Shown here piece after piece: positions 1 to 64,000 of a stretch of DNA of 64,000 nucleotides (positions are counted from its first letter, which is position 1; every line of letters starts with the position of its first letter). The notes below the pieces were generated by a model. It was not told the DNA's origin, did no database searches, and saw only the letters and a list, made by a program, of their open reading frames with translations. The translations under genes and the position numbers were made by a program. This DNA comes from an uncultured Treponema sp. GTDB taxonomy: Bacteria; Spirochaetota; Spirochaetia; Treponematales; Treponemataceae. The DNA is taken from the NCBI GenBank assembly GCA_947165895.1, contig CAMVCB010000002.1:288155-352154 (forward strand), written 5' to 3'.

Positions 1-2
1 TC

Positions 3-335
3 CCGATTGATGCCCTTTCTCAGGTTAGCGGAAAAGCTGCCTGTCTTAATCCTGCTTACTACGCAGAATGTGCAAAAAAAGTTGCGGATGAACGCGACTC
101 GTTTTATAATTTTCTTAAAGAAAAAGGTTTCTACGTTTTAAAATCTCAGACAAACTTCCTCTTTGCAAAAAAAGACGGAATTGCCGGAAGCGAGCTTTAC
201 AAAAAAGTAAAGAAAGAAGGCATTCTTATCCGTCATTTTAATACAGCTGGAATTGAAGATTTTGTGCGTATTACAATCGGAACCAGAGAACAGATGGAGA
301 AATTAAAAAACGCAATTGAAAAAATCTGCTTTTAA
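3..335 (+). CDS. hisC: histidinol-phosphate aminotransferase, C-terminal fragment (5' end outside window)
   Basis: Frame 3 is open from the window edge to TAA 333-335. The translation (...SQTNFLFAKKDG...GILIRHFNTAGIEDFVRITIGTREQMEKLKNAIEKICF) carries the conserved C-terminal blocks of HisC-type class II PLP aminotransferases. Confidence 0.65.
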   Translation, partial: PIDALSQVSGKAACLNPAYYAECAKKVADERDSFYNFLKEKGFYVLKSQTNFLFAKKDGIAGSELYKKVKKEGILIRHFNTAGIEDFVRITIGTREQMEKLKNAIEKICF

Positions 336-3300
336 AAAACAGAAACTCAAAAATCTTTCGGAAGTTCAGGCTTCTGTAATAAAGGATTTCATATTTGAAG
401 CCGGATATCAGGTTAAGTTTTTAACAGGTACTCCGGGCTACCTTAAGGAAATTCCTTTATTATTCAAGGATTCTGATATTACGATTATTGATGTTGCTGA
501 GGATTTCACTCCGCTTTCTCCATTTTTATCAATTCTTTCGCATTTTAAAGTCAGCGATTCAATTCTTGATGATTACTGTTATTTTCCCCAGAAAAAAACT
601 TTCAGAACTTTTCTGCGGACAGGAACTGCGGAGCTTCGTCATGATATTTTTGTTCTGGACGACATCAATTTTGAAAAGAAGACCATCCGTCAGACTATAA
701 TTTCCCTGCTGGAAGAGCTTTCAGAGGGTCACTTCCTGGTTTTGAATGCCCAGCAGCTTTGTGAAGAGGCCGCAGATATCCTTCATGATATTGAAAATGC
801 CAACATTAAAGCTTCAATCACTTTCTGTATCGATTCTCTGGATGAGGATAATTCAATTGCCCCTCTAAAGGCCTTTTTTAATGAGCACAGAAATGATTTG
901 AACTTCCTCAATATCAGTGATGAAAGTGACCGAACTCTGACTTCAGATTATATCAAATCAAAATTTGACCGTGAATTTTCATATTCTGAAATTATGGATA
1001 TCTTCCGCAATAACAGATTTTTCCTTTCAATAAGTGAAAATAAAAAATTTGCGGATATTTTTAGCAAATCAAAGAGGAATCTGACCTATTTTCCTGAGCA
1101 GCTGAGGGGCATAAATAAAGAAATCGGACTTGCATATTTTTACGCCGGTGAAGCTGATGAATCAATCCTTTATTTGAACAATGTAATTGAAACCTCAAAG
1201 AATGACTGTACAGCTGCCGAGGTTTACCTTTATCTTTCAAAGGTATTTTTATACAAGCGAAATTTACGACAGGCCTTAAAGTATTCCCTTCTTGCCCAGC
1301 AGGTTTGTGATGCAATCGGATACAAAGAGCTTTATCCGATTGCCGTGATGATGCAGTATCTTACTACCGAGTGCTATGACGGTGTGAGTGCAATGGAGCT
1401 TTACCGCAATGCCCTTGATGTGCTTAAAAAAGCCGGTTATACAGTAAACTTTATTTATACAACAAATCAGGTGGCCTTCTTTGTTGCGGCAGACACAAAG
1501 TGGAAGGATATGATTCTTTCTGCCCTTGATGAAGCACTTGCTCTTGCAAAAGAGATAGGGGATATTCCTGAAATTGCCGCTACAACTCATCTTGAGGCTG
1601 TAATTTATTCTAACCTTGGAGAAAAAGAGCAGGCAAAGCTTTTATATAATGAAAGTAACAAGCTGAGAACTCAAATTGGCGAGCTTCCTCCTCTTTTGAA
1701 AATCAGAAACGGACTTTATTATGAGGCTATGTTCAGGGCTGATTATTATGAAGCCTACACCCTTATTAATTCAATCATTTCCAGGCTTTATGAAATTACT
1801 GATTATTCGCTGATTGTTACTACGATAAAAAACTGTGCCTTTGCATATTTCTTTGGCAGGCATTTTGATAAGGCTTACGAGCTTTTATCTCAGATTTTAA
1901 AATTTCTTCATATCATTGAATCAAAAGAAAATACATTTTATTCGGATCTTCCTACCCCGGGAGATTTAATCCTTTATAAGGCTTATATAGAGTTTGATAA
2001 CGGGGATTATGTTCACGCAAAAAATAACTGCAGCAATCTTCTTAAGGTTTATAAGGAACTTTCCGATGTAGAAAAACCTTTTTTACATTTTCTCCAGTCT
2101 GTAATTTTCCTTTCTGAAGGAAATATAAAGCTTTCTGAAGAGGCCTTTGAAGAGGCTGCTACTGCTTATGAGCAGATTTTTGTGACCCAGCAGTACAGAA
2201 TTACCTTCATGTATTATGAATATGCCTGTACTTTAAAGCGTTTCGGTTATTTTGATAAGTCCCTTACATATATGCAGAAGGGCTTTTCCATAGCACTGAA
2301 TAATAAGTTTACCTTCTATACAAAAAACAAGACATCCATGACTCCGGAAGAGTATATCAGGGGGGGAATCGATTTTGAACCTCTGAACCTGAACATGGAA
2401 TATCTTGAAGAGAAGATTGAAAAAGAATCACTTTTAAATCAGCTTCACAACAGAATTTATGAATATCAGTTCTTAAACAAGATTATGACCTTTGGTGCTG
2501 AAGCGGCAAATCTTGATGAATATTTAACTCCCGTTGTTCATCTTTTGATGGATTACATTCTCGCAGACAGTATTTATATTGCAGAAAGGACTGAAAGCGG
2601 CTGGAGGACTATTGCCTGTTCTGCCGGAAATGACGGGGCAGAAATATATCCGTCCCGCTGGGAAGAGCTTTATTTAAAAAGTATAGAAGAGAGAACTCCC
2701 TTTTTTATTTATGATAATCTTTTCCATCAGTATTTCAGAAATATTTCAAGATTTGATTTTATTGGCGGAATTATCATAATTCCAAGCCGTCATGCCCAGT
2801 TTTCTATGGAAATGCAGAATGTTTTGAATCTGGCGATTACGAACATTCAGGCTCAGATTGTAATGATTAAGCAGGAAGAACATCTTCTCTATCTTTCATC
2901 AACTGATCTGCTTTCGATGCTTAAAAACAGAAGGGCTTTGCAGGAATTTATTTCAAACGAATCTGAAAAGCTGCAGCGCTATACTCCCCGCCGCCGCTTT
3001 ACACTTGTTGAGTCTATTGCCTTTATCGATCTGGATAATTTTAAATATTATAACGATCATTTCGGACATGAAGCAGGAGACCTTTTGATTGCCTGCTTTG
3101 CAAAACTGCTTAAAAAAATCTGCCGTGCTGTAGATTTTGTGAGTCGTTTTGGCGGAGACGAATTTGTTGTGGTTATGACAGATACGACTTCTGAAAACGG
3201 AAAGATTATGGCTTCAAGGCTTTTCCAGGGTCTGAAGGAAGCAAATTTCTTTATTCCAGAGCTGGAAAAACTTTTAGGCGGTAGCCTGGAAATCCCTGAA

Positions 3301-3480
3301 TCACAATATCTTGGTTTTAGTATGGGACTTTGTTCAAATCTTGATATTCCGGAGCATCACGACCTTGCAACAGTTATGATGAATGCAGATCATGCTCTTT
3401 ACTATGCAAAAAAGCACATGAAGGGTTCTGTTGCTTTATGGAAGGATGTTGTGGAACTTGAAAAAGAGGAAGAAAACTAA
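316..3480 (+). CDS. large helical-repeat (TPR-like) sensor diguanylate cyclase, GGDEF domain with I-site
   Basis: 1054-aa ORF. The C-terminus has IDLDNFKYYNDHFGHEAGD and RFGGDEF, with RAVD (RxxD) five residues upstream. The N-terminal ~700 aa is helical-repeat-like. The only plausible start is TTG 316, which overlaps hisC by 20 nt. Confidence 0.85.
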   Translation: MKKSAFKKQKLKNLSEVQASVIKDFIFEAGYQVKFLTGTPGYLKEIPLLFKDSDITIIDVAEDFTPLSPFLSILSHFKVSDSILDDYCYFPQKKTFRTFLRTGTAELRHDIFVLDDINFEKKTIRQTIISLLEELSEGHFLVLNAQQLCEEAADILHDIENANIKASITFCIDSLDEDNSIAPLKAFFNEHRNDLNFLNISDESDRTLTSDYIKSKFDREFSYSEIMDIFRNNRFFLSISENKKFADIFSKSKRNLTYFPEQLRGINKEIGLAYFYAGEADESILYLNNVIETSKNDCTAAEVYLYLSKVFLYKRNLRQALKYSLLAQQVCDAIGYKELYPIAVMMQYLTTECYDGVSAMELYRNALDVLKKAGYTVNFIYTTNQVAFFVAADTKWKDMILSALDEALALAKEIGDIPEIAATTHLEAVIYSNLGEKEQAKLLYNESNKLRTQIGELPPLLKIRNGLYYEAMFRADYYEAYTLINSIISRLYEITDYSLIVTTIKNCAFAYFFGRHFDKAYELLSQILKFLHIIESKENTFYSDLPTPGDLILYKAYIEFDNGDYVHAKNNCSNLLKVYKELSDVEKPFLHFLQSVIFLSEGNIKLSEEAFEEAATAYEQIFVTQQYRITFMYYEYACTLKRFGYFDKSLTYMQKGFSIALNNKFTFYTKNKTSMTPEEYIRGGIDFEPLNLNMEYLEEKIEKESLLNQLHNRIYEYQFLNKIMTFGAEAANLDEYLTPVVHLLMDYILADSIYIAERTESGWRTIACSAGNDGAEIYPSRWEELYLKSIEERTPFFIYDNLFHQYFRNISRFDFIGGIIIIPSRHAQFSMEMQNVLNLAITNIQAQIVMIKQEEHLLYLSSTDLLSMLKNRRALQEFISNESEKLQRYTPRRRFTLVESIAFIDLDNFKYYNDHFGHEAGDLLIACFAKLLKKICRAVDFVSRFGGDEFVVVMTDTTSENGKIMASRLFQGLKEANFFIPELEKLLGGSLEIPESQYLGFSMGLCSNLDIPEHHDLATVMMNADHALYYAKKHMKGSVALWKDVVELEKEEEN

Positions 3481-3514
3481 TATAAAATCAAACAAAAAAT
3501 AAAGGAATTGCATT

Positions 3515-4207
3515 ATGAAATTTTTAGTATTGAGCGATTTGCATGCAAACAATTCAATCCTGGACAAAATGGACGAACAGTTTTCTAAGGCTGACGGCGT
3601 TATTTTTGCAGGTGATTTTGCTGAATGCTTTAAGCCTGAAACCGGTAAGGCGGCCCTGGAAGCTTTGTGCAGAAAGCATGATTCGATTTTTGCCGTACTG
3701 GGAAACTGTGATGAGCCTGAATTCATAGAAGAACTGGAAGAACAGGACATCTGTATTGAACGAAGCCTTGTTTTTCATGAAGGTCTTGCTTTTGCCGGAA
3801 GTGGCGGCGGAACTTACTTTACGGGAAAAACTGCAAATGAGCGCCAGGAAAATGAGATTTTAAGTGATTTTAATATTGTGGAAAATTCTGTAAAGGATAC
3901 CGGCGATGCTTCTTTGTGGAAGAGCCTTATTCTTGTAAGTCACAATCCCCCTAAAGATACAAAATGTGATGCAGTAAATGAAGAACTTCATGCGGGAAGC
4001 CAGCTGTTTACAGATTTTATCAAAGAAAATCAGCCTCTTGCCGTAATCTGCGGACATATTCATGAGGGAAGGGCAATTGATAAGATTGGAGAAACTGTGG
4101 TAATTAACCCGGGCCCGCTTCTGGAATCAAATTATGCCTGGCTCGAAGTTGAAAAGAAAGACGGAGAGTGGAAGGTTATAGACGCCAGACTTTGTAAAGT
4201 AGAATAG
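3515..4207 (+). CDS. calcineurin-like metallophosphoesterase
   Basis: Ordered motifs LSDLH, GDFAE, GNCDE, HNPP and GHIHEG match the DxH/GD/GNH(D/E)/H/GH signature. Confidence 0.85.
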   Translation: MKFLVLSDLHANNSILDKMDEQFSKADGVIFAGDFAECFKPETGKAALEALCRKHDSIFAVLGNCDEPEFIEELEEQDICIERSLVFHEGLAFAGSGGGTYFTGKTANERQENEILSDFNIVENSVKDTGDASLWKSLILVSHNPPKDTKCDAVNEELHAGSQLFTDFIKENQPLAVICGHIHEGRAIDKIGETVVINPGPLLESNYAWLEVEKKDGEWKVIDARLCKVE

Positions 4208-4214
4208 ATTTTTA

Positions 4215-5162
4215 TTATTCTTCAGCCTCTTGCTGAGAGGCTTCTTTTACTGTGCAGGCAATCCTGAATCCAAAGTAATTATAACATTCGTTAGGATCAA
4301 AGCTGTAGCGGTCGCCGCAATAACAGAAAAGTGTGTATTCTGAAAAGCTGCCGCCGCGGCTGATTCTTTCATAGCCTACCTTTTTGCCGTAAGGCTCTTC
4401 ATCGCTATAAGCTCCATACCAGTCCCAGCAGAATTCCAGTGCGTTTCCGCTCATGTCATAAATTCCGGCGCTGTTTGCATTACCCGTTCCCGGAAGAGAA
4501 ATATTTTCAGGGTCAAAAGGAAGTCCTGCTGTTCCTACTGTATGGGTTTGTGAGGCATTGGCAGAAATCCATGAGTACAAAAGCTCTTCATCCGGATCTC
4601 CGCTCCCTATTGCTCCGCTTACAGTGTTTCCTGTCTGAAATCCTCTTCTTGTGCGTCTTGCCGCATATTCCCATTCAGCCTCAGAAGGAAGTCTGAAGCC
4701 GTCATTATTCCAAAGACATTCTGCAAGGTCACAGGCAGCTGTATCACTTGAATCCCTCAAAACATTTCCTTCATAAACATAACAGGGATTTCGGTTCTGC
4801 AGCTCGCTGAGGGCATTGCACCAGACTATTGCATCATACCAGCATATCATTGTTACAGGCTGATTTGAATTTTCTTCATTGGGGATTGCTGCCCTTCTTC
4901 CAGAGGAGCCGGGCTGTCCGGGATTTGCAAAATTATATCCGAGCTTTTCTGCCTGAGTCCTTACTTCATACCAGAGGGCATAAGTTGTTTCGTATTTATT
5001 GATTGAAAAAGGGGAAAGCTCACGCACAACCACATATGACTGTGTATCCTGTCCCTGAACGAAGGTTAGAGTAGATTTAAATGTCACAAGGCTTATCGGA
5101 GTAAAGGCCGTTAGTGTTGCACAGCACAAAGCCAACAGCAGAATGACAAAACTTTTTTTCAT
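4215..5162 (-). CDS. exported FGE-sulfatase (SUMF1) domain protein
   Basis: N-terminal signal peptide (MKKSFVILLLALCCATL). Contains FRLPSEAEWEYAAR and RGGSF...FGFR blocks typical of the formylglycine-generating-enzyme fold. Confidence 0.8.
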   Translation of the reverse strand: MKKSFVILLLALCCATLTAFTPISLVTFKSTLTFVQGQDTQSYVVVRELSPFSINKYETTYALWYEVRTQAEKLGYNFANPGQPGSSGRRAAIPNEENSNQPVTMICWYDAIVWCNALSELQNRNPCYVYEGNVLRDSSDTAACDLAECLWNNDGFRLPSEAEWEYAARRTRRGFQTGNTVSGAIGSGDPDEELLYSWISANASQTHTVGTAGLPFDPENISLPGTGNANSAGIYDMSGNALEFCWDWYGAYSDEEPYGKKVGYERISRGGSFSEYTLFCYCGDRYSFDPNECYNYFGFRIACTVKEASQQEAEE

Positions 5163-5342
5163 ACTTTTCTTAATTTTACAACCTTTTTATAAAAAGTGCA
5201 AAGGCACCATAAAAAATAGATAAAAATCATAAAAAAACAAAAAAAATCACAAATTTTTGAAGAAATTTTAAAAAACATTGCCGGAATTTGAATTTCAGGG
5301 GGACTTTATAGGTGTAAGGAAAAAGTCTGGAGGATAAAAAAA

Positions 5343-7322
5343 TTGAAAAAAGTATTATGCCTGCTGCTTCTGCTCACTTTCTGGTATTCGGTATGGGGAC
5401 TTGGCGGAGAAAAATATTACAGCTGGGATTTTTCTGACTGTGATGTAAAGGATGTGCTCTTTGCGGTTTCTATGGATACCGGGGTTCCTATTCTTGCTGA
5501 TGACACAGTGAGCGGAAAATGTGACCTTCGTTTTATCGGTAATGATTTTTCAAAGGCTTTTGATGCTTTTCTGGAAAGCTGCCGCCTTTATGCGGATAAG
5601 AGCGGCGAAGTCTGGAAGGTGAGCCGGGTTCGTGTGACCGTAGAAAATTCTATTTACTCTATTGATGCTTATGACGTAAGTCCTGTTACTCTTCTTGAAA
5701 AGCTTAGCGGAAAGACAGATGCAGTTATTACTTATGATTCCCTTCCATCTTCAAAGATGAGCATACATTTTAAGGGACTTAGTCTTACAGAGCTGATGAA
5801 CAGTCTTGCACGCAGCTTTGGTGCCTATGAATCGGTAAAAAGTGAGAAGGGCTTCCATTTTGTAAGGAAAAATGAAAATCAGCTGAGACATGGCGGAACG
5901 GACGGCTTTGTGCGCATTACGAGAAACGTTTCCGGCGGATTTGACGTGGATGTGCGGGAGGGAACTTTTCTGGAGGTGCTTGACCGTCTTTTTTATATCG
6001 CAGACGAAGGGGAAGGGAGTTTTTGCCTTTTTTCTAACGGGGAAACAAAGCTTTTGAGGACTGTTTTTTCCGGCAGGGATTTTGAAGATACTCTTGAAAA
6101 GCTTTGCAGTCAGAACGGATTTAAATGTGTATTAAGTGACGGAATATATTACTTTGCAGGGGATTCAAATGCAAAAATGGACCTGGTTCACGGTAAGCGT
6201 AACTGGGAGCGTTTTGATTTGAAATATTCAAAGGCAGATACTTTTATTGCCCTCGCAACCCGTCAGCTGGGAAAGTTTGAAAATTTTTGTCTGCCGGATA
6301 AGAGCGGTTTTTATGCCTTTGTAAATACAGAAGAAAAAGCCCTGATAGAAAAACTTGTGGAAGATTCTGATAAGAAGCTTCTGACCCATCTTGTAAACCT
6401 TAAATATTTAAAACCGGATGAGTTTTTAAAGCATCTTCCTCCCGATTTTAACCGGGAAAGTTTTTCTCTTGCGGATGATAATTCCTGCCTTTACTTTACA
6501 GGCAGTCAGAATGCTTATGAAAGTCTCTGCTCTCAGCTGATTTTATGTGACCGCCCGGTTCAGAGAATCAGTTATGATCTTTTGATTCTGCAGTATGACG
6601 AGGGTATGCAGAATTCCTGGACGCCTGTTTTTTCTGCGGAAAAAATGTCTATGGGAGACCGAACCTCAGCATCAGCAATTCTTGGAAACGTAATGAATCT
6701 GAACATGAATGTTGTCGGAGTTTTTGGAATGAATTTTGCCGCCAGTCTTCAGGCTTCAATTGAAGAAAATAAAACAAAGGTTTTTGCAGATACAAGCCTT
6801 CATGGGGTGAACGGAAAGAAAATCAATTTTCAAAGTACAAATACCTACCGCTATCGTGACAACAATCTGGATCCGGAAACAGGCAAGCCTGTTTATTCTG
6901 GTGTTACCAGGGAAATTACTTCAGGAATAAAGCTTGAGGTTCTGGGCTGGGTTAGCGGTGACGGAATGATTACAAGCTCTGTTACGGCAAGTCTTTCACG
7001 ACAGGGAACCGATACTTCTTCTTCAACCGGAAATCCGCCTCCAACAAGTGAAAAAATTGTAACGACTGAAGTCCGCGGAAAGAGCGGTGAACCTGTGGTT
7101 TTGAGCGGACTGGTCCAGAATCAGGAAAGTAAAGAAGAAAAAAGAACGCCTTTTATTTCAAAAATTCCATTAATAGGAAGGCTCTTCAAAAGCAGTGCAA
7201 AAATAAGTGAAAAAAGCCAGATGGTTATTTATCTTGTGCCGCATCTTGAGGGCTATGAAAAGAAAAGCAGGCTTTATGACCGGGAGTGGGCAGCCAGAAA
7301 ACTGCTGGAAATTGAAAGCTGA
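5343..7322 (+). CDS. secretin (GspD/PilQ family outer-membrane channel)
   Basis: Signal peptide. The C-terminal secretin domain ends in GEPVVLSGLVQN...RTPFISKIPLIGRLFKS...MVIYLVPHL. TTG start lies 8 nt after GGAGGA. Confidence 0.9.
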   Translation: MKKVLCLLLLLTFWYSVWGLGGEKYYSWDFSDCDVKDVLFAVSMDTGVPILADDTVSGKCDLRFIGNDFSKAFDAFLESCRLYADKSGEVWKVSRVRVTVENSIYSIDAYDVSPVTLLEKLSGKTDAVITYDSLPSSKMSIHFKGLSLTELMNSLARSFGAYESVKSEKGFHFVRKNENQLRHGGTDGFVRITRNVSGGFDVDVREGTFLEVLDRLFYIADEGEGSFCLFSNGETKLLRTVFSGRDFEDTLEKLCSQNGFKCVLSDGIYYFAGDSNAKMDLVHGKRNWERFDLKYSKADTFIALATRQLGKFENFCLPDKSGFYAFVNTEEKALIEKLVEDSDKKLLTHLVNLKYLKPDEFLKHLPPDFNRESFSLADDNSCLYFTGSQNAYESLCSQLILCDRPVQRISYDLLILQYDEGMQNSWTPVFSAEKMSMGDRTSASAILGNVMNLNMNVVGVFGMNFAASLQASIEENKTKVFADTSLHGVNGKKINFQSTNTYRYRDNNLDPETGKPVYSGVTREITSGIKLEVLGWVSGDGMITSSVTASLSRQGTDTSSSTGNPPPTSEKIVTTEVRGKSGEPVVLSGLVQNQESKEEKRTPFISKIPLIGRLFKSSAKISEKSQMVIYLVPHLEGYEKKSRLYDREWAARKLLEIES

Positions 7323-7343
7323 TAGAGCAAGGGGGCTTAAATT

Positions 7344-8738
7344 ATGAAGGATTTTAAATTCAGACTGACACCTGCCTACTGTCTGTACAATGGTGTCGCA
7401 GTAATCGAACAGAAGGGAACCCAAATCAGGTTTTTGATTGAAAACGACAGGGATTTGATTTTACAGCAGAGGCTTAAAAATGCATTCGATTCTTTTCTGG
7501 AATCGGTAACAAAGCAGAAAGACTGTCCTGAAATTTACAGAAGGCTTCCTCTTGTTGAATTTGAAAGGGGGAGCAGAAAGTCTTTACGGAAAATTGTCTC
7601 TGAGCTTTATCAGGCGGATTCTTTTTCTCCTGCCGGTGAGGCGAAATCTTCTGAAGCGGCTCTTTCTGCAGATAAGGAAGCTGCTGCAGTTCTTCTTCTG
7701 GATAAACTTCTGGAAGACGGACGGACAAAAAAGGCTACTGATATTCATATTGAAAATAATGTTGTCCGATATCGTGTTTTTGGGCGGATTGAGAAGGGGA
7801 TGGAGCTTATTTCTGAGCGTGCAGAAGAGCTTGTCCAGAGAATCAAACTTCTTTCCGGTATGAACGTGCTTGAAAAAAACAGAAGTCAGGACGGACATTT
7901 TATATATGGAAGAAATAATCCGCTTTTTGTAAGGGCCTCTACAATGTGCGTAATTTCCAGCGGTATGCAGACTACAGAATCTCTTGTGCTGAGGCTTTTA
8001 GACAGCAGCCGTATTCCTCTTAATCTTGAAAAGCTGGGCTTTAATTCTTTTCAGCTGGAAAAGCTTGAAAAATTGTGCGGGCTGAAAAACGGTTTAGTTC
8101 TTGTTACAGGAGCAACAGGAAGCGGAAAATCAACAACGGCTGCTTCGATCCTTATGGAAATTGTGAGGTTACGGGGCGGAGGCGTAAAAATAATTTCGCT
8201 GGAGGATCCCCCTGAATATGTGATTCCCGGTGTCTGCCAGATCCGCCTTGATGAAAAAGTAGAGGACAGTTTTGACAATGCCCTGAAGCACCTTTTCAGA
8301 CAGGATCCTGATGTAATTATGATTGGGGAAATAAGGGATGAAAAAACTGCCAGAACGGCTGTACGGGCCGCTCTTACGGGGCACCTTGTTTTTGGAACGG
8401 TACACTCCTCTAGTGCCGGCGCCAGCTTTCTTCGTCTTAAAGATCTGGGGGCTGATGAAAAGGTGCTTGCTTCGGTTCTAAAAGGGGTAATCTGTCAGGA
8501 GCTTGAATATGATGAAAAGCTCAGGGAGGTTTCTCTTCTTGCTGATCTTGCTCTTCCGTCATTTGACTTTTCGATTCTGGCAGATAAGGCCCTGACTGAA
8601 AAAGGACTGGAAGAACTCTTTAATCATTATGAAAACTACGGGGATGCCGTTTTACGTTCTGTTGAAAAACTCAGGAACAGAGTTCTTCCAGTTATCAATC
8701 ATAAAAAATCAGAAAAGAAAGGAGCCGGCTATGTTTGA
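7344..8738 (+). CDS. GspE/PilB-type secretion ATPase
   Basis: Walker A GATGSGKST, Asp box, Walker B DPDVIMIGEIRD and His box GHLVFGTVHS. Has a GspE-like N-terminal domain. No CxxC...CxxC zinc motif was seen. Confidence 0.9.
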   Translation: MKDFKFRLTPAYCLYNGVAVIEQKGTQIRFLIENDRDLILQQRLKNAFDSFLESVTKQKDCPEIYRRLPLVEFERGSRKSLRKIVSELYQADSFSPAGEAKSSEAALSADKEAAAVLLLDKLLEDGRTKKATDIHIENNVVRYRVFGRIEKGMELISERAEELVQRIKLLSGMNVLEKNRSQDGHFIYGRNNPLFVRASTMCVISSGMQTTESLVLRLLDSSRIPLNLEKLGFNSFQLEKLEKLCGLKNGLVLVTGATGSGKSTTAASILMEIVRLRGGGVKIISLEDPPEYVIPGVCQIRLDEKVEDSFDNALKHLFRQDPDVIMIGEIRDEKTARTAVRAALTGHLVFGTVHSSSAGASFLRLKDLGADEKVLASVLKGVICQELEYDEKLREVSLLADLALPSFDFSILADKALTEKGLEELFNHYENYGDAVLRSVEKLRNRVLPVINHKKSEKKGAGYV

Positions 8739-9675
8739 TAAAAATATGCACCGCTTTCTTAAGATTCTGCATCATCTTTATGCGGAACAGGGAATGGGGC
8801 TGACTGATTGCCTTGAGATTATCGGGAAGATGAAGAAGTCAAAGCCTTTGAGTAAGACGGCTTTATATCTGGAAGGAGAATTGAAGAGGGGAAACAGGCT
8901 TTCTAATGCTCTCAGAACCTGCCCTTATGTTAATTTTGACACTTTAACGGTAGCTTTTGTGGATTTTTCACAGAGAACCGGAAATTTGAGTGAAAGTCTT
9001 GGATTTTTGAAGGAAAGATGTGAGAGAAAAGAAAAGGCAGCTTCCAGGGTATTTGAAGCTTCCATCTATCCTGTATTTGTAATTCTTTTAAGTGTTTTTG
9101 TATCTGCCCTGATGATTTTTTACGCGAAGTCTCTTCTGGGAGAAAATTTCGTAAAAACTTCGCTTATCAGGACTCTTTTTTATGATTTATCTTTTCTTTT
9201 TGCTTTTTGCGGACTTATGGTCTGGGTGTTAAAAAGAAATCTTTCTGACAGTCCTTTATATGAAGCCTTTCTTTCCACCGGTTTTTTAATCCGCTATGGA
9301 GTAAATGCCTCTGTGGCTCTTGGACTTGGCGCAAATATTCTTGGACTGGAAACGAAAGCCGGGCAATCTTTTTTGAAGGCGCGTCGGAGGATGGAAGATG
9401 GAATAGAACTTGATAAGGCTTTTTGCGGTGAAAAAAAAGGAATTGGAAATTATAGCAGGGAAATTCAGGAGGCATTTTACTATGCCGGGAAATCAGGAGG
9501 AAAAAATGATGTGTTTGAAAGAATTGCGGGGATTCTTGGAAAGAAGCTTGAAAGAAAAACCGCCTTATTACTTTCGCTGGTAGAACCGGTCTTTGTCGGA
9601 GGAACCGGAATCTTTTTGATTCTACTTATGGCTAACTTTTTGATGCCGGTTATAAATGGACTAAATCTGGTCTAA
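8731..9675 (+). CDS. GspF/PilC-type inner-membrane platform protein
   Basis: ATG 8731 lies 6 nt after GGAG and overlaps the gspE stop. Two T2SSF-like cytoplasmic segments are separated by TM helices. The extension to 8629 in the ORF track sits inside gspE and was ignored. Confidence 0.8.
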   Translation: MFDKNMHRFLKILHHLYAEQGMGLTDCLEIIGKMKKSKPLSKTALYLEGELKRGNRLSNALRTCPYVNFDTLTVAFVDFSQRTGNLSESLGFLKERCERKEKAASRVFEASIYPVFVILLSVFVSALMIFYAKSLLGENFVKTSLIRTLFYDLSFLFAFCGLMVWVLKRNLSDSPLYEAFLSTGFLIRYGVNASVALGLGANILGLETKAGQSFLKARRRMEDGIELDKAFCGEKKGIGNYSREIQEAFYYAGKSGGKNDVFERIAGILGKKLERKTALLLSLVEPVFVGGTGIFLILLMANFLMPVINGLNLV

Positions 9676-9688
9676 GGGAGGAATTTTC

Positions 9689-10192
9689 ATGAAATCAAAA
9701 AAGAAGGAAATAAAAAATGCGAAGAATAAAAAAACAAAGAAAAAACAGCTTGAAGCAGAAGCTTTTACCTTTGTCGAGACGCTTGCAGTCCTTGCAATCG
9801 GGGCAATTATTACGGCAGGCAGCAGTATGTCGGCAACAAGACTTATCAGCCTTGCAAGAAAAACGGCGGCAAAAAATCAAATCAGCCAGTATTCACAGGC
9901 CCTGCAAAGCTACTTTCTTGATTGCGGAAGATTTCCGACGACGGAGCAGGGAATCGATGCGCTTTGGACAAAGCCGGACTTGTATCCAGTTCCTGAAAAC
10001 TGGAAAGGGCCTTATCTCGACCGCAAACCGGGAAAAGACCCCTGGGGTGGAAATTTTGACTATATCAGCGCTGAAAGTTCAGCCTTGCCGTCAGAGGTTT
10101 GTGAGAATCTGCCCTATGTACTTTTATGCTATGGGGCGGACGGGAAAAAAGGCGGCAGCGGCGAAGGAGAAGATATTGTTTCCTGGGAATAA
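9689..10192 (+). CDS. GspG-like major pseudopilin with an atypically long basic leader
   Basis: Prepilin-type N-terminus ...EAEA/FTFVETLAVLAIGAIITAG, with Glu at +5. GspG-like body (DLYPVPENWKGPYL, KDPWGGNFDY). GGGAGG Shine-Dalgarno sequence upstream. Confidence 0.85.
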   Translation: MKSKKKEIKNAKNKKTKKKQLEAEAFTFVETLAVLAIGAIITAGSSMSATRLISLARKTAAKNQISQYSQALQSYFLDCGRFPTTEQGIDALWTKPDLYPVPENWKGPYLDRKPGKDPWGGNFDYISAESSALPSEVCENLPYVLLCYGADGKKGGSGEGEDIVSWE

Positions 10193-10211
10193 ATTTATAA
10201 ATACAGCAGTA

Positions 10212-10385
10212 ATGACAGCTCTTGTTATCTGTTTTGCCCTCTATTTTACGACTGCAAGATCAAAGGCGGCTGGAGAAGTTATGAGATGGCAGAAAGAAGC
10301 TTCTTTTGAAAGATGCAGACTGGAATTGGATAACCAGAATGAACTTTCGGATATTAGTGAAATCAAGATAAGCTGGCTGCCATGA
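10212..10385 (+). CDS. candidate small membrane protein (57 aa)
   Basis: ATG 10212 in the frame of ORF 9717-10385, downstream of the gspG stop. Hydrophobic N-terminus MTALVICFALYFTT. Its stop overlaps the next start (ATGA). No recognisable motif. Confidence 0.3.
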   Translation: MTALVICFALYFTTARSKAAGEVMRWQKEASFERCRLELDNQNELSDISEIKISWLP

Positions 10386-10711
10386 AATTTACAAATGTAA
10401 TCATAAGTTTTTTATTTTATGCATTTTTCTCTATTGAATCTGTTCAGGCTCTTAAGGGCCTTTTCAGGATGGAGCAGAAAAGGGATTTCTTCAAAAATGA
10501 GGCCTTGTGCACGCGTTTTCTTTCTCAGAGTTTTAAAAATACCTGCATGAATTGTGGATTTGAAAATCTTTCTGAATGGAAGAAATGCTGCCGGGTCTTG
10601 TGGAAGCTGGACTACATTGATTTCAGAGAGGGGGAAGAATTTTTGTGCGGAGTGTGGACTTATGATTGCAGACGTTATGAGGTTTATTTTCGAAAAAATA
10701 AAGTGGAGTGA
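10382..10711 (+). CDS. hypothetical protein, hydrophobic pseudopilin-like N-terminus
   Basis: 109-aa ORF, translationally coupled on both sides. The N-terminus MKFTNVIISFLFYAFFSI resembles a leaderless, E5-less pseudopilin helix. No other motif. Confidence 0.5.
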   Translation: MKFTNVIISFLFYAFFSIESVQALKGLFRMEQKRDFFKNEALCTRFLSQSFKNTCMNCGFENLSEWKKCCRVLWKLDYIDFREGEEFLCGVWTYDCRRYEVYFRKNKVE

Positions 10712-10713
10712 AA

Positions 10714-11976
10714 ATGGAATTAAAAAAGAACCTGATCTGGAAAAAAGATTATGAACGCTATTCTGTAAGGCTTCCCTTTCGTGTTTTTTTGAGCCGGAAA
10801 ACAAACCGCAGCCGTTTTATGTTCGGTGAACTTGAGAAAATGCATCCCTGTTTTTCAGACGAGTGCACTTTTGACTCAAAAATAAAAGTCGGAAGAAGAG
10901 GCCTGGTTTCTGATGTTGTTGTGATGAACAGCCTGAAACTTTCTGAATATAAAACGAGATATCTTGGAAAAAAGCTTTTTCTTGAAGGAAATCCGGAAAA
11001 ATGTGTATTCAAAAAGAAAGGAATAAAGACCCCGCTTTCTGCAGCTCTGATTTTATTTGCAGTGCTTGTGACTTTGATTTTTACAGGAAGAAATCAGCTT
11101 CAGACTGTGAAAAATGAAACTTTTGTCAGAGGGGAAAAGGAAGCTGCCGGAGAAGAAAAAATTTCTTCTTTTGAAAGTGATATTCAGACTGGAAAACTTC
11201 CGGGTGAACTAACAGACTGCTTTCTTTCAATTATTGAAGCAGAAAGTGCATTTTTGAGCGGGCTTGAATGGACTTGTGACGGTATGAATGAAAGCTTTTT
11301 TGCTTCCGCTGCTTATATTCATCCTGACCGTTTATTGAAGAATGCTGAAATTGAACTTTCTGCGGTGACTTACAGGAATAACGTGCCTTATTTTACGGCT
11401 AAAGGAAAATGCAGAGTGAGGAAATCGAATATGAATCAAACTGAAATTGTATGGACAAATGGTAAAACCGGGATTTTTGATGCGGATGAAGAAGTTTATG
11501 CAGAGCTTAGAAATATTATCGGGCGTTTCGGGGCAGAATTTCTGGAAGAAAAGTTCAATCCCTGGAAAATCCGTTTTATTTTGAAAAATGCCACACTTAA
11601 TGAAACGGAATCTCTTATTTCTGAAATGGCAGCTTTTATTTTGAAAACCGGAATAGCAATAAGGCGGCTTGTAATAAGAAAGGGCGGCTTTGATGACTTT
11701 GAGCTTGAAATCGAGACAGCGCCTGAGCTCGAACCTTTTATGGGGGTAAATCTGAGCATACTGGAAAAGCGTTTCAGACTTTTCGGACTGAAAAATAAAA
11801 GAGAAAAGGTTCAGTCATATCAGATTGCTGTTGAAAAAAAGACTCCTGCAAAAGAAAAGAGTCTTCCTGTCGGGCAAAGTCTGAAAAAAATAGGGGAGAT
11901 CCGGCATAAGGACGGAAGTTTTGTGGTTTATTTCAAAAATCAGCAGGGAAAAATTATAAGCGAAGTGGGGAACTGA
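10714..11976 (+). CDS. bitopic membrane protein of unknown function (GspL/M-like topology only)
   Basis: ATG 10714 lies 5 nt after GGAG; GTG 10708 is an alternative start. About 110 aa cytoplasmic, one TM helix (LSAALILFAVLVTLIF), about 290 aa extracytoplasmic. Confidence 0.6.
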   Translation: MELKKNLIWKKDYERYSVRLPFRVFLSRKTNRSRFMFGELEKMHPCFSDECTFDSKIKVGRRGLVSDVVVMNSLKLSEYKTRYLGKKLFLEGNPEKCVFKKKGIKTPLSAALILFAVLVTLIFTGRNQLQTVKNETFVRGEKEAAGEEKISSFESDIQTGKLPGELTDCFLSIIEAESAFLSGLEWTCDGMNESFFASAAYIHPDRLLKNAEIELSAVTYRNNVPYFTAKGKCRVRKSNMNQTEIVWTNGKTGIFDADEEVYAELRNIIGRFGAEFLEEKFNPWKIRFILKNATLNETESLISEMAAFILKTGIAIRRLVIRKGGFDDFELEIETAPELEPFMGVNLSILEKRFRLFGLKNKREKVQSYQIAVEKKTPAKEKSLPVGQSLKKIGEIRHKDGSFVVYFKNQQGKIISEVGN

Positions 11977-11977
11977 C

Positions 11978-12583
11978 ATGAAAAAGAATATTTTACCTGC
12001 TCTTTCATTTATTTTATCTTTTCTGTTCTTTTCGTGTGCTTCAAATCCTCGTTTTAAAGGAAGCGGTGATTTTTGCGGCATGGTAGTTGACGAACAAAAT
12101 CAGCCTGTAAATGAGTACCTGATAAACTGCCGGCGGGACGGTGTCATTTTTGGCAGTGCGCTTACAAATCAAAGCGGAATTTTTGTAATTCAGAATCTTC
12201 CTGCCGGTAAATACAGCCTGGATGGTCAAAAGGAAAATTATTCGGATATAAAAAATCTGAAAGTTGACTTTTGCTTTAGGGATAAGTTTTTCTGCTGTTC
12301 TGTTTTTTCACCAGACGGAATGTTTGAGCATCTGAGAAGCCTGATAAAAATAGAAGATTATGATACAGCCCTGAAAGAGCTGGAATTGTTACGGTGCAGA
12401 AAGGATTCCTGTGTTGCAAAAATTTGTCTCTGTTATCAGGCCTGGCTTTATGCCTTAAAGAAGGATAGAAAGATGACTTTTCTATTTTTGAAAAAGATCA
12501 GGAAATCGAAAGATTCTGATTTTGACAAATTCGCAGACAAAATGGAGGTGCTTTTGAATGGAAAGAATGATGAAGAAATGTAG
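11978..12583 (+). CDS. lipoprotein with carboxypeptidase-regulatory-like beta-sandwich domain
   Basis: Lipobox-like LFFSC|AS. GMVVDEQNQPV...NQSGIFVIQNLPAGKYSL matches the CarboxypepD_reg pattern. Helical C-terminus. Confidence 0.65.
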   Translation: MKKNILPALSFILSFLFFSCASNPRFKGSGDFCGMVVDEQNQPVNEYLINCRRDGVIFGSALTNQSGIFVIQNLPAGKYSLDGQKENYSDIKNLKVDFCFRDKFFCCSVFSPDGMFEHLRSLIKIEDYDTALKELELLRCRKDSCVAKICLCYQAWLYALKKDRKMTFLFLKKIRKSKDSDFDKFADKMEVLLNGKNDEEM

Positions 12584-13046
12584 TTTGTCAGGAAAAATCG
12601 TTATGAGCTTTTTTCTTTTGATTATGCTTTTGCTTTTGCCGGTATCCTGTTCATCAAACCTTGGAATTAATGCCTTTGAAAAACAAAGGGTGCCATATGC
12701 TCTGACTGCAAAAATGGTGACGGAAAGCTCAAACGTTTATGAAGTGGCAGGAATTGATTTCAGTTTTTTGAATCGGAGCGGGAAAGCTGTCAAATCCTTT
12801 ACTATGGTCTTTTTTATGTACGATGAGGATGGAAATCCACCGGGAATCGGTAATAACGGCGTAAAGCTTGAAATCCAAGTCGATGTTGCAGCCGGCGAAT
12901 GTGAAGAAGATCTTATCAGTATGGATCGTTTTTTATATGAAATCCCTGATAGTCCTTATCAGCTGGATTATCTTTATGTGAGCCGCATCCTTTACGAGGA
13001 CGGCTCTGAATGGAGTGACCCTTATGGCATGTATGCAATTAACTAG
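12558..13046 (+). CDS. small lipoprotein, unknown function
   Basis: GGAGG lies 9 nt upstream of ATG 12558. Signal sequence plus lipobox LLPVSC|SS. 162 aa. Confidence 0.65.
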   Translation: MERMMKKCSLSGKIVMSFFLLIMLLLLPVSCSSNLGINAFEKQRVPYALTAKMVTESSNVYEVAGIDFSFLNRSGKAVKSFTMVFFMYDEDGNPPGIGNNGVKLEIQVDVAAGECEEDLISMDRFLYEIPDSPYQLDYLYVSRILYEDGSEWSDPYGMYAIN

Positions 13047-14496
13047 AAAAGTCTTTCTTTTTGCAGCCGGCTTTTTCATCTTTTTGCTTCTTTTTTCCTG
13101 TTCTGCTTTGACTGGGATTTTTGATTATGAAAGGGGAGAGCCCTTTGTCATAAAAAAGGAAGCTTCCCCTCCTGTTGTTGAAGAACCTGAGCCTTCTGCC
13201 ATTACTCCACCTTCCCAGCCTGCTGTGAAGGAACGTCTGTGGACGATTCTGCTTTACATGTGTGCAGATAATGATCTTGAAGCTTCTGCTATGGAGGATT
13301 TATGTGAAATGGAGTTTTCTTCCCTGGATACACAGGCTGTTACCCTTCTTGTGCTCTTAGACAGGAGTCCTGCATACGACACTTCTTATGATAACTGGTA
13401 TGGAAGCAGGCTGTATAAGGTTCAGAGCGGGCGGACGGCTGATTCCAGATTTCTGATTTCACAGGAAATTGAATGCCGGGATCTGGGACTTGAAGTCGGG
13501 AAGGAAACAGAGCTTGATATGTCTTCAAGTTATGTGCTTTCTTCAAGCCTTGCTTATGCCAGAAAAAAGTTTCCTGCAAATAATTATGGACTTATTATCT
13601 GGGGACATGGAACCGGCTGGAGGAGCGGGGATTTGACTAAGCCTGAAGAATCTGTTTTTGATACCGGATTATTCAAGGGCTTTGCATATGACGGAAGTTC
13701 GGGAACTTATATGACGCTTTATCAGACTGGGCAGGGAATTAAGGCCGGTTTAAACGGTATGAAACTTGATTTTCTGGGATTTGATACCTGCTATGGGGCA
13801 GAATTAGAGGTTTTATACGAGCTTAAAGATTATGCAAAAATCTGCGTTGGCTCTGAAGGTTTGATTTCTTCAAGCGGATGGAATTACCAGGAGCTTTTTA
13901 CTTTATTTGAAGAATCAGAAAAAAGCCCTTCTGATTTAAGTTCCGCAGTTATAAATCAGTTTAAAAATCAATATGCCTATAAAACCGGAGCTTCTGTAGT
14001 CTGCCTTGATATGGAAAATGTACAGCCATTTTTTGATGCCTGTAATTCTTTCTGGAAAGCATGTGCCCTTAAAATTGACAGCCGTAAAGTTCGTGATGAT
14101 CTGATGGGGCTTTTATATTCGTCATCATCCTGCCCTGTAAAACGCTATAGCTATGGAACTGGCGGAAGTGATATTTACCTTGATCTTCCCTCTATGCTGA
14201 CGGCTCTAAATGCTTATTTTTCGACAGCTGAAATTACAGAAAAGTATGAAGCTTTTACCGGGGCAAAAGATGCTTTTATTAAAGAAAACTGGGCTTCTGA
14301 CGGAAGCAGCGGGGGAGTCGGGATTTATTTTTCGACTTTGAGTGACAGTGCAAATCTTTCTGTCAGTCATCCAGCGGCCTATAAAAAAGGGACCTGTGCA
14401 GATCAGATTGCTTTTGTAAATGACTGTGAGGGCTATGTGCCGGCTCAGAATGATGGAAAAAGTTTTTTGACAAAGCTTTTTTATACTCAATTCTAA
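13033..14496 (+). CDS. peptidase C11 (clostripain-family) lipoprotein
   Basis: Lipobox LLLFSC|SA. LLYMCADNDLE, the catalytic-His context IIWGHGTGW and the catalytic-Cys context LGFDTCYGA fit clostripain-family peptidases. Alternative starts are GTG 13015 and ATG 13024. Confidence 0.8.
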   Translation: MQLTRKVFLFAAGFFIFLLLFSCSALTGIFDYERGEPFVIKKEASPPVVEEPEPSAITPPSQPAVKERLWTILLYMCADNDLEASAMEDLCEMEFSSLDTQAVTLLVLLDRSPAYDTSYDNWYGSRLYKVQSGRTADSRFLISQEIECRDLGLEVGKETELDMSSSYVLSSSLAYARKKFPANNYGLIIWGHGTGWRSGDLTKPEESVFDTGLFKGFAYDGSSGTYMTLYQTGQGIKAGLNGMKLDFLGFDTCYGAELEVLYELKDYAKICVGSEGLISSSGWNYQELFTLFEESEKSPSDLSSAVINQFKNQYAYKTGASVVCLDMENVQPFFDACNSFWKACALKIDSRKVRDDLMGLLYSSSSCPVKRYSYGTGGSDIYLDLPSMLTALNAYFSTAEITEKYEAFTGAKDAFIKENWASDGSSGGVGIYFSTLSDSANLSVSHPAAYKKGTCADQIAFVNDCEGYVPAQNDGKSFLTKLFYTQF

Positions 14497-14510
14497 AAAA
14501 AAGGTGAAAT

Positions 14511-17500
14511 ATGAAAAAAATAAGGAAAAGTTTTATTTTACTCTGCCTTCTTATGGCAGGTCTTTCAAATATTTATGCTAAAGGTGGTTCCGGCTCTGGA
14601 GGAAGCGGATCTTCAGCTTCCGGCGGAAGTTCGTCCTCTTCTTCCGGCAGTTCATCTTCCGGGGGCAGCTCTTCCTCATCAGGAGGCTCTTCCGGCTCTT
14701 CTTCAAGTTCCTCTTCCTCATCATCAAGCTCTTCCTCTTCGTCAAGTTCTTCCTCCTCTTCTTCTGGCACAGGAAGTTCTTCATCTTCATCAAACGGCGG
14801 CTCGTCATCAGGCTCTAATTCCTCATCGTCTTCCTCAAATTCGACTTCTTCAAATTCTGCCGGCAATTGTCCTTCAACAATCGGTTATTCAGGTTATCCC
14901 GGAAGCGGCAGAAACACTGCAACAGGAGAAGGTTATGCAGCGCATTACAGCCCTCCTTCGAAAGCAGGTGTTACAGGTTCTGCTATGGACGGGCATATTT
15001 CTCCTGAGCAGGAGGCGGAAACTGCAGCTTCCTTATGTCTTGCAAATATTGCAACAATGGAAAATCAAATCAGTGAGATTAATGGAAAAATGGAAAATCT
15101 TAGTCCTGACGATCCTGCTTACGACGCCCTTGCAAATGCGGCTGCAAAACTTTCCGCAGAAGTTGCCGCAATCCGCAGCTGGCAGGAAGAAAGTAAGAAT
15201 GTGGCAGATATGCGAAATGTTCATTTTAAGGATACTGAGGTGGCAGGGGATCCTGTTCATATATTTACAGGAAATTTTCTTGCGGATTATGTTGATTTTA
15301 AGGCAAGAGACGGAATTACAGGCTTTGAAGTGAAGAGAAAGTATTCTGCGGCTCATAGTGCCGAATCCTTTGGCAGCGGCTGGATATGTCCTTTTGATTC
15401 CAGAATCATCAGGGCAAGGCCGGATGATGTTATGGATTGCAGGGATGACATAAATAAGGCTATTGAGCTTTGTGATAAGGGTATGGAATCTGCTTCAAAA
15501 TATATTTCTACTTATGGAGACAGATTCCCTTCTGAGAAAATAAATCAGGCCTTTGAAAGAATGAAAGGCGAAAAAGAAAAATACGAAAAGCTGAAAGAGG
15601 CGATTGAAAAGCAGCTTGCGGAAAATGCGCTTATTGATGAATTGAACAGCTTTGTGACTTATGGGGATTATGGGGATAGAAGTCAGTTTAAGGGAGCCTT
15701 TAATCAGTTTATTTTTGTAAATGAAAAGGGAGATTCAATTCTCTTTCATTATGCCGGAGGCGGATTGTGGATTCCTTACGAAACTGCAGCGGCGCAAAAG
15801 ATGACAGTTTACGGACTAAAAGAAAACGGCAGTCCTTCAGACAGCATTGATTGTCCGGGCGGATATAAAATTCTTTTTGCAAGCGGAGATCAGACCTTTT
15901 ATTCAAAATACGGGCTTATGACAAAGAAAATCTGTCCCAATGGAAATGTTACAATTTTTGATTGCGGCGCAAAAAAAGATGGAAGTATAATCCTTCCAAC
16001 CGGTGAACAGCTTAGGGTAAGCCGAAACAATGATAATTTAATTGAAAGAATTGAAGGCAGTGTTTCTGGTTTTACAGAGTATGTCTATTCAGAAAAAAAA
16101 CTTGTCTCAGTGCTTGATAATGAGGGAATCCGGGTAAACTTTTCCTATGACTCAAAAAATAATCTGAAAGAAATTCATAAGGCTGATGGAAAATCTGTAA
16201 AGCTTATATATGAGTTTAATTCAGCATTTCAAAAGGAAATGTGTGTCTGCGTTACTGATGAAAACGGCAATTCAGAATATTTTTCATATAATCCCGCTGC
16301 TGGTCAGGTTACTCATAGAACTGTTGACGGAGGAAGTGAAGTTTTTCGTTACAATAATAAGGGGGTAACAGTATATAAGCGGGCCGTAGACGGAACAGAA
16401 AGCTATTATTATCCAGATGAAAAAGGATGTATAGAAAGAAAAGTTGAAAACGGTCTTTCAAAAAATTATTCCTATGACAGTTCTTTTCGCATATCCGGTG
16501 TTACTTATGGAAGCGGAGGCTCTGAATCATATTCTTACAGCAGTAATGGTAAGGTATCAAAAATTACAGACAGTGATGGTTTTTCAAACAGCTGGAATTA
16601 TGATTCAAGGGGAAATCTTACGGAAAGCTATTTTAATGAAAAAAGAATTTCTTCCTGCTCTTATTATTCCAACGGACTTTTGAAAAGTCTTGAGGAAAAT
16701 TCAAAAAAAACGGAGTTTTCCTATAATCAGTTTGGTTATATAAGTTCAAAAACTATCCTTGCAGATGGAAAAAGCTTAAGTGAAAGCTGGGAATATGATT
16801 CAAAGTGCCGTGTATCAAAATATAGGGATATTTACGGGGTGGAAACAAAAATTACATATCCCGATTTATTTTCCAGAATCGAAATTTCCGGCAATCAGAA
16901 AAAGACTGAAAGACATTTTAACGAAAGGCTTTTTGAAATAGAAACTATTGAAACTGATTTGAAGAGCGGTATTTCCTATAAAAAAAATGTAGAGTATGAC
17001 GGCCGGGGAAATCCCTTAAAAATCTGGATGAATGGAAAGTTACTTTGTGAATATGAATATATGCCGTCTGGGAAATTGAAGGCCTATAGTGTGCAGGGGG
17101 TTCGAACTGAATACCTTTATGATAATGCCGGCCGGATTCTGGAAGAAAAGCGTAAAATCCAAAATGGTGAAAAAAGCGGTCAAAAAAATATCCTCCCGGG
17201 GGAGTATATTATCTCTTCTGCTTCGTACAGAAAGAGCGGAAATAATCTTGTTGTAAATGTGATTAAAAATGGAAAAGCAATTCAATATATTTACAATAAC
17301 AGGGGCTTTCTCATAAAGGAAAGTTTTCCGGGCGGGGCATATCGAAATTATTCCTATACGGCCTCGGGACGTCTTGAAAGTATAAGTGACAGCTGCATGA
17401 ATCTTTACCGTCGTACATATTTTCGGGATGGAAGCTATTCTGATTCCCAGAAAAATTATCTGCAAAACTCACGGAAGCTGGACTTTTCTCAGAGGGGATT

Positions 17501-20500
17501 ATTAAAGGCTTCAAGAGATTTTATGGGAAATGAAACTTATTATAAATACGATTCCTTCTGCAATCTGCTGGAAGAAAGCTCCCCAGCCTGCCTGAAAAAA
17601 TATACTTATGATAAATACAGTCGTCCATCCGGCTTTTCAATTATTGATTTTGACGGAAGTGTCTGTCTTGAAGAAGAGTACCTGTATAATTATGAGCAGA
17701 AATCTCTGTTTGAAAAATGCGGCGGCAAAAATAAGAGGACTCTTTTTTATGACTGCTGGGAGCGGCCTGTAAAAATAATCAGCGGGGAAGGCGAATTAAG
17801 TCTGGATTACGATGCTCTTGGAAACTGCATAAGGATTTTTGACGGAAAAAGGGAAGCTTTATATGAATACAGTCCTTTCGGTACTCTTGCTTCTAAGGTG
17901 ATAAAGAGCGGGGAAGGGCGGGAACTCTACCGCATGGAAAGGTCATACAATCTTCTGGGAGCTTGTGTAAATGAGAATCAAATGGGAAATTCTGTCTTTT
18001 CCTGTGAATTTGATTCTGCCGGTCGTGTAAAACTTTTTGAAAATAACTTTGGTAACTCCTTTCAATATGATTATGATGATGATGGAAATATTAAGTCTTT
18101 AATTTCCGGCAGTGGTGGTAAAACTTCATTCAGTAAAAATTCATATGAGTTTTCTATTATTAACGGGGAAAAATCAAAATATTCCTATGTCTTTAATCCT
18201 TCTGGCAGTCTTTTGATGGAGGAATCCCCCCTGGGAAAGAAAAAACAGTATGAATATGACAGGAACGGAAGACTTATGTGGCAGACTGGCTTTTCCGGTA
18301 ATAGGCAGCTTGTAAACAGAAACTATTCTGATGGAAGCTGTTCAATAGACTTTTATAATGGAGAAAAGTTTTTTATCAGAAAAAATCCTCTGGGCTTGAT
18401 ACAAAAAATAGATTCTGATTTTTCTTCTGTTGAATATGAATATGACAGAGGGGGAAGACTTTCCTCTTTTCGTGATTTGAAGAATAATATTGAAGTTTTT
18501 TACGCTTATGATGATTATGGACGCTGTATTTCAAAAAAGACAAAAAACAATGAATTTTCATATTTATATAATTCTGAAGGACTTGTAAAAGAAATCAGCG
18601 AAGGTAATTCTTCTTTTTATGTTCAGTTTTTTTATGACGATTTGAAAAGGGAAGTATTAAGGCATTTTTCTAATGGTGTGGAGATTAAAAGCGCTTATAA
18701 TGATAAAGGCTTAAAAAGCTTTTCCGAAAGCAGGGATTCTCTTGGAAATTTGATTTGTGCAGATTATATAATTTATGATGATAAAAACCGTATTCAGTAT
18801 GTCTGTGATAAAAATTGTAATATAAAGCACTTTTCTTATGATAATAAAGGCCGTCTTCTTTCAGCGACATTTCCTTATAGTGAAGAGATTTGCCTGATGG
18901 CAAAAAAAGAAGTTTTGGATTGTGGACTTTATTTAAAATCTGATCATCCGGACGGCAAAAATGTTAATTTTGAAGGTGAGGGAATTGCCAGTATCAACAG
19001 ACTTTTGCAGACCGCGGGAAATTCTGCCAGAGTTCCCCAGATTCAGTATTCATGGATTGAAAAATATGACTACACGGCTACGGGTGCTGTAAAATCAGTG
19101 GAAAATCCCTTTGGAAAAATTAATTATGAGTATGATGCCTTCGGACGTCTTATGAAAAAATACAGTTCAAATTCAAAAGATGAAGGTATGTCCTTTTTCT
19201 GGAATGAGGATAACTGCCTTGAAAAAATCTCAGGGAAAAATACAGAAGTTCTCCTTTCTTATGGGGCAATGTTGAGACCTGTCATAATAATCCAAAGAGA
19301 CAAAATAAGTGGAAATGCCCTGTCTTTTGAATACAGATATGATGCTCTGGGAAGACGTATTTATGAAAAAACTGCTTCAGGTATGGAAACTGCCCTTTTG
19401 TATGACGGCAGTGGAAATAATCTCCTTATGAAAATACCCCTGCGCCAGAATGGAGTAAGTGATTTTTCGGGGCTTTATGCAGCAAATAATATTGCAGAAG
19501 GGGCTTATGATTTTTCCGGCTATTCAGAAGGGGAAGGTGTAAAGACCGGTATATTTGAAAATGCACATTCCGGTGCCCGGGCCGGTTATAATCTGTCTGA
19601 AAAAGTAAAAAATACAGGCCGGATAAATGAAATCGAAAAATCTTTTCAGGAAGATAACAGAGTCTGCCTGTTTCTGAATCTTTGCGACGGCTCGTCTGTT
19701 CGTTTTTATACAGGAAGCGGAGGGCTTTCTGATATTGATTTAGTAACTGCAGATTTCAGGGGAAATGCCACTGCTGTTTTTTCAGGCAGTTCGGAATGTT
19801 CTTCCTTAATGGAATATGATGTCTGGGGAAATACGATAAAATCAGGTGGAAATGAAAAATTCAGCGGGTCAACAGGCAAAAATCGTTCTGCATTTCTTTT
19901 TTACAATCTTTCCAGCCGGGATTATTGCCCGGAACTAAAATGCTTTACATCCATGGATGCCGCAAAAGACGGAGCAAACTGGTTTTCTTTCTGTTCCTGT
20001 GATCCTGTAAACTTTTATGATTCTACAGGTTTTACAAAAAACAGTCTTACAGATAAAGAAGCCTATGATTATGCCTGTGCAATTATCTCTTTAGCATATG
20101 AATTTTCGGTGATGAATTATTATACCGAAGGAAATTCATATTTCATTCCCTCATCCTTTGACTGTGCGGATGTTTCCTATGCAATGGACTGTCTCGCTTC
20201 TATGTATGCAGGGCTTGAAGCCAATTCGGAAAAAGCCGCTGCCTTCAGGTCTGCATTTGCTAAAGGTGATGTAAAGGGTGCTGCCGCCGCTGTCTGTTCA
20301 AGTGATTTTTTCGGCGCTGATTCAAATGCCTTTATAAAGACTTCTGCCGGTTTTGACCGTGACCTTCTTGCAAATTTTAAGACCTATTTTAATGAACACG
20401 GAAATTATAAGGATGTTCCGGCTTATATTTCTGAAATGAGAAATCGTGCAGATGCCATCAGTGCTTTACGAAATCCCAATATTGTTACACCGGGAACAGT

Positions 20501-20795
20501 ACTTGTCTGGGCTAAATCTGATAATCCTGCAGACAGGAATAAAAACTGGGTAGGGCATACTCTGACTGTTGTCGCCAGAACTTTTGATGATAAGGGGTAT
20601 GTAACAGGCTTTGCATATATTGAAGGGCATACAGGTGGTGGCAAGACAAGAATTGGATATATGAATATTACGACTGATTATGCTGTTTGTGATTATGACG
20701 GTAACGTTTATACAATTGATTCCTGGTGCGGAAATTTTCTTGGAACTTATAAAAGAAAGGGCGGGGAATATGTAAAAACGGGCTGCGAAAAATAA
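14511..20795 (+). CDS. Sec-signal RHS/YD-repeat polymorphic toxin with papain-like (NlpC/P60/CHAP-like) C-terminal domain
   Basis: Signal peptide ending IYA|KGG, then a Ser/Gly tract. RHS shell entry GDPVHIFTGNF. More than 20 YD-type repeats (YDSRGNL, YDGRGNP, YDALGNC, YDRNGRL, YDAFGRL and others). Core end motif ...CDPVNFYDSTGF, followed by a 253-aa C-terminal domain. Confidence 0.9.
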   Translation: MKKIRKSFILLCLLMAGLSNIYAKGGSGSGGSGSSASGGSSSSSSGSSSSGGSSSSSGGSSGSSSSSSSSSSSSSSSSSSSSSSSGTGSSSSSSNGGSSSGSNSSSSSSNSTSSNSAGNCPSTIGYSGYPGSGRNTATGEGYAAHYSPPSKAGVTGSAMDGHISPEQEAETAASLCLANIATMENQISEINGKMENLSPDDPAYDALANAAAKLSAEVAAIRSWQEESKNVADMRNVHFKDTEVAGDPVHIFTGNFLADYVDFKARDGITGFEVKRKYSAAHSAESFGSGWICPFDSRIIRARPDDVMDCRDDINKAIELCDKGMESASKYISTYGDRFPSEKINQAFERMKGEKEKYEKLKEAIEKQLAENALIDELNSFVTYGDYGDRSQFKGAFNQFIFVNEKGDSILFHYAGGGLWIPYETAAAQKMTVYGLKENGSPSDSIDCPGGYKILFASGDQTFYSKYGLMTKKICPNGNVTIFDCGAKKDGSIILPTGEQLRVSRNNDNLIERIEGSVSGFTEYVYSEKKLVSVLDNEGIRVNFSYDSKNNLKEIHKADGKSVKLIYEFNSAFQKEMCVCVTDENGNSEYFSYNPAAGQVTHRTVDGGSEVFRYNNKGVTVYKRAVDGTESYYYPDEKGCIERKVENGLSKNYSYDSSFRISGVTYGSGGSESYSYSSNGKVSKITDSDGFSNSWNYDSRGNLTESYFNEKRISSCSYYSNGLLKSLEENSKKTEFSYNQFGYISSKTILADGKSLSESWEYDSKCRVSKYRDIYGVETKITYPDLFSRIEISGNQKKTERHFNERLFEIETIETDLKSGISYKKNVEYDGRGNPLKIWMNGKLLCEYEYMPSGKLKAYSVQGVRTEYLYDNAGRILEEKRKIQNGEKSGQKNILPGEYIISSASYRKSGNNLVVNVIKNGKAIQYIYNNRGFLIKESFPGGAYRNYSYTASGRLESISDSCMNLYRRTYFRDGSYSDSQKNYLQNSRKLDFSQRGLLKASRDFMGNETYYKYDSFCNLLEESSPACLKKYTYDKYSRPSGFSIIDFDGSVCLEEEYLYNYEQKSLFEKCGGKNKRTLFYDCWERPVKIISGEGELSLDYDALGNCIRIFDGKREALYEYSPFGTLASKVIKSGEGRELYRMERSYNLLGACVNENQMGNSVFSCEFDSAGRVKLFENNFGNSFQYDYDDDGNIKSLISGSGGKTSFSKNSYEFSIINGEKSKYSYVFNPSGSLLMEESPLGKKKQYEYDRNGRLMWQTGFSGNRQLVNRNYSDGSCSIDFYNGEKFFIRKNPLGLIQKIDSDFSSVEYEYDRGGRLSSFRDLKNNIEVFYAYDDYGRCISKKTKNNEFSYLYNSEGLVKEISEGNSSFYVQFFYDDLKREVLRHFSNGVEIKSAYNDKGLKSFSESRDSLGNLICADYIIYDDKNRIQYVCDKNCNIKHFSYDNKGRLLSATFPYSEEICLMAKKEVLDCGLYLKSDHPDGKNVNFEGEGIASINRLLQTAGNSARVPQIQYSWIEKYDYTATGAVKSVENPFGKINYEYDAFGRLMKKYSSNSKDEGMSFFWNEDNCLEKISGKNTEVLLSYGAMLRPVIIIQRDKISGNALSFEYRYDALGRRIYEKTASGMETALLYDGSGNNLLMKIPLRQNGVSDFSGLYAANNIAEGAYDFSGYSEGEGVKTGIFENAHSGARAGYNLSEKVKNTGRINEIEKSFQEDNRVCLFLNLCDGSSVRFYTGSGGLSDIDLVTADFRGNATAVFSGSSECSSLMEYDVWGNTIKSGGNEKFSGSTGKNRSAFLFYNLSSRDYCPELKCFTSMDAAKDGANWFSFCSCDPVNFYDSTGFTKNSLTDKEAYDYACAIISLAYEFSVMNYYTEGNSYFIPSSFDCADVSYAMDCLASMYAGLEANSEKAAAFRSAFAKGDVKGAAAAVCSSDFFGADSNAFIKTSAGFDRDLLANFKTYFNEHGNYKDVPAYISEMRNRADAISALRNPNIVTPGTVLVWAKSDNPADRNKNWVGHTLTVVARTFDDKGYVTGFAYIEGHTGGGKTRIGYMNITTDYAVCDYDGNVYTIDSWCGNFLGTYKRKGGEYVKTGCEK
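14583..14858 (+). repeat. Ser/Gly low-complexity tract (~92 codons) inside the RHS gene
   Basis: Almost pure TCN/AGY/GGN codons, including a run of about 25 consecutive Ser. It generates mirror poly-Glu/Asp ORFs on the opposite strand. Confidence 0.9.
20034..20792 (+). other. RHS C-terminal toxin domain, Cys-His papain-like fold
   Basis: Begins right after DPVNFYDSTGF. Candidate nucleophile in SSFDCADVSY (Cys codon 20163-20165). Candidate His in PGTVLVWAK...NWVGHTLTVV (20556-20558), followed by IEGHTGG. Confidence 0.55.
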
Positions 20796-20887
20796 GACGG
20801 GAAAAAATAGCAAAGAGGATGAAAAAAATGTAACCCTTTTTCATATTTTTAATTATATTAATAGATATAACACAGTGAGGTATTGAT

Positions 20888-22348
20888 ATGAACAAATATG
20901 TAAAACGAATTCTATCTTTTGCTGCTGCAGCTTTTGTTCTGACAGGACTTTTTGCGGCTCCAAATTCAGCTTCACAGGCACAGGCTTTGAGTGTTGTGGA
21001 AGCTTTTCAGACAACCTTCCGTTCTATAAGTGATACACTGCTTCCTGCAGTCGTAGAAGTTGACGTAACAGAAAAAAAGACTTACACAGATCCTTTCCAG
21101 GGATTTGCAAGTCCATTTGAATTCTTTTTTGGCCGCCCGGAGCGTCCTGATTCTGGAAATGACAAAAAAGAAAAACAGGATGACGGTAAGCGCGAATATG
21201 AGCAGAAGGGACTTGGATCCGGCGTAATCGTAAGAAGAACCGGGGACACCCTTTATGTTCTTACAAATAACCATGTTGCCGGTGCCGCTACAAAAATCAA
21301 CATCAAGCTAAATGACGGACGCTCTTTTGAGGCAAAGCTTGTAGGAAGTGATGAGAGGATTGATATTGCCCTTGTTTCCTTTGAAGCAAAGGATAAAACA
21401 ATCCCTGTTGCAAAGCTTGGTGATTCAGATTCTGTAATGCCTGGTGATATCTGTATGGCCTTTGGTGCTCCTTTGGGATATGCCCAGTCTGTAACTCAGG
21501 GTATTGTAAGTGCTACCGGCCGTTCTGAAGCCCACATGTCCAGCATCAGTGATTATATCCAGACAGATGCCGCAATTAACCAGGGAAACTCCGGCGGTCC
21601 TCTTGTAAATATTTATGGTGAAGTAATCGGAATTAATACATGGATTGCTTCCCAGTCAGGCGGTTCTCAGGGACTTGGATTTGCAATTCCTATCAATAAT
21701 ATTAAGAACTCTATTGATGCCTTTATCAAAGACGGAAAGATTACTTACGGCTGGGTAGGTGTAAGCCTGCTTGAACTTTCTGATGAATACAAAAAACAGC
21801 TTGGTGTTGAAGGTATTGACGGTGCCTTTGCCGCTCAGGTTTATTCTAATGCTCCTGCATTCAAGGGAGGTCTCAAGCCTGGTGACTATATCGTAGAGCT
21901 GAACGGAAAGGCTGTTAAGAATGTGAGCCAGCTTGTCCGTGAGGTAGGAAGCCTTGCTGCGGGAAGCACTGCAACCTTTACTGTAATCCGCGGTGGAAAG
22001 CGCCTTCCTATGATTAATGTTAAGGTTGAAGAACGCCTCAAGGATGTTTCTAATCTTAACAACAAGCTCTGGCCTGGCTTTATTGCCGCTCCTTTGACTG
22101 ATGAAATCAAGGAAGACCTTAAGATTGATGACAAAAAACTCAAGGGTGTAATAGTAACCGGCGTTATGGAAAAATCTCCTGCTGCTGCACTCCGACTCCA
22201 GAACGGTGATGTAATTACTGCTGTAAACGGCAAGCCTGTAAAAGACCTTTCTGAGTTCTACAATGAACTTGCAAATGCCCAGAAATCTGTAAACTTTGAT
22301 GTTTACTCAAACGGCGGAACAATTACAACTGGTACCTATAAGTTTTAG
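20888..22348 (+). CDS. htrA: HtrA/DegP-family serine protease with two PDZ domains
   Basis: Signal peptide. Catalytic triad contexts TNNHV, DIALV and GNSGGPLVN. Two PDZ-like segments at the C-terminus. Confidence 0.93.
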   Translation: MNKYVKRILSFAAAAFVLTGLFAAPNSASQAQALSVVEAFQTTFRSISDTLLPAVVEVDVTEKKTYTDPFQGFASPFEFFFGRPERPDSGNDKKEKQDDGKREYEQKGLGSGVIVRRTGDTLYVLTNNHVAGAATKINIKLNDGRSFEAKLVGSDERIDIALVSFEAKDKTIPVAKLGDSDSVMPGDICMAFGAPLGYAQSVTQGIVSATGRSEAHMSSISDYIQTDAAINQGNSGGPLVNIYGEVIGINTWIASQSGGSQGLGFAIPINNIKNSIDAFIKDGKITYGWVGVSLLELSDEYKKQLGVEGIDGAFAAQVYSNAPAFKGGLKPGDYIVELNGKAVKNVSQLVREVGSLAAGSTATFTVIRGGKRLPMINVKVEERLKDVSNLNNKLWPGFIAAPLTDEIKEDLKIDDKKLKGVIVTGVMEKSPAAALRLQNGDVITAVNGKPVKDLSEFYNELANAQKSVNFDVYSNGGTITTGTYKF

Positions 22349-22378
22349 TCAGATAAAAACATTGCAGACCTGTGATTA

Positions 22379-22414
22379 CTGCAAAAATGACGCGACCGGA
22401 AGTCATTTTTGCAG
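22379..22414 (+). promoter_or_regulatory. 13-bp perfect hairpin between htrA and purL
   Basis: CTGCAAAAATGAC (22379-22391) pairs with GTCATTTTTGCAG (22402-22414) around a 10-nt loop. No U-tract follows. It could be a weak terminator or a purL leader element. Confidence 0.35.
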
Positions 22415-22471
22415 GTAAGGAAGATTAATAATACGTTTGCCTATAAAGGCGATTTTTACTATAATGCTTCC

Positions 22472-25400
22472 ATGTATCGCTTATATGTAGAAAGACGTGC
22501 CGGCTTTGAGAATGAAGCCCGCCGCTATTTGTCTGAAATCAACAGTTTTTTGGGAATTTCCAGCGTTACTGGAGTTCGTTATTTCAACCGCTATGATGTT
22601 GAAAACGTGAGCGACGAAGTTGCAAAAATTGCTGCAACCCGCGTTTTTTCTGAACCGCAGAGCGACCTTTGTTTTGTCGAAAAGCTTGATGTGGCTGCTG
22701 ACGAAACAGAAATTGTATGGGAATATCTTCCCGGCCAGTATGATCAGCGTGCTGACTCTGCTGAGCAGTGTATTTCTTTGCTGCGTGCAGGTCTTTCCGG
22801 CGTAAAAGTGAACTCAGAAGCTCCTGTAGTCCGCTGTGCAAAAATTGTTCTGCTTAAGGGTAAGGTGTCTGAAGCTGAAATTCAGAAGATTCAGAATTAT
22901 CTTGTAAACCCTGTTGATTCACGCCTTACAGACGAGACAAAGCCTGAAACTCTTAAAATGAACCTTGAAAATCCCGGCGACATTCCTGTCGTTACGGGAT
23001 TTATTTCTTTTGATGACAAGGCTCTGGAAGACTACAGAAATAAAATGGGTCTTGCCATGGACCACGCCGACATTAAATTCCTGCAGGATTATTTTATCGG
23101 TGAAAAACGCGATCCAACCGAAACAGAAATCCGCGTACTCGATACATACTGGTCTGACCACTGCCGTCACACAACTTTCCTTACAGAACTTAAGGACATC
23201 AAAATTGAAGACGGCCCTTATGCTGACCTCTTCAAAAAATCTCTGGAAAATTACAAGGCTATGCGTACAGAAATGTATGCCGGCCGCACAGATAAGCCTG
23301 TCTGCCTGATGGATATGGCTGTAATCGGAATGAAGTACCTGAAAAAGCATGGAAAGCTTGAGGATATGGAAGTTTCCGAAGAAAATAACGCCTGCTCGGT
23401 TTACATAGACGTTCATTACACAGCAGATGAAAAGGGTAAGCCACTTGCTGCCGATGATCCTCGTGCTACTGAACGCTGGCTTATGATGTTCAAAAACGAA
23501 ACTCATAACCATCCGACCGAAATTGAACCATTCGGTGGTGCCGCAACCTGTCTTGGCGGTGCTATCCGTGACCCTCTTTCTGGCCGCAGCTGGGTTTACC
23601 AGTCAATGCGAATCACTGGTGCCGCAGACCCTACAGTTCCTTTGAGTCAGACTTTAAAGGGAAAGCTTCCTCAGGCAAAAATCTGCCGCGAAGCTGCCCA
23701 GGGCTTCTCTTCTTACGGAAACCAGATTGGTCTTACAACCGGTCAGGTAGAAGAAATCTATCATCCTGGCTATGTTGCAAAACGAATGGAGCTTGGTGCT
23801 GTAATTGCTGCCGCTCCTCTTGATACTGTTATCCGTGAGCGTCCTGAGCCGGGCGACATCATCATTCTTCTTGGCGGCGGTACTGGTCGCGACGGTATTG
23901 GTGGTGCTACAGGTTCTTCAAAGGTTCACACTGTAAAATCTGTTACAACTGCCGCTGCCGAAGTTCAGAAGGGTAATGCCGTTGAAGAGCGTAAGATTCA
24001 GCGCCTTTTCCGTAATAAGGAAGTAAGCCTTATGATCCGCCGCTGTAACGACTTTGGTGCCGGTGGTGTTTCAGTTGCCGTTGGTGAGCTTGCTCCTGGC
24101 CTTGATATCAATCTTGATGCTGTTCCTAAAAAGTACGAAGGTCTCAACGGAACTGAGCTTGCAATTTCTGAAAGCCAGGAACGTATGGCTGTTGTTGTAC
24201 GCAAAGCTGATGTTGACCGCTTTATCAGCGAAGCTAAAAAAGAAAACCTCAACGCAGTTGTTGTTGCAACAGTTACAGATACAAACCGCCTTGTAATGAA
24301 ATGGCGCGGTAATACAATCGTAAATATCGGACGTGACTTCCTTGATGCTGCCGGTGCCCACCACGAAGCTACAGCTTTGATTGAACAGCCAGCCGCTCCT
24401 GAAAAATCACCTCTCCTTAATCCTCTTGATTCAGCCGCTGCTGAATTGAACAAGGGCGTAAAATGCGAAGGCTGTGTAAAAAATCACCTGCAGGCCGCAT
24501 GGCTTGCCAATATTTCTGACCTTGCCTGCTGTTCTCAGCGCGGTCTTGGCGAACGTTTTGACGGTTCTATCGGTGCTTCAACAGTTCTCTTCCCGTACGG
24601 AGGAAAATATCAGAATACACCGGAAGCCGGTATGTCTGCCAAAATCCCTGTTGTTTCACCTCGTGAAACTTCAACTGCCAGCCTGATGACTTACGGCTTT
24701 GACCCTCGTGTCGGAAACTGGTCTCCATGGCACGGAGCAAAAACTGCCGTTCTGAGCTCTCTGGCAAAAATTACCTGTATCGGCGGTAAAGCCCGCACAG
24801 CCCGTCTTTCCTTCCAGGAATTCTTTGGACGTGCTGTAAACGAAAAACGCTGGGGCTATCCTGTTGCAGCCCTTCTGGGTTCTGTTGATGCTCAGGTTGA
24901 ATCGGGCTGTGCTTCAATTGGTGGAAAGGACTCAATGTCTGGAACCTTTGAAGACATCAACGTTCCCCATACTCTTGTAAGCTTTGCCGTAACTCACGAC
25001 GAGGCAAAAAATGTTGTAAGCGGTTCTTTCAAAAAGGCTGGAAACAGCATTTATATGGTAAGCGTTCCATATTCAGAAGTTCTTGCTCCAGACTATGAAA
25101 CCTTCCTTAAAAACAGCGACCTTCTTTACGAATTAAATAAATCCGGTGCAATCTGCGCAATGTACCCTGTAAGTGCCGGAGGTATTGCCGAAGCCGTAAC
25201 AAAAATGGCTATGGGTAATATGATTGGTGCTCAGATTGATGGCGGAAAGGATGTAAAATCACTTTTCCTTCCTATTTACGGAAACATTATTGTAGAAGTT
25301 GCGGGCGGAAAAGAAGCTGATTTTGAAAAAGCCGGCTTTGTTGCTGGAACTTTGACCCGTCTTGGAAGCACATGTGCAGATGCAAAAATCACTGTAAAAA

Positions 25401-26458
25401 ATGCTGAACTTGGCGGAGTTACTAACCCGGCTGTTGAAATCAGCCTTGAAGACTGCCTTAATGCCTGGGAAGGAAAATTGAGTGAAGTTTACCCTCGCGT
25501 AAGCGGTGCGGCACTTCAGCCTGAACTTCCTGAATGGGCAAAAGCAGTTCACAAATCTTTGAGCGATGTCCGCAAGGCTCCGGCTTTTGTTCAGCCAAAA
25601 ACCTCTCCAAAGGTTCTGCTTCCTGTATTCCCGGGCACAAACTGTGAATTTGATATGGCCCGCGCCTTTAATCTTGCCGGTGCAAATACAAAAATTCTGG
25701 TTCTGCGCAACAAGAATCCTGAAATGCTTAATGAATCTCTTGATGAACTTGCCCGCGAACTTAAAGACACTCAGATTCTCGCCATTTCAGGCGGTTTCTC
25801 TGCCGGTGATGAGCCGGACGGTTCGGCAAAGTTTATTGCCAACGTTCTGAAGGCTGGAAAAATCAGCGAAGAAGTAATGAATCTTCTTAAAAAACGCGCA
25901 GGTCTTGTTCTTGGTATCTGTAACGGTTTCCAGGCACTTGTAAAAACAGGCCTTGCCGTAACAGGCGAAATCTGCGATATGACTCCTGACATGCCGACCC
26001 TGACTTACAACAGAATCGGCCGTCATATTTCCCGCATTGTCCGCACCCGCATCGTAAGTGCTGCAACGCCTTGGGCAATGCACCCTAGCGTTGTAGACGG
26101 ACGCAATCACCTTATCGCAATCAGCCACGGTGAAGGTCGCTTTGTATGTGATCAGGCTACCGCAGAAAAACTCTTCAAAAACGGCCAGGTATTTAGCCAG
26201 TACGTTTGCGAAAAGGGAATTCCTGCAATTACAGAGCCTGATAACCCTAACGGATCTGCATTCGCAATCGAAGGTATTACATCTCCTGACGGTCATGTTC
26301 TTGGAAAGATGGGCCACAACGAGCGCGGAATCGGTCTTGAAAATGGCGGCGCAAGCTTAGACCTCTTCAAGAACGTTGGAGGAAATCCACTTACCAACGC
26401 CGACGAAAGCACCTGCGAAAATATTTTTGCAGCCGGAGTTGCTTACTTTACAAAATAA
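22472..26458 (+). CDS. purL: phosphoribosylformylglycinamidine synthase, single-chain large form
   Basis: N-terminus MYRLYVERRAGFENEA. Also has the HNHPTEIEPFGGAAT block, AIR-synthase-like repeats, and a C-terminal glutaminase domain with GICNGFQ and GHNER. ATG 22472 is preferred on homology; TTG 22409 is possible. Confidence 0.9.
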   Translation: MYRLYVERRAGFENEARRYLSEINSFLGISSVTGVRYFNRYDVENVSDEVAKIAATRVFSEPQSDLCFVEKLDVAADETEIVWEYLPGQYDQRADSAEQCISLLRAGLSGVKVNSEAPVVRCAKIVLLKGKVSEAEIQKIQNYLVNPVDSRLTDETKPETLKMNLENPGDIPVVTGFISFDDKALEDYRNKMGLAMDHADIKFLQDYFIGEKRDPTETEIRVLDTYWSDHCRHTTFLTELKDIKIEDGPYADLFKKSLENYKAMRTEMYAGRTDKPVCLMDMAVIGMKYLKKHGKLEDMEVSEENNACSVYIDVHYTADEKGKPLAADDPRATERWLMMFKNETHNHPTEIEPFGGAATCLGGAIRDPLSGRSWVYQSMRITGAADPTVPLSQTLKGKLPQAKICREAAQGFSSYGNQIGLTTGQVEEIYHPGYVAKRMELGAVIAAAPLDTVIRERPEPGDIIILLGGGTGRDGIGGATGSSKVHTVKSVTTAAAEVQKGNAVEERKIQRLFRNKEVSLMIRRCNDFGAGGVSVAVGELAPGLDINLDAVPKKYEGLNGTELAISESQERMAVVVRKADVDRFISEAKKENLNAVVVATVTDTNRLVMKWRGNTIVNIGRDFLDAAGAHHEATALIEQPAAPEKSPLLNPLDSAAAELNKGVKCEGCVKNHLQAAWLANISDLACCSQRGLGERFDGSIGASTVLFPYGGKYQNTPEAGMSAKIPVVSPRETSTASLMTYGFDPRVGNWSPWHGAKTAVLSSLAKITCIGGKARTARLSFQEFFGRAVNEKRWGYPVAALLGSVDAQVESGCASIGGKDSMSGTFEDINVPHTLVSFAVTHDEAKNVVSGSFKKAGNSIYMVSVPYSEVLAPDYETFLKNSDLLYELNKSGAICAMYPVSAGGIAEAVTKMAMGNMIGAQIDGGKDVKSLFLPIYGNIIVEVAGGKEADFEKAGFVAGTLTRLGSTCADAKITVKNAELGGVTNPAVEISLEDCLNAWEGKLSEVYPRVSGAALQPELPEWAKAVHKSLSDVRKAPAFVQPKTSPKVLLPVFPGTNCEFDMARAFNLAGANTKILVLRNKNPEMLNESLDELARELKDTQILAISGGFSAGDEPDGSAKFIANVLKAGKISEEVMNLLKKRAGLVLGICNGFQALVKTGLAVTGEICDMTPDMPTLTYNRIGRHISRIVRTRIVSAATPWAMHPSVVDGRNHLIAISHGEGRFVCDQATAEKLFKNGQVFSQYVCEKGIPAITEPDNPNGSAFAIEGITSPDGHVLGKMGHNERGIGLENGGASLDLFKNVGGNPLTNADESTCENIFAAGVAYFTK

Positions 26459-26470
26459 GTTTTCTTTGCA

Positions 26471-26479
26471 GGGGGGGGG
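26471..26479. repeat. G9 homopolymer in the purL/26518 intergenic region
   Basis: ggggggggg lies 39 nt upstream of the ATG of the gene for an exported protein. It also sits inside a TTGCAGG/CCTGCAA hairpin followed by TTTTT. Confidence 0.9.
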
Positions 26480-26517
26480 AAATACTTCCTCCTGCAATTT
26501 TTAACTGAGGATTATTT

Positions 26518-27516
26518 ATGAAAAATAATATTTTAAAAAGACTGCTAAAAAGCCTTTTTATTTCTGCTTTAGTTTTTGCCGCAGCGCCTGTTTTTGCTTT
26601 GGATAATGCGGACTTTCACCCGGATATGGATTCCGGACTTGCTGCGGCAAAAAAATCATCAAAGAATATTTTGATTTTTATTACCCAGGAGGGGGAGGAC
26701 GAGCTCAGCTCTTCATTTATGAAAACTGTGACTTCGGACCAGCTTTTGAGCCAGATTACTCCTTCCTATGAGCTGGTCGGCATGGATTTCAGCCAGAAGG
26801 CTTTTGAAAAGACTGTTGTGCACGATGTAGACAGCCCTGAAAATCAGCAGGCTGCAAAGGATGCCGCAGATAAAATGCAGAAAAATTCCCGCTTTGCGGC
26901 CCTGATTAATCCTGAGTTTACACCGGCCGTTTACCTTTTTACAGGCGAGGGCTATTATGTCAGTCATCTTGTATTAAAGGGCAGTGAGGATGCTGCGGGC
27001 TTTATGACCGCCCTCAAGGCTGATGAAGAAAAGCTTACAGCCATCCGCCAGATGATAGACAGGACAAAGACTGGAAAGCCTCTGGAAAAAGTTGCTGCCA
27101 TCGATGAAATTTTTGAAGCAACTCAGCCTGAATACCGCTTTTTTATCATTGATCTTGTAAATACAGCTCTTAATCTGGATAAAAAAAATAAATCAGGTTA
27201 TATGAACAAGTATGTCATCACAAAAACTGAATATGATGCGATGATTGCTTTTTATGACAATGACCCTAAGGCTGCTATGGCTGCCTACGAAGCTGCCGGT
27301 AAAAACAAAATGCTTACTAAGGATGAGCGCCAGCAGGCATATTATATGGCCGCCCTTGTTCTTGTAAAATCAAGCGGCCCTGAAACTATTCCCCAGGTTC
27401 TTGATTACCTGCAGAAATCTCTGGATGCGGCTCCTGCTTCAAAAAATGCACCTCAGATTAAGGAAAATATGGAATATTTCAAAAACTATAAAGCTGAAGG
27501 CGGTAAGACCGAGTAA
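26518..27516 (+). CDS. exported protein, unknown function (helical-repeat C-terminus)
   Basis: Signal peptide ...AAAPVFA|LD. GAGG Shine-Dalgarno sequence upstream. No catalytic motif; the N-domain looks like a thioredoxin-like fold without CxxC. Confidence 0.7.
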   Translation: MKNNILKRLLKSLFISALVFAAAPVFALDNADFHPDMDSGLAAAKKSSKNILIFITQEGEDELSSSFMKTVTSDQLLSQITPSYELVGMDFSQKAFEKTVVHDVDSPENQQAAKDAADKMQKNSRFAALINPEFTPAVYLFTGEGYYVSHLVLKGSEDAAGFMTALKADEEKLTAIRQMIDRTKTGKPLEKVAAIDEIFEATQPEYRFFIIDLVNTALNLDKKNKSGYMNKYVITKTEYDAMIAFYDNDPKAAMAAYEAAGKNKMLTKDERQQAYYMAALVLVKSSGPETIPQVLDYLQKSLDAAPASKNAPQIKENMEYFKNYKAEGGKTE

Positions 27517-28784
27517 TGAACGAAGGCCCGTCCCTCCATCTGATTATTCTTCTTGTAGTTCTGATTGTTCTTTCCATGCTCTTTTCCATTTCGGAAAGTT
27601 CGATTCTTGGAATGAACAAGCTGCGGCTGCGAATTCTCAAAAAAAATAAAAATAAAAAGGCGCTCAGAATTTCAAAGCTTCTTGAACACCGTGATCGCCT
27701 TATAAATTCTCTTTTAGTTTCCAACGACATCGTAAACATTCTTGTTTCCTCGATTCTGGCAACCCTTGCCCTTGGCATGTTCGGGGAAAAAGGAGTGGGA
27801 CTTGCAACCCTTATTGCCACCCTCCTTCTTTTGATTTTTGGCGAAATTACTCCAAAGACTATTTCCACCCGCTGCCCTGACCGCATTGCATATTTTTTAA
27901 GCGGCTTTGTAAAGCTGATTGTTTTTATCATGACGCCGATTGTTCTTGTGGTAACTTTTATTGCCCGCCTGACCCTGCGCATTTTTGGAATCCGCACAGA
28001 CTCAAAGAAAAAATCCTACACGGAAGAAGAAATCCGGACTTTTTTTGATTTGAGTGAGGAAAGCGGCGTTATCGAAGAAAATGCAAACCGCTTTATGAAT
28101 CAGATTTTTAAGTTTTCTGATCTTGAAGCCCAGGATATTATGGTGCCCCGGACAAAAATCAGGGCAGTCAGCGAAGATGCCAGCTGGAAGGAAATTATTG
28201 AACTTTCCCAGCGTCTGGGCTACACCCGTTTTCCTGTTTACCGCAAGTCAATTGATGATATTACGGGTATTGTCTATCTTAAGGACCTGCTTTTTTACAA
28301 GGATAAGCAGGCTGAATTTGATGTGCGTAACGTTATGCGTCCTCCGCTTTTTATCATCGGTACAAAAAAAATGTCTTCGGTTCAGACTATGCTTTTTGAA
28401 AACCGCCAGTCTATGGCAATTATCATTGATGAGTATTCAGGAACTGACGGAATTGTGACCGAAAAGGATATCTGCCGCGAAATTTTTTCCCTGCCGGGCG
28501 ACGTCGGACTGCGCGGAAAAATTTTTGATTATGAAAGTGTTGAAAATAAAAATGACTTTACAATCAACGGACTTGTTCTGCTTAAGAGCCTGAAAAGCGC
28601 CCTGGGAATAAACCTTGATTCAAACATAAATGAAACAATCGGCGGCTGGATTTGCGAAAAACTCGGCCGCATTCCGACCAGCGGGGATTATGTTGCTTTT
28701 GAAGGATGGATTTTTCAGGCAGTAAAAATCCAGTCTCACAGAATTGAGCGGGTGAGAATTTTTAAAGGAAGGCGAAGAAAATGA
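27516..28784 (+). CDS. DUF21-CBS-CorC/HlyC (CNNM/TlyC-type) membrane protein
   Basis: Four N-terminal TM helices with GEITPK, a CBS pair, and a C-terminal CorC_HlyC domain (TIGGWICEKLGRIP..GD). Confidence 0.85.
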   Translation: MNEGPSLHLIILLVVLIVLSMLFSISESSILGMNKLRLRILKKNKNKKALRISKLLEHRDRLINSLLVSNDIVNILVSSILATLALGMFGEKGVGLATLIATLLLLIFGEITPKTISTRCPDRIAYFLSGFVKLIVFIMTPIVLVVTFIARLTLRIFGIRTDSKKKSYTEEEIRTFFDLSEESGVIEENANRFMNQIFKFSDLEAQDIMVPRTKIRAVSEDASWKEIIELSQRLGYTRFPVYRKSIDDITGIVYLKDLLFYKDKQAEFDVRNVMRPPLFIIGTKKMSSVQTMLFENRQSMAIIIDEYSGTDGIVTEKDICREIFSLPGDVGLRGKIFDYESVENKNDFTINGLVLLKSLKSALGINLDSNINETIGGWICEKLGRIPTSGDYVAFEGWIFQAVKIQSHRIERVRIFKGRRRK

Positions 28785-30037
28785 GTAAAAATCTGATTAC
28801 CGTCGCAGTCCTTATAATCCTTATCCTTTGTGTCGGCTTTTTTACTTCTTCGGAAACGGCTTATCTTTCCCTGCCAAGATTAAAGCTTCGCAGTATGATT
28901 GAACGCAAGACAAGACATGCAAAGCTTGTTGCAAAGTTAAAGCGCAATATGGATTCTCTTCTGACCGTCGTTCTTGTCGGAACTAACTTTTTGAATTCCC
29001 TTGCATCTGCCATTGCCACCGCCTTTGCAATTGAACTTTTGGGAAAGAAGGGAAGTGGTATTGCTCCTTTTGTAACTGCCTTTTTTGTTACCACCTTTGC
29101 CCAGATTGTCCCAAAAACTGCCGCTGCCCTGAATCCTGAAAAATTCTGCTCTAATTCGGCACCTGCCCTTTTTATTTTGCAGAAGCTTTTATTTCCTATT
29201 GTCTGGCTTTTTACAAAATTGTCTCACATTGTAGTTGCGATTGTAGAAAAAATCATAAAGCCGGATGCAACTTCAGTTACCCAGGAAGAGCTTAAAACTC
29301 TGATTGATGTGGGTGAAAAGGAAGGAACGATTGAAAAGGATGAGCGCAGAATGCTCAATAAAATCATCGAATTTAATGACATTACCGTAAACGATATCAT
29401 GCGCCATCGTTCTTTTGTCAGTATGGTTAGTGAGGAAGCCGGCTATGATGAAGTTATTGCGGAGTTCAGAAAATCGGGCTTTTCTACTTTGACCGTTTAT
29501 AAAGATGCACGGGAAAATGTTACGGGCGTTATAAATTACAAGCAGATTTTATTTTCTGATTATGAGCATACAGATAAAAACTTTGCGGCTAAAGTAAAGC
29601 AGAATGTATCTTTTATTCCGGGAACTCTTTCTGTCCTTGAAGTTCTTCAGAAATTCAGGCATCAGAATCACAAATTTGCTGTGGTTCTTGATGAGCAGGG
29701 AGTAACAAGCGGCATTGTTGCCATGGAAGATATTATCCGCACTGTTTTTGGCCGCATGACTGATGAAAACGGCTATAACAATCTGCCTGCAGAAGATAAA
29801 ATCAAGATGGTTTCTTACAATACCTTCCTTGTGCCGGGCGAGCTTAAAATTGAAGATGTGAACGAATTCCTTGGAATGAATCTGGAAAGCGAAAATATGA
29901 ATACAATCGGCGGTTTTGTACTTGAAAAAATCGGGCATCTGCCGTCGGTAGGGGACGTTACAAAAATCGACGGTAAAATCTTTATTGTTGAAGATGTTCT
30001 TCTCCGTCGTATCTTGAGCGTGAAAATCATCCTTTAA
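28781..30037 (+). CDS. DUF21-CBS-CorC/HlyC (CNNM/TlyC-type) membrane protein, tandem paralogue
   Basis: Same architecture (AQIVPKT, CBS pair, TIGGFVLEKIGHLP..GD). Overlaps the previous gene by 4 nt. Confidence 0.85.
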   Translation: MSKNLITVAVLIILILCVGFFTSSETAYLSLPRLKLRSMIERKTRHAKLVAKLKRNMDSLLTVVLVGTNFLNSLASAIATAFAIELLGKKGSGIAPFVTAFFVTTFAQIVPKTAAALNPEKFCSNSAPALFILQKLLFPIVWLFTKLSHIVVAIVEKIIKPDATSVTQEELKTLIDVGEKEGTIEKDERRMLNKIIEFNDITVNDIMRHRSFVSMVSEEAGYDEVIAEFRKSGFSTLTVYKDARENVTGVINYKQILFSDYEHTDKNFAAKVKQNVSFIPGTLSVLEVLQKFRHQNHKFAVVLDEQGVTSGIVAMEDIIRTVFGRMTDENGYNNLPAEDKIKMVSYNTFLVPGELKIEDVNEFLGMNLESENMNTIGGFVLEKIGHLPSVGDVTKIDGKIFIVEDVLLRRILSVKIIL

Positions 30038-30045
30038 AATTAAAA

Positions 30046-30078
30046 AACGGAAGGTAAAATAAAACCTTCCGTTTTTTT
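30046..30078. terminator. bidirectional rho-independent terminator
   Basis: AACGGAAGG (30046-30054) pairs with CCTTCCGTT (30065-30073). It is flanked by an A-run on the left and a T-run on the right, between convergent genes. Confidence 0.8.
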
Positions 30079-30102
30079 ATGTCCGTTTCTGGGACTTATA
30101 AT

Positions 30103-31332
30103 TTATTTAGCAAGACAGGCATCCAGATCTTTTTCAATCTGTTCGCGGTCAAGGTGCTGGCCGATAATTACCAGTTTAATCATGCGGTCTCCGACCTTTT
30201 CATCCCAGTCCTTTTTCATCTGAGGCTCTTCTGCAAGAACTCGTTTCTGCTCCTCTTTAGGGCAGGCAGCAAGCCACTGGCCTGAATAGCCGGCAGAAAT
30301 CTGGCGTCCGCTTGTTTCCAGAACGTAGGCCATTTCTTCTTCATCACTGAACCAGACAACACCCTTAGAGCGGATGATGTTTCTTGGCCATTTTGAAGCA
30401 AACTGATCAAGCTTTACGCGGTCAAAAGGCTTACGGCGGTAGTAAACAAAGCTTCCGATTCCGTATTCATCTTCGCTTTCGCCTTCGTGGCGGTGTTCAT
30501 GGTGGTGGTGATGTCCGTGCTCGTGTTCATCATCGTCATGGTCATGGTGTCCATGTTCGTCGTGATGTTCACCATGCTCATGCTCGTCGTGATCGTCATC
30601 ATCATCTTCTTCTTCATCATGCTCTTCAAGGGCTTTTACCCAGCCGGCAGAAGCATAAACTGTTTCAAAGTCAAAGCGGTTTGTTCCGATTACGTCTTCT
30701 ACAGGAACTTCGCAGTGTGATGTTTCGATAACCTTTACGCTTGGCTGAATCTTGTTGATTACGGCACGTACAACCTTCATCTGTTCGTCTGTTACAAGGT
30801 CCCGCTTGTTGATGATAAGGGTTGAACAGAATTCAATCTGCTGAATCAAAAGTGATTCAATATCTTCTTCGCTTTCTTCGGCATCTTTTTTGAGGGTTTC
30901 TTCAAGAGCGTGACCTGAATCAAACTCTTCTACAAGACGGCTGGCATCTACAACACCTACAACGTTATCAACATAACCAATTTCAATCTGTTCCATTGCC
31001 TGGGCAATTGGCATTGGTTCGCATACTCCGCTTGCTTCTACCATAATATAGTCGAATTTTCCTGTTTTCATCAGGTTTTCAATCTGCTGAACCATGTCGC
31101 TCTTAAGGGTACAGCAGATACAGCCGTTTGTAAGAGGAACCAGGCTTGAAGAATCTTTAATCTGAGCTTCTTTAGAAATAAGGCGTTCGTCAACGTTTAC
31201 TTCGCCGATGTCGTTTACAATTACGGCAACCTTATAGCCTTTCTGATTTGTAAGTACGCGGTTCAAAAGGGTAGTTTTACCCGCACCAAGATAACCGCAC
31301 AACAATGTAATTGGAATTTTCTTATCTGACAT
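30103..31332 (-). CDS. COG0523 (CobW/YjiA/ZigA-like) metallochaperone GTPase with His/Asp/Glu-rich insert
   Basis: P-loop GYLGAGKTTLLN and metal motif GCICCT. Has a ~50-aa insert HDEEEDDDDDHDEHEHGEHHDEHGHHDHDDDEHEHGHHHHHEHRHE. CobW C-terminal domain present. Confidence 0.9.
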   Translation of the reverse strand: MSDKKIPITLLCGYLGAGKTTLLNRVLTNQKGYKVAVIVNDIGEVNVDERLISKEAQIKDSSSLVPLTNGCICCTLKSDMVQQIENLMKTGKFDYIMVEASGVCEPMPIAQAMEQIEIGYVDNVVGVVDASRLVEEFDSGHALEETLKKDAEESEEDIESLLIQQIEFCSTLIINKRDLVTDEQMKVVRAVINKIQPSVKVIETSHCEVPVEDVIGTNRFDFETVYASAGWVKALEEHDEEEDDDDDHDEHEHGEHHDEHGHHDHDDDEHEHGHHHHHEHRHEGESEDEYGIGSFVYYRRKPFDRVKLDQFASKWPRNIIRSKGVVWFSDEEEMAYVLETSGRQISAGYSGQWLAACPKEEQKRVLAEEPQMKKDWDEKVGDRMIKLVIIGQHLDREQIEKDLDACLAK

Positions 31333-31402
31333 ATTAGCCTTCCTTAAATATTTGTCATTGTAAATATAATGAAAAAAAGACTAAAAGGAAAGAAGAATAA
31401 TC

Positions 31403-31545
31403 AGCCACAGATAAACGCAGATAAAGGCAGATGATTAACAAGTTGCGTAAAGCGGAAGTTAATCAATGATTATGTTAATCTGGAAACTGGTGGATGCGTT
31501 ATAAAACATTTCAAATCTGCGTAAATCTGTGTCCCATCTGTGGCT
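31403..31545. repeat. nested inverted repeat with 10-bp-phased CAGAT motifs
   Basis: AGCCACAGAT (31403-31412) pairs with ATCTGTGGCT (31536-31545), and ACGCAGAT (31415-31422) with ATCTGCGT (31515-31522). Each arm has three CAGAT/ATCTG copies at 10-bp spacing. Inner pair GATTAAC/GTTAATC. Confidence 0.8.
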
Positions 31546-32143
31546 ATTTTATATTAATATAAGTTTTGCCTTTCGTGTCTGTGCTTGTAGTGTAGGCAAG
31601 AGTAGAGCTGCTGTCTGTCTTATAGAAGGTAAAGGACGGTTGATTCTTATAGATTACAAAAGCAAGCGGAGCCGCCCCTGCCGCAATTTTATACTGCATT
31701 ACATTTTCTTCTTCTGTTTTTGTTCCGTCTGGAATTGTGTTTGCGTAAAGAAGGGTATTAAGCTTAAAAGTAACTTCCTGGCCGGAAGAATTAGTGATTT
31801 CATAGGCATTCTGCTTTTGATCTGTGATGAAAAGTGCCTTTCTTGCAGAGCTTTCCTGATAATTATATGAGCTTGTGTAATCAACGTGGTAAGATGCTGC
31901 AATTTCATAAGTCGCATCAGATTTATGATTAAAAACAGCAACTTTTGGAGTGATTTTTCCCTGGTTTACACTTGCCGCACCGATTGTTTCCGGAATTTTT
32001 GAATCATTGAAGGTAATGCTGATTTCCTGTGTCGAAGAGTTTGTTACAACCCATTTATCATCACTTGAATTCTTAAAATCAAAGCTGCAGGAAGTCAGTC
32101 CCAAAATTACAGCTGCTGCATAAATTGTTTTTACAAGTTTCAT
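31544..32143 (-). CDS. lipoprotein, unknown function
   Basis: Signal sequence plus lipobox GLTSC|SF. 199 aa, beta-rich. Confidence 0.7.
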   Translation of the reverse strand: MKLVKTIYAAAVILGLTSCSFDFKNSSDDKWVVTNSSTQEISITFNDSKIPETIGAASVNQGKITPKVAVFNHKSDATYEIAASYHVDYTSSYNYQESSARKALFITDQKQNAYEITNSSGQEVTFKLNTLLYANTIPDGTKTEEENVMQYKIAAGAAPLAFVIYKNQPSFTFYKTDSSSTLAYTTSTDTKGKTYINIK

Positions 32144-32145
32144 TA

Positions 32146-34110
32146 TTATCTGGCTCCTTTCTGGTAACTTGCCTTTACGGCTGCGGCGAAAAGCTTATTC
32201 TGGTCAGATCTTGTTTCGACTGTAAACTGCGGCTTTCCATCCGAATTTGAAATTCTGTAAATATCCATAGGATTTGTTGTGTAAGCAGGACTTTCCGGGT
32301 TATTTATGTACCAGTCAAGAACCGCCACAAAACAGAGGGTATATTTCAGAAGGTTTGCATTTGTTGCATTTGTGTTCGGCCCATGGTTTTGAGCTCCAAG
32401 CAGAACATCAAGTCGTTTTGAAACTTCATTCTGAACGTCAAACTTGTAATGCTGCCATGGGTTTTCTACTGACGAAATCTTGCCCCGGTTTTTTGCAGCC
32501 TGGTCACACTGATTTACTACCTGAGTAAGGTATTTTCTTACAAAATCAGTCCTGTGGAAAAGAGGCTTATACTTGCTTTCGTCGGCAGGATGTTCGAGTA
32601 TCAGTTTATCAAATTTGAACATTGGAAGGAAGTGATAGGTTGTCTGCCACAAAAGATTTGTGATTGTTCTCTTTCCTATGTGGGATTTGTCAAAATCAGG
32701 CTGTGAATAAATTGAATTTGTCAAATCCAGTAAGGGCTCGCAGTAGAGGCGTCCAAAAACTTCCTCACGGTAAGCAGACCAGTCGTCCAGAACCTTATAG
32801 ATTGTGTCCTTATCATCTTTTTTATGCTCGTCATCAAGTATAAAGTTGATGTTTCGGCAGCCCTGGAAGCAGTATTCGATTATAGTCTGCAAAATAATGA
32901 TTGCCTGAATCGGGTTATTTGGCGAAAGACTGTTGAAACCGTCTTCATATTTGAACAGGGGCTGAAAATAAGGGTACAAATCCTCATGACTTTCAAGCTT
33001 ACTCAGTCCTGAATCCGGGAAAAGCTGTTCTAGAAGCTTAAGGCCTGTGATAACAGTCTGATCTTTTAGACCACGCTCCGGCGGCGCAGGCTTCTTAGGT
33101 GCTTCTTTTTTCTCTTCTACAGGCTTCGGTTTTTCCGGAAGCAGAAGGTCATATTTATGAAGATCAAGGAACTTTAAAATTTCTGCAACCTTTGAGTTGA
33201 AAAAGCCTGGATAGGGTTCTACAGTGTCACAGCACATGCGCATTAAAAGAGGATAGAGTTTTTTGATGATTTCAGTATCAAGGTAAAGCCACTCTGTAAT
33301 AGCTTCTTTTGCCATTTTTGAAAGCTTTTCTCTTGGAGCTTCCGGGTAGGCCGTCTCATCTGTATAAATCTCTTTTATCAGCTTTGGAATTTTGTTGTTT
33401 CCATAGTAGTAAAGGGTAATCAGATTTCTGTAAATTGCGCGGACAATTGGTACCATGTCGGCAACAAGCCATGGCTGGGGAAAACTCTGCATATTAACGT
33501 ATTCCACCCGGATATTCTGCATTGTCCAGCCGGCAACCATTCGCAGCAGCTTGAATTTAGGTTCAGTATCAGCGGCGATTTTTGATTTATAAGTCGCAGG
33601 AGCCATCTGAATAAGCGTTTTGATTACGGTGATAAAGGCTTCCATGTGGTCAATCATTGCTTTGACTGTGTAAACTACAAATTCCGGAGAAAGCTTTTCG
33701 GTTCCGTTTTTCTGCAGGGAACGCATAAAATTAAAAAATCCGTAATTTGGCTTGATTTTATAGTCAGGCGACATCATAAGCTTGTCAAAAGCTGCTGCGG
33801 TTTTCTTGGAAATTGAAGGAAGATTGTCTGCTGTACGCTTTTTTTTAGGCTCCGGGGCTGTCGCAACACCAGTTATTTTGTTAGCCTGAGAGCCTGCTCC
33901 TGCGCTGCCGCCAGCTGCAGTCGGTCTTATGATTTTTCCGGATGATTTTTTTGAAAGGGTATCTGTTGTTGATGATCGTTCATACATTACCTGTCCGCCA
34001 AGCTTTTTTGCCATCAGTTTTGCTTCTTCGCGGTCAATTGCTCCTATATTTTTTCGGGTATTATCAAGTGTACCAGGTGCCCAGTCGGCAGTTTTTACGT
34101 CATCAGCCAT
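32146..34110 (-). CDS. hypothetical protein (654 aa), no recognisable motif
   Basis: Long ORF with host-like composition, 2 nt upstream of the lipoprotein gene. Has Lys/Pro-rich linkers. Confidence 0.7.
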   Translation of the reverse strand: MADDVKTADWAPGTLDNTRKNIGAIDREEAKLMAKKLGGQVMYERSSTTDTLSKKSSGKIIRPTAAGGSAGAGSQANKITGVATAPEPKKKRTADNLPSISKKTAAAFDKLMMSPDYKIKPNYGFFNFMRSLQKNGTEKLSPEFVVYTVKAMIDHMEAFITVIKTLIQMAPATYKSKIAADTEPKFKLLRMVAGWTMQNIRVEYVNMQSFPQPWLVADMVPIVRAIYRNLITLYYYGNNKIPKLIKEIYTDETAYPEAPREKLSKMAKEAITEWLYLDTEIIKKLYPLLMRMCCDTVEPYPGFFNSKVAEILKFLDLHKYDLLLPEKPKPVEEKKEAPKKPAPPERGLKDQTVITGLKLLEQLFPDSGLSKLESHEDLYPYFQPLFKYEDGFNSLSPNNPIQAIIILQTIIEYCFQGCRNINFILDDEHKKDDKDTIYKVLDDWSAYREEVFGRLYCEPLLDLTNSIYSQPDFDKSHIGKRTITNLLWQTTYHFLPMFKFDKLILEHPADESKYKPLFHRTDFVRKYLTQVVNQCDQAAKNRGKISSVENPWQHYKFDVQNEVSKRLDVLLGAQNHGPNTNATNANLLKYTLCFVAVLDWYINNPESPAYTTNPMDIYRISNSDGKPQFTVETRSDQNKLFAAAVKASYQKGAR

Positions 34111-34128
34111 CTTTCTGCTCCTTTGATA

Positions 34129-35181
34129 TTATATTCTTATCAGATTTCTGTATAAAATGCCGGGGAAATTCTTCAGCGTAATTTTTTCACCGTCCGCTGT
34201 AAGTAAGACTCCGTCATATGTTCCGTAAATCATATTATCAGTTGAACGCAGCGCAATTATGTTCAGGGTTCTTGAATTGGAAGACAGCGGTGTAAAAGAA
34301 AGGTCTACCATGCTTTCTGTATCCTGAATAACCCAGCTTTTGTCTATTCCAAAAGGATGTGTCATGTAAACCGGCGGAAGAGCTGTCTGCTTTCCGTCAA
34401 CGACAAGTACATTATCGTTGTATCTGTCTGAATCGGCCGCATCAAGGTTTGAATTTTTAAGCTCAAAGGCGATTTTCTTTTCCTTATAAACTCCGATTCC
34501 GTATGCCACCTTAATTTTTGAGTGCACCTTTATATAGGCCCGGTTCAATGTCATGATTGCAAGACCGTTCGAATCATCGGCCTGTTCACCATTAATTGTA
34601 ATGTGCCCCTTTATTGCCATGGTAGTAAACCAGGTTACAGAGCAGCGGGACTGGGTAGGGGAAGGATTTACAAACATGCAGTCTGTATGAAAATCATCAT
34701 CAACCTTGGAGTAAAAATAGCCTTCTGCTTTTGGACGGGCACTGTCTCCTTTTACAGAAAAAGTCATTGCCCCGTGCTTATGATTGCGTCCCCAGGAAAT
34801 TTTTATAAAACGGGATTTCTGATAGGTTGCGCAGATTCCCCTTTTTGTGATAATTGGAATAAAGCGGCGGCGGGGCGGCATGATTGTGTGATAAACATAT
34901 TTTTTACCGTTTTCCTTGTTCCACAAAATGATTTCTGCAAGTCCAAGGGCTTTAAAATCAATAATCTGGGCAAGTCCGATATAATTATCAAGGGTAAAAA
35001 CGTAATTTATGCGGCTTTTTATTCTTATCTTAGTGATGAAGGTAGGAAAGGGAATTCCTGCATAAGGTGCCCGCATGCCCCGTATATCTATTCTTGGAGA
35101 AACGCTGGAAAAAGTTCCAAAGTGAGCTTTATGCTTTTCTATTATATTTTCAGGCGGGTCTTTAAATTGCCTGCAATACAT
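34129..35181 (-). CDS. hypothetical protein (350 aa)
   Basis: Long ORF 18 nt upstream of the 654-aa gene, and first gene of the minus-strand triplet. Beta-rich. The family was not confidently recognised. Confidence 0.65.
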   Translation of the reverse strand: MYCRQFKDPPENIIEKHKAHFGTFSSVSPRIDIRGMRAPYAGIPFPTFITKIRIKSRINYVFTLDNYIGLAQIIDFKALGLAEIILWNKENGKKYVYHTIMPPRRRFIPIITKRGICATYQKSRFIKISWGRNHKHGAMTFSVKGDSARPKAEGYFYSKVDDDFHTDCMFVNPSPTQSRCSVTWFTTMAIKGHITINGEQADDSNGLAIMTLNRAYIKVHSKIKVAYGIGVYKEKKIAFELKNSNLDAADSDRYNDNVLVVDGKQTALPPVYMTHPFGIDKSWVIQDTESMVDLSFTPLSSNSRTLNIIALRSTDNMIYGTYDGVLLTADGEKITLKNFPGILYRNLIRI

Positions 35182-35318
35182 CTTCTACCTCAAAAATCAA
35201 TTTGATTTATTTTCCATTTTAACTGAAAACTGCTTCTACCGCAACTTAAAGTTTGGTAAGGTTTTTTGCCATCTGCAGACACTTTTTCTTCTTTTTTTGA
35301 TTGAAAAATCTTTTTTTA

Positions 35319-35327
35319 TGTTATAAT
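35319..35327 (+). promoter_or_regulatory. candidate extended -10 promoter (TGtTATAAT)
   Basis: TGTTATAAT lies 25 nt upstream of ATG 35353. No good -35 element at 17-bp spacing. Confidence 0.4.
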
Positions 35328-35352
35328 TAAAGGACATTTTTCAGGAGGCTTT

Positions 35353-35796
35353 ATGAAAAAAACTCTGATTGTATTGGCTTTCTTCTGTGCTGCCCTTAGT
35401 CTTGCAGGTGCAAAAGAGAAAAAATTAAAAAATAAAGCAAAGCAGAATGTCCAGAATGTTATAGAAAAAGTTTCTGACTTCGTAGAAGAAGTGGAAGATA
35501 TAGAAGATATTGATATAGAAAGCATGGATGCCGAAATTGTCAGCCGGGATCAGATTGAAACAATGTTTTCCCTTGCAGACCAGCTGAATATTGACCTTAA
35601 GGCGGCTCTTGAAAATAAAGAAGCCTCAATGGCAGAAGAATTTGATTATCTGATTGCGGAGGAAAAAGAGCAGCTTGATATTCTTATTGAAAAGGTAAAA
35701 AAATCTTCAGACTGGACGGCGACTGACGAAGCAAAATTGAAGAAATCAAGGGCTGAATTTAAAAAGCTCAGCCGTAAGTATAAGCCTGCTAAATAA
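35353..35796 (+). CDS. small exported coiled-coil protein
   Basis: GGAGG Shine-Dalgarno sequence. Signal peptide ...LSLAGA|KE. Acidic and helical. Confidence 0.65.
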   Translation: MKKTLIVLAFFCAALSLAGAKEKKLKNKAKQNVQNVIEKVSDFVEEVEDIEDIDIESMDAEIVSRDQIETMFSLADQLNIDLKAALENKEASMAEEFDYLIAEEKEQLDILIEKVKKSSDWTATDEAKLKKSRAEFKKLSRKYKPAK

Positions 35797-35804
35797 AGAT
35801 AGTT

Positions 35805-36458
35805 TTAGAAGGGGATGCTCAGGGTGGTGAGGGTTTCTGTTTCGTTTGTGTCGATTGCAAAGCATTCAGAGTCCAGTCCCATCTGAGCCATCAGCTTTTT
35901 AATCATGACAATTCCAAGTCCTGAGCCTTCCGACAGGTCAACACTGTCTGCAAAAAAGTTGTCCGCCTGATCATGTTCGCTCAGCTTCATTTTCTCTTTA
36001 ATGCGGATTTTTTCTTCCGGCGTAATTACGCAGTTATTTATGGTAACAATCTTAAATTGATTTTTAGAGACAGAAAATTGGATTTTTACGTAGTAATTCA
36101 TCTGGCGGATTTCTGCCGCAGTCTGCTTGTTTTTTAGAAGACCCAGACCTTCATCATGGAAGGTTTTCATGCCAATCTGATATTCATCAGGATTATTAAT
36201 ATCAAGCTTATTCAATATAAAGTGTGCGCGTTTTAAAATTGCTTTAATGGCATTGGAAACAATTTCACCCATGCAGATTCCGACAAAGGGGCTGATTTCC
36301 TGTTTTTTGATTTTTTTTAGGAAGTGGTCGGTAACAGTGGTCAGATATTCAGTATTGTATCTTGCAAGATCTGTGAATTTGTATTCAAAATAATTTGTCT
36401 TATCAATTTCTGCAAGATCAAAAGCGGCAAGCCCCTGATTGCCAAATACCTTAGTCAT
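35805..36458 (-). CDS. GHKL-type ATPase domain protein (anti-sigma/serine-kinase-like)
   Basis: N-box GEIVSNAIKA and G-box EGSGLGIVMIKKL. No DHp/His-phosphotransfer region. Confidence 0.65.
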   Translation of the reverse strand: MTKVFGNQGLAAFDLAEIDKTNYFEYKFTDLARYNTEYLTTVTDHFLKKIKKQEISPFVGICMGEIVSNAIKAILKRAHFILNKLDINNPDEYQIGMKTFHDEGLGLLKNKQTAAEIRQMNYYVKIQFSVSKNQFKIVTINNCVITPEEKIRIKEKMKLSEHDQADNFFADSVDLSEGSGLGIVMIKKLMAQMGLDSECFAIDTNETETLTTLSIPF

Positions 36459-36527
36459 AACAATAATTCTATAACATTTTGAAAAAAATATAACCCCTAT
36501 AATGCGGCTAAAGGGAAATTTATTTTC

Positions 36528-37499
36528 CTATTTCAACAAATCCTTTTCAATATATGATTCAACCCAATATTCATATTTAAGGTTATTTATGCTTACAAGA
36601 AAACTGATTGTGTCCTGCAGGGCTTTCTGATCCTCTTTTGTTACATTTACAGAATAATCATACTTTTTCATAATTGATTTAATCTGAGCTTCTGTAACAT
36701 TGAGTGCCAGGGAAAGTTTATGAAGAATTTCTGCGTCCAGATTCGAAAGGGATTTTGCAGCCCTTTCATACTGAAGAAGAATTTCTTTTATTATGTCGGC
36801 ATTTTCTTTAAGATAATCTTCGCGGACAACAAAACCGTTTGTGCCCCTTAAATCCGTTTCATGCCCCTGGGCAACAATTTTTGCAATTCCACGGTCTATT
36901 ATCCGGGTGATGTTGGGCTCCCAGATTATCACCGCATCCGCAAAGCCTTCTGAAAGAGCTACTTCTGCTTCTGAAGCTGAAATATTTATGAATTCAATAT
37001 CCTCAAAAGACAGACCTGCCTTACCCAGAAGTTTTTCTATAAAATTATGACCGGTCGAACCAAAAACGGTAGCAATTTTTTTTCCCTTCATGTCTTCAAA
37101 TGAATTGAAGGAAGAATCGTCTGCGCGGGCAATCATAGCATAGGCATCTGGCCCTCTCGCCGGAATGCCGACCAGCTTCATTTTTGTTGTGCCTGCCAGC
37201 GCCAGAACGGTCGGTACATCTCCTATAACGCCTATATCAGTCATCTCTGCAGAAAGGGATTCGTTCATCGGTGGTCCCGATTCAAAATCCTGCCAGACAA
37301 GGGTAACATTCTTTTTTTTGAGGGCATTTTCAATTGCATTCGTATAGCGGGCAATGTATAGAGGAATGAAGGCTGCTGATGGCTGGATTGCAATTCTTAC
37401 GCTTCTCTGAGCCGGTTTGCAGGCTGTAAAAGTAAGGATCAAAGTAAGAATCAGTGTTAAAAGAAAAAAATGCGACTTAAAATTGCGTCCAAAATCCAT
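36528..37499 (-). CDS. NMT1/SsuA-like (NitT/TauT family) periplasmic binding lipoprotein, orphan
   Basis: Lipobox LTFTAC|KP. IAIQPSAAFIPLYIA...DIGVIGDVP fits the pattern of SsuA/TauA-type binding proteins. No permease or ATPase gene is adjacent. Confidence 0.7.
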   Translation of the reverse strand: MDFGRNFKSHFFLLTLILTLILTFTACKPAQRSVRIAIQPSAAFIPLYIARYTNAIENALKKKNVTLVWQDFESGPPMNESLSAEMTDIGVIGDVPTVLALAGTTKMKLVGIPARGPDAYAMIARADDSSFNSFEDMKGKKIATVFGSTGHNFIEKLLGKAGLSFEDIEFINISASEAEVALSEGFADAVIIWEPNITRIIDRGIAKIVAQGHETDLRGTNGFVVREDYLKENADIIKEILLQYERAAKSLSNLDAEILHKLSLALNVTEAQIKSIMKKYDYSVNVTKEDQKALQDTISFLVSINNLKYEYWVESYIEKDLLK

Positions 37500-37601
37500 A
37501 TACTGTAAGCCTCTCTTCTATATTATATTATTATACAGCCAGCTGGCAAAAATTAAAAATATATTTTGTTAAAAAGCGAATTTGGATGTAAAATTTACTC
37601 T

Positions 37602-39467
37602 ATGGAATTTAAGCAGATTCGGAGAAATGCCTTCATTATCGTTGCGGTCTTTGTACTTGCCATTATGATGACTGCATCGATTGTTGTATTCCATCACAAA
37701 ATCAACGATTTTTTGTCAGATCTCTCCATCAGTAATATTACTGAAGTTCAGGAACTTGTTACCCAGACCCTCCGTGCAAAAATCACTGATCAGCTCAATA
37801 TGCTTGAGGCTCAGACCAGATATTTTGAAGATGTTGATATCAATGATTTTTCCCAGCTTAAGAAAACCATAATGGAAACTAAGGGTATCGGTGATTTTAA
37901 AAAGGTTGCCGTTGCCAACAAGGAAGGAATGTGCGTAAGCTACAAGGGGCAGCTTCTTCCGAATATCAAAAATAAGACTTTTTTCTATAATACAATCAGA
38001 AGCGGTCAGCCGCAGATTGCCAGCCGGATTGAAATGGATGATAATCTTCAGCCTGTTCTTTCCCTGACCTATCCCATAAAAAGGGGAGATGAGGTTGAAG
38101 CCATGCTGATTGGAACTCTTTCCTACAAGGTTCTGATTGATTTGTTTTCAATTTCCATGTTTTCGGGTCAGGGCTATATGTATATTATCACCGATACAGG
38201 AAATACAATCCTCTGTAACAAGAATAAAGATAAACCGATTTATAATATTAATTTTTATGATTATTTTAAGTCAAATGTGAGGGTGCAGACCATACTTCTG
38301 GAAAAAATGCGGGCTGATGTTTTAAGTTCCAGAGCTGGAGTTATGTTCTATCCTGGAGATAACGGAAAGAAGCTTGCAAGTTATGCTCCTCTTGGAATAA
38401 ATAAATGGAGCATTATTTCTGTACTGCCTTATTCATATATTACCCAGCAGCATTTTAAAATCAATTTAATTGTATTTGTCCTTCTGGGGGAGACTGTTTT
38501 CACAATCGGAGTATTTCTTCTGCTTATCTTCGTGCTTTTCCGCAAGGGCAGTCTGATTGAAAAGGATAATCAGCGTCTTTCAATTGTAACAACTCAGTCT
38601 CAGGTAATGATATTTGAGTATGACATTCAAAAGCAGGTGATTACTTTTTCAGGGGAAAGCCGTTTTATTATTGGAAATGACAGAAAAACTTTTACGATTG
38701 ATTATTTCAGAAGGGAATATTATAAGCGCATTCATCCCGAAGATTCTGCCGTTATGGAGCAGGTAAAGCGCGAGGTGGAAGGGGATTGTGATGAATTTTC
38801 TGCTGAAATCCGCTATAAGAATTTTTCTGATGAATATATCTGGATTCATCTTTCAGGGCGATTAATTAAAGATGATGAAAGTAAAAAAATCATCGGAAGC
38901 GTAAGAAATGTAAATGACCAGGTTATTTATGAGCAGAAGCTTAAGTCTCTTGCTGAAAATGATAATCTTACAGGCCTTTTGAATAAGGTTGAGATGGAAG
39001 CCCGGGCAAAACAGTTTTTTGAAGAATGTGATGACTCTATGCGGTCAGCCCTCTTTATAATCGATCTGGATAATTTTAAGAATGTAAATGATACTCTTGG
39101 TCATATGACTGGCGATATGGCAATTGAAGATGCCGCTAAAAAAATCTCCCTTATTTTTACAGAAAGAGATTATATCAGCCGTTTTGGTGGTGATGAATTC
39201 TGCATCCTCCTGAGGTTTAAGGAAGATACTGAAAAAAGTATCGTAAAAAAGATTATAAGGGATAAGGCAAAAAATCTCTGTAAATTTCTTTCGGAAGATT
39301 ATTTTGATGAAAAAAACAGAGTCAGCGTAAGTGCCAGTGTGGGAATTTCCCTTTATCCGGAGCACGGCCGTGATTACGAAAGTCTTTTCAAGCATGCTGA
39401 TGCAGCTCTTTATGAAGTAAAGCAGGGCGGCAAAAACGGCTATAAAATTTACGACAAAAAAATGTAA
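37602..39467 (+). CDS. Cache-PAS-GGDEF sensor diguanylate cyclase
   Basis: TM helix, a ~270-aa extracytoplasmic Cache-like domain, a second TM helix, a PAS-like segment, then IIDLDNFKNVNDTLGHMTGD and RFGGDEF. The I-site position reads TERD, so there is no RxxD. ATG 37602 is preferred over TTG 37566. Confidence 0.85.
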   Translation: MEFKQIRRNAFIIVAVFVLAIMMTASIVVFHHKINDFLSDLSISNITEVQELVTQTLRAKITDQLNMLEAQTRYFEDVDINDFSQLKKTIMETKGIGDFKKVAVANKEGMCVSYKGQLLPNIKNKTFFYNTIRSGQPQIASRIEMDDNLQPVLSLTYPIKRGDEVEAMLIGTLSYKVLIDLFSISMFSGQGYMYIITDTGNTILCNKNKDKPIYNINFYDYFKSNVRVQTILLEKMRADVLSSRAGVMFYPGDNGKKLASYAPLGINKWSIISVLPYSYITQQHFKINLIVFVLLGETVFTIGVFLLLIFVLFRKGSLIEKDNQRLSIVTTQSQVMIFEYDIQKQVITFSGESRFIIGNDRKTFTIDYFRREYYKRIHPEDSAVMEQVKREVEGDCDEFSAEIRYKNFSDEYIWIHLSGRLIKDDESKKIIGSVRNVNDQVIYEQKLKSLAENDNLTGLLNKVEMEARAKQFFEECDDSMRSALFIIDLDNFKNVNDTLGHMTGDMAIEDAAKKISLIFTERDYISRFGGDEFCILLRFKEDTEKSIVKKIIRDKAKNLCKFLSEDYFDEKNRVSVSASVGISLYPEHGRDYESLFKHADAALYEVKQGGKNGYKIYDKKM

Positions 39468-39525
39468 CTTTGCGGGAGAAATGAGAGCTGGCGCGGCTTG
39501 AAATAATTAAAAGATTGTAACCTGC

Positions 39526-39560
39526 AAAAAAAAAGACTTCTGCGAAACAGAAGTCTTTTG
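39526..39560. terminator. bidirectional terminator
   Basis: AAGACTTCTG (39533-39542) pairs with CAGAAGTCTT (39548-39557) around loop CGAAA. A9 lies on the left and T-rich sequence on the right. Sits between the cyclase gene and the tRNA 3' end. Confidence 0.8.
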
Positions 39561-39633
39561 TGAGCTACACTGGATTCGAACCAGTGACCCACGCCTTAAA
39601 AGGGCGTTGCTCTACCTACTGAGCTAGTAGCCC
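39561..39633 (-). tRNA. tRNA-Lys (anticodon UUU)
   Basis: The reverse complement GGGCTACTAGCTCAGTAGGTAGAGCAACGCCCTTTTAAGGCGTGGGTCACTGGTTCGAATCCAGTGTAGCTCA folds as a 73-nt cloverleaf. Anticodon loop is CTTTTAA, T-loop is TTCGAAT. CCA is not encoded. Confidence 0.93.
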
Positions 39634-39658
39634 AACTCATTCTTGCGAATGCTTGATT

Positions 39659-39687
39659 AATATATTCTTTATGCGAAAAAGTGTCAA
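39659..39687 (-). promoter_or_regulatory. sigma70-type promoter for tRNA-Lys
   Basis: The minus strand reads TTGACA, a 17-nt spacer, then TATATT. The -10 element ends about 25 nt upstream of the mature tRNA 5' end. Confidence 0.6.
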
Positions 39688-39810
39688 GTGCATAAAGCTG
39701 GAATTTCGAAAAAAAAATAAAATATTTTTCCTGATGATTTTTTTTAAGTTATGCATTATTCTGTTAATATGCTTTGACTGGCTTGTCCGGTCTTCTGGAG
39801 GCTTTTGAAT

Positions 39811-40032
39811 ATGATTTCTATTATTGTAGGTTTGATTTTTATTGCGTTTACTGTTTTTGCAGTTCTTCCATCTTGTCCTTTGAACTGGGGCTCTGATGTA
39901 GTTGCCTTCCTTAAAGGCTTTGCTCCTGTTCTTGCAGCCTTCCTTGGCTTTATCTGCCTTTTTATTGGTGCCGCTGACATTAAAGATAAGAGCGAGGCAA
40001 AAAAAGAAGACGCTGAAAAGGTAGAAGCTTAG
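39811..40032 (+). CDS. small two-TM membrane protein (73 aa)
   Basis: GGAGG lies 9 nt upstream of ATG 39811. Two hydrophobic helices and a Lys/Glu-rich tail. Confidence 0.6.
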   Translation: MISIIVGLIFIAFTVFAVLPSCPLNWGSDVVAFLKGFAPVLAAFLGFICLFIGAADIKDKSEAKKEDAEKVEA

Positions 40033-40082
40033 CAGCCTGAAAAGGTAGAAGCCTAAAAATGGTGCCTTAAATTTGCAGTGCT

Positions 40083-40129
40083 GCCATTCTTCATTTCAAC
40101 TTCGCATAGCGAAGTTGAAATGAAGAATG
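40083..40129. repeat. 47-bp perfect palindrome (22-bp arms, 3-nt loop)
   Basis: CCATTCTTCATTTCAACTTCGC, then ata, then GCGAAGTTGAAATGAAGAATGG. No U-tract follows. Confidence 0.9.
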
Positions 40130-40365
40130 GATTGCATGTGTGTAAAAGCAGGCGTTGCGGGTGCAACCCGCAGAAAGGGTAGCACGCAACGAAGTGCGGG
40201 CGTAGGGAAAGGCTTTTCCCTCCTCTTGATTCTTTTGAGTAAATCTGATATTTTATAGTACCCCGTATGAAAATCGGAACCGCTCATTCTGATTTTCGCG
40301 ACTTTTGAACAAGATGCAAATGTTCTTAAATCGCAAGATAAACTTTTTAATTTCAAGGTATTATC

Positions 40366-40794
40366 ATGGATACAATTTTCGTTAAGGAAAGTGAACAGGC
40401 TCGCAAATGGTACGTTATTGACGCAGCCGGAAAACCACTTGGACGCGTTGCTGCTAAAGCTGCCGCAATTGCTCGTGGAAAGAACAAGGTAACATATACA
40501 AAGAACCAGAACATGGGTGACTTTGTTGTAATCATCAACGCAGAAAAAGTTGCTGTTACTGGTGGTAAAGAACAGAAAAAGATTTATCATCATCATACAG
40601 GATTTGTAGGCGGTCTCCGCTCACAGACATTTGAAAAACTTTTGGAAAAACATCCAACTGATCCACTCGCACTGGCAGTTGCAGGTATGCTTCCACATAG
40701 TCGTCTTGGCCGTAAACTTATGGACAATGTAAAAATCTACGCTGGTGCAGAGCATCCACATACAGCTCAGAAACCAGAAGCAATCGAACTTTAA
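40366..40794 (+). CDS. rplM: 50S ribosomal protein L13
   Basis: KWYVIDAAGKPLGRVAAKAA..ARGKNK..YT...D.GDFVVIINAEKVAVTG is collinear with bacterial L13. Confidence 0.97.
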   Translation: MDTIFVKESEQARKWYVIDAAGKPLGRVAAKAAAIARGKNKVTYTKNQNMGDFVVIINAEKVAVTGGKEQKKIYHHHTGFVGGLRSQTFEKLLEKHPTDPLALAVAGMLPHSRLGRKLMDNVKIYAGAEHPHTAQKPEAIEL

Positions 40795-40809
40795 GGCTAG
40801 GAGAAAATC

Positions 40810-41202
40810 ATGGTAAAGAATATTGCTATTGGTACAGGAAGAAGAAAGACTGCAGTTGCTCGCGTTTTTGTTCGCGACGGTTCAGGTAAAATTGTAGTAA
40901 ACGGAAAAGATGTAAAAGATTATTTCGATTCATTGGAGCAGCTTCAGGTTGTTCGTCAGCCTCTTCTGGTTACTTCAAATGACGGAAAATATGACATTCT
41001 TATCAACGTAACTGGCGGTGGTATGAACGGTCAGGCAGCTGCCTGCTTGCACGGAATTTCACGCGCTTTGGTTCAGATTGATCCAGATGCACGCACAGCT
41101 CTTAAAGCTAACGGATATCTTACTCGCGACTCTCGTATGGTTGAGCGTAAGAAGTACGGTCAGAAGGGAGCTCGCCGCAGATTCCAGTTCTCAAAACGTT
41201 AG
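40810..41202 (+). CDS. rpsI: 30S ribosomal protein S9
   Basis: [12 protein letters not shown] at the N-terminus and [11 protein letters not shown] at the C-terminus. Confidence 0.97.
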
Positions 41203-41229
41203 TCGAAGGCTTTCGCCTTCTCCTTCGAA

Positions 41230-41256
41230 GTTGCTTGAAAAGATTTTTCAAGCAAC
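41230..41256 (+). terminator. 12-bp hairpin after rpsI
   Basis: GTTGCTTGAAAA pairs with TTTTCAAGCAAC around loop GAT. Weak T-run. Confidence 0.4.
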
Positions 41257-41284
41257 GTTCGCTAGTTTTTACTTTCGTTTTACA

Positions 41285-41316
41285 AAAGTGCCGGTTATGG
41301 CCGGCACTTTTTTTAT
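41285..41316 (+). terminator. rho-independent terminator of rplM-rpsI
   Basis: GTGCCGG pairs with CCGGCAC across a 6-nt loop and is followed by T7. Confidence 0.75.
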
Positions 41317-41341
41317 TTTAAAATTATTGTATAATCATCTT

Positions 41342-42742
41342 ATGAACATGAATGATTTACGGGCTATGGCTTACGGCAGGCAGCAGAATATGGGAAAGGT
41401 AGAAAGTGATACAAAAAATGTAAAACCTTTTATCCCTCAGACCTTTATCAAAAGTGAAAAAGAAGAAGAAAAGCAGCAGGCGCCTAAAAACGTAAAAGCC
41501 TTTGTTCCTCAAAAGCTCAGTAAATCACCTGAGACTGAAAATCAAATCCGCCAGCCTGAAGTTAAGGCATTTAAGCCAGCAGCTTTTATAAAAACATCGG
41601 AGTCTTCTTCCGCAATGAAGGAAGCTGGGAACTCTTTTGCCAGTTCACGTGCAGAAAAATCTCTTGATAATTCAAAGCTTCTTGATCAGGCGGCTTCTTA
41701 CCTTAAAAAAGGCGGACTTATTAAAGTTCCGGGCGAGTCTAAGACTCCCGACGGAAAGGACTCCGTTTACCGCCGTGTTGCAAAGTTTCTTCTATTAATA
41801 GGTGAGGATGAGGCCGCAAAAATTCTTCCTCATCTGAATGAAAAACAGATTGAGCGCATTATCCCGGAAATTGCTTCTATCCGCACTGTAAACAAGGATG
41901 AAGCAAACGTCATTCTTGCAGAATTCAATGAGCTTCTTGCCCAGACTAAATCTTCCGGCGGAATAGAAACTGCCCGTGAAATGCTGGAAAAGGCCTACGG
42001 AAAAGATAAGGCCGACCAGATGCTTTCTAATGCCGTTCAGTTTGACGGTGAAAGACCATTTGAATACCTTCGTGATTTTGAAGAAGAGAGAATTTATCTT
42101 CTTTTGAAGGATGAAAATGTTGGCGTCCAGTCTATGGTTCTTTCTTTTTTACAGCCGGAAAAAGCCGCAAAAGTAATCAACCAGATGTCGGCCGAAGAAA
42201 AGCGGGAAGTTGTAATGCGCCTTGCAAAAATGGAGCCTGTCAGCCCCGATATTATCCGCCGTGTAAGTCAGGCTCTTCATGAAAAGGCCGAAAATCAGGT
42301 TGTGGAAAAGGCAGAAACAATAGACGGACGAAACGCACTGGCTCAGATTCTAAAAAAGATGGATTTTGATACTGAAGCTGAAATTCTTGGTGAGCTTTCT
42401 GCCAATGATCCTGATCTTGGCCAGGATTTAAAGCAGCGTCTTTTTACTTATGAAGATGTTGTAAATGCGGACGATAAAATCGTTCAGTCTGAGCTTAGAA
42501 ATCTTTCTGACCAGGACATTGCTTATCTGATTGCCGGAAAAAATGATGATTTTTGTGAAAAAATCCTTTCAAATATTTCTGCCGGCCGCCGTAGTGAAGT
42601 GCGGGCTCAGGGTGATATTTTAAAGCCGATGAGAAAAAGCGACGTTGACCGCATTACCGGTTCTTTTGTTGCCCGACTTAGAAACGAGTTTGAAAGCGGA
42701 AATCTTATAATCAAAAACAGAAACGAAGATAAATTTATTTAA
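41342..42742 (+). CDS. fliG: FliG-family flagellar switch protein paralogue with N-terminal extension
   Basis: From KFLLLIGEDEAAKILPHL onward it is collinear with FliG (middle and C-terminal domains, MRKSDVDRI..). ATG 41342 is the first start after the rpsI terminators. The ORF-track start at 41078 lies inside rpsI. Confidence 0.85.
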   Translation: MNMNDLRAMAYGRQQNMGKVESDTKNVKPFIPQTFIKSEKEEEKQQAPKNVKAFVPQKLSKSPETENQIRQPEVKAFKPAAFIKTSESSSAMKEAGNSFASSRAEKSLDNSKLLDQAASYLKKGGLIKVPGESKTPDGKDSVYRRVAKFLLLIGEDEAAKILPHLNEKQIERIIPEIASIRTVNKDEANVILAEFNELLAQTKSSGGIETAREMLEKAYGKDKADQMLSNAVQFDGERPFEYLRDFEEERIYLLLKDENVGVQSMVLSFLQPEKAAKVINQMSAEEKREVVMRLAKMEPVSPDIIRRVSQALHEKAENQVVEKAETIDGRNALAQILKKMDFDTEAEILGELSANDPDLGQDLKQRLFTYEDVVNADDKIVQSELRNLSDQDIAYLIAGKNDDFCEKILSNISAGRRSEVRAQGDILKPMRKSDVDRITGSFVARLRNEFESGNLIIKNRNEDKFI

Positions 42743-42757
42743 TTTATATTTAATTTT

Positions 42758-45700
42758 ATGATGGACAAAATAATGAAATTTTACGAACAATATCCTGAAG
42801 GAAGCCAGTATAAGGACTTTGCTGTAGTCAGCGTTGACCAGCTCAAGGATTTTAAGGCTGTGGGAGTTTATCTCCGCCACAAAAGTACAGGACTTGAGGT
42901 TTATCATATTATAAATGATGATGAGGAAAATCTTTTTTCCTTGAATTTCAGAACTCTTGCCAAAAATTCATACGGCGCCGCCCACATTATGGAGCATTCC
43001 GTTCTCTGTGGTTCAGAAAAGTTTCCCCTCAAGGAGCCATTTACAACTCTTGAAAATCAGAGCGTTAAATCTTTTTTGAACGCAATGACTTATCCCGATA
43101 AAACCTCTTATCCTGCGGCTTCTTTGATTCAGTCGGATTATTTTAATCTGATGGATGTTTATGCAGATGCGGTTTTCTTTCCAAAGCTTTCGCGCCACAC
43201 TTTTATGCAGGAAGGCTGGCGCCTTGAAATGGATGATAAGGACAAGCTTTCAATTCAGGGCGTTGTTTACAATGAAATGAAGGCGAAATTTTCAGCCTTC
43301 AATCAGGTTGCAATAGACAGCATGATTGATACCATGTATCCGGATTCTGTTTACTGCTATGAAAGCGGCGGTGATCCTCTTGAAATTCCAAATCTTAGCT
43401 ACGAAAACTGGCTGGACTTCCATAAAAAGTTTTATTCACCTTCCAACTGTCTGCTTTTCCTTTACGGAAACATTCCGACTCAGCTTCAGCTTGATTTTAT
43501 TGCGGAAAAATATATTCCCCGTCTGGAAAAAGCATACCCCGCACCTGTAATTTCGGACCTTTATTCAAAAACGCCTTTTATTTCGGACGAAATCAAAAAT
43601 CTTCAGAAAACTGCCTGCCTGGAAAAGAGTGTCAGTCTTAAGGCTTTTGCTCCAGATAACGGCGCAACCGGCTCTATGGTCTGCCGCGCCTGGTACACAG
43701 GAAGCTATGATATAGAAAACACTTATCTTTCTGAGGTTCTTTCCGGCAATGATTCTTCCCCGATTTCAAAAATTCTTCAGGAATCCAGACTTGGTGATGA
43801 TCTTGCCCCGGTCTGCGGAAACTTCGGCTATGTTCACAACAACAATTTTATGGCATGGGGACTTAGCGGAGTAAAAAAAGGCAATGAAAAGAAGGTTTTT
43901 GACCTGATTCAGTCGGCCGTTGAAAGGGTTTATCAGGACGGCCTTTCTGAGGATGACATTAATTCTGCAATCATGGGAATTGATTTTAATCTGCGCGAGG
44001 TTGGACGGCACTTCGGACCTTTTTCAATCGTTCTTATGAGTAAGGCTCTTGCCGGCTGGACAAATGGTCTTGAACCAAAAGCCCATCTTTCTCCGATTTC
44101 TGATTTTGAAATCGTAAAAGAAAAGCTGGCTTCGGATCCGGATTATACAAAGAAGCTGATAAAAAAATATTTTATAGATTCTCCTGTTCACGCAGACCTT
44201 GTAGTTGAACCATCAAAAAAATATTTTGAAGAGCGTAATGCGAAGGAAAAGGCCCTGCTTTCTGATTTTGAAAAGAATACCGACCGTGAAAAGCTGAAAA
44301 TTGAGCTGGAAGCCCTTCATGCCTATCAGGCAAAGGAGGAAAGTCCTGAAGAATTAAGCTGTATCCCTCACTTAAAGCTTTCCCAGCTTACTGCAGATAT
44401 TAATCACATAAAAACAGAGCTTTCCAGCGTAAAATCAGATGATGGTGATATTAACCTTGTTTTAAGCGATGAGGCTACAAATGGCATTGTTTATGTTGAT
44501 GTTGCTTTCCCGATTGATAATGTTGCGCCGGAAGATTTTAAATATCTTCCGTTAATGATAGATTCCCTTACCGACTTGGGCTGGAACGGCAAAAAATGGG
44601 ACCTTTGTACTACTCAGATGGCCTGCGTAATGGGCGATGTAGGAACTCGAACCATAATAGGCGAGCTTCCTGATTCAGATTACAGCCGGCAGACTGCCGC
44701 ATCTTATAAAGATAAAAATATTGCCGGCCGCAGCTGGGTTTCTATTTCTGCAAAGTTCCTTTCTCACAAAACAGAAGAAAGCCTTAAAATGCTTTCGGAA
44801 ATAATTTCGAAAATGTCTTTTGATGATGTTAAGAGGATGGAAACAATTCTTGCTGAAAATCAGCTGGATAAAAAGTCCAACTTTATCCATCATGGAACTC
44901 ATTATCTTTCATTGAGAGGGCGGGCTTATTATAACAAGGCAAGCGCAATGAGCGAGCTTTTTTATGGAGTAAGCCAGTATTTCTGGATGAATTCCTATAA
45001 GAAAAAGGATGTCGCTTCCCTGCTTAAAAAATTCAAATCGCTTTATGAAGATATTTTATCTCAGGGCTGCGTAATCCACGTTACTTCGGATTCTGATTCA
45101 ATAAAAAAAGTGACTTGCGGCCTTGAAAATTTTGTAAAAGAAGCCGGATTGAAAAGCTTGAAGGCGTCAAAAGGCTATTCTTTGAAGGATTATGTACCAT
45201 TTATTTACCAGTCTGAGCCTGAAAATCAGCAGATTGAGGCAATGAAAATAAAAACTCAGACAGGATTTGCCGCAGCCTTTTTCCCGTGTTCAATCTGGCT
45301 TACAAAAGAAGCGGCTGCAGAGGATATTCTTTCAACCTGGCTTAACGGTCATCAGCTTTGGGAAAAAATCCGCATGACTGGCGGAGCTTACGGTGGTTCA
45401 TGTTCCCCTGACTCAACTGATAAGATTTTTTCTATGATGAGCTGGCGGGATCCGACTCCCGTAAAATCTCTTGATTTGTTTATTGAATCTTTGCAGGAGG
45501 TCTGCGAAAAGAAATTCACACAGGAAGAAGTCGAGTGCTGTATCATTTCAAATTACAGTGATGAGATTGTTCCTGACAGTCCAAGTCAGAGGGGAGTGAG
45601 GGGCTTTAACCGCTTCCTCTTTGGTACAAGACCTGAAATGATTCAAAAACGGCTTGAAGATACCCTTAAGGTGACTCCGGAGGATGTTCATCAGGCTGCT

Positions 45701-45790
45701 GTAAGGCTTCTGGAAAACAGTAAAAAGTGCCGTCGCCTTATAATTTGTGATAAATCAACAGAATTTTGTGGAAAAGTAATTCAAATATAG
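42758..45790 (+). CDS. M16C (PreP-like) zinc metallopeptidase
   Basis: Inverted zinc motif HIMEH with downstream Glu. The ~1000-aa four-domain length is typical of M16C peptidases. Confidence 0.85.
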   Translation: MMDKIMKFYEQYPEGSQYKDFAVVSVDQLKDFKAVGVYLRHKSTGLEVYHIINDDEENLFSLNFRTLAKNSYGAAHIMEHSVLCGSEKFPLKEPFTTLENQSVKSFLNAMTYPDKTSYPAASLIQSDYFNLMDVYADAVFFPKLSRHTFMQEGWRLEMDDKDKLSIQGVVYNEMKAKFSAFNQVAIDSMIDTMYPDSVYCYESGGDPLEIPNLSYENWLDFHKKFYSPSNCLLFLYGNIPTQLQLDFIAEKYIPRLEKAYPAPVISDLYSKTPFISDEIKNLQKTACLEKSVSLKAFAPDNGATGSMVCRAWYTGSYDIENTYLSEVLSGNDSSPISKILQESRLGDDLAPVCGNFGYVHNNNFMAWGLSGVKKGNEKKVFDLIQSAVERVYQDGLSEDDINSAIMGIDFNLREVGRHFGPFSIVLMSKALAGWTNGLEPKAHLSPISDFEIVKEKLASDPDYTKKLIKKYFIDSPVHADLVVEPSKKYFEERNAKEKALLSDFEKNTDREKLKIELEALHAYQAKEESPEELSCIPHLKLSQLTADINHIKTELSSVKSDDGDINLVLSDEATNGIVYVDVAFPIDNVAPEDFKYLPLMIDSLTDLGWNGKKWDLCTTQMACVMGDVGTRTIIGELPDSDYSRQTAASYKDKNIAGRSWVSISAKFLSHKTEESLKMLSEIISKMSFDDVKRMETILAENQLDKKSNFIHHGTHYLSLRGRAYYNKASAMSELFYGVSQYFWMNSYKKKDVASLLKKFKSLYEDILSQGCVIHVTSDSDSIKKVTCGLENFVKEAGLKSLKASKGYSLKDYVPFIYQSEPENQQIEAMKIKTQTGFAAAFFPCSIWLTKEAAAEDILSTWLNGHQLWEKIRMTGGAYGGSCSPDSTDKIFSMMSWRDPTPVKSLDLFIESLQEVCEKKFTQEEVECCIISNYSDEIVPDSPSQRGVRGFNRFLFGTRPEMIQKRLEDTLKVTPEDVHQAAVRLLENSKKCRRLIICDKSTEFCGKVIQI

Positions 45791-45841
45791 GTATAATACT
45801 TTAGTTGTATAACGAATTTTTATTGTGAGGCGGATAGAAAT

Positions 45842-46060
45842 ATGGATAAAAAGGTTCTTGAATGTGTAAAAATGCTGCGCGGTCTTGTTTCTGATGTACA
45901 GGGTGCTCCATTTCCGGGCGAAGATATAAAAACAGAGCTTTATCAGATCTGGTATGAGCATGCTCAGAAGGCAGCTGTTCAGTGTTTTGAATATCTTAAT
46001 GACAACTTCCCTAAAGAGCAGGAAGAGCTTAATAAAGCAATCGGACGCATGATTCCGTAA
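45842..46060 (+). CDS. small hypothetical protein (72 aa)
   Basis: GAGG lies upstream. Host-like codon usage. No recognisable motif. Confidence 0.45.
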   Translation: MDKKVLECVKMLRGLVSDVQGAPFPGEDIKTELYQIWYEHAQKAAVQCFEYLNDNFPKEQEELNKAIGRMIP

Positions 46061-46166
46061 GCTTTTTCCCGGCATTTTTTTACTGTAAAAAGATATTTTT
46101 TGCTTAATAAAATCCTTGTTTTACCGAAAATTGAATTGAGTAAGTAGAATAAGGATTGTTTTTTAA

Positions 46167-47339
46167 ATGACAAATACTTCTAAGGTTTATAAACTTATTA
46201 AAAAGGGATTTAAAAATCCCAAAAAAAAGACCGGTGTAAATTACTGGCGTTTTGTTTTTAATGCAATCGCTGAAGGTACCGGTGCCGAAAAATCTTTTTT
46301 CATTGAGCTGGAATATATTAATCCATCACTTTCTCCGTCTGCTCCCCGCCTTGGATTTAAGCCCCGCGTTAAAATTTCTGAAGCTGATCTTCAGTATGTT
46401 CTTGCCGGAACAAACTCCGCAAAAAATCTTGAAACAGAAGCTATCATTCAGCCGTCTTATTGTTCTGTCCGTGTTGGAATGGTCGGTAAGGAATCTAAAC
46501 AGATTTGTGAATATCACGGATTAAAAAGCTGTAATGTCCGCAATAATCCTTTTGAAATCCAGATTGGAAATTCTTTATTTGCAGAAACAAAACTTACCGG
46601 CTCTGTAGAACTTTCTGAGCAGGATGTAAAAGAGCACCCGGAATTTCTCTGTAATTCGGGAAAAGCTGCCTGGAATATTGATTATAGTCTTGAAACTGTA
46701 TTTCTTGAAGGTTTTAAAAGCCGTAAAGCCCACTGGTTTCCCTGCGGTTGTCTTGCAAAGTTTTCAGGCACGATTCTTTTTGACGGCGTAAGTTATCTTA
46801 TTGATCCAAAACGTTCTTACGGATACTGTGACCGCTATATTGGTTCTTTATTCCCTAAAAAATGGTTCCATCTTTCTTCCAGTAATCTTACAAGTAATAT
46901 TTCTGGTAAACTCTTGTTTGGTTCAAGCTTTTCCGTTCAGGGGGAATTTAACGACAGAATCAGTTTTCTGGGAACTTTTGAAGGTCAGCCCCTTGTTTTT
47001 AAAGCTGATATGTCAAAGAGAAACTATTCCTGTGTCTGGGATTGTACCCAGGCACCTGAAGGTTCTGAATATGAGAACAAACTTCACTGGTCGGTCAGCG
47101 TTCATAACAAAACCTATGTAATCGATATAGATGTTTACTGTGATTTAAAAGAACTATACAATCGTAAACTTGAATTGCCACAGGGAAAGCGAAAAATCAT
47201 GGATTTGATTGAAGGCTTTGGCGGTACAGGTGAAATCAAGCTGTATAAAAAGAACAGAAAAAATCTTGAGCAGCTGGAATTTGCAAAAATTGAAAAAGCT
47301 GTCTGTGAGTTTGGAGAAATTGAAGAGGGCGGCCTGTAA
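46167..47339 (+). CDS. hypothetical protein (390 aa)
   Basis: Long ORF with no signal peptide. The family was not recognised with confidence. Confidence 0.65.
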   Translation: MTNTSKVYKLIKKGFKNPKKKTGVNYWRFVFNAIAEGTGAEKSFFIELEYINPSLSPSAPRLGFKPRVKISEADLQYVLAGTNSAKNLETEAIIQPSYCSVRVGMVGKESKQICEYHGLKSCNVRNNPFEIQIGNSLFAETKLTGSVELSEQDVKEHPEFLCNSGKAAWNIDYSLETVFLEGFKSRKAHWFPCGCLAKFSGTILFDGVSYLIDPKRSYGYCDRYIGSLFPKKWFHLSSSNLTSNISGKLLFGSSFSVQGEFNDRISFLGTFEGQPLVFKADMSKRNYSCVWDCTQAPEGSEYENKLHWSVSVHNKTYVIDIDVYCDLKELYNRKLELPQGKRKIMDLIEGFGGTGEIKLYKKNRKNLEQLEFAKIEKAVCEFGEIEEGGL

Positions 47340-47369
47340 ATCCTCATAAATTGCATCAAAAAACTTGCC

Positions 47370-47428
47370 AAAACCTCCGCTTCGTTATTATTTTAATTGT
47401 GAATTAAAAATCGCGAATCGGAGGTTTT
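47370..47428 (+). promoter_or_regulatory. hairpin sequestering the clpB Shine-Dalgarno sequence
   Basis: AAAACCTCCG (47370-47379) pairs perfectly with CGGAGGTTTT (47419-47428). The clpB GGAGG lies inside the 3' arm, 8 nt from ATG 47433. Confidence 0.5.
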
Positions 47429-47432
47429 TTTT

Positions 47433-50057
47433 ATGGATTACGAAAAATTTACGATTAAAACTCAGGAAGCCTTACAGGAAGCTTCAAATATCGCCTTGAA
47501 AAATGACTGCTCGGAAATCTCCGGGCTTCACGTACTGACTGCCCTTCTTGAGCAGAAGGATGGTCTTGTCGGTCCGATTGTTGACAGAATTGGTATTCCA
47601 TCTTATGAGCTTGCAAAAAAAGCAAGAGATGCCTTGTCTTCATCTCCAAAGGTAAGCGGTGCTGCCCAGGTAACTCTTTCCAGCGAAATGCAGAAAATTC
47701 TTGCAAAGGCTGAGGGAGAAATGTCGGCCTTAAAAGACCAGTTTCTTTCTACCGAGCATATTCTTCTTGCCATGAGCAAGAGTGACGGAGAAACCGGCCG
47801 CTTTTTGAATCAGAACGGAATAAATCATAAGGCAATCATAGAAAGCCTGAAATCTGTGCGCGGTAACCAGTCGGTTGATTCTCAGGATCCGGAAAGCAAG
47901 ATGCGTTCCCTGGAAAAATACTGCCGCGACCTTACTGCTCTTGCCCGCCAGGATAAAATTGACCCGGTAATTGGCCGCGACGAAGAAATCCGCCGTGTAA
48001 TGCAGGTACTCTGCCGCCGTACAAAAAACAATCCTGTAATAATCGGTGAGCCGGGAGTTGGTAAAACTGCCATTGTAGAAGGTCTTGCCCGCCGAATCGC
48101 CAGTGAGGATGTGCCTGAATCTTTGAAAAATAAGCGGCTTCTCGCCCTTGATTTGGGAAGCCTTGTTGCGGGTGCAAAATTCCGCGGCGAGTTTGAAGAG
48201 CGTCTTAAGGCTTTGATTACCGAAGTTCAGAAATCTGAAGGTCAGATAATTCTCTTTATTGATGAGCTTCATACTCTGGTTGGTGCCGGGGCTTCCGAAG
48301 GAAGTATGGATGCTTCTAATCTTCTTAAGCCGGCCCTTGCCCGCGGTGAGCTTCGTGCTATTGGTGCGACAACTCTGGATGAATACCGCAAGTATATAGA
48401 AAAAGATGCAGCTCTGGAGCGACGTTTCCAGCAGGTTTACTGTGCCGAGCCGACTGTGGAAGATACAATTGCCATTTTGCGTGGACTTCGCGAAAAGTAC
48501 GAAATTCACCATGGGGTGCGCATTGAAGATGAGGCTCTGGTTGCTGCGGCTACACTTTCTAACCGCTATATTACATCCCGCTTTTTGCCGGATAAGGCAA
48601 TCGACCTTGTTGATGAAGCTGCCAGCCGCCTGAAGATGGAAATTGAAAGCCAGCCGGTTGAACTTGACCGTCTGGAGCGAAAAATCCTTCAGCTTCAGAT
48701 TGAAAAGCAGTCTTTGAGTAAGGAAGATGATGCTGCTTCAAAAGAACGTCTTTCTAAGCTTGAAAAGGAACTTTCAGAAATCACTTCTGAACGTGATGCA
48801 ATGAAGCTTCAGTGGCAGAATGAAAAGTCTACTATTAATAAATCGCGCGGACTCAAAGAGCAGCTGGAAAGTGCAAGGTTCAGCGAAGAAAAGTTTACCC
48901 GCGAGGGTAATCTTGAAAAAGCCGCTGAATACAAATACAGCATTATTCCGTCTCTGGAAAAGCAGCTGGACGAAGCTTTGCAGGCTGAGGCCGCTCGAAA
49001 AGACAGCGGAAGTGACAGCCTGCTGCGACAGAGCGTAACTGAAGAAGATATCGCAAAGGTTGTAAGCAGCTGGAGCGGAATTCCTGTCGCAAAAATGATG
49101 ACTGGCGAAAAGCAGAAGTATCTGGAGCTTGAAAACGTACTTCACAAGCGTGTTATCGGTCAGAATGAGGCTGTTCAGGTGGTAAGTGATGCCATCCGCC
49201 GTAACCGAAGCGGACTTAACGATCCTAACCGCCCTCTTGGAAGCTTTATGTTTATAGGACCGACCGGAGTAGGTAAAACAGAGCTTGCAAAAACGCTTGC
49301 TGACTTCCTCTTTAATGATGAAAAGGCTTTGACCCGAATTGATATGAGCGAGTACATGGAAAAGTTTTCCGTTACCCGCCTTATTGGAGCGCCTCCGGGA
49401 TACGTTGGCTATGATGAAGGCGGTCAGCTTACTGAGGCAGTCCGCCGACGTCCTTACAGCGTAATTCTTTTTGATGAGGTTGAAAAAGCTCACCCGGATG
49501 TTTTTAACGTGCTGCTGCAGGTGCTTGATGACGGCCGTCTGACAGACGGTCAGGGACGGGTAGTGGACTTTAAGAACACCATCATCATCATGACAAGTAA
49601 CCTGGGAAGTGATCTGATTCTTGATGCCGGGGAAAAGATGACCGGCGCCTCGGAAGGTGATGCCGGAAAAATTCAGGCAGAACTTCGCTCAAATATCGAC
49701 ATGCTTTTGAAAAAGACCTTCCGGCCTGAATTCCTCAACCGAATTGATGAAATTGTAATGTTCAGTCAGCTTGGTAAGGAGCATATCGCAGGTATTGTAC
49801 GCAATCAGCTTGAGCGTGTTGCGGCCCGCCTTGCCGACCGCCGTATTACCCTTAAGTTCGATGATTCGGCAGTCAGCTTCCTTTCTGAAAAAGGCTACGA
49901 ACCGACAATGGGTGCCCGCCCTGTAAAGAGGGCAATTCAGACTTACGTTGAAAATCAGCTTGCCAAAGAGCTGCTTGCAGGTAAATTTGGAGAAGACTCT
50001 GTTATCAGCGTAAAGGCTGCTGCCGGTGGTGAAGGGCTGGAGTTTACAAAGGCTTAA
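47433..50057 (+). CDS. clpB: ATP-dependent chaperone/disaggregase ClpB
   Basis: Clp N-domain. Two AAA+ modules ([16 protein letters not shown]) separated by a long coiled-coil M-domain. 874 aa. Confidence 0.97.
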
Positions 50058-50093
50058 TTAATCTTCCAGGCGACAGGCCTCTCGATTTATGCT

Positions 50094-50145
50094 AAAAGTC
50101 CTGAAGCTGCTGATTTAGGTTAGTAGTTTCAGGGCTTTTTATTTT
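50094..50145 (+). terminator. candidate clpB terminator
   Basis: CCTGAA (50100-50105) pairs with TTCAGG (50128-50133), with flanking partial pairing, then CTTTTTATTTT. The loop is long. Confidence 0.45.
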
Positions 50146-50155
50146 AAAAAGATTG

Positions 50156-50301
50156 TCAAATTCGTGGCAAATTTTGGTTAAAGTATCGTCAAATTCGTGG
50201 CAAATTTTGGTTAAAGTATCGTCAAATTCGTGGCAAATTTTGGTTAAAGAATCGTCAAATTCGTGGCAAATTTTAGGTAAAGTATCGTCAAATTCGTGGC
50301 A
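50156..50301. repeat. 33-bp tandem repeat, 4.4 copies
   Basis: The unit TCAAATTCGTGGCAAATTTTGGTTAAAGTATCG starts at 50156, 50189, 50222 and 50255, with 1-2 substitutions per copy, plus a partial copy at 50288. No spacers. Confidence 0.95.
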
Positions 50302-50343
50302 TTTTTTCGAAAAAACTGTTAATATACTTTTAGAGGAAATTCA

Positions 50344-51696
50344 ATGCTTAAGAGAAAGTTTTATAATACGCTTCTTGAATGGAAAAAATCAAAGAAAAAT
50401 GAATGTCTTCTTGTAAATGGTGCAAGACAGATTGGAAAAACTTTCATCATTGAACAATTCGGAAAGGAAAACTATGAAAGTTATATTTATATAAATTTCA
50501 TAAAAAATCCGGAGCAGATTAATATTTTTGAAGGAACTTTAGAACCTGATGAAATTTTCAGACGAATTTCTCTTTATGTATCTGACTGCAAATTTATAGA
50601 AGGAAATACCCTCATTTTTATTGATGAAATACAGCTAAGTCCAAAGGCACGAACAGCGCTGAAATTTCTTGCAATTGATTCCCGTTATGATGTTATTGCA
50701 TCCGGCTCTCTTCTAGGAATTCATTATAATAAAAGTAAGGAAGATAATGAACTTGAAAAAGAAGTGTCTATTCCTGTCGGCTATGAGCGTGAAGTTTTGA
50801 TGCACAGTCTTGATTTTGAAGAATTTCTCTGGGCAAAAAGGATAGATGAAAAGACTATTTTAATTCTAAAAAAATACTTTGACAAAAAAGAAAAAGTTCC
50901 TGCCGGTACAGAAGAAAAGAATTATACGGACGGGCTGAATGAAAAGTATCTTTCGCTGCTGCGGGAATATATGGTTGTTGGTGGAATGCCTGAAGTTGTA
51001 AACAAATTTCTGGAAACATCAAATTATCAGGAAGTTTATGCAACACAGCAGAAAATTTTCAAAAGTTATGAGGATGATATTGAACATTACGCTAAAAATA
51101 TAGAAAAACCGAAAATTAAAGCCTGCTATAACTCAATTCCGCGTCAGCTTGCAAAGGAATATACTAAATTTCAGTACAAAACGGTAGAAAAAAACGGAAC
51201 GGCAAAAAAGTATGATAATTCTATTTCCTGGCTTGAAGATGCTGGGCTTGTTGTTACTGTGAAAAACGTTTCTCTCCCTGTTCTTCCATTAAAAGCCTAT
51301 GAAGAACCGGAAAATTTTAAGCTTTATACAACAGATATAGGTCTTACAACGAGTATGTTCGGTTTTGAAACTCAGGCCGCTCTTATAAAAAAGACATTGA
51401 AAGGCCCGGCAAAGGGTGGAATATATGAAAATCTGATTTTTGATATGCTTTATAAGAGGGGATATGTTTTGAATTACTATAAAAAATCAGATAATTCCCA
51501 GGAAATTGAATTTCTCTTTGAGAAAGATGGTGCCGCAATACCTGTTGAAGTAAAATCAAAGAAAGGGGATACGACTTCTTTGAACAGCTTTATATCCGAA
51601 TTTGAACCACCCTATGCCTACAAACTGATTGATGGTAATGTGGGAGTAAACGAAACAAAGATAACGCTTCCTCAGTATATGGCGATGTTTATTTAG
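50344..51696 (+). CDS. AAA+ ATPase of the AAA_14/DUF4143 (COG1373) type
   Basis: Walker A NGARQIGKTF and Walker B LIFIDEIQ. The C-terminal region matches the DUF4143 pattern. Confidence 0.8.
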   Translation: MLKRKFYNTLLEWKKSKKNECLLVNGARQIGKTFIIEQFGKENYESYIYINFIKNPEQINIFEGTLEPDEIFRRISLYVSDCKFIEGNTLIFIDEIQLSPKARTALKFLAIDSRYDVIASGSLLGIHYNKSKEDNELEKEVSIPVGYEREVLMHSLDFEEFLWAKRIDEKTILILKKYFDKKEKVPAGTEEKNYTDGLNEKYLSLLREYMVVGGMPEVVNKFLETSNYQEVYATQQKIFKSYEDDIEHYAKNIEKPKIKACYNSIPRQLAKEYTKFQYKTVEKNGTAKKYDNSISWLEDAGLVVTVKNVSLPVLPLKAYEEPENFKLYTTDIGLTTSMFGFETQAALIKKTLKGPAKGGIYENLIFDMLYKRGYVLNYYKKSDNSQEIEFLFEKDGAAIPVEVKSKKGDTTSLNSFISEFEPPYAYKLIDGNVGVNETKITLPQYMAMFI

Positions 51697-51711
51697 AAAA
51701 TCTAGCAGGTG

Positions 51712-51987
51712 TTACATAAATCTCTGAATTAGTTCTATTATAGTCTCTTTTGCTTTTTGCTTATTTGTGTCATTTGCTGGAAATAAAACTGCAGGGCTGA
51801 TTCCCATTGCATTACATAATTTTAATACAGTTGTGATTGTTGGAGCTCTTTTTCCGTTTTCTATATAAGTAATCATATTTTGCGAAACTCCAGATTCAAG
51901 TGAGAGTTCCATTTGAGATAAATTTGCTTTTTCTCTTTCAGCTTTTAATCTTTTACAGACAAATGCTTCCTGTTCTTCAACTGTCAT
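51712..51987 (-). CDS. XRE-family helix-turn-helix transcriptional regulator
   Basis: The HTH is LSQMELSLESGVSQNMITYIENGKRAPTITTVLKLCNAMG. ATG 51987 is preferred; the upstream part of the ORF is AT-rich non-coding-like sequence. Confidence 0.8.
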   Translation of the reverse strand: MTVEEQEAFVCKRLKAEREKANLSQMELSLESGVSQNMITYIENGKRAPTITTVLKLCNAMGISPAVLFPANDTNKQKAKETIIELIQRFM

Positions 51988-52092
51988 ATATTTATTTTTT
52001 AATAAATATTGTGTGATTACAAATAAATAAAGTGTTGATTTAAAGAAATATAGTATGTAAAATGTACACAAAATGAGCATAAGAGGTTAGTT

Positions 52093-52488
52093 TTGACCCG
52101 TTACGCAATTCTCTGTGGTTCTGCCCCGGATGATTTCAGACAGAAAAAACTTAATGATTTATTTAATTCTCTTATAGAAAAAGCCGGCTGGCACGTAACC
52201 TGTCTTGCAAACGGTATTGACGAGCTGATGCTGGAATATGCCTTGAATAATATTTTGGATGGTAATGCAGGGGAAGAGGCGGATAGCGTGATGCTTTACT
52301 TTTGCACGGAAACTCCGGTAATGGATGCGGATGAAAGCTTCTGGCTTTGCGGGAACGAAATCAGAAAAGATGTGATTGATTATTACAGTCAGCTTGCAGA
52401 AAAGTGCGGAATTGATTTTCAGGTTATTTACGATTGTGACCGTGAAATTATAAGTGAAGATGAACTTGGTTACGAGAAGGTCTGCTGA
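52093..52488 (+). CDS. hypothetical protein (131 aa)
   Basis: TTG start lies 6 nt after AGAGG. The stop overlaps the next ATG (TGATG). GC content is higher than in the following glycosyltransferase genes. Confidence 0.6.
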   Translation: MTRYAILCGSAPDDFRQKKLNDLFNSLIEKAGWHVTCLANGIDELMLEYALNNILDGNAGEEADSVMLYFCTETPVMDADESFWLCGNEIRKDVIDYYSQLAEKCGIDFQVIYDCDREIISEDELGYEKVC

Positions 52489-53324
52489 TGTCGGAAGTAA
52501 AATTGACTGCAAGTGTAGTTTTGTTTAATACTCCAAGAAATCAGATTTCTTCTCTCTTCAATTCTGTAATTAATTCAAAATGTGTTGAAATCTTCTATAT
52601 AATTGATAATTCTCCAAATGACAAATGGCGAATTCTGCAAGAGGAATACGCTGATTGTGGAACAAAAATCCGCTATATTCACAATGCAAACCTGGGCTAT
52701 GGAGCCAGTCATAATCTTGCTATGCATGAAGCAATAGAGGCGGGCTCAATCTACCATGTTGTTTTGAATCCTGATATTTATTTTGATCCAAATGTGCTTC
52801 CAGAACTCATTCTGTTTATGGATAAAAATACTGACGCTGGGTACGTTTTGCCAAAAGTAATATATCCGGATGGTGAACTTCAATATTTATGCAAGCTGCT
52901 TCCTACTCCGTTTGATTTGATTTTCCGTAGATTCCTGCCAAAAAGCTGGGGCGTAAAACGCAATGACCGCTACTGCCTTAAATCAAGCGGATATGACAAG
53001 GTTATTAATCCTCCGTGTTTGAGCGGCTGTTTCATGTTCATGAGGCTTGCGACTTTGCAAGAAAATAATATTTTCTTTGACGACAGATATTTTATGTACT
53101 GCGAAGATTTTGATTTGATTCGCAGACTGCATAGAGTAGCAAAGACTTTGTATTACCCCGATGTAACGATTGTACATAACCACGCTCGGGAGAGTTATAA
53201 GAGTAAGAAGATGTTGGTTGCACATATAAGGAGTGCTATCAGGTATTTTAATAAATTTGGTTGGGTGTTTGATAAGGAACGCCGAGTGATGAACAGGAAA
53301 ATCCTTGGGGAAATTGAGAAATGA
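52488..53324 (+). CDS. family 2 glycosyltransferase (rhamnosyltransferase-like)
   Basis: VVLFNTP....IIDNSPND...NLGYGASHN, plus a DxD-type NPD. Confidence 0.8.
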   Translation: MSEVKLTASVVLFNTPRNQISSLFNSVINSKCVEIFYIIDNSPNDKWRILQEEYADCGTKIRYIHNANLGYGASHNLAMHEAIEAGSIYHVVLNPDIYFDPNVLPELILFMDKNTDAGYVLPKVIYPDGELQYLCKLLPTPFDLIFRRFLPKSWGVKRNDRYCLKSSGYDKVINPPCLSGCFMFMRLATLQENNIFFDDRYFMYCEDFDLIRRLHRVAKTLYYPDVTIVHNHARESYKSKKMLVAHIRSAIRYFNKFGWVFDKERRVMNRKILGEIEK

Positions 53325-54775
53325 CAAGCCTAAAACTGAATTATAGTCTCACAACTGTAAGAACAGTGTTATCATTTTTTTTCCCTCTAATCATATTTCC
53401 TTATGTTAGCAGAATACTAGAACCTTCAGGTATCGGAAAGGTGGAATTTGCTAATTCGATAGTTTCATATTTTGTTTTATTTACTGCTCTAGGAATTCCA
53501 ACTTATGGAATTAGAGAAATCGCAAGGGTGCGTGATAATAAAGAGCAATGTTCTAGAGCTGTCTTAGAATTGAGTTTTATTCTTTTTGTAACTACGACAG
53601 TGGGGTATGTTATTTACTTTGCGTTAATAAACTTAGTTCCTTGTCTTAACAGTCAAAGAAATATTTTTCTCATAATTGCACCAACTATATTTCTTTCTTC
53701 TTTCAATTATGACTGGTTTTATCAGGGAATTGAAAATCAGACTTATATAACAGTTCGCTTTATAATCATAAAACTATTACAAATAATTTCAATTTTTTTA
53801 CTTGTAAAAAATACAGATCATTATCTTCGTTATGCGGCTATTTTTGTAGGTCTAAATGGTATATCATCTTTATTCAATATTTTGTACCTAAGAAAATACA
53901 TTCATTTTGTGCCATATAATACTCTTAATTTTTCACGCCATATAAAATCCGTGCTTATAATTTTTGCATCAATCGTTGCTGTGAATGTGTATATGCAACT
54001 TGATGTTACAATGACAGGTATCTTCTGTACAGATGCTGAGGTTGGGTTATATACAGCTGCAAATAGAATTATTCGCATTGTTATAGCTGTAGTAACAGTT
54101 TTTAGTACTGTTATAACTCCAAGATTAGAAAATTGTCGAAATAACAATGATGTAGAAGCTTATAATCGATATTTAAATCTATCTTTGCATTACGTTTTAA
54201 TTTTTGGAATTCCTTGCTGTTTAGGAATTATATCCATATCAAAAGATGTTATAACTCTTTTTGCTGGTGAAAAATACTTAGCTTCCGTTATAACAATAAA
54301 GCTTCTTTCTCCAATTATTATTTTTGTAGGATTGGCAAGTTTTGTTGGTTTACAACTCTTATTTTTAAATCGTGAAGAATATAAATACACAATCGCAGTC
54401 TCAATTGCAGCTGTTGTAAATGCTATATGTAATGTAATTCTTATACCGCGATATGCTCAGAATGGAGCTGCATTAGGTACTGTTATTGCTGAAGGAATTG
54501 GACTTATTCTGCAAATAGTTTTTGCAAGAAAATATTTTAGCAATGTTGATTTTTTTAGTTTTAACTCTTTGAAGTATGTAATAGCGGGGCTTTGTATGTA
54601 TTTCATTTTACAATTTGTACCATACATAAAAGAAAATGTAATGCTACATTGTTTGCTTTGTATAACCATAGGAACTGTTGTTTATGCATCTGTACTAATA
54701 CTTCTGAAAGAAAAATTAATTTTAGAACTGATTTCTCAATGGAGATATAAAAAAATAACTGCAAATAAGCAGTGA
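53321..54775 (+). CDS. wzx: Wzx-type polysaccharide flippase (MOP superfamily)
   Basis: About 12-14 TM helices. The N-terminal block PLIIFPYVSRILEPSGIGKVEFANS is typical of the polysaccharide biosynthesis protein family. Confidence 0.8.
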   Translation: MTSLKLNYSLTTVRTVLSFFFPLIIFPYVSRILEPSGIGKVEFANSIVSYFVLFTALGIPTYGIREIARVRDNKEQCSRAVLELSFILFVTTTVGYVIYFALINLVPCLNSQRNIFLIIAPTIFLSSFNYDWFYQGIENQTYITVRFIIIKLLQIISIFLLVKNTDHYLRYAAIFVGLNGISSLFNILYLRKYIHFVPYNTLNFSRHIKSVLIIFASIVAVNVYMQLDVTMTGIFCTDAEVGLYTAANRIIRIVIAVVTVFSTVITPRLENCRNNNDVEAYNRYLNLSLHYVLIFGIPCCLGIISISKDVITLFAGEKYLASVITIKLLSPIIIFVGLASFVGLQLLFLNREEYKYTIAVSIAAVVNAICNVILIPRYAQNGAALGTVIAEGIGLILQIVFARKYFSNVDFFSFNSLKYVIAGLCMYFILQFVPYIKENVMLHCLLCITIGTVVYASVLILLKEKLILELISQWRYKKITANKQ

Positions 54776-54867
54776 AAGTGTACCTTGAGTTGCAAGGTGC
54801 GGATTATAACATTTTTTCTTTGACCATCTTTACTTGATAAAGAGGGTCAGATATATAGGGTAAAGAA

Positions 54868-55770
54868 ATGGATGTTTCTGTCATTATCGTCAATTATAAC
54901 ACTATAGAACTTACTCGAAATTGCTTAATATCAGTTTTTGAACAGACAAAAGATATTGATTTTGAAGTTATTGTCTCTGATAACGGAAGTACCGATGGCT
55001 CTATAGAAATGATAAAAAATAAATTTCCAAACGTAGTGTTAATAGAAAATAATGCGAATCTTGGTTTTGGTGCAGCGAATAATAGAGGCTTAAAAATCGC
55101 TAAAGGTAAATATATTTTCTATCTGAATAGTGATACTGTTCTTCTCAACAATGCAGTGAAAATATTTTTTGATTTTTGGGAATCATATCCTGAAAAAGAA
55201 CAGTTGGGTGCACTTGGTGCCTGGCTTATAAATGACGGAAAAATAATACACTCCTATGGCTCTTACCCTTCTTTTTGTAATATGCTACAAACATTATTGC
55301 GAGCAGCCATTTCTGATTTATTTGGCAGCCTGAAAAAAAAACGCCATAGAACAATACCTAAAAAAAATTACGAGTCTTTAACGAAAGAAATACAGGGGTA
55401 TGTAACTGGTGCTGACTTATTTGTGAAAAATGATTCAACTGCCTTATTTGATGAAAGATTTTTCATGTATTTTGAAGAAAGTGATTTGCAGTTAAACAAT
55501 TTCGCATTGACTGGCAAAAAGACTTTTATTCTTTCAGAACCAAAAATAATTCACCTGGAAGGAGGAAGTGACAAAAAAACTGATAAATATAGTTTCAGCA
55601 AAAAATCATCATTTTTCTACTGGCGTTCATGTCTTATTTACTTTTCAAAGAATTATCATGCTAAAAAGTTTTACAGAGCCATATTAAAATTTTTTATTAT
55701 CTTGGTCTACTTATTACCTAGGAACGCAAAAATCGGAAAAGCATATTTCAAGGAGTTGATTTCACTATGA
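54868..55770 (+). CDS. family 2 glycosyltransferase
   Basis: VSVIIVNYNT...EVIVSDNGSTDGS...NLGFGAANNRG...YLNSDT. Confidence 0.85.
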   Translation: MDVSVIIVNYNTIELTRNCLISVFEQTKDIDFEVIVSDNGSTDGSIEMIKNKFPNVVLIENNANLGFGAANNRGLKIAKGKYIFYLNSDTVLLNNAVKIFFDFWESYPEKEQLGALGAWLINDGKIIHSYGSYPSFCNMLQTLLRAAISDLFGSLKKKRHRTIPKKNYESLTKEIQGYVTGADLFVKNDSTALFDERFFMYFEESDLQLNNFALTGKKTFILSEPKIIHLEGGSDKKTDKYSFSKKSSFFYWRSCLIYFSKNYHAKKFYRAILKFFIILVYLLPRNAKIGKAYFKELISL

Positions 55771-57029
55771 GAACCCCTTCTTTATGTTTTTATCCATATT
55801 TTGTTCTTGTCTGGTTTATGGTAAGCGGTCTTTTCAATGGAATATTTGTTTTCTTTTTGGGGACAGCAACAAAAATTGCAATAGACTGCTTTTTGATACT
55901 ACTTTTGCTATTGGTAAATAAAAGTCTACATACTTTCTCTTATAAACAAATCTTGTTTATATCATTTTATTCTTTTTTGACGCTATTCTCTTTGATTATA
56001 TGTTTTGAAAATAATCATTATGGATTTGGTAAATTGTTGAAAAACGTGATATTGACCGCTCTTGTTTTTTTTAACTACTTTATCCTTTATCAGACTTTTA
56101 AAAATCGTTTCTTCACAATCTGTATAAGAAAATTATTCATATTTCAAATCTTATTAGAATCTGTACTATTCTTTTTCTGGCTGTTTTATAATAAAAAGAC
56201 AGGACTAATTGGACATACAAATATTCAATTGCTTATTCTTCAAGACTGGGAAGGAAGATTTCAAGGAAGTTTTTCAGAACCGAGTTGCTTGGGCTTATGG
56301 CTTGGAAGCTCAATATTTATTTTGCTTATCTTGTTTCAGAGATATACCAAAAGAATCTGTGCTATATTTTTTATTTTTATTCTCTATTCTGCTTGCAAAG
56401 CAAAATTTGCATTACTAGCTCTTCCTATTGCTTTTATAGTGCCACTTATAAAATCGTACAGATTTTTTTCTAAACAGCACATAGAAATAATTTTCTTACT
56501 CTTTATTTTCTGCTTCATTTCTTTATTTTGGTATGATTTTTGCAAAGCTTTTTACTACGGCATAAGTATTATTTTTCCTCGTAAAGGCTCTGCGACGTAT
56601 GTTACGCGTTTTGGATTCATGTGGAGCTCGATAAAAGATATTTGCTTTTATCCATTGGGACATGGCTTTGGACTGAATTATGAAGTGTTTCAAAATATTT
56701 TCACTGACATTATACCTATTGTTGATAGTGTAAATCTTGAAACATGGGAACTTCAATCTTACGGATTAAATCCAAATAATATGGGCTCAAAAGATACTTT
56801 AAGTTTGATAATTTCATCCTGTGGCTTTTTGGGAATTACTTTATATTTTTTGTATTTCAAAAGAACAATGCAAGCAAGATACCGTCATTCTTTTTATGCA
56901 CACGCTCTCATTTTTTTCATATTCATAGAATCAATCATCACAGGAAATATATTTGCAGATTCTAGTTTTTTTATACTCATATTTGCAAAAATGGCTCTCA
57001 ACACAGATAGAACAAAGGTGAAAAAATGA
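55767..57029 (+). CDS. wzy: Wzy-type O-antigen/EPS polymerase-like membrane protein
   Basis: About 10-12 TM helices and very low GC. Its position between glycosyltransferase genes supports the call. No strong motif. Confidence 0.6.
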   Translation: MRTPSLCFYPYFVLVWFMVSGLFNGIFVFFLGTATKIAIDCFLILLLLLVNKSLHTFSYKQILFISFYSFLTLFSLIICFENNHYGFGKLLKNVILTALVFFNYFILYQTFKNRFFTICIRKLFIFQILLESVLFFFWLFYNKKTGLIGHTNIQLLILQDWEGRFQGSFSEPSCLGLWLGSSIFILLILFQRYTKRICAIFFIFILYSACKAKFALLALPIAFIVPLIKSYRFFSKQHIEIIFLLFIFCFISLFWYDFCKAFYYGISIIFPRKGSATYVTRFGFMWSSIKDICFYPLGHGFGLNYEVFQNIFTDIIPIVDSVNLETWELQSYGLNPNNMGSKDTLSLIISSCGFLGITLYFLYFKRTMQARYRHSFYAHALIFFIFIESIITGNIFADSSFFILIFAKMALNTDRTKVKK

Positions 57030-58129
57030 GGTCAAAATTATTGTATATAGGTCACAACCTCGAAAAGCCGAAAACAGGCGGTGAAATTGCGTCTAAGAAT
57101 ATGCAGATTGTTTTGAAGATGATATTCGAAAAGAACTTCTTTCGATATGATTTGAAATATAATTCTAAAATTGAAAAGATTTTCAGCAGATGCATTTTCT
57201 TTTATCCAGGATTATTGATTTCTGATTTCAAAAGAATCAGTAACTACATATACGCAGTGAGACCAAATTATGTTTTTATAGAAACTGCTCAATATGGAGC
57301 TTTGGTAAAATATATTAAAAAACATTTTCCTCACATAAAAGTATTAACTTTTTTTCACAACATAGAAATTGAATATGCTAGAAGCTATTTTTCACTTAAA
57401 AATATAAAGTCTTGGTATTTCTATGTTTTAACAAAATATAATGAAACTTGCAGCATTCGTTATTCTGATTACTGTATGACAATAAATGAAAATGATTCAA
57501 AACTCATGGAAAAAGTTTATGCAAAATCGGCCGATTGTGTTTTCCCTTTTTCAGTAAAAAATACACTTTCTGAAGGGGAAGTAATAAAACTTGAGCAGGT
57601 TAAACAAAAAATACACAATCATAAATGCCTTTTTGTGGGAAGTAATTTTTTTGGTAATACAGATGGACTAAATTGGTTTATTCAAAATGTTTTGCCAAAA
57701 GCTGTTAGAGTTCATCTGACTATTGTTGGGAACGGAATGTCTAAGGCGTTTTCAAATTCTGAGAAAATAACAGTTTTTGATTATGTTGATGATTTATCAG
57801 TTTTTTATAAAGAAACAGATTTCGTTTTGCTTCCAATTATTTCTGGTGGTGGAATGAAAACAAAAACAGCAGATGCTCTAATGTATGGTAAAGCCATTAT
57901 TGGAACTCCTGAAGTTTTCTTTGGATATAAAGTTGAAAATTTACATGGAATATATATTTGTCAATCTGAAAATGATTTTGTTCAAGCTATAGAACAAATC
58001 TATAAAGATAATGTTTATAATTTTAATCTGCTGATTCATAAAAGATTTACAGACTGCCATTCTATAGAATCTACAGTTCTGCACATAAAAACATTCTTTG
58101 AAAGAATATCCAAGGAGTCCTCATGTTAG
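57026..58129 (+). CDS. GT-B (family 1/4) glycosyltransferase
   Basis: The C-terminal half LFVGSNFFGNTDGL...FVLLPIISGGGMKTKTADALMYGKAIIGT fits the GT4 nucleotide-sugar binding region. Confidence 0.75.
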   Translation: MRSKLLYIGHNLEKPKTGGEIASKNMQIVLKMIFEKNFFRYDLKYNSKIEKIFSRCIFFYPGLLISDFKRISNYIYAVRPNYVFIETAQYGALVKYIKKHFPHIKVLTFFHNIEIEYARSYFSLKNIKSWYFYVLTKYNETCSIRYSDYCMTINENDSKLMEKVYAKSADCVFPFSVKNTLSEGEVIKLEQVKQKIHNHKCLFVGSNFFGNTDGLNWFIQNVLPKAVRVHLTIVGNGMSKAFSNSEKITVFDYVDDLSVFYKETDFVLLPIISGGGMKTKTADALMYGKAIIGTPEVFFGYKVENLHGIYICQSENDFVQAIEQIYKDNVYNFNLLIHKRFTDCHSIESTVLHIKTFFERISKESSC

Positions 58130-58929
58130 TTTCCGTAATAATTCCCGTATATAATTCAGAAAATACAATTCACCGCTGCATTGAATCTGTCATTATATCT
58201 CTTGAAAGAGTTACTAAGGACTATGAAATCATCTGTGTAGATGATGGTTCTACGGATAATTCTCTGCGTCTTTTGAATGAAATTGCATCAAATAATCCGA
58301 AAATCGTTGTCGTTCATCAAGAAAATGCTGGCGCTGCGACTGCCAGAAACAAGGGATTGGAACTTGCAAAAGGCGAATATATTGCTTTTAACGATTCTGA
58401 TGATGAATGGTTGGAAAATCATTTTGAAATTTTGCTTGAAGTTTTCAAGAAGTATCCCTACTGTGATTGTATTTCTGCTAATCATGATATTGAAAGACAA
58501 ACAACTTTTTTCTTAAAAAAGATTGATAACAATCTCTATAAAGTTTCCTTGAATGCACAACAGTTCAAAAACAGATACTCTCCCCCAAATTCAATGGTTT
58601 CAAGAAAAATCATTGAATTTGGGGTTAGGTATAATTCTTTACTACGTGGAAGCGAAGAGTTTTATTTTTATAACCACATTCTTCATGATTTTGAATGTTT
58701 GTTTCTTAATAAAAAAGTCTCACAAAGTATTCTTCATAAGCAACGTTACGGTCAATGTGGATTGAGCGGAAATTTAAAAGAGATGGAAAAGGGAGAATTG
58801 TTTTCAATCACGGATTCTCACAAAAATCTTGGAGTTAATTCTTTTATTTTTTTTCTGGCTTACATTTTTTCTGTCTTAAAATATTATAAACGTAAAATAA
58901 TTGTAAATCTGCGGAAAAAAAAGTTTTGA
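58123..58929 (+). CDS. family 2 glycosyltransferase
   Basis: [14 protein letters not shown]...[12 protein letters not shown]...[11 protein letters not shown]...FNDSDDEW. Confidence 0.85.
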
Positions 58930-59315
58930 TTTTCGGAAATGATGTTCAGATAAATGATTTCGTTCACATTGCTGCGGCTGAACATGTTGAAATTGGTAAT
59001 AATGTTTTAATTGCAGGAAAAGTTTTTATCAGTGATATTTGTCATGGAAATTATTCTGATTCAGAAAAAATTTCCGATCCTTACGAGCATCCTAAAGACA
59101 GAAAACTTTCTGCAAAACCTGTGATTATTCACGATGATGTATGGATAGGAGAAATGGTCTCTGTTCTTCCTGGTGTTGAGATTGGTAGGGGTGCAATTAT
59201 TGGTGCAAATAGTGTAGTGACAAAATCTGTACCTGAATATTCAATCGTAGCAGGTAATCCGGCAAAGATAATCAAGAGATTTGATTTTGAAAGTATGGAA
59301 TGGAAAAGGTGCTGA
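58926..59315 (+). CDS. left-handed beta-helix (hexapeptide) O-acetyltransferase, short form
   Basis: [51 protein letters not shown] start overlaps the previous stop. At 129 aa it is short for the family and may be N-terminally truncated. Confidence 0.7.
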
Positions 59316-59393
59316 ATAAAATTGAAGAATCTCCACATCATACAGCGGAATATTTGAGAGTAAATAGAACTATATATATCAGGTTAGAAGAAC

Positions 59394-59481
59394 AAATATA
59401 CTAGCTTGGAAGATACAATATACTAACCTTGTAGGTAAAATATACTAAGCTGGATGATATAATATACTAAGTTAGTAGACA
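59394..59481. repeat. 22-bp direct repeats x4 (plus an upstream half copy), iteron-like
   Basis: The core ATATACTA occurs at 59396, 59418, 59440 and 59462, an exact 22-bp period. Units read AAATATACTAGCTTGGAAGATA, CAATATACTAACCTTGTAGGTA, AAATATACTAAGCTGGATGATA and TAATATACTAAGTTAGTAGACA. Confidence 0.9.
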
Positions 59482-59496
59482 CTGGTTAAGTGCGTT

Positions 59497-59590
59497 TATT
59501 ATCCACAGGTCGTGGAATGGCCTTTCCACACACCCTCTACCGAACGTAATTGTGGTAGTGTAAAGCCCGTAATAGGGGTTGTGGATAATA
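59497..59590. promoter_or_regulatory. 11-bp inverted repeat carrying two perfect DnaA-box 9-mers around three internal hairpins
   Basis: TTATCCACA lies at 59499-59507 and TGTGGATAA at 59580-59588. The extended inverted repeat is TATTATCCACA/TGTGGATAATA. Internal stems are GTGGAA/TTCCAC, CTACC/GGTAG and CCC/GGG. Confidence 0.6.
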
Positions 59591-59674
59591 CAGTATCGTA
59601 AAAAAATATTAATTCCTCTTAAGTTTTCAATAATTTAAATCTATGCTAAAATATTTTTATTGGAGACTTTTGGT

Positions 59675-59947
59675 ATGGAAGAGAAGGCATTTATTTCAAA
59701 TGAAGGCTCATATACAATTTTCTCTTTTCGTGATAAACGATTGAAATTTGTTGCTCCGTATTCTCTTGAACGATATGAATCAGTCGTACAATGGGATAAT
59801 GGCTATCTTGTTGTAATGGCAAAATATTCACATAACAAAGAAGCTGAAGAAGAGTACATAGATTTAATTCCAATATTAAAAAATCTCTATATAAATCCAA
59901 AAAACTTTTTAAATCCTATTAAATCTGTGGAGGTAAAATATGCCTGA
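59675..59947 (+). CDS. hypothetical protein (90 aa)
   Basis: GGAGA lies 8 nt upstream of ATG 59675. A TGcTAAAAT extended -10 lies upstream. No recognisable motif. Confidence 0.5.
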   Translation: MEEKAFISNEGSYTIFSFRDKRLKFVAPYSLERYESVVQWDNGYLVVMAKYSHNKEAEEEYIDLIPILKNLYINPKNFLNPIKSVEVKYA

Positions 59948-60050
59948 TTTGAAGAAAATTTCTGATGAAGCAGATATGATAGTAAACGGTTTTGCTTATA
60001 AAAAATGTGAAGAAGAAAATAGTAAAAAAGATTTTTATTTTGGAAAATAA
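59940..60050 (+). CDS. micro-ORF (36 aa), below the ORF-track cutoff
   Basis: GGAGG lies 7 nt upstream of ATG 59940. It overlaps the preceding stop by 8 nt and ends 4 nt before the nadE ATG. It translates as MPDLKKISDEADMIVNGFAYKKCEEENSKKDFYFGK. Confidence 0.4.
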   Translation: MPDLKKISDEADMIVNGFAYKKCEEENSKKDFYFGK

Positions 60051-60054
60051 ACTT

Positions 60055-62109
60055 ATGAATTACGGCTTTATTCGAGGGGCCTGCGTTAGCCCGGAACTTG
60101 TTCTTGCTGATTGTGATTTTAATGCAAAAAAGATAATTGAAGAGGCGAAGGCTGCGGCTGGAAACGGGGCTAAAATCATCGTTTTTCCGGAGCTTTCTCT
60201 TACCGGCTATACCTGCGGAGATTTGTTTTTTCAGAAAAGTCTTCTGAAGTCAGCTGAGCAGGCTCTTTCTTCTATAATTAAGGAAACTGCCGGCCTCAAT
60301 AGTCTGATTTTTGTGGGATTGCCGCTGGCTCAGGGAGAGGGGATTTATAATGTCGCCGCTGTCATTTTTAAAGGCCACCTCCTGGCTCTGATTGCAAAAT
60401 CCTTCCTTCCAAACTACGGCGAGTTTTATGAGCGCCGCCAGTTTACACCTTTCCAGCCGGATATGGAGACCCGCTTTATCTCTTTTGCGGGCTTTGATGA
60501 CCTTCCTTTTGGGACGGACATCCTTATCTGCGACCGGGATAACCCTGAGCTTAAAATTGCCTGCGAGCTTTGTGAAGACCTCTGGACTCCCTTTCCGCCT
60601 TCAATCCGCCACGCCCTCAACGGAGCTAACGTCATCGTTAATCTTTCTGCGGGTAACGAAATTATCGGCAAGGCTGATTACCGCCGCAATCTCATAAAAA
60701 ATCATAGTGCAAAGCTGATTGCGGCCTACCTTTATTCAAATGCCGGAAAAGACGAATCGACTCAGGACATGGTTTTTGCCGGTCACAGGCTGATTTGTGA
60801 AAACGGCAGCATTCTTGCCCAGTCAAAGCTTTTTGATGATGAGCGCGCTATTTATGCTGATATCGATATAGAACGCCTTTGCCAGGAAAGACGCCGCACT
60901 ACAAGCTTCGGCTTTTCGGTAAATCATGCCCCCTTTGCGCAGAATTATGTGACCGTCCAGGTCAATTTGAGCGGGGACGAGGCGGCACTTGCCGGGGCAG
61001 GGAAGTCTTCCGTGGCAGCGGGCACTTTCGCCGGGGAAGGTGGCATATTAAAACGCTTCATCGACCCTCATCCTTTTGTTCCTTCCGATAAATCTGCCCG
61101 TACTGCCCGCTGTGAGGAAGTTATTACACTGCAGGCCCAGGGCCTTGCAAAACGCCTGCGCCACATAAAATGCCAGTCAGCCGTTATCGGTCTTTCAGGC
61201 GGCCTTGATTCAACTCTGGCCCTGCTTGTAACCTGCCGGGCCTTCGATCTCTGTAAACTTGACCGCAGCAAAATCACCGCGATTACTATGCCCTGCTTCG
61301 GCACAAGTGACCGCACCTACAATAATGCCTGCACTCTTGCCCGCCAGTGCGGTGCCACCCTAAAGGAAATCCCGATCGCAGACTCAGTCCGCCAGCATTT
61401 TAAGGATATCGGTCAGGATGAAAGCCTGCACGACGTCACCTACGAAAACGGTCAGGCCCGAACCCGAACTCTGGTTCTCATGAACTACGCAAATAAAACT
61501 AATGGAATTGTAATTGGAACCGGCGACCTTTCTGAGCTGGCTCTGGGCTGGTGTACCTACAACGGCGACCACATGTCCATGTACGGTGTAAACTCTTCGG
61601 TTCCAAAAACTCTGGTACGCTATCTTGTCGAATGGTTTGCGGACGAAGCCCGGGGCGAAACTGAAGCTGTCCTCCGTGACATTCTTGCAACTCCCGTAAG
61701 CCCGGAGCTTCTTCCTCCGACAGAAGGTAAAATCAGCCAGGTAACCGAAGACCTGGTAGGCCCTTACGAGCTTCACGACTTTTATCTTTACTATCTTCTG
61801 CGCTTTGGTTTCAGTCCGAAAAAGATTTTCTTCCTTGCAAAAAACGCCGGCTTAGGAGATTTATACACCGACGAAATCCTCCTAAAATGGCTGCGCACCT
61901 TCTACCGCCGCTTTTTCAGTCAGCAGTTCAAGCGTTCCTGCATGCCCGACGGCGCAAAAGTGGGTACAATCAACCTTTCTCCGCGCGGTGACTGGCGTAT
62001 GCCAAGCGATGCCTCTGCTGCAGTCTGGCTTAAGGAAATCGACCAGCTGGAAAGCGAACTTGAGGGCGTAAGCGGCACAGGTACAGGTACAGGCGGCAAG
62101 CCATGTTAA
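60055..62109 (+). CDS. nadE: glutamine-dependent NAD+ synthetase (CN-hydrolase plus NAD synthase domains)
   Basis: Nitrilase-type Glu/Lys/Cys contexts (FPELSLTGY, CEDLW). ATP-PPase loop GLSGGLDS. ATG 60055 is preferred over the ORF-track start at 59992. Confidence 0.92.
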   Translation: MNYGFIRGACVSPELVLADCDFNAKKIIEEAKAAAGNGAKIIVFPELSLTGYTCGDLFFQKSLLKSAEQALSSIIKETAGLNSLIFVGLPLAQGEGIYNVAAVIFKGHLLALIAKSFLPNYGEFYERRQFTPFQPDMETRFISFAGFDDLPFGTDILICDRDNPELKIACELCEDLWTPFPPSIRHALNGANVIVNLSAGNEIIGKADYRRNLIKNHSAKLIAAYLYSNAGKDESTQDMVFAGHRLICENGSILAQSKLFDDERAIYADIDIERLCQERRRTTSFGFSVNHAPFAQNYVTVQVNLSGDEAALAGAGKSSVAAGTFAGEGGILKRFIDPHPFVPSDKSARTARCEEVITLQAQGLAKRLRHIKCQSAVIGLSGGLDSTLALLVTCRAFDLCKLDRSKITAITMPCFGTSDRTYNNACTLARQCGATLKEIPIADSVRQHFKDIGQDESLHDVTYENGQARTRTLVLMNYANKTNGIVIGTGDLSELALGWCTYNGDHMSMYGVNSSVPKTLVRYLVEWFADEARGETEAVLRDILATPVSPELLPPTEGKISQVTEDLVGPYELHDFYLYYLLRFGFSPKKIFFLAKNAGLGDLYTDEILLKWLRTFYRRFFSQQFKRSCMPDGAKVGTINLSPRGDWRMPSDASAAVWLKEIDQLESELEGVSGTGTGTGGKPC

Positions 62110-62999
62110 GCTATCAGCACGCCTTTCACGCGGGAAATCACGCAGACATTTTAAAGCACCTAACTCTGACCGGCGTTCTTACCTCCCTCAACAAAAAGGA
62201 CAAGCCTTACACCTATTTTGATACTCACTCGGCCAGCGGCCTCTACGACCTTATGGATAACCGCGCCGAAAAAACAGGTGAAGCCGCCCAGGGCATAATG
62301 CGCCTTATGTCTTCATTTCAGAGTGAACTTTCTGGTTCGCATCCCTTACTAAGCGCATATTTTGCCTTAATCCGCCAGTACACCTCAAAAAGCTTATATC
62401 CGGGCTCGCCAGAAATCGGGCGCCTCCTGCTACGCCCGTCAGACTACATGATTCTTTCCGAGCTTCATCCCCAGGAAATTGAAAATCTCCGCCGCAATAT
62501 GATAAAATCACCATTTTGTCAGACTGCCTGCTCCCAGATTCAGATTCACGCCCGAAACGGCTTTGAAATGCTTAAGGCCCTTACTCCGCCAAAAACAAAG
62601 AGGGGAGCTGTCCTCATAGACCCAAGCTACGAAGAAGCTTCTGACTATCTCGATGTAGCTGAGACAATCTGCGCCGTAAATAAAAAGTGGTCAAACGGAA
62701 TCATAATGCTCTGGTATCCGCTGCTTGCCCACCGTGAGTCAGAAATCAATCAGATGCTTAATGACATTCAGTCTTCTGCCCGTTCTGTAAATCCAAATAT
62801 AGAAATCTGCGATTTGCGCCTGGAAGTGGCCGCCAAAGACAGCCATCAGGAAATGAGCCTTAAGGAATACCAACAGAGCGAAAAAAATCCGCCTCGCCTT
62901 TACGGAAGCGGAATGCTTGTATTAAATGCGCCCTGGCATCTGAAAGAAGAAGTTTCTAAAGAAATTGAATATATAAAAGAAATGCTCTTTGTAATATAA
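62103..62999 (+). CDS. rlmJ: 23S rRNA (adenine2030-N6)-methyltransferase RlmJ
   Basis: The N-terminus MLSYQHAFHAGNHADILKH is nearly identical to the RlmJ signature. DPSYE motif present. Confidence 0.9.
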   Translation: MLSYQHAFHAGNHADILKHLTLTGVLTSLNKKDKPYTYFDTHSASGLYDLMDNRAEKTGEAAQGIMRLMSSFQSELSGSHPLLSAYFALIRQYTSKSLYPGSPEIGRLLLRPSDYMILSELHPQEIENLRRNMIKSPFCQTACSQIQIHARNGFEMLKALTPPKTKRGAVLIDPSYEEASDYLDVAETICAVNKKWSNGIIMLWYPLLAHRESEINQMLNDIQSSARSVNPNIEICDLRLEVAAKDSHQEMSLKEYQQSEKNPPRLYGSGMLVLNAPWHLKEEVSKEIEYIKEMLFVI

Positions 63000-63163
63000 A
63001 AAAATGCTCCCGCATAGAACCGTAATTTGCTCCGCGGCTTTTCGCTCGACGCAAGCTTCGCTTGCTCTGTAGGCTCTTTTACGCGTTGTATGCCCGTTAT
63101 CGCGAAAAAAGCTTCGCAAATCACGAACCTATGCTCCGCATTTTTTGCCTTCAAAAAAGTAAT

Positions 63164-63580
63164 TTATTTCGACTGTTTTTTCTTTCTCTTTTTAAGCCAG
63201 TCTCTAATCTTCTGAATCAAATGCTTAAAGAACAAGTATATTCTGTAAAAAAATCCCGGGTTTCTCAGTCTTTCCAGTCTCATGTAGCCCTGCAGAAGCT
63301 CCTGATCTGTAAACTCTTTACGCTGGTTGTTTTCTTCAATTTCCATTTCCAGCTGTTCAACTTCTGTCAGGTTATCGATTATGTTCGCCTGAATATTTGT
63401 CCAGCCCAGCTGCATGGCGGCTGTAAGGCGGCGTTCCCCGGCAATCAGCTCGTAGCGGCTGTTAAGTGTAATCGGATTTAAAAGACCGTAAGTGCGCAGG
63501 CTGTCCTTAAGATTTTCAAGGTCACCCAAATCCCTGCGAACTCTTTTCTTTATCTTAATATCCTTAATTGCTATTAACAT
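63164..63580 (-). CDS. stand-alone ParB N-terminal (ParB/Srx fold) domain protein with basic amphipathic tail
   Basis: LRTYGLLNPITL....LIAGERRLTAA matches the ParB box II GERR region. No HTH or dimerisation domain, and no parA nearby. The C-terminus is FFYRIYLFFKHLIQKIRDWLKKRKKKQSK. Confidence 0.7.
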   Translation of the reverse strand: MLIAIKDIKIKKRVRRDLGDLENLKDSLRTYGLLNPITLNSRYELIAGERRLTAAMQLGWTNIQANIIDNLTEVEQLEMEIEENNQRKEFTDQELLQGYMRLERLRNPGFFYRIYLFFKHLIQKIRDWLKKRKKKQSK

Positions 63581-63605
63581 TCTCTCTACTGCCGCCTTTA
63601 TCTGA

Positions 63606-64000
63606 TTATTCCATCAGATAGTTATAATCATATTCTACCTTCTGATTTGCTTTAGTGCCAGTATTTTCTGTTTCTGAAGGAAGCAAATCTTCCGGCCTTC
63701 GTTTTGGTGCCACGTAGTTAGAATTTAAGAAGTCCAGATTGAGTTTCAGAGGCTTTGCTTCCGGCGTAATATTATGACGCTGACCGGACTTGTACATTTC
63801 CATTTCAAGTCTGCTTATAGCAAGAATCGAATTAGACTGATTTGAATGAACAGGACAAATCTCTGTAGGCTGGGTTCCTTCCAGATACCACTGTGTTGTT
63901 TTATGGTCTCCGCAGCCCTCTGTAAGGATTTTTCCGCTCACAGAGCAGACTGTTGCTTCAACTAGGCCTTCAAGAGGCCTTGTGAACTGTTTAAGAGGCA
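63606..64000 (-). CDS. class A penicillin-binding protein, C-terminal fragment (5' end outside window)
   Basis: The frame is open to the window edge. ...VCSVSGKILTEGCGDHKTTQWYLEGTQPTEICPVH is the Cys-rich tail pattern of PBP1A-type proteins. The 'M' at 63941 in the ORF track is an internal GTG. Confidence 0.6.
   Translation of the reverse strand, partial: PLKQFTRPLEGLVEATVCSVSGKILTEGCGDHKTTQWYLEGTQPTEICPVHSNQSNSILAISRLEMEMYKSGQRHNITPEAKPLKLNLDFLNSNYVAPKRRPEDLLPSETENTGTKANQKVEYDYNYLME

What the first reader, a model, noticed from the sequence alone, without database searches (positions are those of the whole stretch)
5343..20795. Minimal pseudopilus/secretin machine translationally coupled to a Sec-signal RHS toxin
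Twelve same-strand ORFs are separated by 21 nt or less, or overlap. The junctions are 7322/7344, 8738/8731, 9675/9689, 10192/10212, 10385/10382, 10711/10714, 11976/11978, 12583/12558, 13046/13033 and 14496/14511. This makes a single coupled transcription and translation unit very likely.

The unit opens with a secretin, a GspE-type ATPase, a GspF-type platform and a GspG-like pseudopilin. It continues with three motif-less ORFs and three lipoproteins, one a C11 clostripain-like peptidase. It ends with a 2094-aa RHS/YD-repeat toxin that has a classical signal peptide.

Nothing in the window resembles PAAR/VgrG/Hcp (T6SS), a TpsB partner (T5SS) or T7SS parts. In diderms, RHS toxins are known as T6SS cargo. 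In monoderms, WapA-type RHS proteins rely on Sec alone. A dedicated T2SS-like outer-membrane route for an RHS cage is not an established arrangement.

Working hypothesis: the RHS protein crosses the inner membrane via Sec and is then pushed through the secretin by the pseudopilus. The C11 peptidase or the lipoproteins would act as pilotin or processing factors. Alternative: the first four genes form a competence or T4P-like pseudopilus that merely sits next to the toxin.
Basis: partly seen in the sequence, partly recalled or inferred. Interest (0 to 1): 0.85.

Follow-up and report, generated by a model that had tools for sequence, protein, structure and literature searches.

The report
Treponema minimal T2SS operon ending in RHS toxin
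Gut and rumen Treponema carry a stripped-down type II secretion machine whose operon usually ends with a large Sec-exported RHS toxin gene, which makes it a natural case for testing whether such toxins leave double-membraned bacteria through a secretin rather than a type VI system.

Summary
Window 5343-20795 holds 12 tightly packed same-strand genes: a secretin, a GspE-like ATPase, a GspF-like platform, a GspG pseudopilin, two small membrane proteins, a bitopic protein that looks GspL/M-like by fold, three lipoproteins (one a C11 peptidase), and a 2094-aa RHS protein with a Sec signal peptide.

I compared 33 related loci, all from gut or rumen Treponema, including the complete T. bryantii genome. 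The machine core is present in every locus. The RHS gene follows the C11 gene, mostly 6-36 nt away with a ribosome-binding site, in 22 of 30 informative loci. These include basal lineages. The toxin tips after the conserved RHS core differ between species, and signal-peptide-bearing downstream genes change with them. This is typical polymorphic-toxin behaviour.

Eight complete loci, in at least three separate clades, keep an intact machine with no RHS gene. So the machine is not dedicated to RHS.

The idea has precedent. The Xanthomonas RHS bacteriocin Bcn-A loses activity in an xpsD secretin mutant, and a 2025 preprint links Xanthomonas and Ralstonia Rhs families to gspG.

Verdict: this is a new variant of an emerging kind. 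RHS as a cargo encoded in the same operon is plausible (about 0.55) but untested.

The parts
5163..5342 (+). AT-rich intergenic region upstream of the operon, divergent from the FGE-sulfatase gene; presumed promoter region; GGAGGA ribosome-binding site 9 nt before the TTG start
   Evidence: Read directly from the sequence. The consensus promoter scan was not informative.
5343..7322 (+). Secretin, 659 aa: signal peptide, about five N-terminal ring-type alpha/beta domains, C-terminal secretin barrel
   Evidence: PF00263 E=4.5e-26. AF2 model pLDDT 73. Foldseek: InvG 3e-18, PulD 2.6e-16, GspD 2.7e-15, XcpQ N0-N2 6e-6. Present in every locus whose sequence covers this position.
7344..8738 (+). GspE-like assembly ATPase, 464 aa; Walker A GATGSGKST; no C-terminal tetracysteine motif
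   Evidence: PF00437 E=1.8e-65. Best NCBIfam model is GspE TIGR02533, 244 bits, far below its cut-off of 630. Motifs read from the translation.
8731..9675 (+). GspF-like inner-membrane platform, 314 aa; its start overlaps the ATPase stop by 8 nt
   Evidence: PF00482 E=8e-26, two stretches. Relatives are 298-325 aa, which supports the 8731 start.
9689..10192 (+). Major pseudopilin, GspG-like, 167 aa; 25-aa basic leader, then A|FTFVETLAVL with Glu at +5
   Evidence: PF08334 E=1e-25. TIGR01710 89.1 bits against cut-off 88.85. Relatives have G or A at position -1.
10176..10385 (+). Small conserved membrane protein of about 60-80 aa: [FH]-G-N-[KR] motif, then one TM helix and a charged helix; candidate minor pseudopilin or assembly factor
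   Evidence: An ORF of this type lies between gspG and the next gene in nearly all loci. No Pfam or NCBIfam hit.
10382..10711 (+). Small conserved protein, 109 aa. Its N-terminus is M-[RK]-[FLY]-x-[DE] followed by a hydrophobic helix (acidic residue at position 5 in 17 of 29 loci). A Cys-containing globular part follows. Candidate leaderless pilin-like subunit.
   Evidence: tblastn hits in most loci. N-terminal residue statistics. No family hit.
10708..11976 (+). Bitopic inner-membrane protein, 420-422 aa. It has a cytoplasmic alpha/beta domain (aa 8-100), a TM helix (110-132) and two periplasmic ferredoxin-like domains. Candidate functional analogue of GspL/GspM (or PilM/N/O).
   Evidence: AF2 pLDDT 74. 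Foldseek local hits: PilM (prob 1.0, E=0.06) and PulM/EpsM C-domain (prob 0.6-0.75). Family of 481 clusters at 50% identity, with every listed hit about 380-440 aa. No Pfam, NCBIfam or PDB sequence hit.
11978..12583 (+). Lipoprotein, 201 aa, with a CarboxypepD_reg-like beta-sandwich. It is found in nearly every locus that covers this position, including those lacking both C11 and RHS. Candidate pilotin or secretin-associated factor.
   Evidence: PF13620 E=2.4e-6, below the gathering score. Conservation.
12558..13046 (+). Lipoprotein, 162 aa, weak DUF5780 match
   Evidence: PF19092 E=5.7e-5, below the gathering score. Present in most loci and absent in L012 and L024.
13033..14496 (+). C11 clostripain-family cysteine peptidase lipoprotein, 487 aa; His (WGHGTGW) and Cys (FDTCYG) of the catalytic dyad are present
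   Evidence: PF03415 E=2.3e-35. Dyad read from the translation. Retained in six of the eight loci that lack RHS.
14511..20795 (+). RHS/YD polymorphic toxin, 2094 aa. Sec signal peptide at aa 1-24. Ser/Gly-rich tract to about aa 115. DUF6531 at aa 246-302. The YD shell follows.
   Evidence: AAGGTGA ribosome-binding site 5 nt before the ATG, 14 nt after the C11 stop. Conserved position in 22 of 30 informative loci.
19815..20030 (+). RHS-associated core end (aa 1769-1840), ...RDYCPELKCFTSMDAAKDGANWFSFCSCDPVNFYDSTGF, the expected self-cleavage boundary
   Evidence: TIGR03696 39.2 bits against cut-off 32.5. The same motif is found in every complete ortholog except the truncated L022.
20031..20792 (+). 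C-terminal toxin domain 'type A' (253 aa); invariant Cys44, His175 and His199 point to a papain-like or NlpC/P60-like hydrolase; no recognisable immunity gene downstream
   Evidence: Alignment A2. No significant Pfam or PDB sequence match. One outside homologue, P0143 from Treponema sp. C6A8. The next gene is HtrA.
20888..22348 (+). HtrA/DegP periplasmic protease-chaperone, 92 nt downstream on the same strand. Membership of the unit is doubtful: this neighbour is seen only in the closest relative (L001).
   Evidence: TIGR02037 458 bits against cut-off 416. The downstream neighbour differs in other loci.

Best explanation
This is a minimal type II secretion system that is specific to one clade and inherited vertically in gut and rumen Treponema. 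Its parts are:
- a secretin built like GspD/InvG;
- a GspE-like ATPase;
- a GspF-like platform;
- a GspG pseudopilin;
- two small pilin-like membrane proteins;
- a bitopic protein that is GspL/M-like by fold;
- accessory lipoproteins.

The last gene of the operon is a polymorphic RHS toxin with a Sec signal peptide.

Proposed mechanism:
1. The RHS protein crosses the inner membrane through Sec.
2. In the periplasm it folds into a YD shell that encloses its C-terminal toxin. This would shield the producer's own cell wall.
3. The pseudopilus expels it through the secretin, to the cell surface or the medium.
4. It then acts on neighbouring bacteria, where the released C-terminal domain attacks peptidoglycan. 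One tip type is a YkuD domain. Types B and C carry a His...Gly-Cys motif read by eye as the same kind. Others, including the window's, have conserved Cys and His residues that suggest hydrolases.

Signal-peptide-bearing proteins encoded just downstream in most relatives would give periplasmic immunity.

The machine is probably not exclusive to RHS. The C11 lipoprotein and unlinked proteins are likely additional cargo.

Shown: gene content, fold-level identities, conservation of the arrangement, polymorphism of the toxin tips.

Inferred: co-transcription, passage of RHS through the secretin, the target and the enzymatic activity.
For: Machine identity:
- Pfam and NCBIfam hits for the secretin, E, F and G proteins. 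GspG reaches its equivalog cut-off and the ATPase matches GspE best.
- The secretin model aligns over about 520-670 columns with InvG, PulD and GspD, and its N-terminus matches XcpQ/GspD N0-N2.
- The 422-aa protein has local fold matches to PilM and to PulM/EpsM.

Linkage:
- In 33 loci, all Treponema or Spirochaetaceae, the core is universal.
- RHS follows the C11 gene in 22 of 30 informative loci.
- The spacer is mostly 6-36 nt and carries a ribosome-binding site.
- This holds although protein identities fall to 22-30%.
- It also holds although the gene downstream of the cluster changes: HtrA, ParB-like, CobW or an FNT transporter.
- RHS is present in basal lineages (L022, L028, L029, L031) as well as in the crown group.

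Toxin nature:
- All orthologs have signal peptides.
- All complete orthologs except the truncated L022 have a canonical core end.
- At least six tip types were seen, and they swap between close relatives.
- Type E is a YkuD domain, PF03734 E=7e-8.
- Downstream signal-peptide proteins change with the tip type.
- L025 carries an orphan rhs fragment.

Precedent:
- Bcn-A activity is lost in an xpsD mutant (PMC7259588).
- Rhs families linked to gspG have been reported.

No T6SS, T5SS or T7SS part is present in the window.
Against: - Eight complete loci in at least three clades keep an apparently intact machine without RHS. Two of them (L012, L024) also lack DUF5780 and C11. The machine therefore has a function that does not depend on RHS.
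- The upstream flank (metallophosphoesterase, FGE-sulfatase) is also syntenic in many loci. Part of the conservation is simply vertical inheritance of local gene order.
- No prepilin peptidase, GspC or recognisable GspH-K is in the cluster.
- The window's own toxin tip has no identifiable immunity gene and no family assignment.
- The fit of an RHS shell to the secretin channel was not assessed.
- There is no expression or secretion data.
Confidence: 0.55

Rival explanations
1. The cluster is the general-purpose T2SS of this Treponema clade, secreting for example the C11 peptidase, surface lipoproteins or polysaccharide-degrading enzymes. The RHS gene merely occupies a recombination-tolerant slot at the 3' end of the operon. 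It is exported to the periplasm by Sec and leaves the cell by another route (vesicles, lysis or an unknown outer-membrane step), or it stays in the envelope.
For: - The machine is intact without RHS in L012, L016, L017, L021, L024, L026, L030 and L032.
- The upstream flank is also syntenic, so vertical inheritance explains part of the linkage.
- Rhs loci are known recombination hot spots, and orphan fragments occur here.
- Zhang et al. 2012 list no signature neighbour genes for Sec-dependent polymorphic toxins.
Against: - The RHS position is kept across very deep divergence while the downstream boundary is rearranged repeatedly.
- The C11-RHS spacer stays mostly at 6-36 nt with a ribosome-binding site.
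- A hitch-hiker would be expected to move or be lost more often.
- Bcn-A shows that an RHS protein can depend on a T2SS.
Confidence: 0.28
2. The first genes build a type IV pilus-like or competence pseudopilus for DNA uptake or adhesion. It has no role in protein secretion and simply sits next to the toxin.
For: The secretin's best NCBIfam model is PilQ (85.5 bits) and the platform's best is ComGB (59.9 bits). All are far below their cut-offs. No GspC or GspH-K was detected.
Against: - The pseudopilin reaches the GspG equivalog cut-off and matches no pilin model.
- The ATPase scores best with GspE.
- The secretin has N-domains of the GspD/InvG type. Its matches to InvG, PulD and GspD are stronger than those to PilQ.
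- No PilT-type retraction ATPase, ComEA or ComEC was found in the cluster or among the scanned window ORFs.
Confidence: 0.07
3. The RHS protein is not an antibacterial toxin. It would be a surface adhesin or a host-directed factor displayed through the secretin, with the Ser/Gly tract acting as a stalk.
For: The window's RHS and several relatives (L001, L006, L008, L028, L029) have no downstream immunity-like gene. The type A tip has no family assignment. A long Ser/Gly tract follows the signal peptide.
Against: - The tips are polymorphic, and downstream signal-peptide proteins change with them in most relatives.
- One tip is a YkuD domain with a weak Tlde1 match.
- The canonical self-cleavage core end is conserved.
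- An orphan toxin-tip fragment is present in L025.
Confidence: 0.1

Closest known systems
Xanthomonas perforans Bcn-A (RHS-family bacteriocin) with the Xps type II secretion system (Marutani-Hert et al. 2020, PMC7259588)
   Same: Both are large RHS/YD proteins of a diderm. Bcn-A acts outside the producer: its activity is in the supernatant at over 100 kDa and is lost in an xpsD secretin mutant. It has a downstream immunity gene and needs accessory small ORFs.
   Different: - Bcn-A uses the unlinked housekeeping Xps system. Here the whole machine and the toxin share one operon.
- The phylum differs (Spirochaetota).
- The machine here is far more reduced and divergent.
- The accessory genes differ: a C11 peptidase, lipoproteins and the 422-aa protein family.
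- No functional data exist here.
Rhs families linked to gspG in Xanthomonas (XRhs F VIII) and Ralstonia (RRhs F II) (bioRxiv 10.1101/2025.05.08.652813)
   Same: Rhs toxins with a genomic link to a T2SS pseudopilin gene are predicted, by computation, to be T2SS cargo rather than T6SS cargo.
   Different: According to the passages read, the link there is to a gspG gene only. Here the secretin, ATPase, platform, pseudopilin and assembly proteins all precede the toxin in one unit, and the link is traced across a whole clade.
Reduced type II systems such as the chlamydial one, classed as 'generic' type IV filament systems (Denise, Abby and Rocha 2019, PMC6668835)
   Same: Few components are present, with no recognisable minor pseudopilins or GspL/M by sequence. 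A strict T2SS model would probably not detect such systems.
   Different: This cluster carries its own lineage-specific assembly protein family and lipoproteins, plus a toxin cargo gene in the same operon.
WapA of Bacillus and Streptococcus, and the 'T2SS/Sec-dependent' class of polymorphic toxins (Zhang et al. 2012, PMC3482391)
   Same: An N-terminal Sec signal, RHS repeats, and a polymorphic tip with an immunity gene.
   Different: WapA producers have no outer membrane to cross. Zhang et al. use 'T2SS' to mean the general secretory pathway and list no signature neighbour genes.
T6SS Rhs effectors (PAAR-Rhs or VgrG-linked)
   Same: A YD shell, the Rhs core-end motif, and swappable toxin tips. 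The tips include LD-transpeptidase-fold (Tlde1-like) enzymes that target peptidoglycan.
   Different: No PAAR, VgrG, Hcp or other T6SS gene is in the window. A cleavable Sec signal takes the place of a T6SS-loading N-terminal domain.
Klebsiella pul system (pullulanase gene next to its T2SS genes)
   Same: A cargo gene lies beside the machine genes, and lipoprotein cargo is precedented. This rests on my own knowledge and was not tested here.
   Different: The cargo here is a toxin of about 230 kDa. The lipoproteins here have no assigned role.

Membership tests
Type II secretion system (Gsp) | Outer-membrane secretin with N0-N3-type periplasmic domains and a C-terminal secretin domain | tested here: met
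   PF00263 E=4.5e-26. The AF2 model has several N-terminal alpha/beta domains. Foldseek finds PulD, GspD and InvG at 1e-15 to 1e-18 and XcpQ/GspD N0-N2 at about 1e-5. The GspD equivalog TIGR02517 scores only 70.9 bits against a cut-off of 351, so this is not an ortholog-level match.
Type II secretion system (Gsp) | GspE-type assembly ATPase | tested here: inconclusive
   PF00437 E=1.8e-65. The best NCBIfam model is GspE, 244 bits against a cut-off of 630, and PilB and ComGA score close behind. Walker and His boxes are present but the tetracysteine motif is absent (read).
Type II secretion system (Gsp) | GspF polytopic platform protein | tested here: met
   PF00482 E=8e-26, two stretches. Equivalog models are far below their cut-offs, with ComGB slightly ahead of GspF.
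Type II secretion system (Gsp) | Major pseudopilin GspG with a prepilin leader and Glu at +5 | tested here: met
   TIGR01710 89.1 bits against cut-off 88.85. PF08334 E=1e-25. The leader ends in A|FTFVE.
Type II secretion system (Gsp) | Minor pseudopilins GspH, I, J and K | tested here: not met
   No Pfam or NCBIfam hit. Two small conserved proteins with an N-terminal hydrophobic helix (10176-10385 and 10382-10711) are only candidates.
Type II secretion system (Gsp) | Assembly platform proteins GspC, GspL and GspM | tested here: inconclusive
   No sequence hit. The 422-aa protein has a GspL-like topology and weak local fold matches to PilM and to PulM/EpsM. No GspC candidate was found. The HtrA protein matches GspC models only through its PDZ domains.
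Type II secretion system (Gsp) | Prepilin peptidase (GspO/PilD) | tested here: not met
   None in the cluster or among the scanned window ORFs. It may be encoded elsewhere in the genome, which I could not read.
Type II secretion system (Gsp) | Secretes folded periplasmic proteins across the outer membrane | not testable with these tools
   Needs mutants and secretome analysis.
Rhs/YD polymorphic toxin | YD/RHS repeat shell | tested here: met
   PF05593 E=7.8e-45. TIGR01643 E=1.4e-30.
Rhs/YD polymorphic toxin | RHS-associated core end (PxxxxDPxGL-type motif) before the toxin tip | tested here: met
   TIGR03696 at aa 1769-1840, 39.2 bits against cut-off 32.5. The motif here is DPVNFYDSTGF, and it is conserved in every complete ortholog except the truncated L022.
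Rhs/YD polymorphic toxin | C-terminal domains that vary between strains or species | tested here: met
   At least six tip types were seen after the conserved core end, and close relatives carry different types. Type E is YkuD.
Rhs/YD polymorphic toxin | Cognate immunity gene immediately downstream | tested here: not met
   In the window HtrA follows after 92 nt and no immunity-like ORF is present. Downstream proteins of relatives have no homologue anywhere in the window. In relatives with tip types B to E, signal-peptide proteins that change with the tip type are present.
T6SS-delivered Rhs effector | PAAR domain, or an adjacent VgrG, Hcp or chaperone gene | tested here: not met
   The RHS protein has only DUF6531 and RHS repeats. 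There are no T6SS genes in the window.
Type IV pilus / competence pseudopilus | Retraction ATPase PilT, the PilMNOP set, or ComEA/ComEC; PilQ-type secretin | tested here: not met
   None was detected in the cluster. The secretin's fold matches to InvG, PulD and GspD are stronger than those to PilQ.
T2SS-dependent RHS bacteriocin (Bcn-A type) | Extracellular RHS activity lost in a secretin mutant | not testable with these tools
   Shown only for Xanthomonas (PMC7259588).

The most novel reading that the evidence does not exclude
The operon encodes a specialised toxin-export apparatus derived from a T2SS. In this reading:
- the secretin and pseudopilus have adapted to expel or display a whole RHS shell of about 230 kDa;
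- lineage-specific parts (the 422-aa GspL/M-like protein, leaderless pilin-like subunits, and the C11 lipoprotein acting as a processing or release protease) replace the canonical GspC, H-M and O set;
- the displayed RHS delivers cell-wall-degrading tips into neighbouring bacteria.

This would be a T6SS-independent route for interbacterial antagonism in spirochetes.
Probability: 0.3. Interest if true: 0.8.

Novelty: new variant of a known kind. Interest (0 to 1): 0.6.

Why it matters
How Sec-signal RHS toxins cross the outer membrane of diderm bacteria that lack a T6SS is poorly understood. The evidence so far is one Xanthomonas mutant phenotype and a gspG neighbourhood survey.

Here the complete machine and the toxin sit in one conserved operon across a whole clade of abundant gut and rumen symbionts. 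The clade includes the cultured T. bryantii, for which a complete genome is available. That gives a compact, genetically defined unit of about 15.5 kb in which to:
- test T2SS-dependent export of an RHS shell;
- ask what size of cargo a secretin can pass;
- work out how a T2SS functions with so few recognisable parts.

It also points to an unstudied weapon for bacterial competition in rumen Treponema, and to new toxin tip and immunity families.

Tried and rejected
- Outside relatives of the secretin. The word-indexed homologue search filled up with proteins of 52-57% identity from the same clade. It showed nothing about relatives outside the clade or their gene contexts.
- Profile search with the 422-aa protein family against 1.84 billion representatives. 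It returned only full-length members of the same family and no bridge to GspL, PilM or PilN.
- Foldseek with the whole 422-aa model. Only weak local hits came back, none at E<=0.001, so the GspL/M assignment remains an inference.
- Type A toxin tip. Pfam at E<=1, a PDB profile search and a homologue search (one hit) did not assign a fold. The NlpC/P60-like reading rests on invariant Cys, His and His residues. I had too few admissible sequences to build a useful AF2 alignment for it.
- Promoter and terminator scan. Counts equalled shuffled expectation, so it was uninformative.
- Immunity gene for the window's toxin. tblastn with downstream proteins of relatives found nothing in the window.
- Literature searches for a Treponema or spirochete T2SS linked to Rhs found nothing.
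- Rejected idea: HtrA as part of the system. It neighbours the cluster only in the window and its closest relative.
- Rejected idea: the ORF 9717-10385 as a 222-aa protein. Only its last roughly 69 codons are conserved.

Full report
**Observation**

The 12 same-strand ORFs and all quoted junctions exist as described.
- secretin (PF00263, E=4.5e-26);
- T2SSE ATPase (E=1.8e-65);
- T2SSF platform (E=8e-26);
- T2SSG pseudopilin (E=1e-25);
- a CarboxypepD_reg-like lipoprotein;
- a weak DUF5780 lipoprotein;
- a C11 peptidase (E=2.3e-35);
- a 2094-aa protein with RHS repeats (E=7.8e-45) and DUF6531.

NCBIfam places the pseudopilin just above the GspG equivalog cut-off (89.1 against 88.85 bits). The ATPase scores best with GspE, but far below that model's cut-off. 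The RHS protein has the RHS-associated core domain at aa 1769-1840 (39.2 bits against a cut-off of 32.5).

Read by eye, the RHS protein also has a classical Sec signal peptide, followed by a Ser/Gly tract of about 90 aa. A ribosome-binding site (AAGGTGA) lies 14 nt after the C11 stop.

The flanks are ordinary chromosome:
- upstream: a GGDEF protein, a metallophosphoesterase and an FGE-sulfatase-like gene;
- downstream: HtrA and PurL.

Pfam scans of the other large ORFs of the window gave only housekeeping genes, or no hit at all. They showed no T6SS, T5SS or T7SS part and no prepilin peptidase. The consensus promoter and terminator scan did not differ from shuffled sequence.

**The three 'motif-less' ORFs**

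All three are conserved.

The 422-aa protein belongs to a family with 481 clusters at 50% identity. All listed members are full-length, about 380-440 aa. An AlphaFold model (pLDDT 74) shows:
- a cytoplasmic alpha/beta domain;
- one TM helix;
- two periplasmic ferredoxin-like domains.

Foldseek gives only weak local hits. These are to PilM (prob 1.0, E=0.06) and to the PulM/EpsM periplasmic domain (prob 0.6-0.75). This is the topology expected of GspL/GspM-type assembly proteins, but the assignment is an inference.

The two small ORFs each begin with a conserved short motif followed by a hydrophobic helix:
- [FH]-G-N-[KR]... for the first;
- M-[RK]-[FLY]-x-[DE]... for the second.

They are candidates for minor pseudopilin-like subunits. 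The first most likely starts at 10176, not 10212.

**The secretin**

An AlphaFold model built on 53 sequences (pLDDT 73) has about five N-terminal alpha/beta domains and then the barrel. Its Foldseek matches are:
- InvG (3e-18), PulD (2.6e-16) and GspD (2.7e-15), over about 520-670 aligned columns;
- the XcpQ/GspD N0-N2 crystal structures, at about 1e-5;
- PilQ, more weakly.

Together with the GspG equivalog, this makes a T2SS-type machine much more likely than a type IV pilus or competence pseudopilus.

**Comparative genomics**

A profile of the 422-aa protein found 29 species-level loci among GTDB representative genomes. All are gut or rumen Treponema or Spirochaetaceae, including Treponema sp. 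JC4, T. zioleckii, T. ruminis and Ca. T. caballi. Metagenome contigs and the complete T. bryantii genome add more.

The window's own species is not among the representatives. The best match there is 62% identity.

Across 33 loci:
- The core is present in every locus that covers it. The core is the secretin, E, F, G, the two small ORFs, the 422-aa protein and, in nearly all of them, the CarboxypepD_reg lipoprotein.
- DUF5780 and C11 are missing only in L012 and L024.
- An RHS gene follows C11 in 22 of 30 informative loci.
- The C11-RHS spacer is mostly 6-36 nt and carries a ribosome-binding site.

A neighbour-joining tree of the ATPase plus secretin places RHS-bearing loci both basally and in the crown. 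The eight RHS-less loci fall in at least three separate clades. The link is therefore old, with several losses.

The gene downstream of the cluster changes between lineages: HtrA, a ParB-like gene, CobW or an FNT transporter. RHS nevertheless stays attached to the operon. This argues for more than inherited gene order. However, the upstream flank is also syntenic in many loci.

**The RHS protein as a polymorphic toxin**

All orthologs carry signal peptides. Every complete ortholog except the truncated L022 ends its shell with the canonical ...RDYxPxxxRFxSxDPxxDGxNW.YC..DPVNFxDxxGL motif. At least six unrelated C-terminal domains follow the motif, and close relatives carry different ones.
- Type E is a YkuD LD-transpeptidase-fold domain (PF03734, E=7e-8), with a weak Tlde1 match.
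- Types B and C share the His...Gly-Cys signature by eye.
- Types D and F, and the window's type A, have conserved Cys and His residues. In type A these are invariant C44, H175 and H199. They suggest papain-like hydrolases, but no family or PDB match was obtained.

In most relatives, downstream genes encode signal-peptide proteins that change with the tip type. Those of types B, C and E share an F5/8-type-C domain, PF25302. L025 has an orphan rhs fragment.

Periplasmic immunity paired with enzymes of cell-wall-acting type is what one expects of antibacterial toxins that act in the periplasm.

The window's own locus, like L001, L006 and L008, has no immunity-like gene. This is unexplained. Spirochete peptidoglycan chemistry, or immunity encoded elsewhere in the genome, are possibilities.

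**Mechanism**

The best-supported reading has four steps:
1. Sec exports the RHS protein to the periplasm.
2. The protein folds into a shell that encloses its toxin tip.
3. The minimal T2SS expels it.
4. It acts on neighbouring bacteria.

Only the parts list and the evolutionary linkage are shown. Export through the secretin is inferred.

The eight loci with an intact machine but no RHS show that the machine is not dedicated to RHS. The C11 lipoprotein or unlinked proteins are likely further cargo. A pilotin or processing role for the lipoproteins remains speculative.

**Comparison with what is known**
- Zhang et al. 2012 label all signal-peptide polymorphic toxins 'T2SS/Sec-dependent'. By this they mean the general secretory pathway, and they list no signature neighbour genes.
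- Marutani-Hert et al. 2020 showed that the 1398-aa RHS bacteriocin Bcn-A of X. perforans is active in supernatants and loses activity in an xpsD secretin mutant.
- A 2025 preprint links large Xanthomonas and Ralstonia Rhs families to gspG and predicts T2SS export.
- Reduced T2SSs that lack recognisable minor pseudopilins and GspL/M are known from Chlamydiae.
- I found no report of a T2SS-RHS operon in Treponema or any other spirochete.

**Verdict**

The finding is real and non-trivial, but it is a new variant of an emerging kind, not a new category. What is new:
- the complete machine and the toxin share one conserved operon;
- the setting is the spirochete lineage;
- the machine carries lineage-specific parts.

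Interest 0.6. Probability that RHS is a true cargo of this machine: about 0.55.

Noticed in passing
window 20031-20792 (RHS aa 1841-2094): The window's toxin tip ('type A') has invariant Cys, His and His residues but matches no Pfam family or PDB sequence. Only one homologue was found in 5.8 billion proteins (P0143, Treponema sp. C6A8). No immunity-like gene follows it here or in L001, L006 and L008.
   Followed up: partly
L003, L004, L010, L014, L018, L020: gene immediately after RHS: The signal-peptide proteins downstream of tip types B, C and E share a C-terminal F5/8-type-C domain (PF25302, 'NADase_transloc'). This is an unusual domain for a presumed immunity protein.
   Followed up: partly
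L034 15419-16666 (T. bryantii AP025286.1): In the complete T. bryantii genome the 422-aa assembly protein is called as two genes (211 and 182 aa). This is either a true split into cytoplasmic/TM and periplasmic halves, or a frameshift.
   Followed up: no
window 7344-8738: The GspE-like ATPase has Walker A, Asp, Walker B and His boxes but lacks the C-terminal tetracysteine (zinc) motif usual in GspE and PilB. The Pfam match stops at profile position 277 of 370.
   Followed up: no
window 50000-60000: A low-GC stretch (about 30-35% against about 40% elsewhere) holds a polysaccharide-synthesis cluster: several GT2 and GT1 glycosyltransferases, a Wzx-like flippase and a hexapeptide acyltransferase. 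A DUF4143/AAA_14 ATPase gene precedes it. It looks like a horizontally acquired surface-glycan island.
   Followed up: partly
window 41078-42742: The longest ORF containing the FliG homologue is 554 aa (TTG start), with about 230 residues ahead of the FliG_N domain. It overlaps the end of the ribosomal protein S9 gene. The true start may be further downstream.
   Followed up: no
window 20888-31332: In many relatives a convergent CobW-family GTPase gene lies directly after the cluster. In the window CobW (30103-31332, minus strand) is about 9 kb away. HtrA, PurL, an unknown 332-aa ORF and two tandem CNNM/CorC paralogues lie between. This indicates a rearrangement or insertion at the downstream boundary.
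   Followed up: partly
L025 16286-16873: A fragment of an RHS shell end (TEN_YD-shell, E=2.9e-5) lies after the immunity-like gene. This is an orphan rhs toxin-tip cassette, evidence of toxin swapping at this locus.
   Followed up: partly
L022 13861-18330 (T. zioleckii): The RHS gene is only 1489 aa, lacks the core-end motif and sits 192 nt after C11. It is probably a decaying copy.
   Followed up: no
window 31544-34110 (minus strand) and 46167-47339: ORFs of 199, 654 and 390 aa have no Pfam match at E<=1e-5.
   Followed up: no
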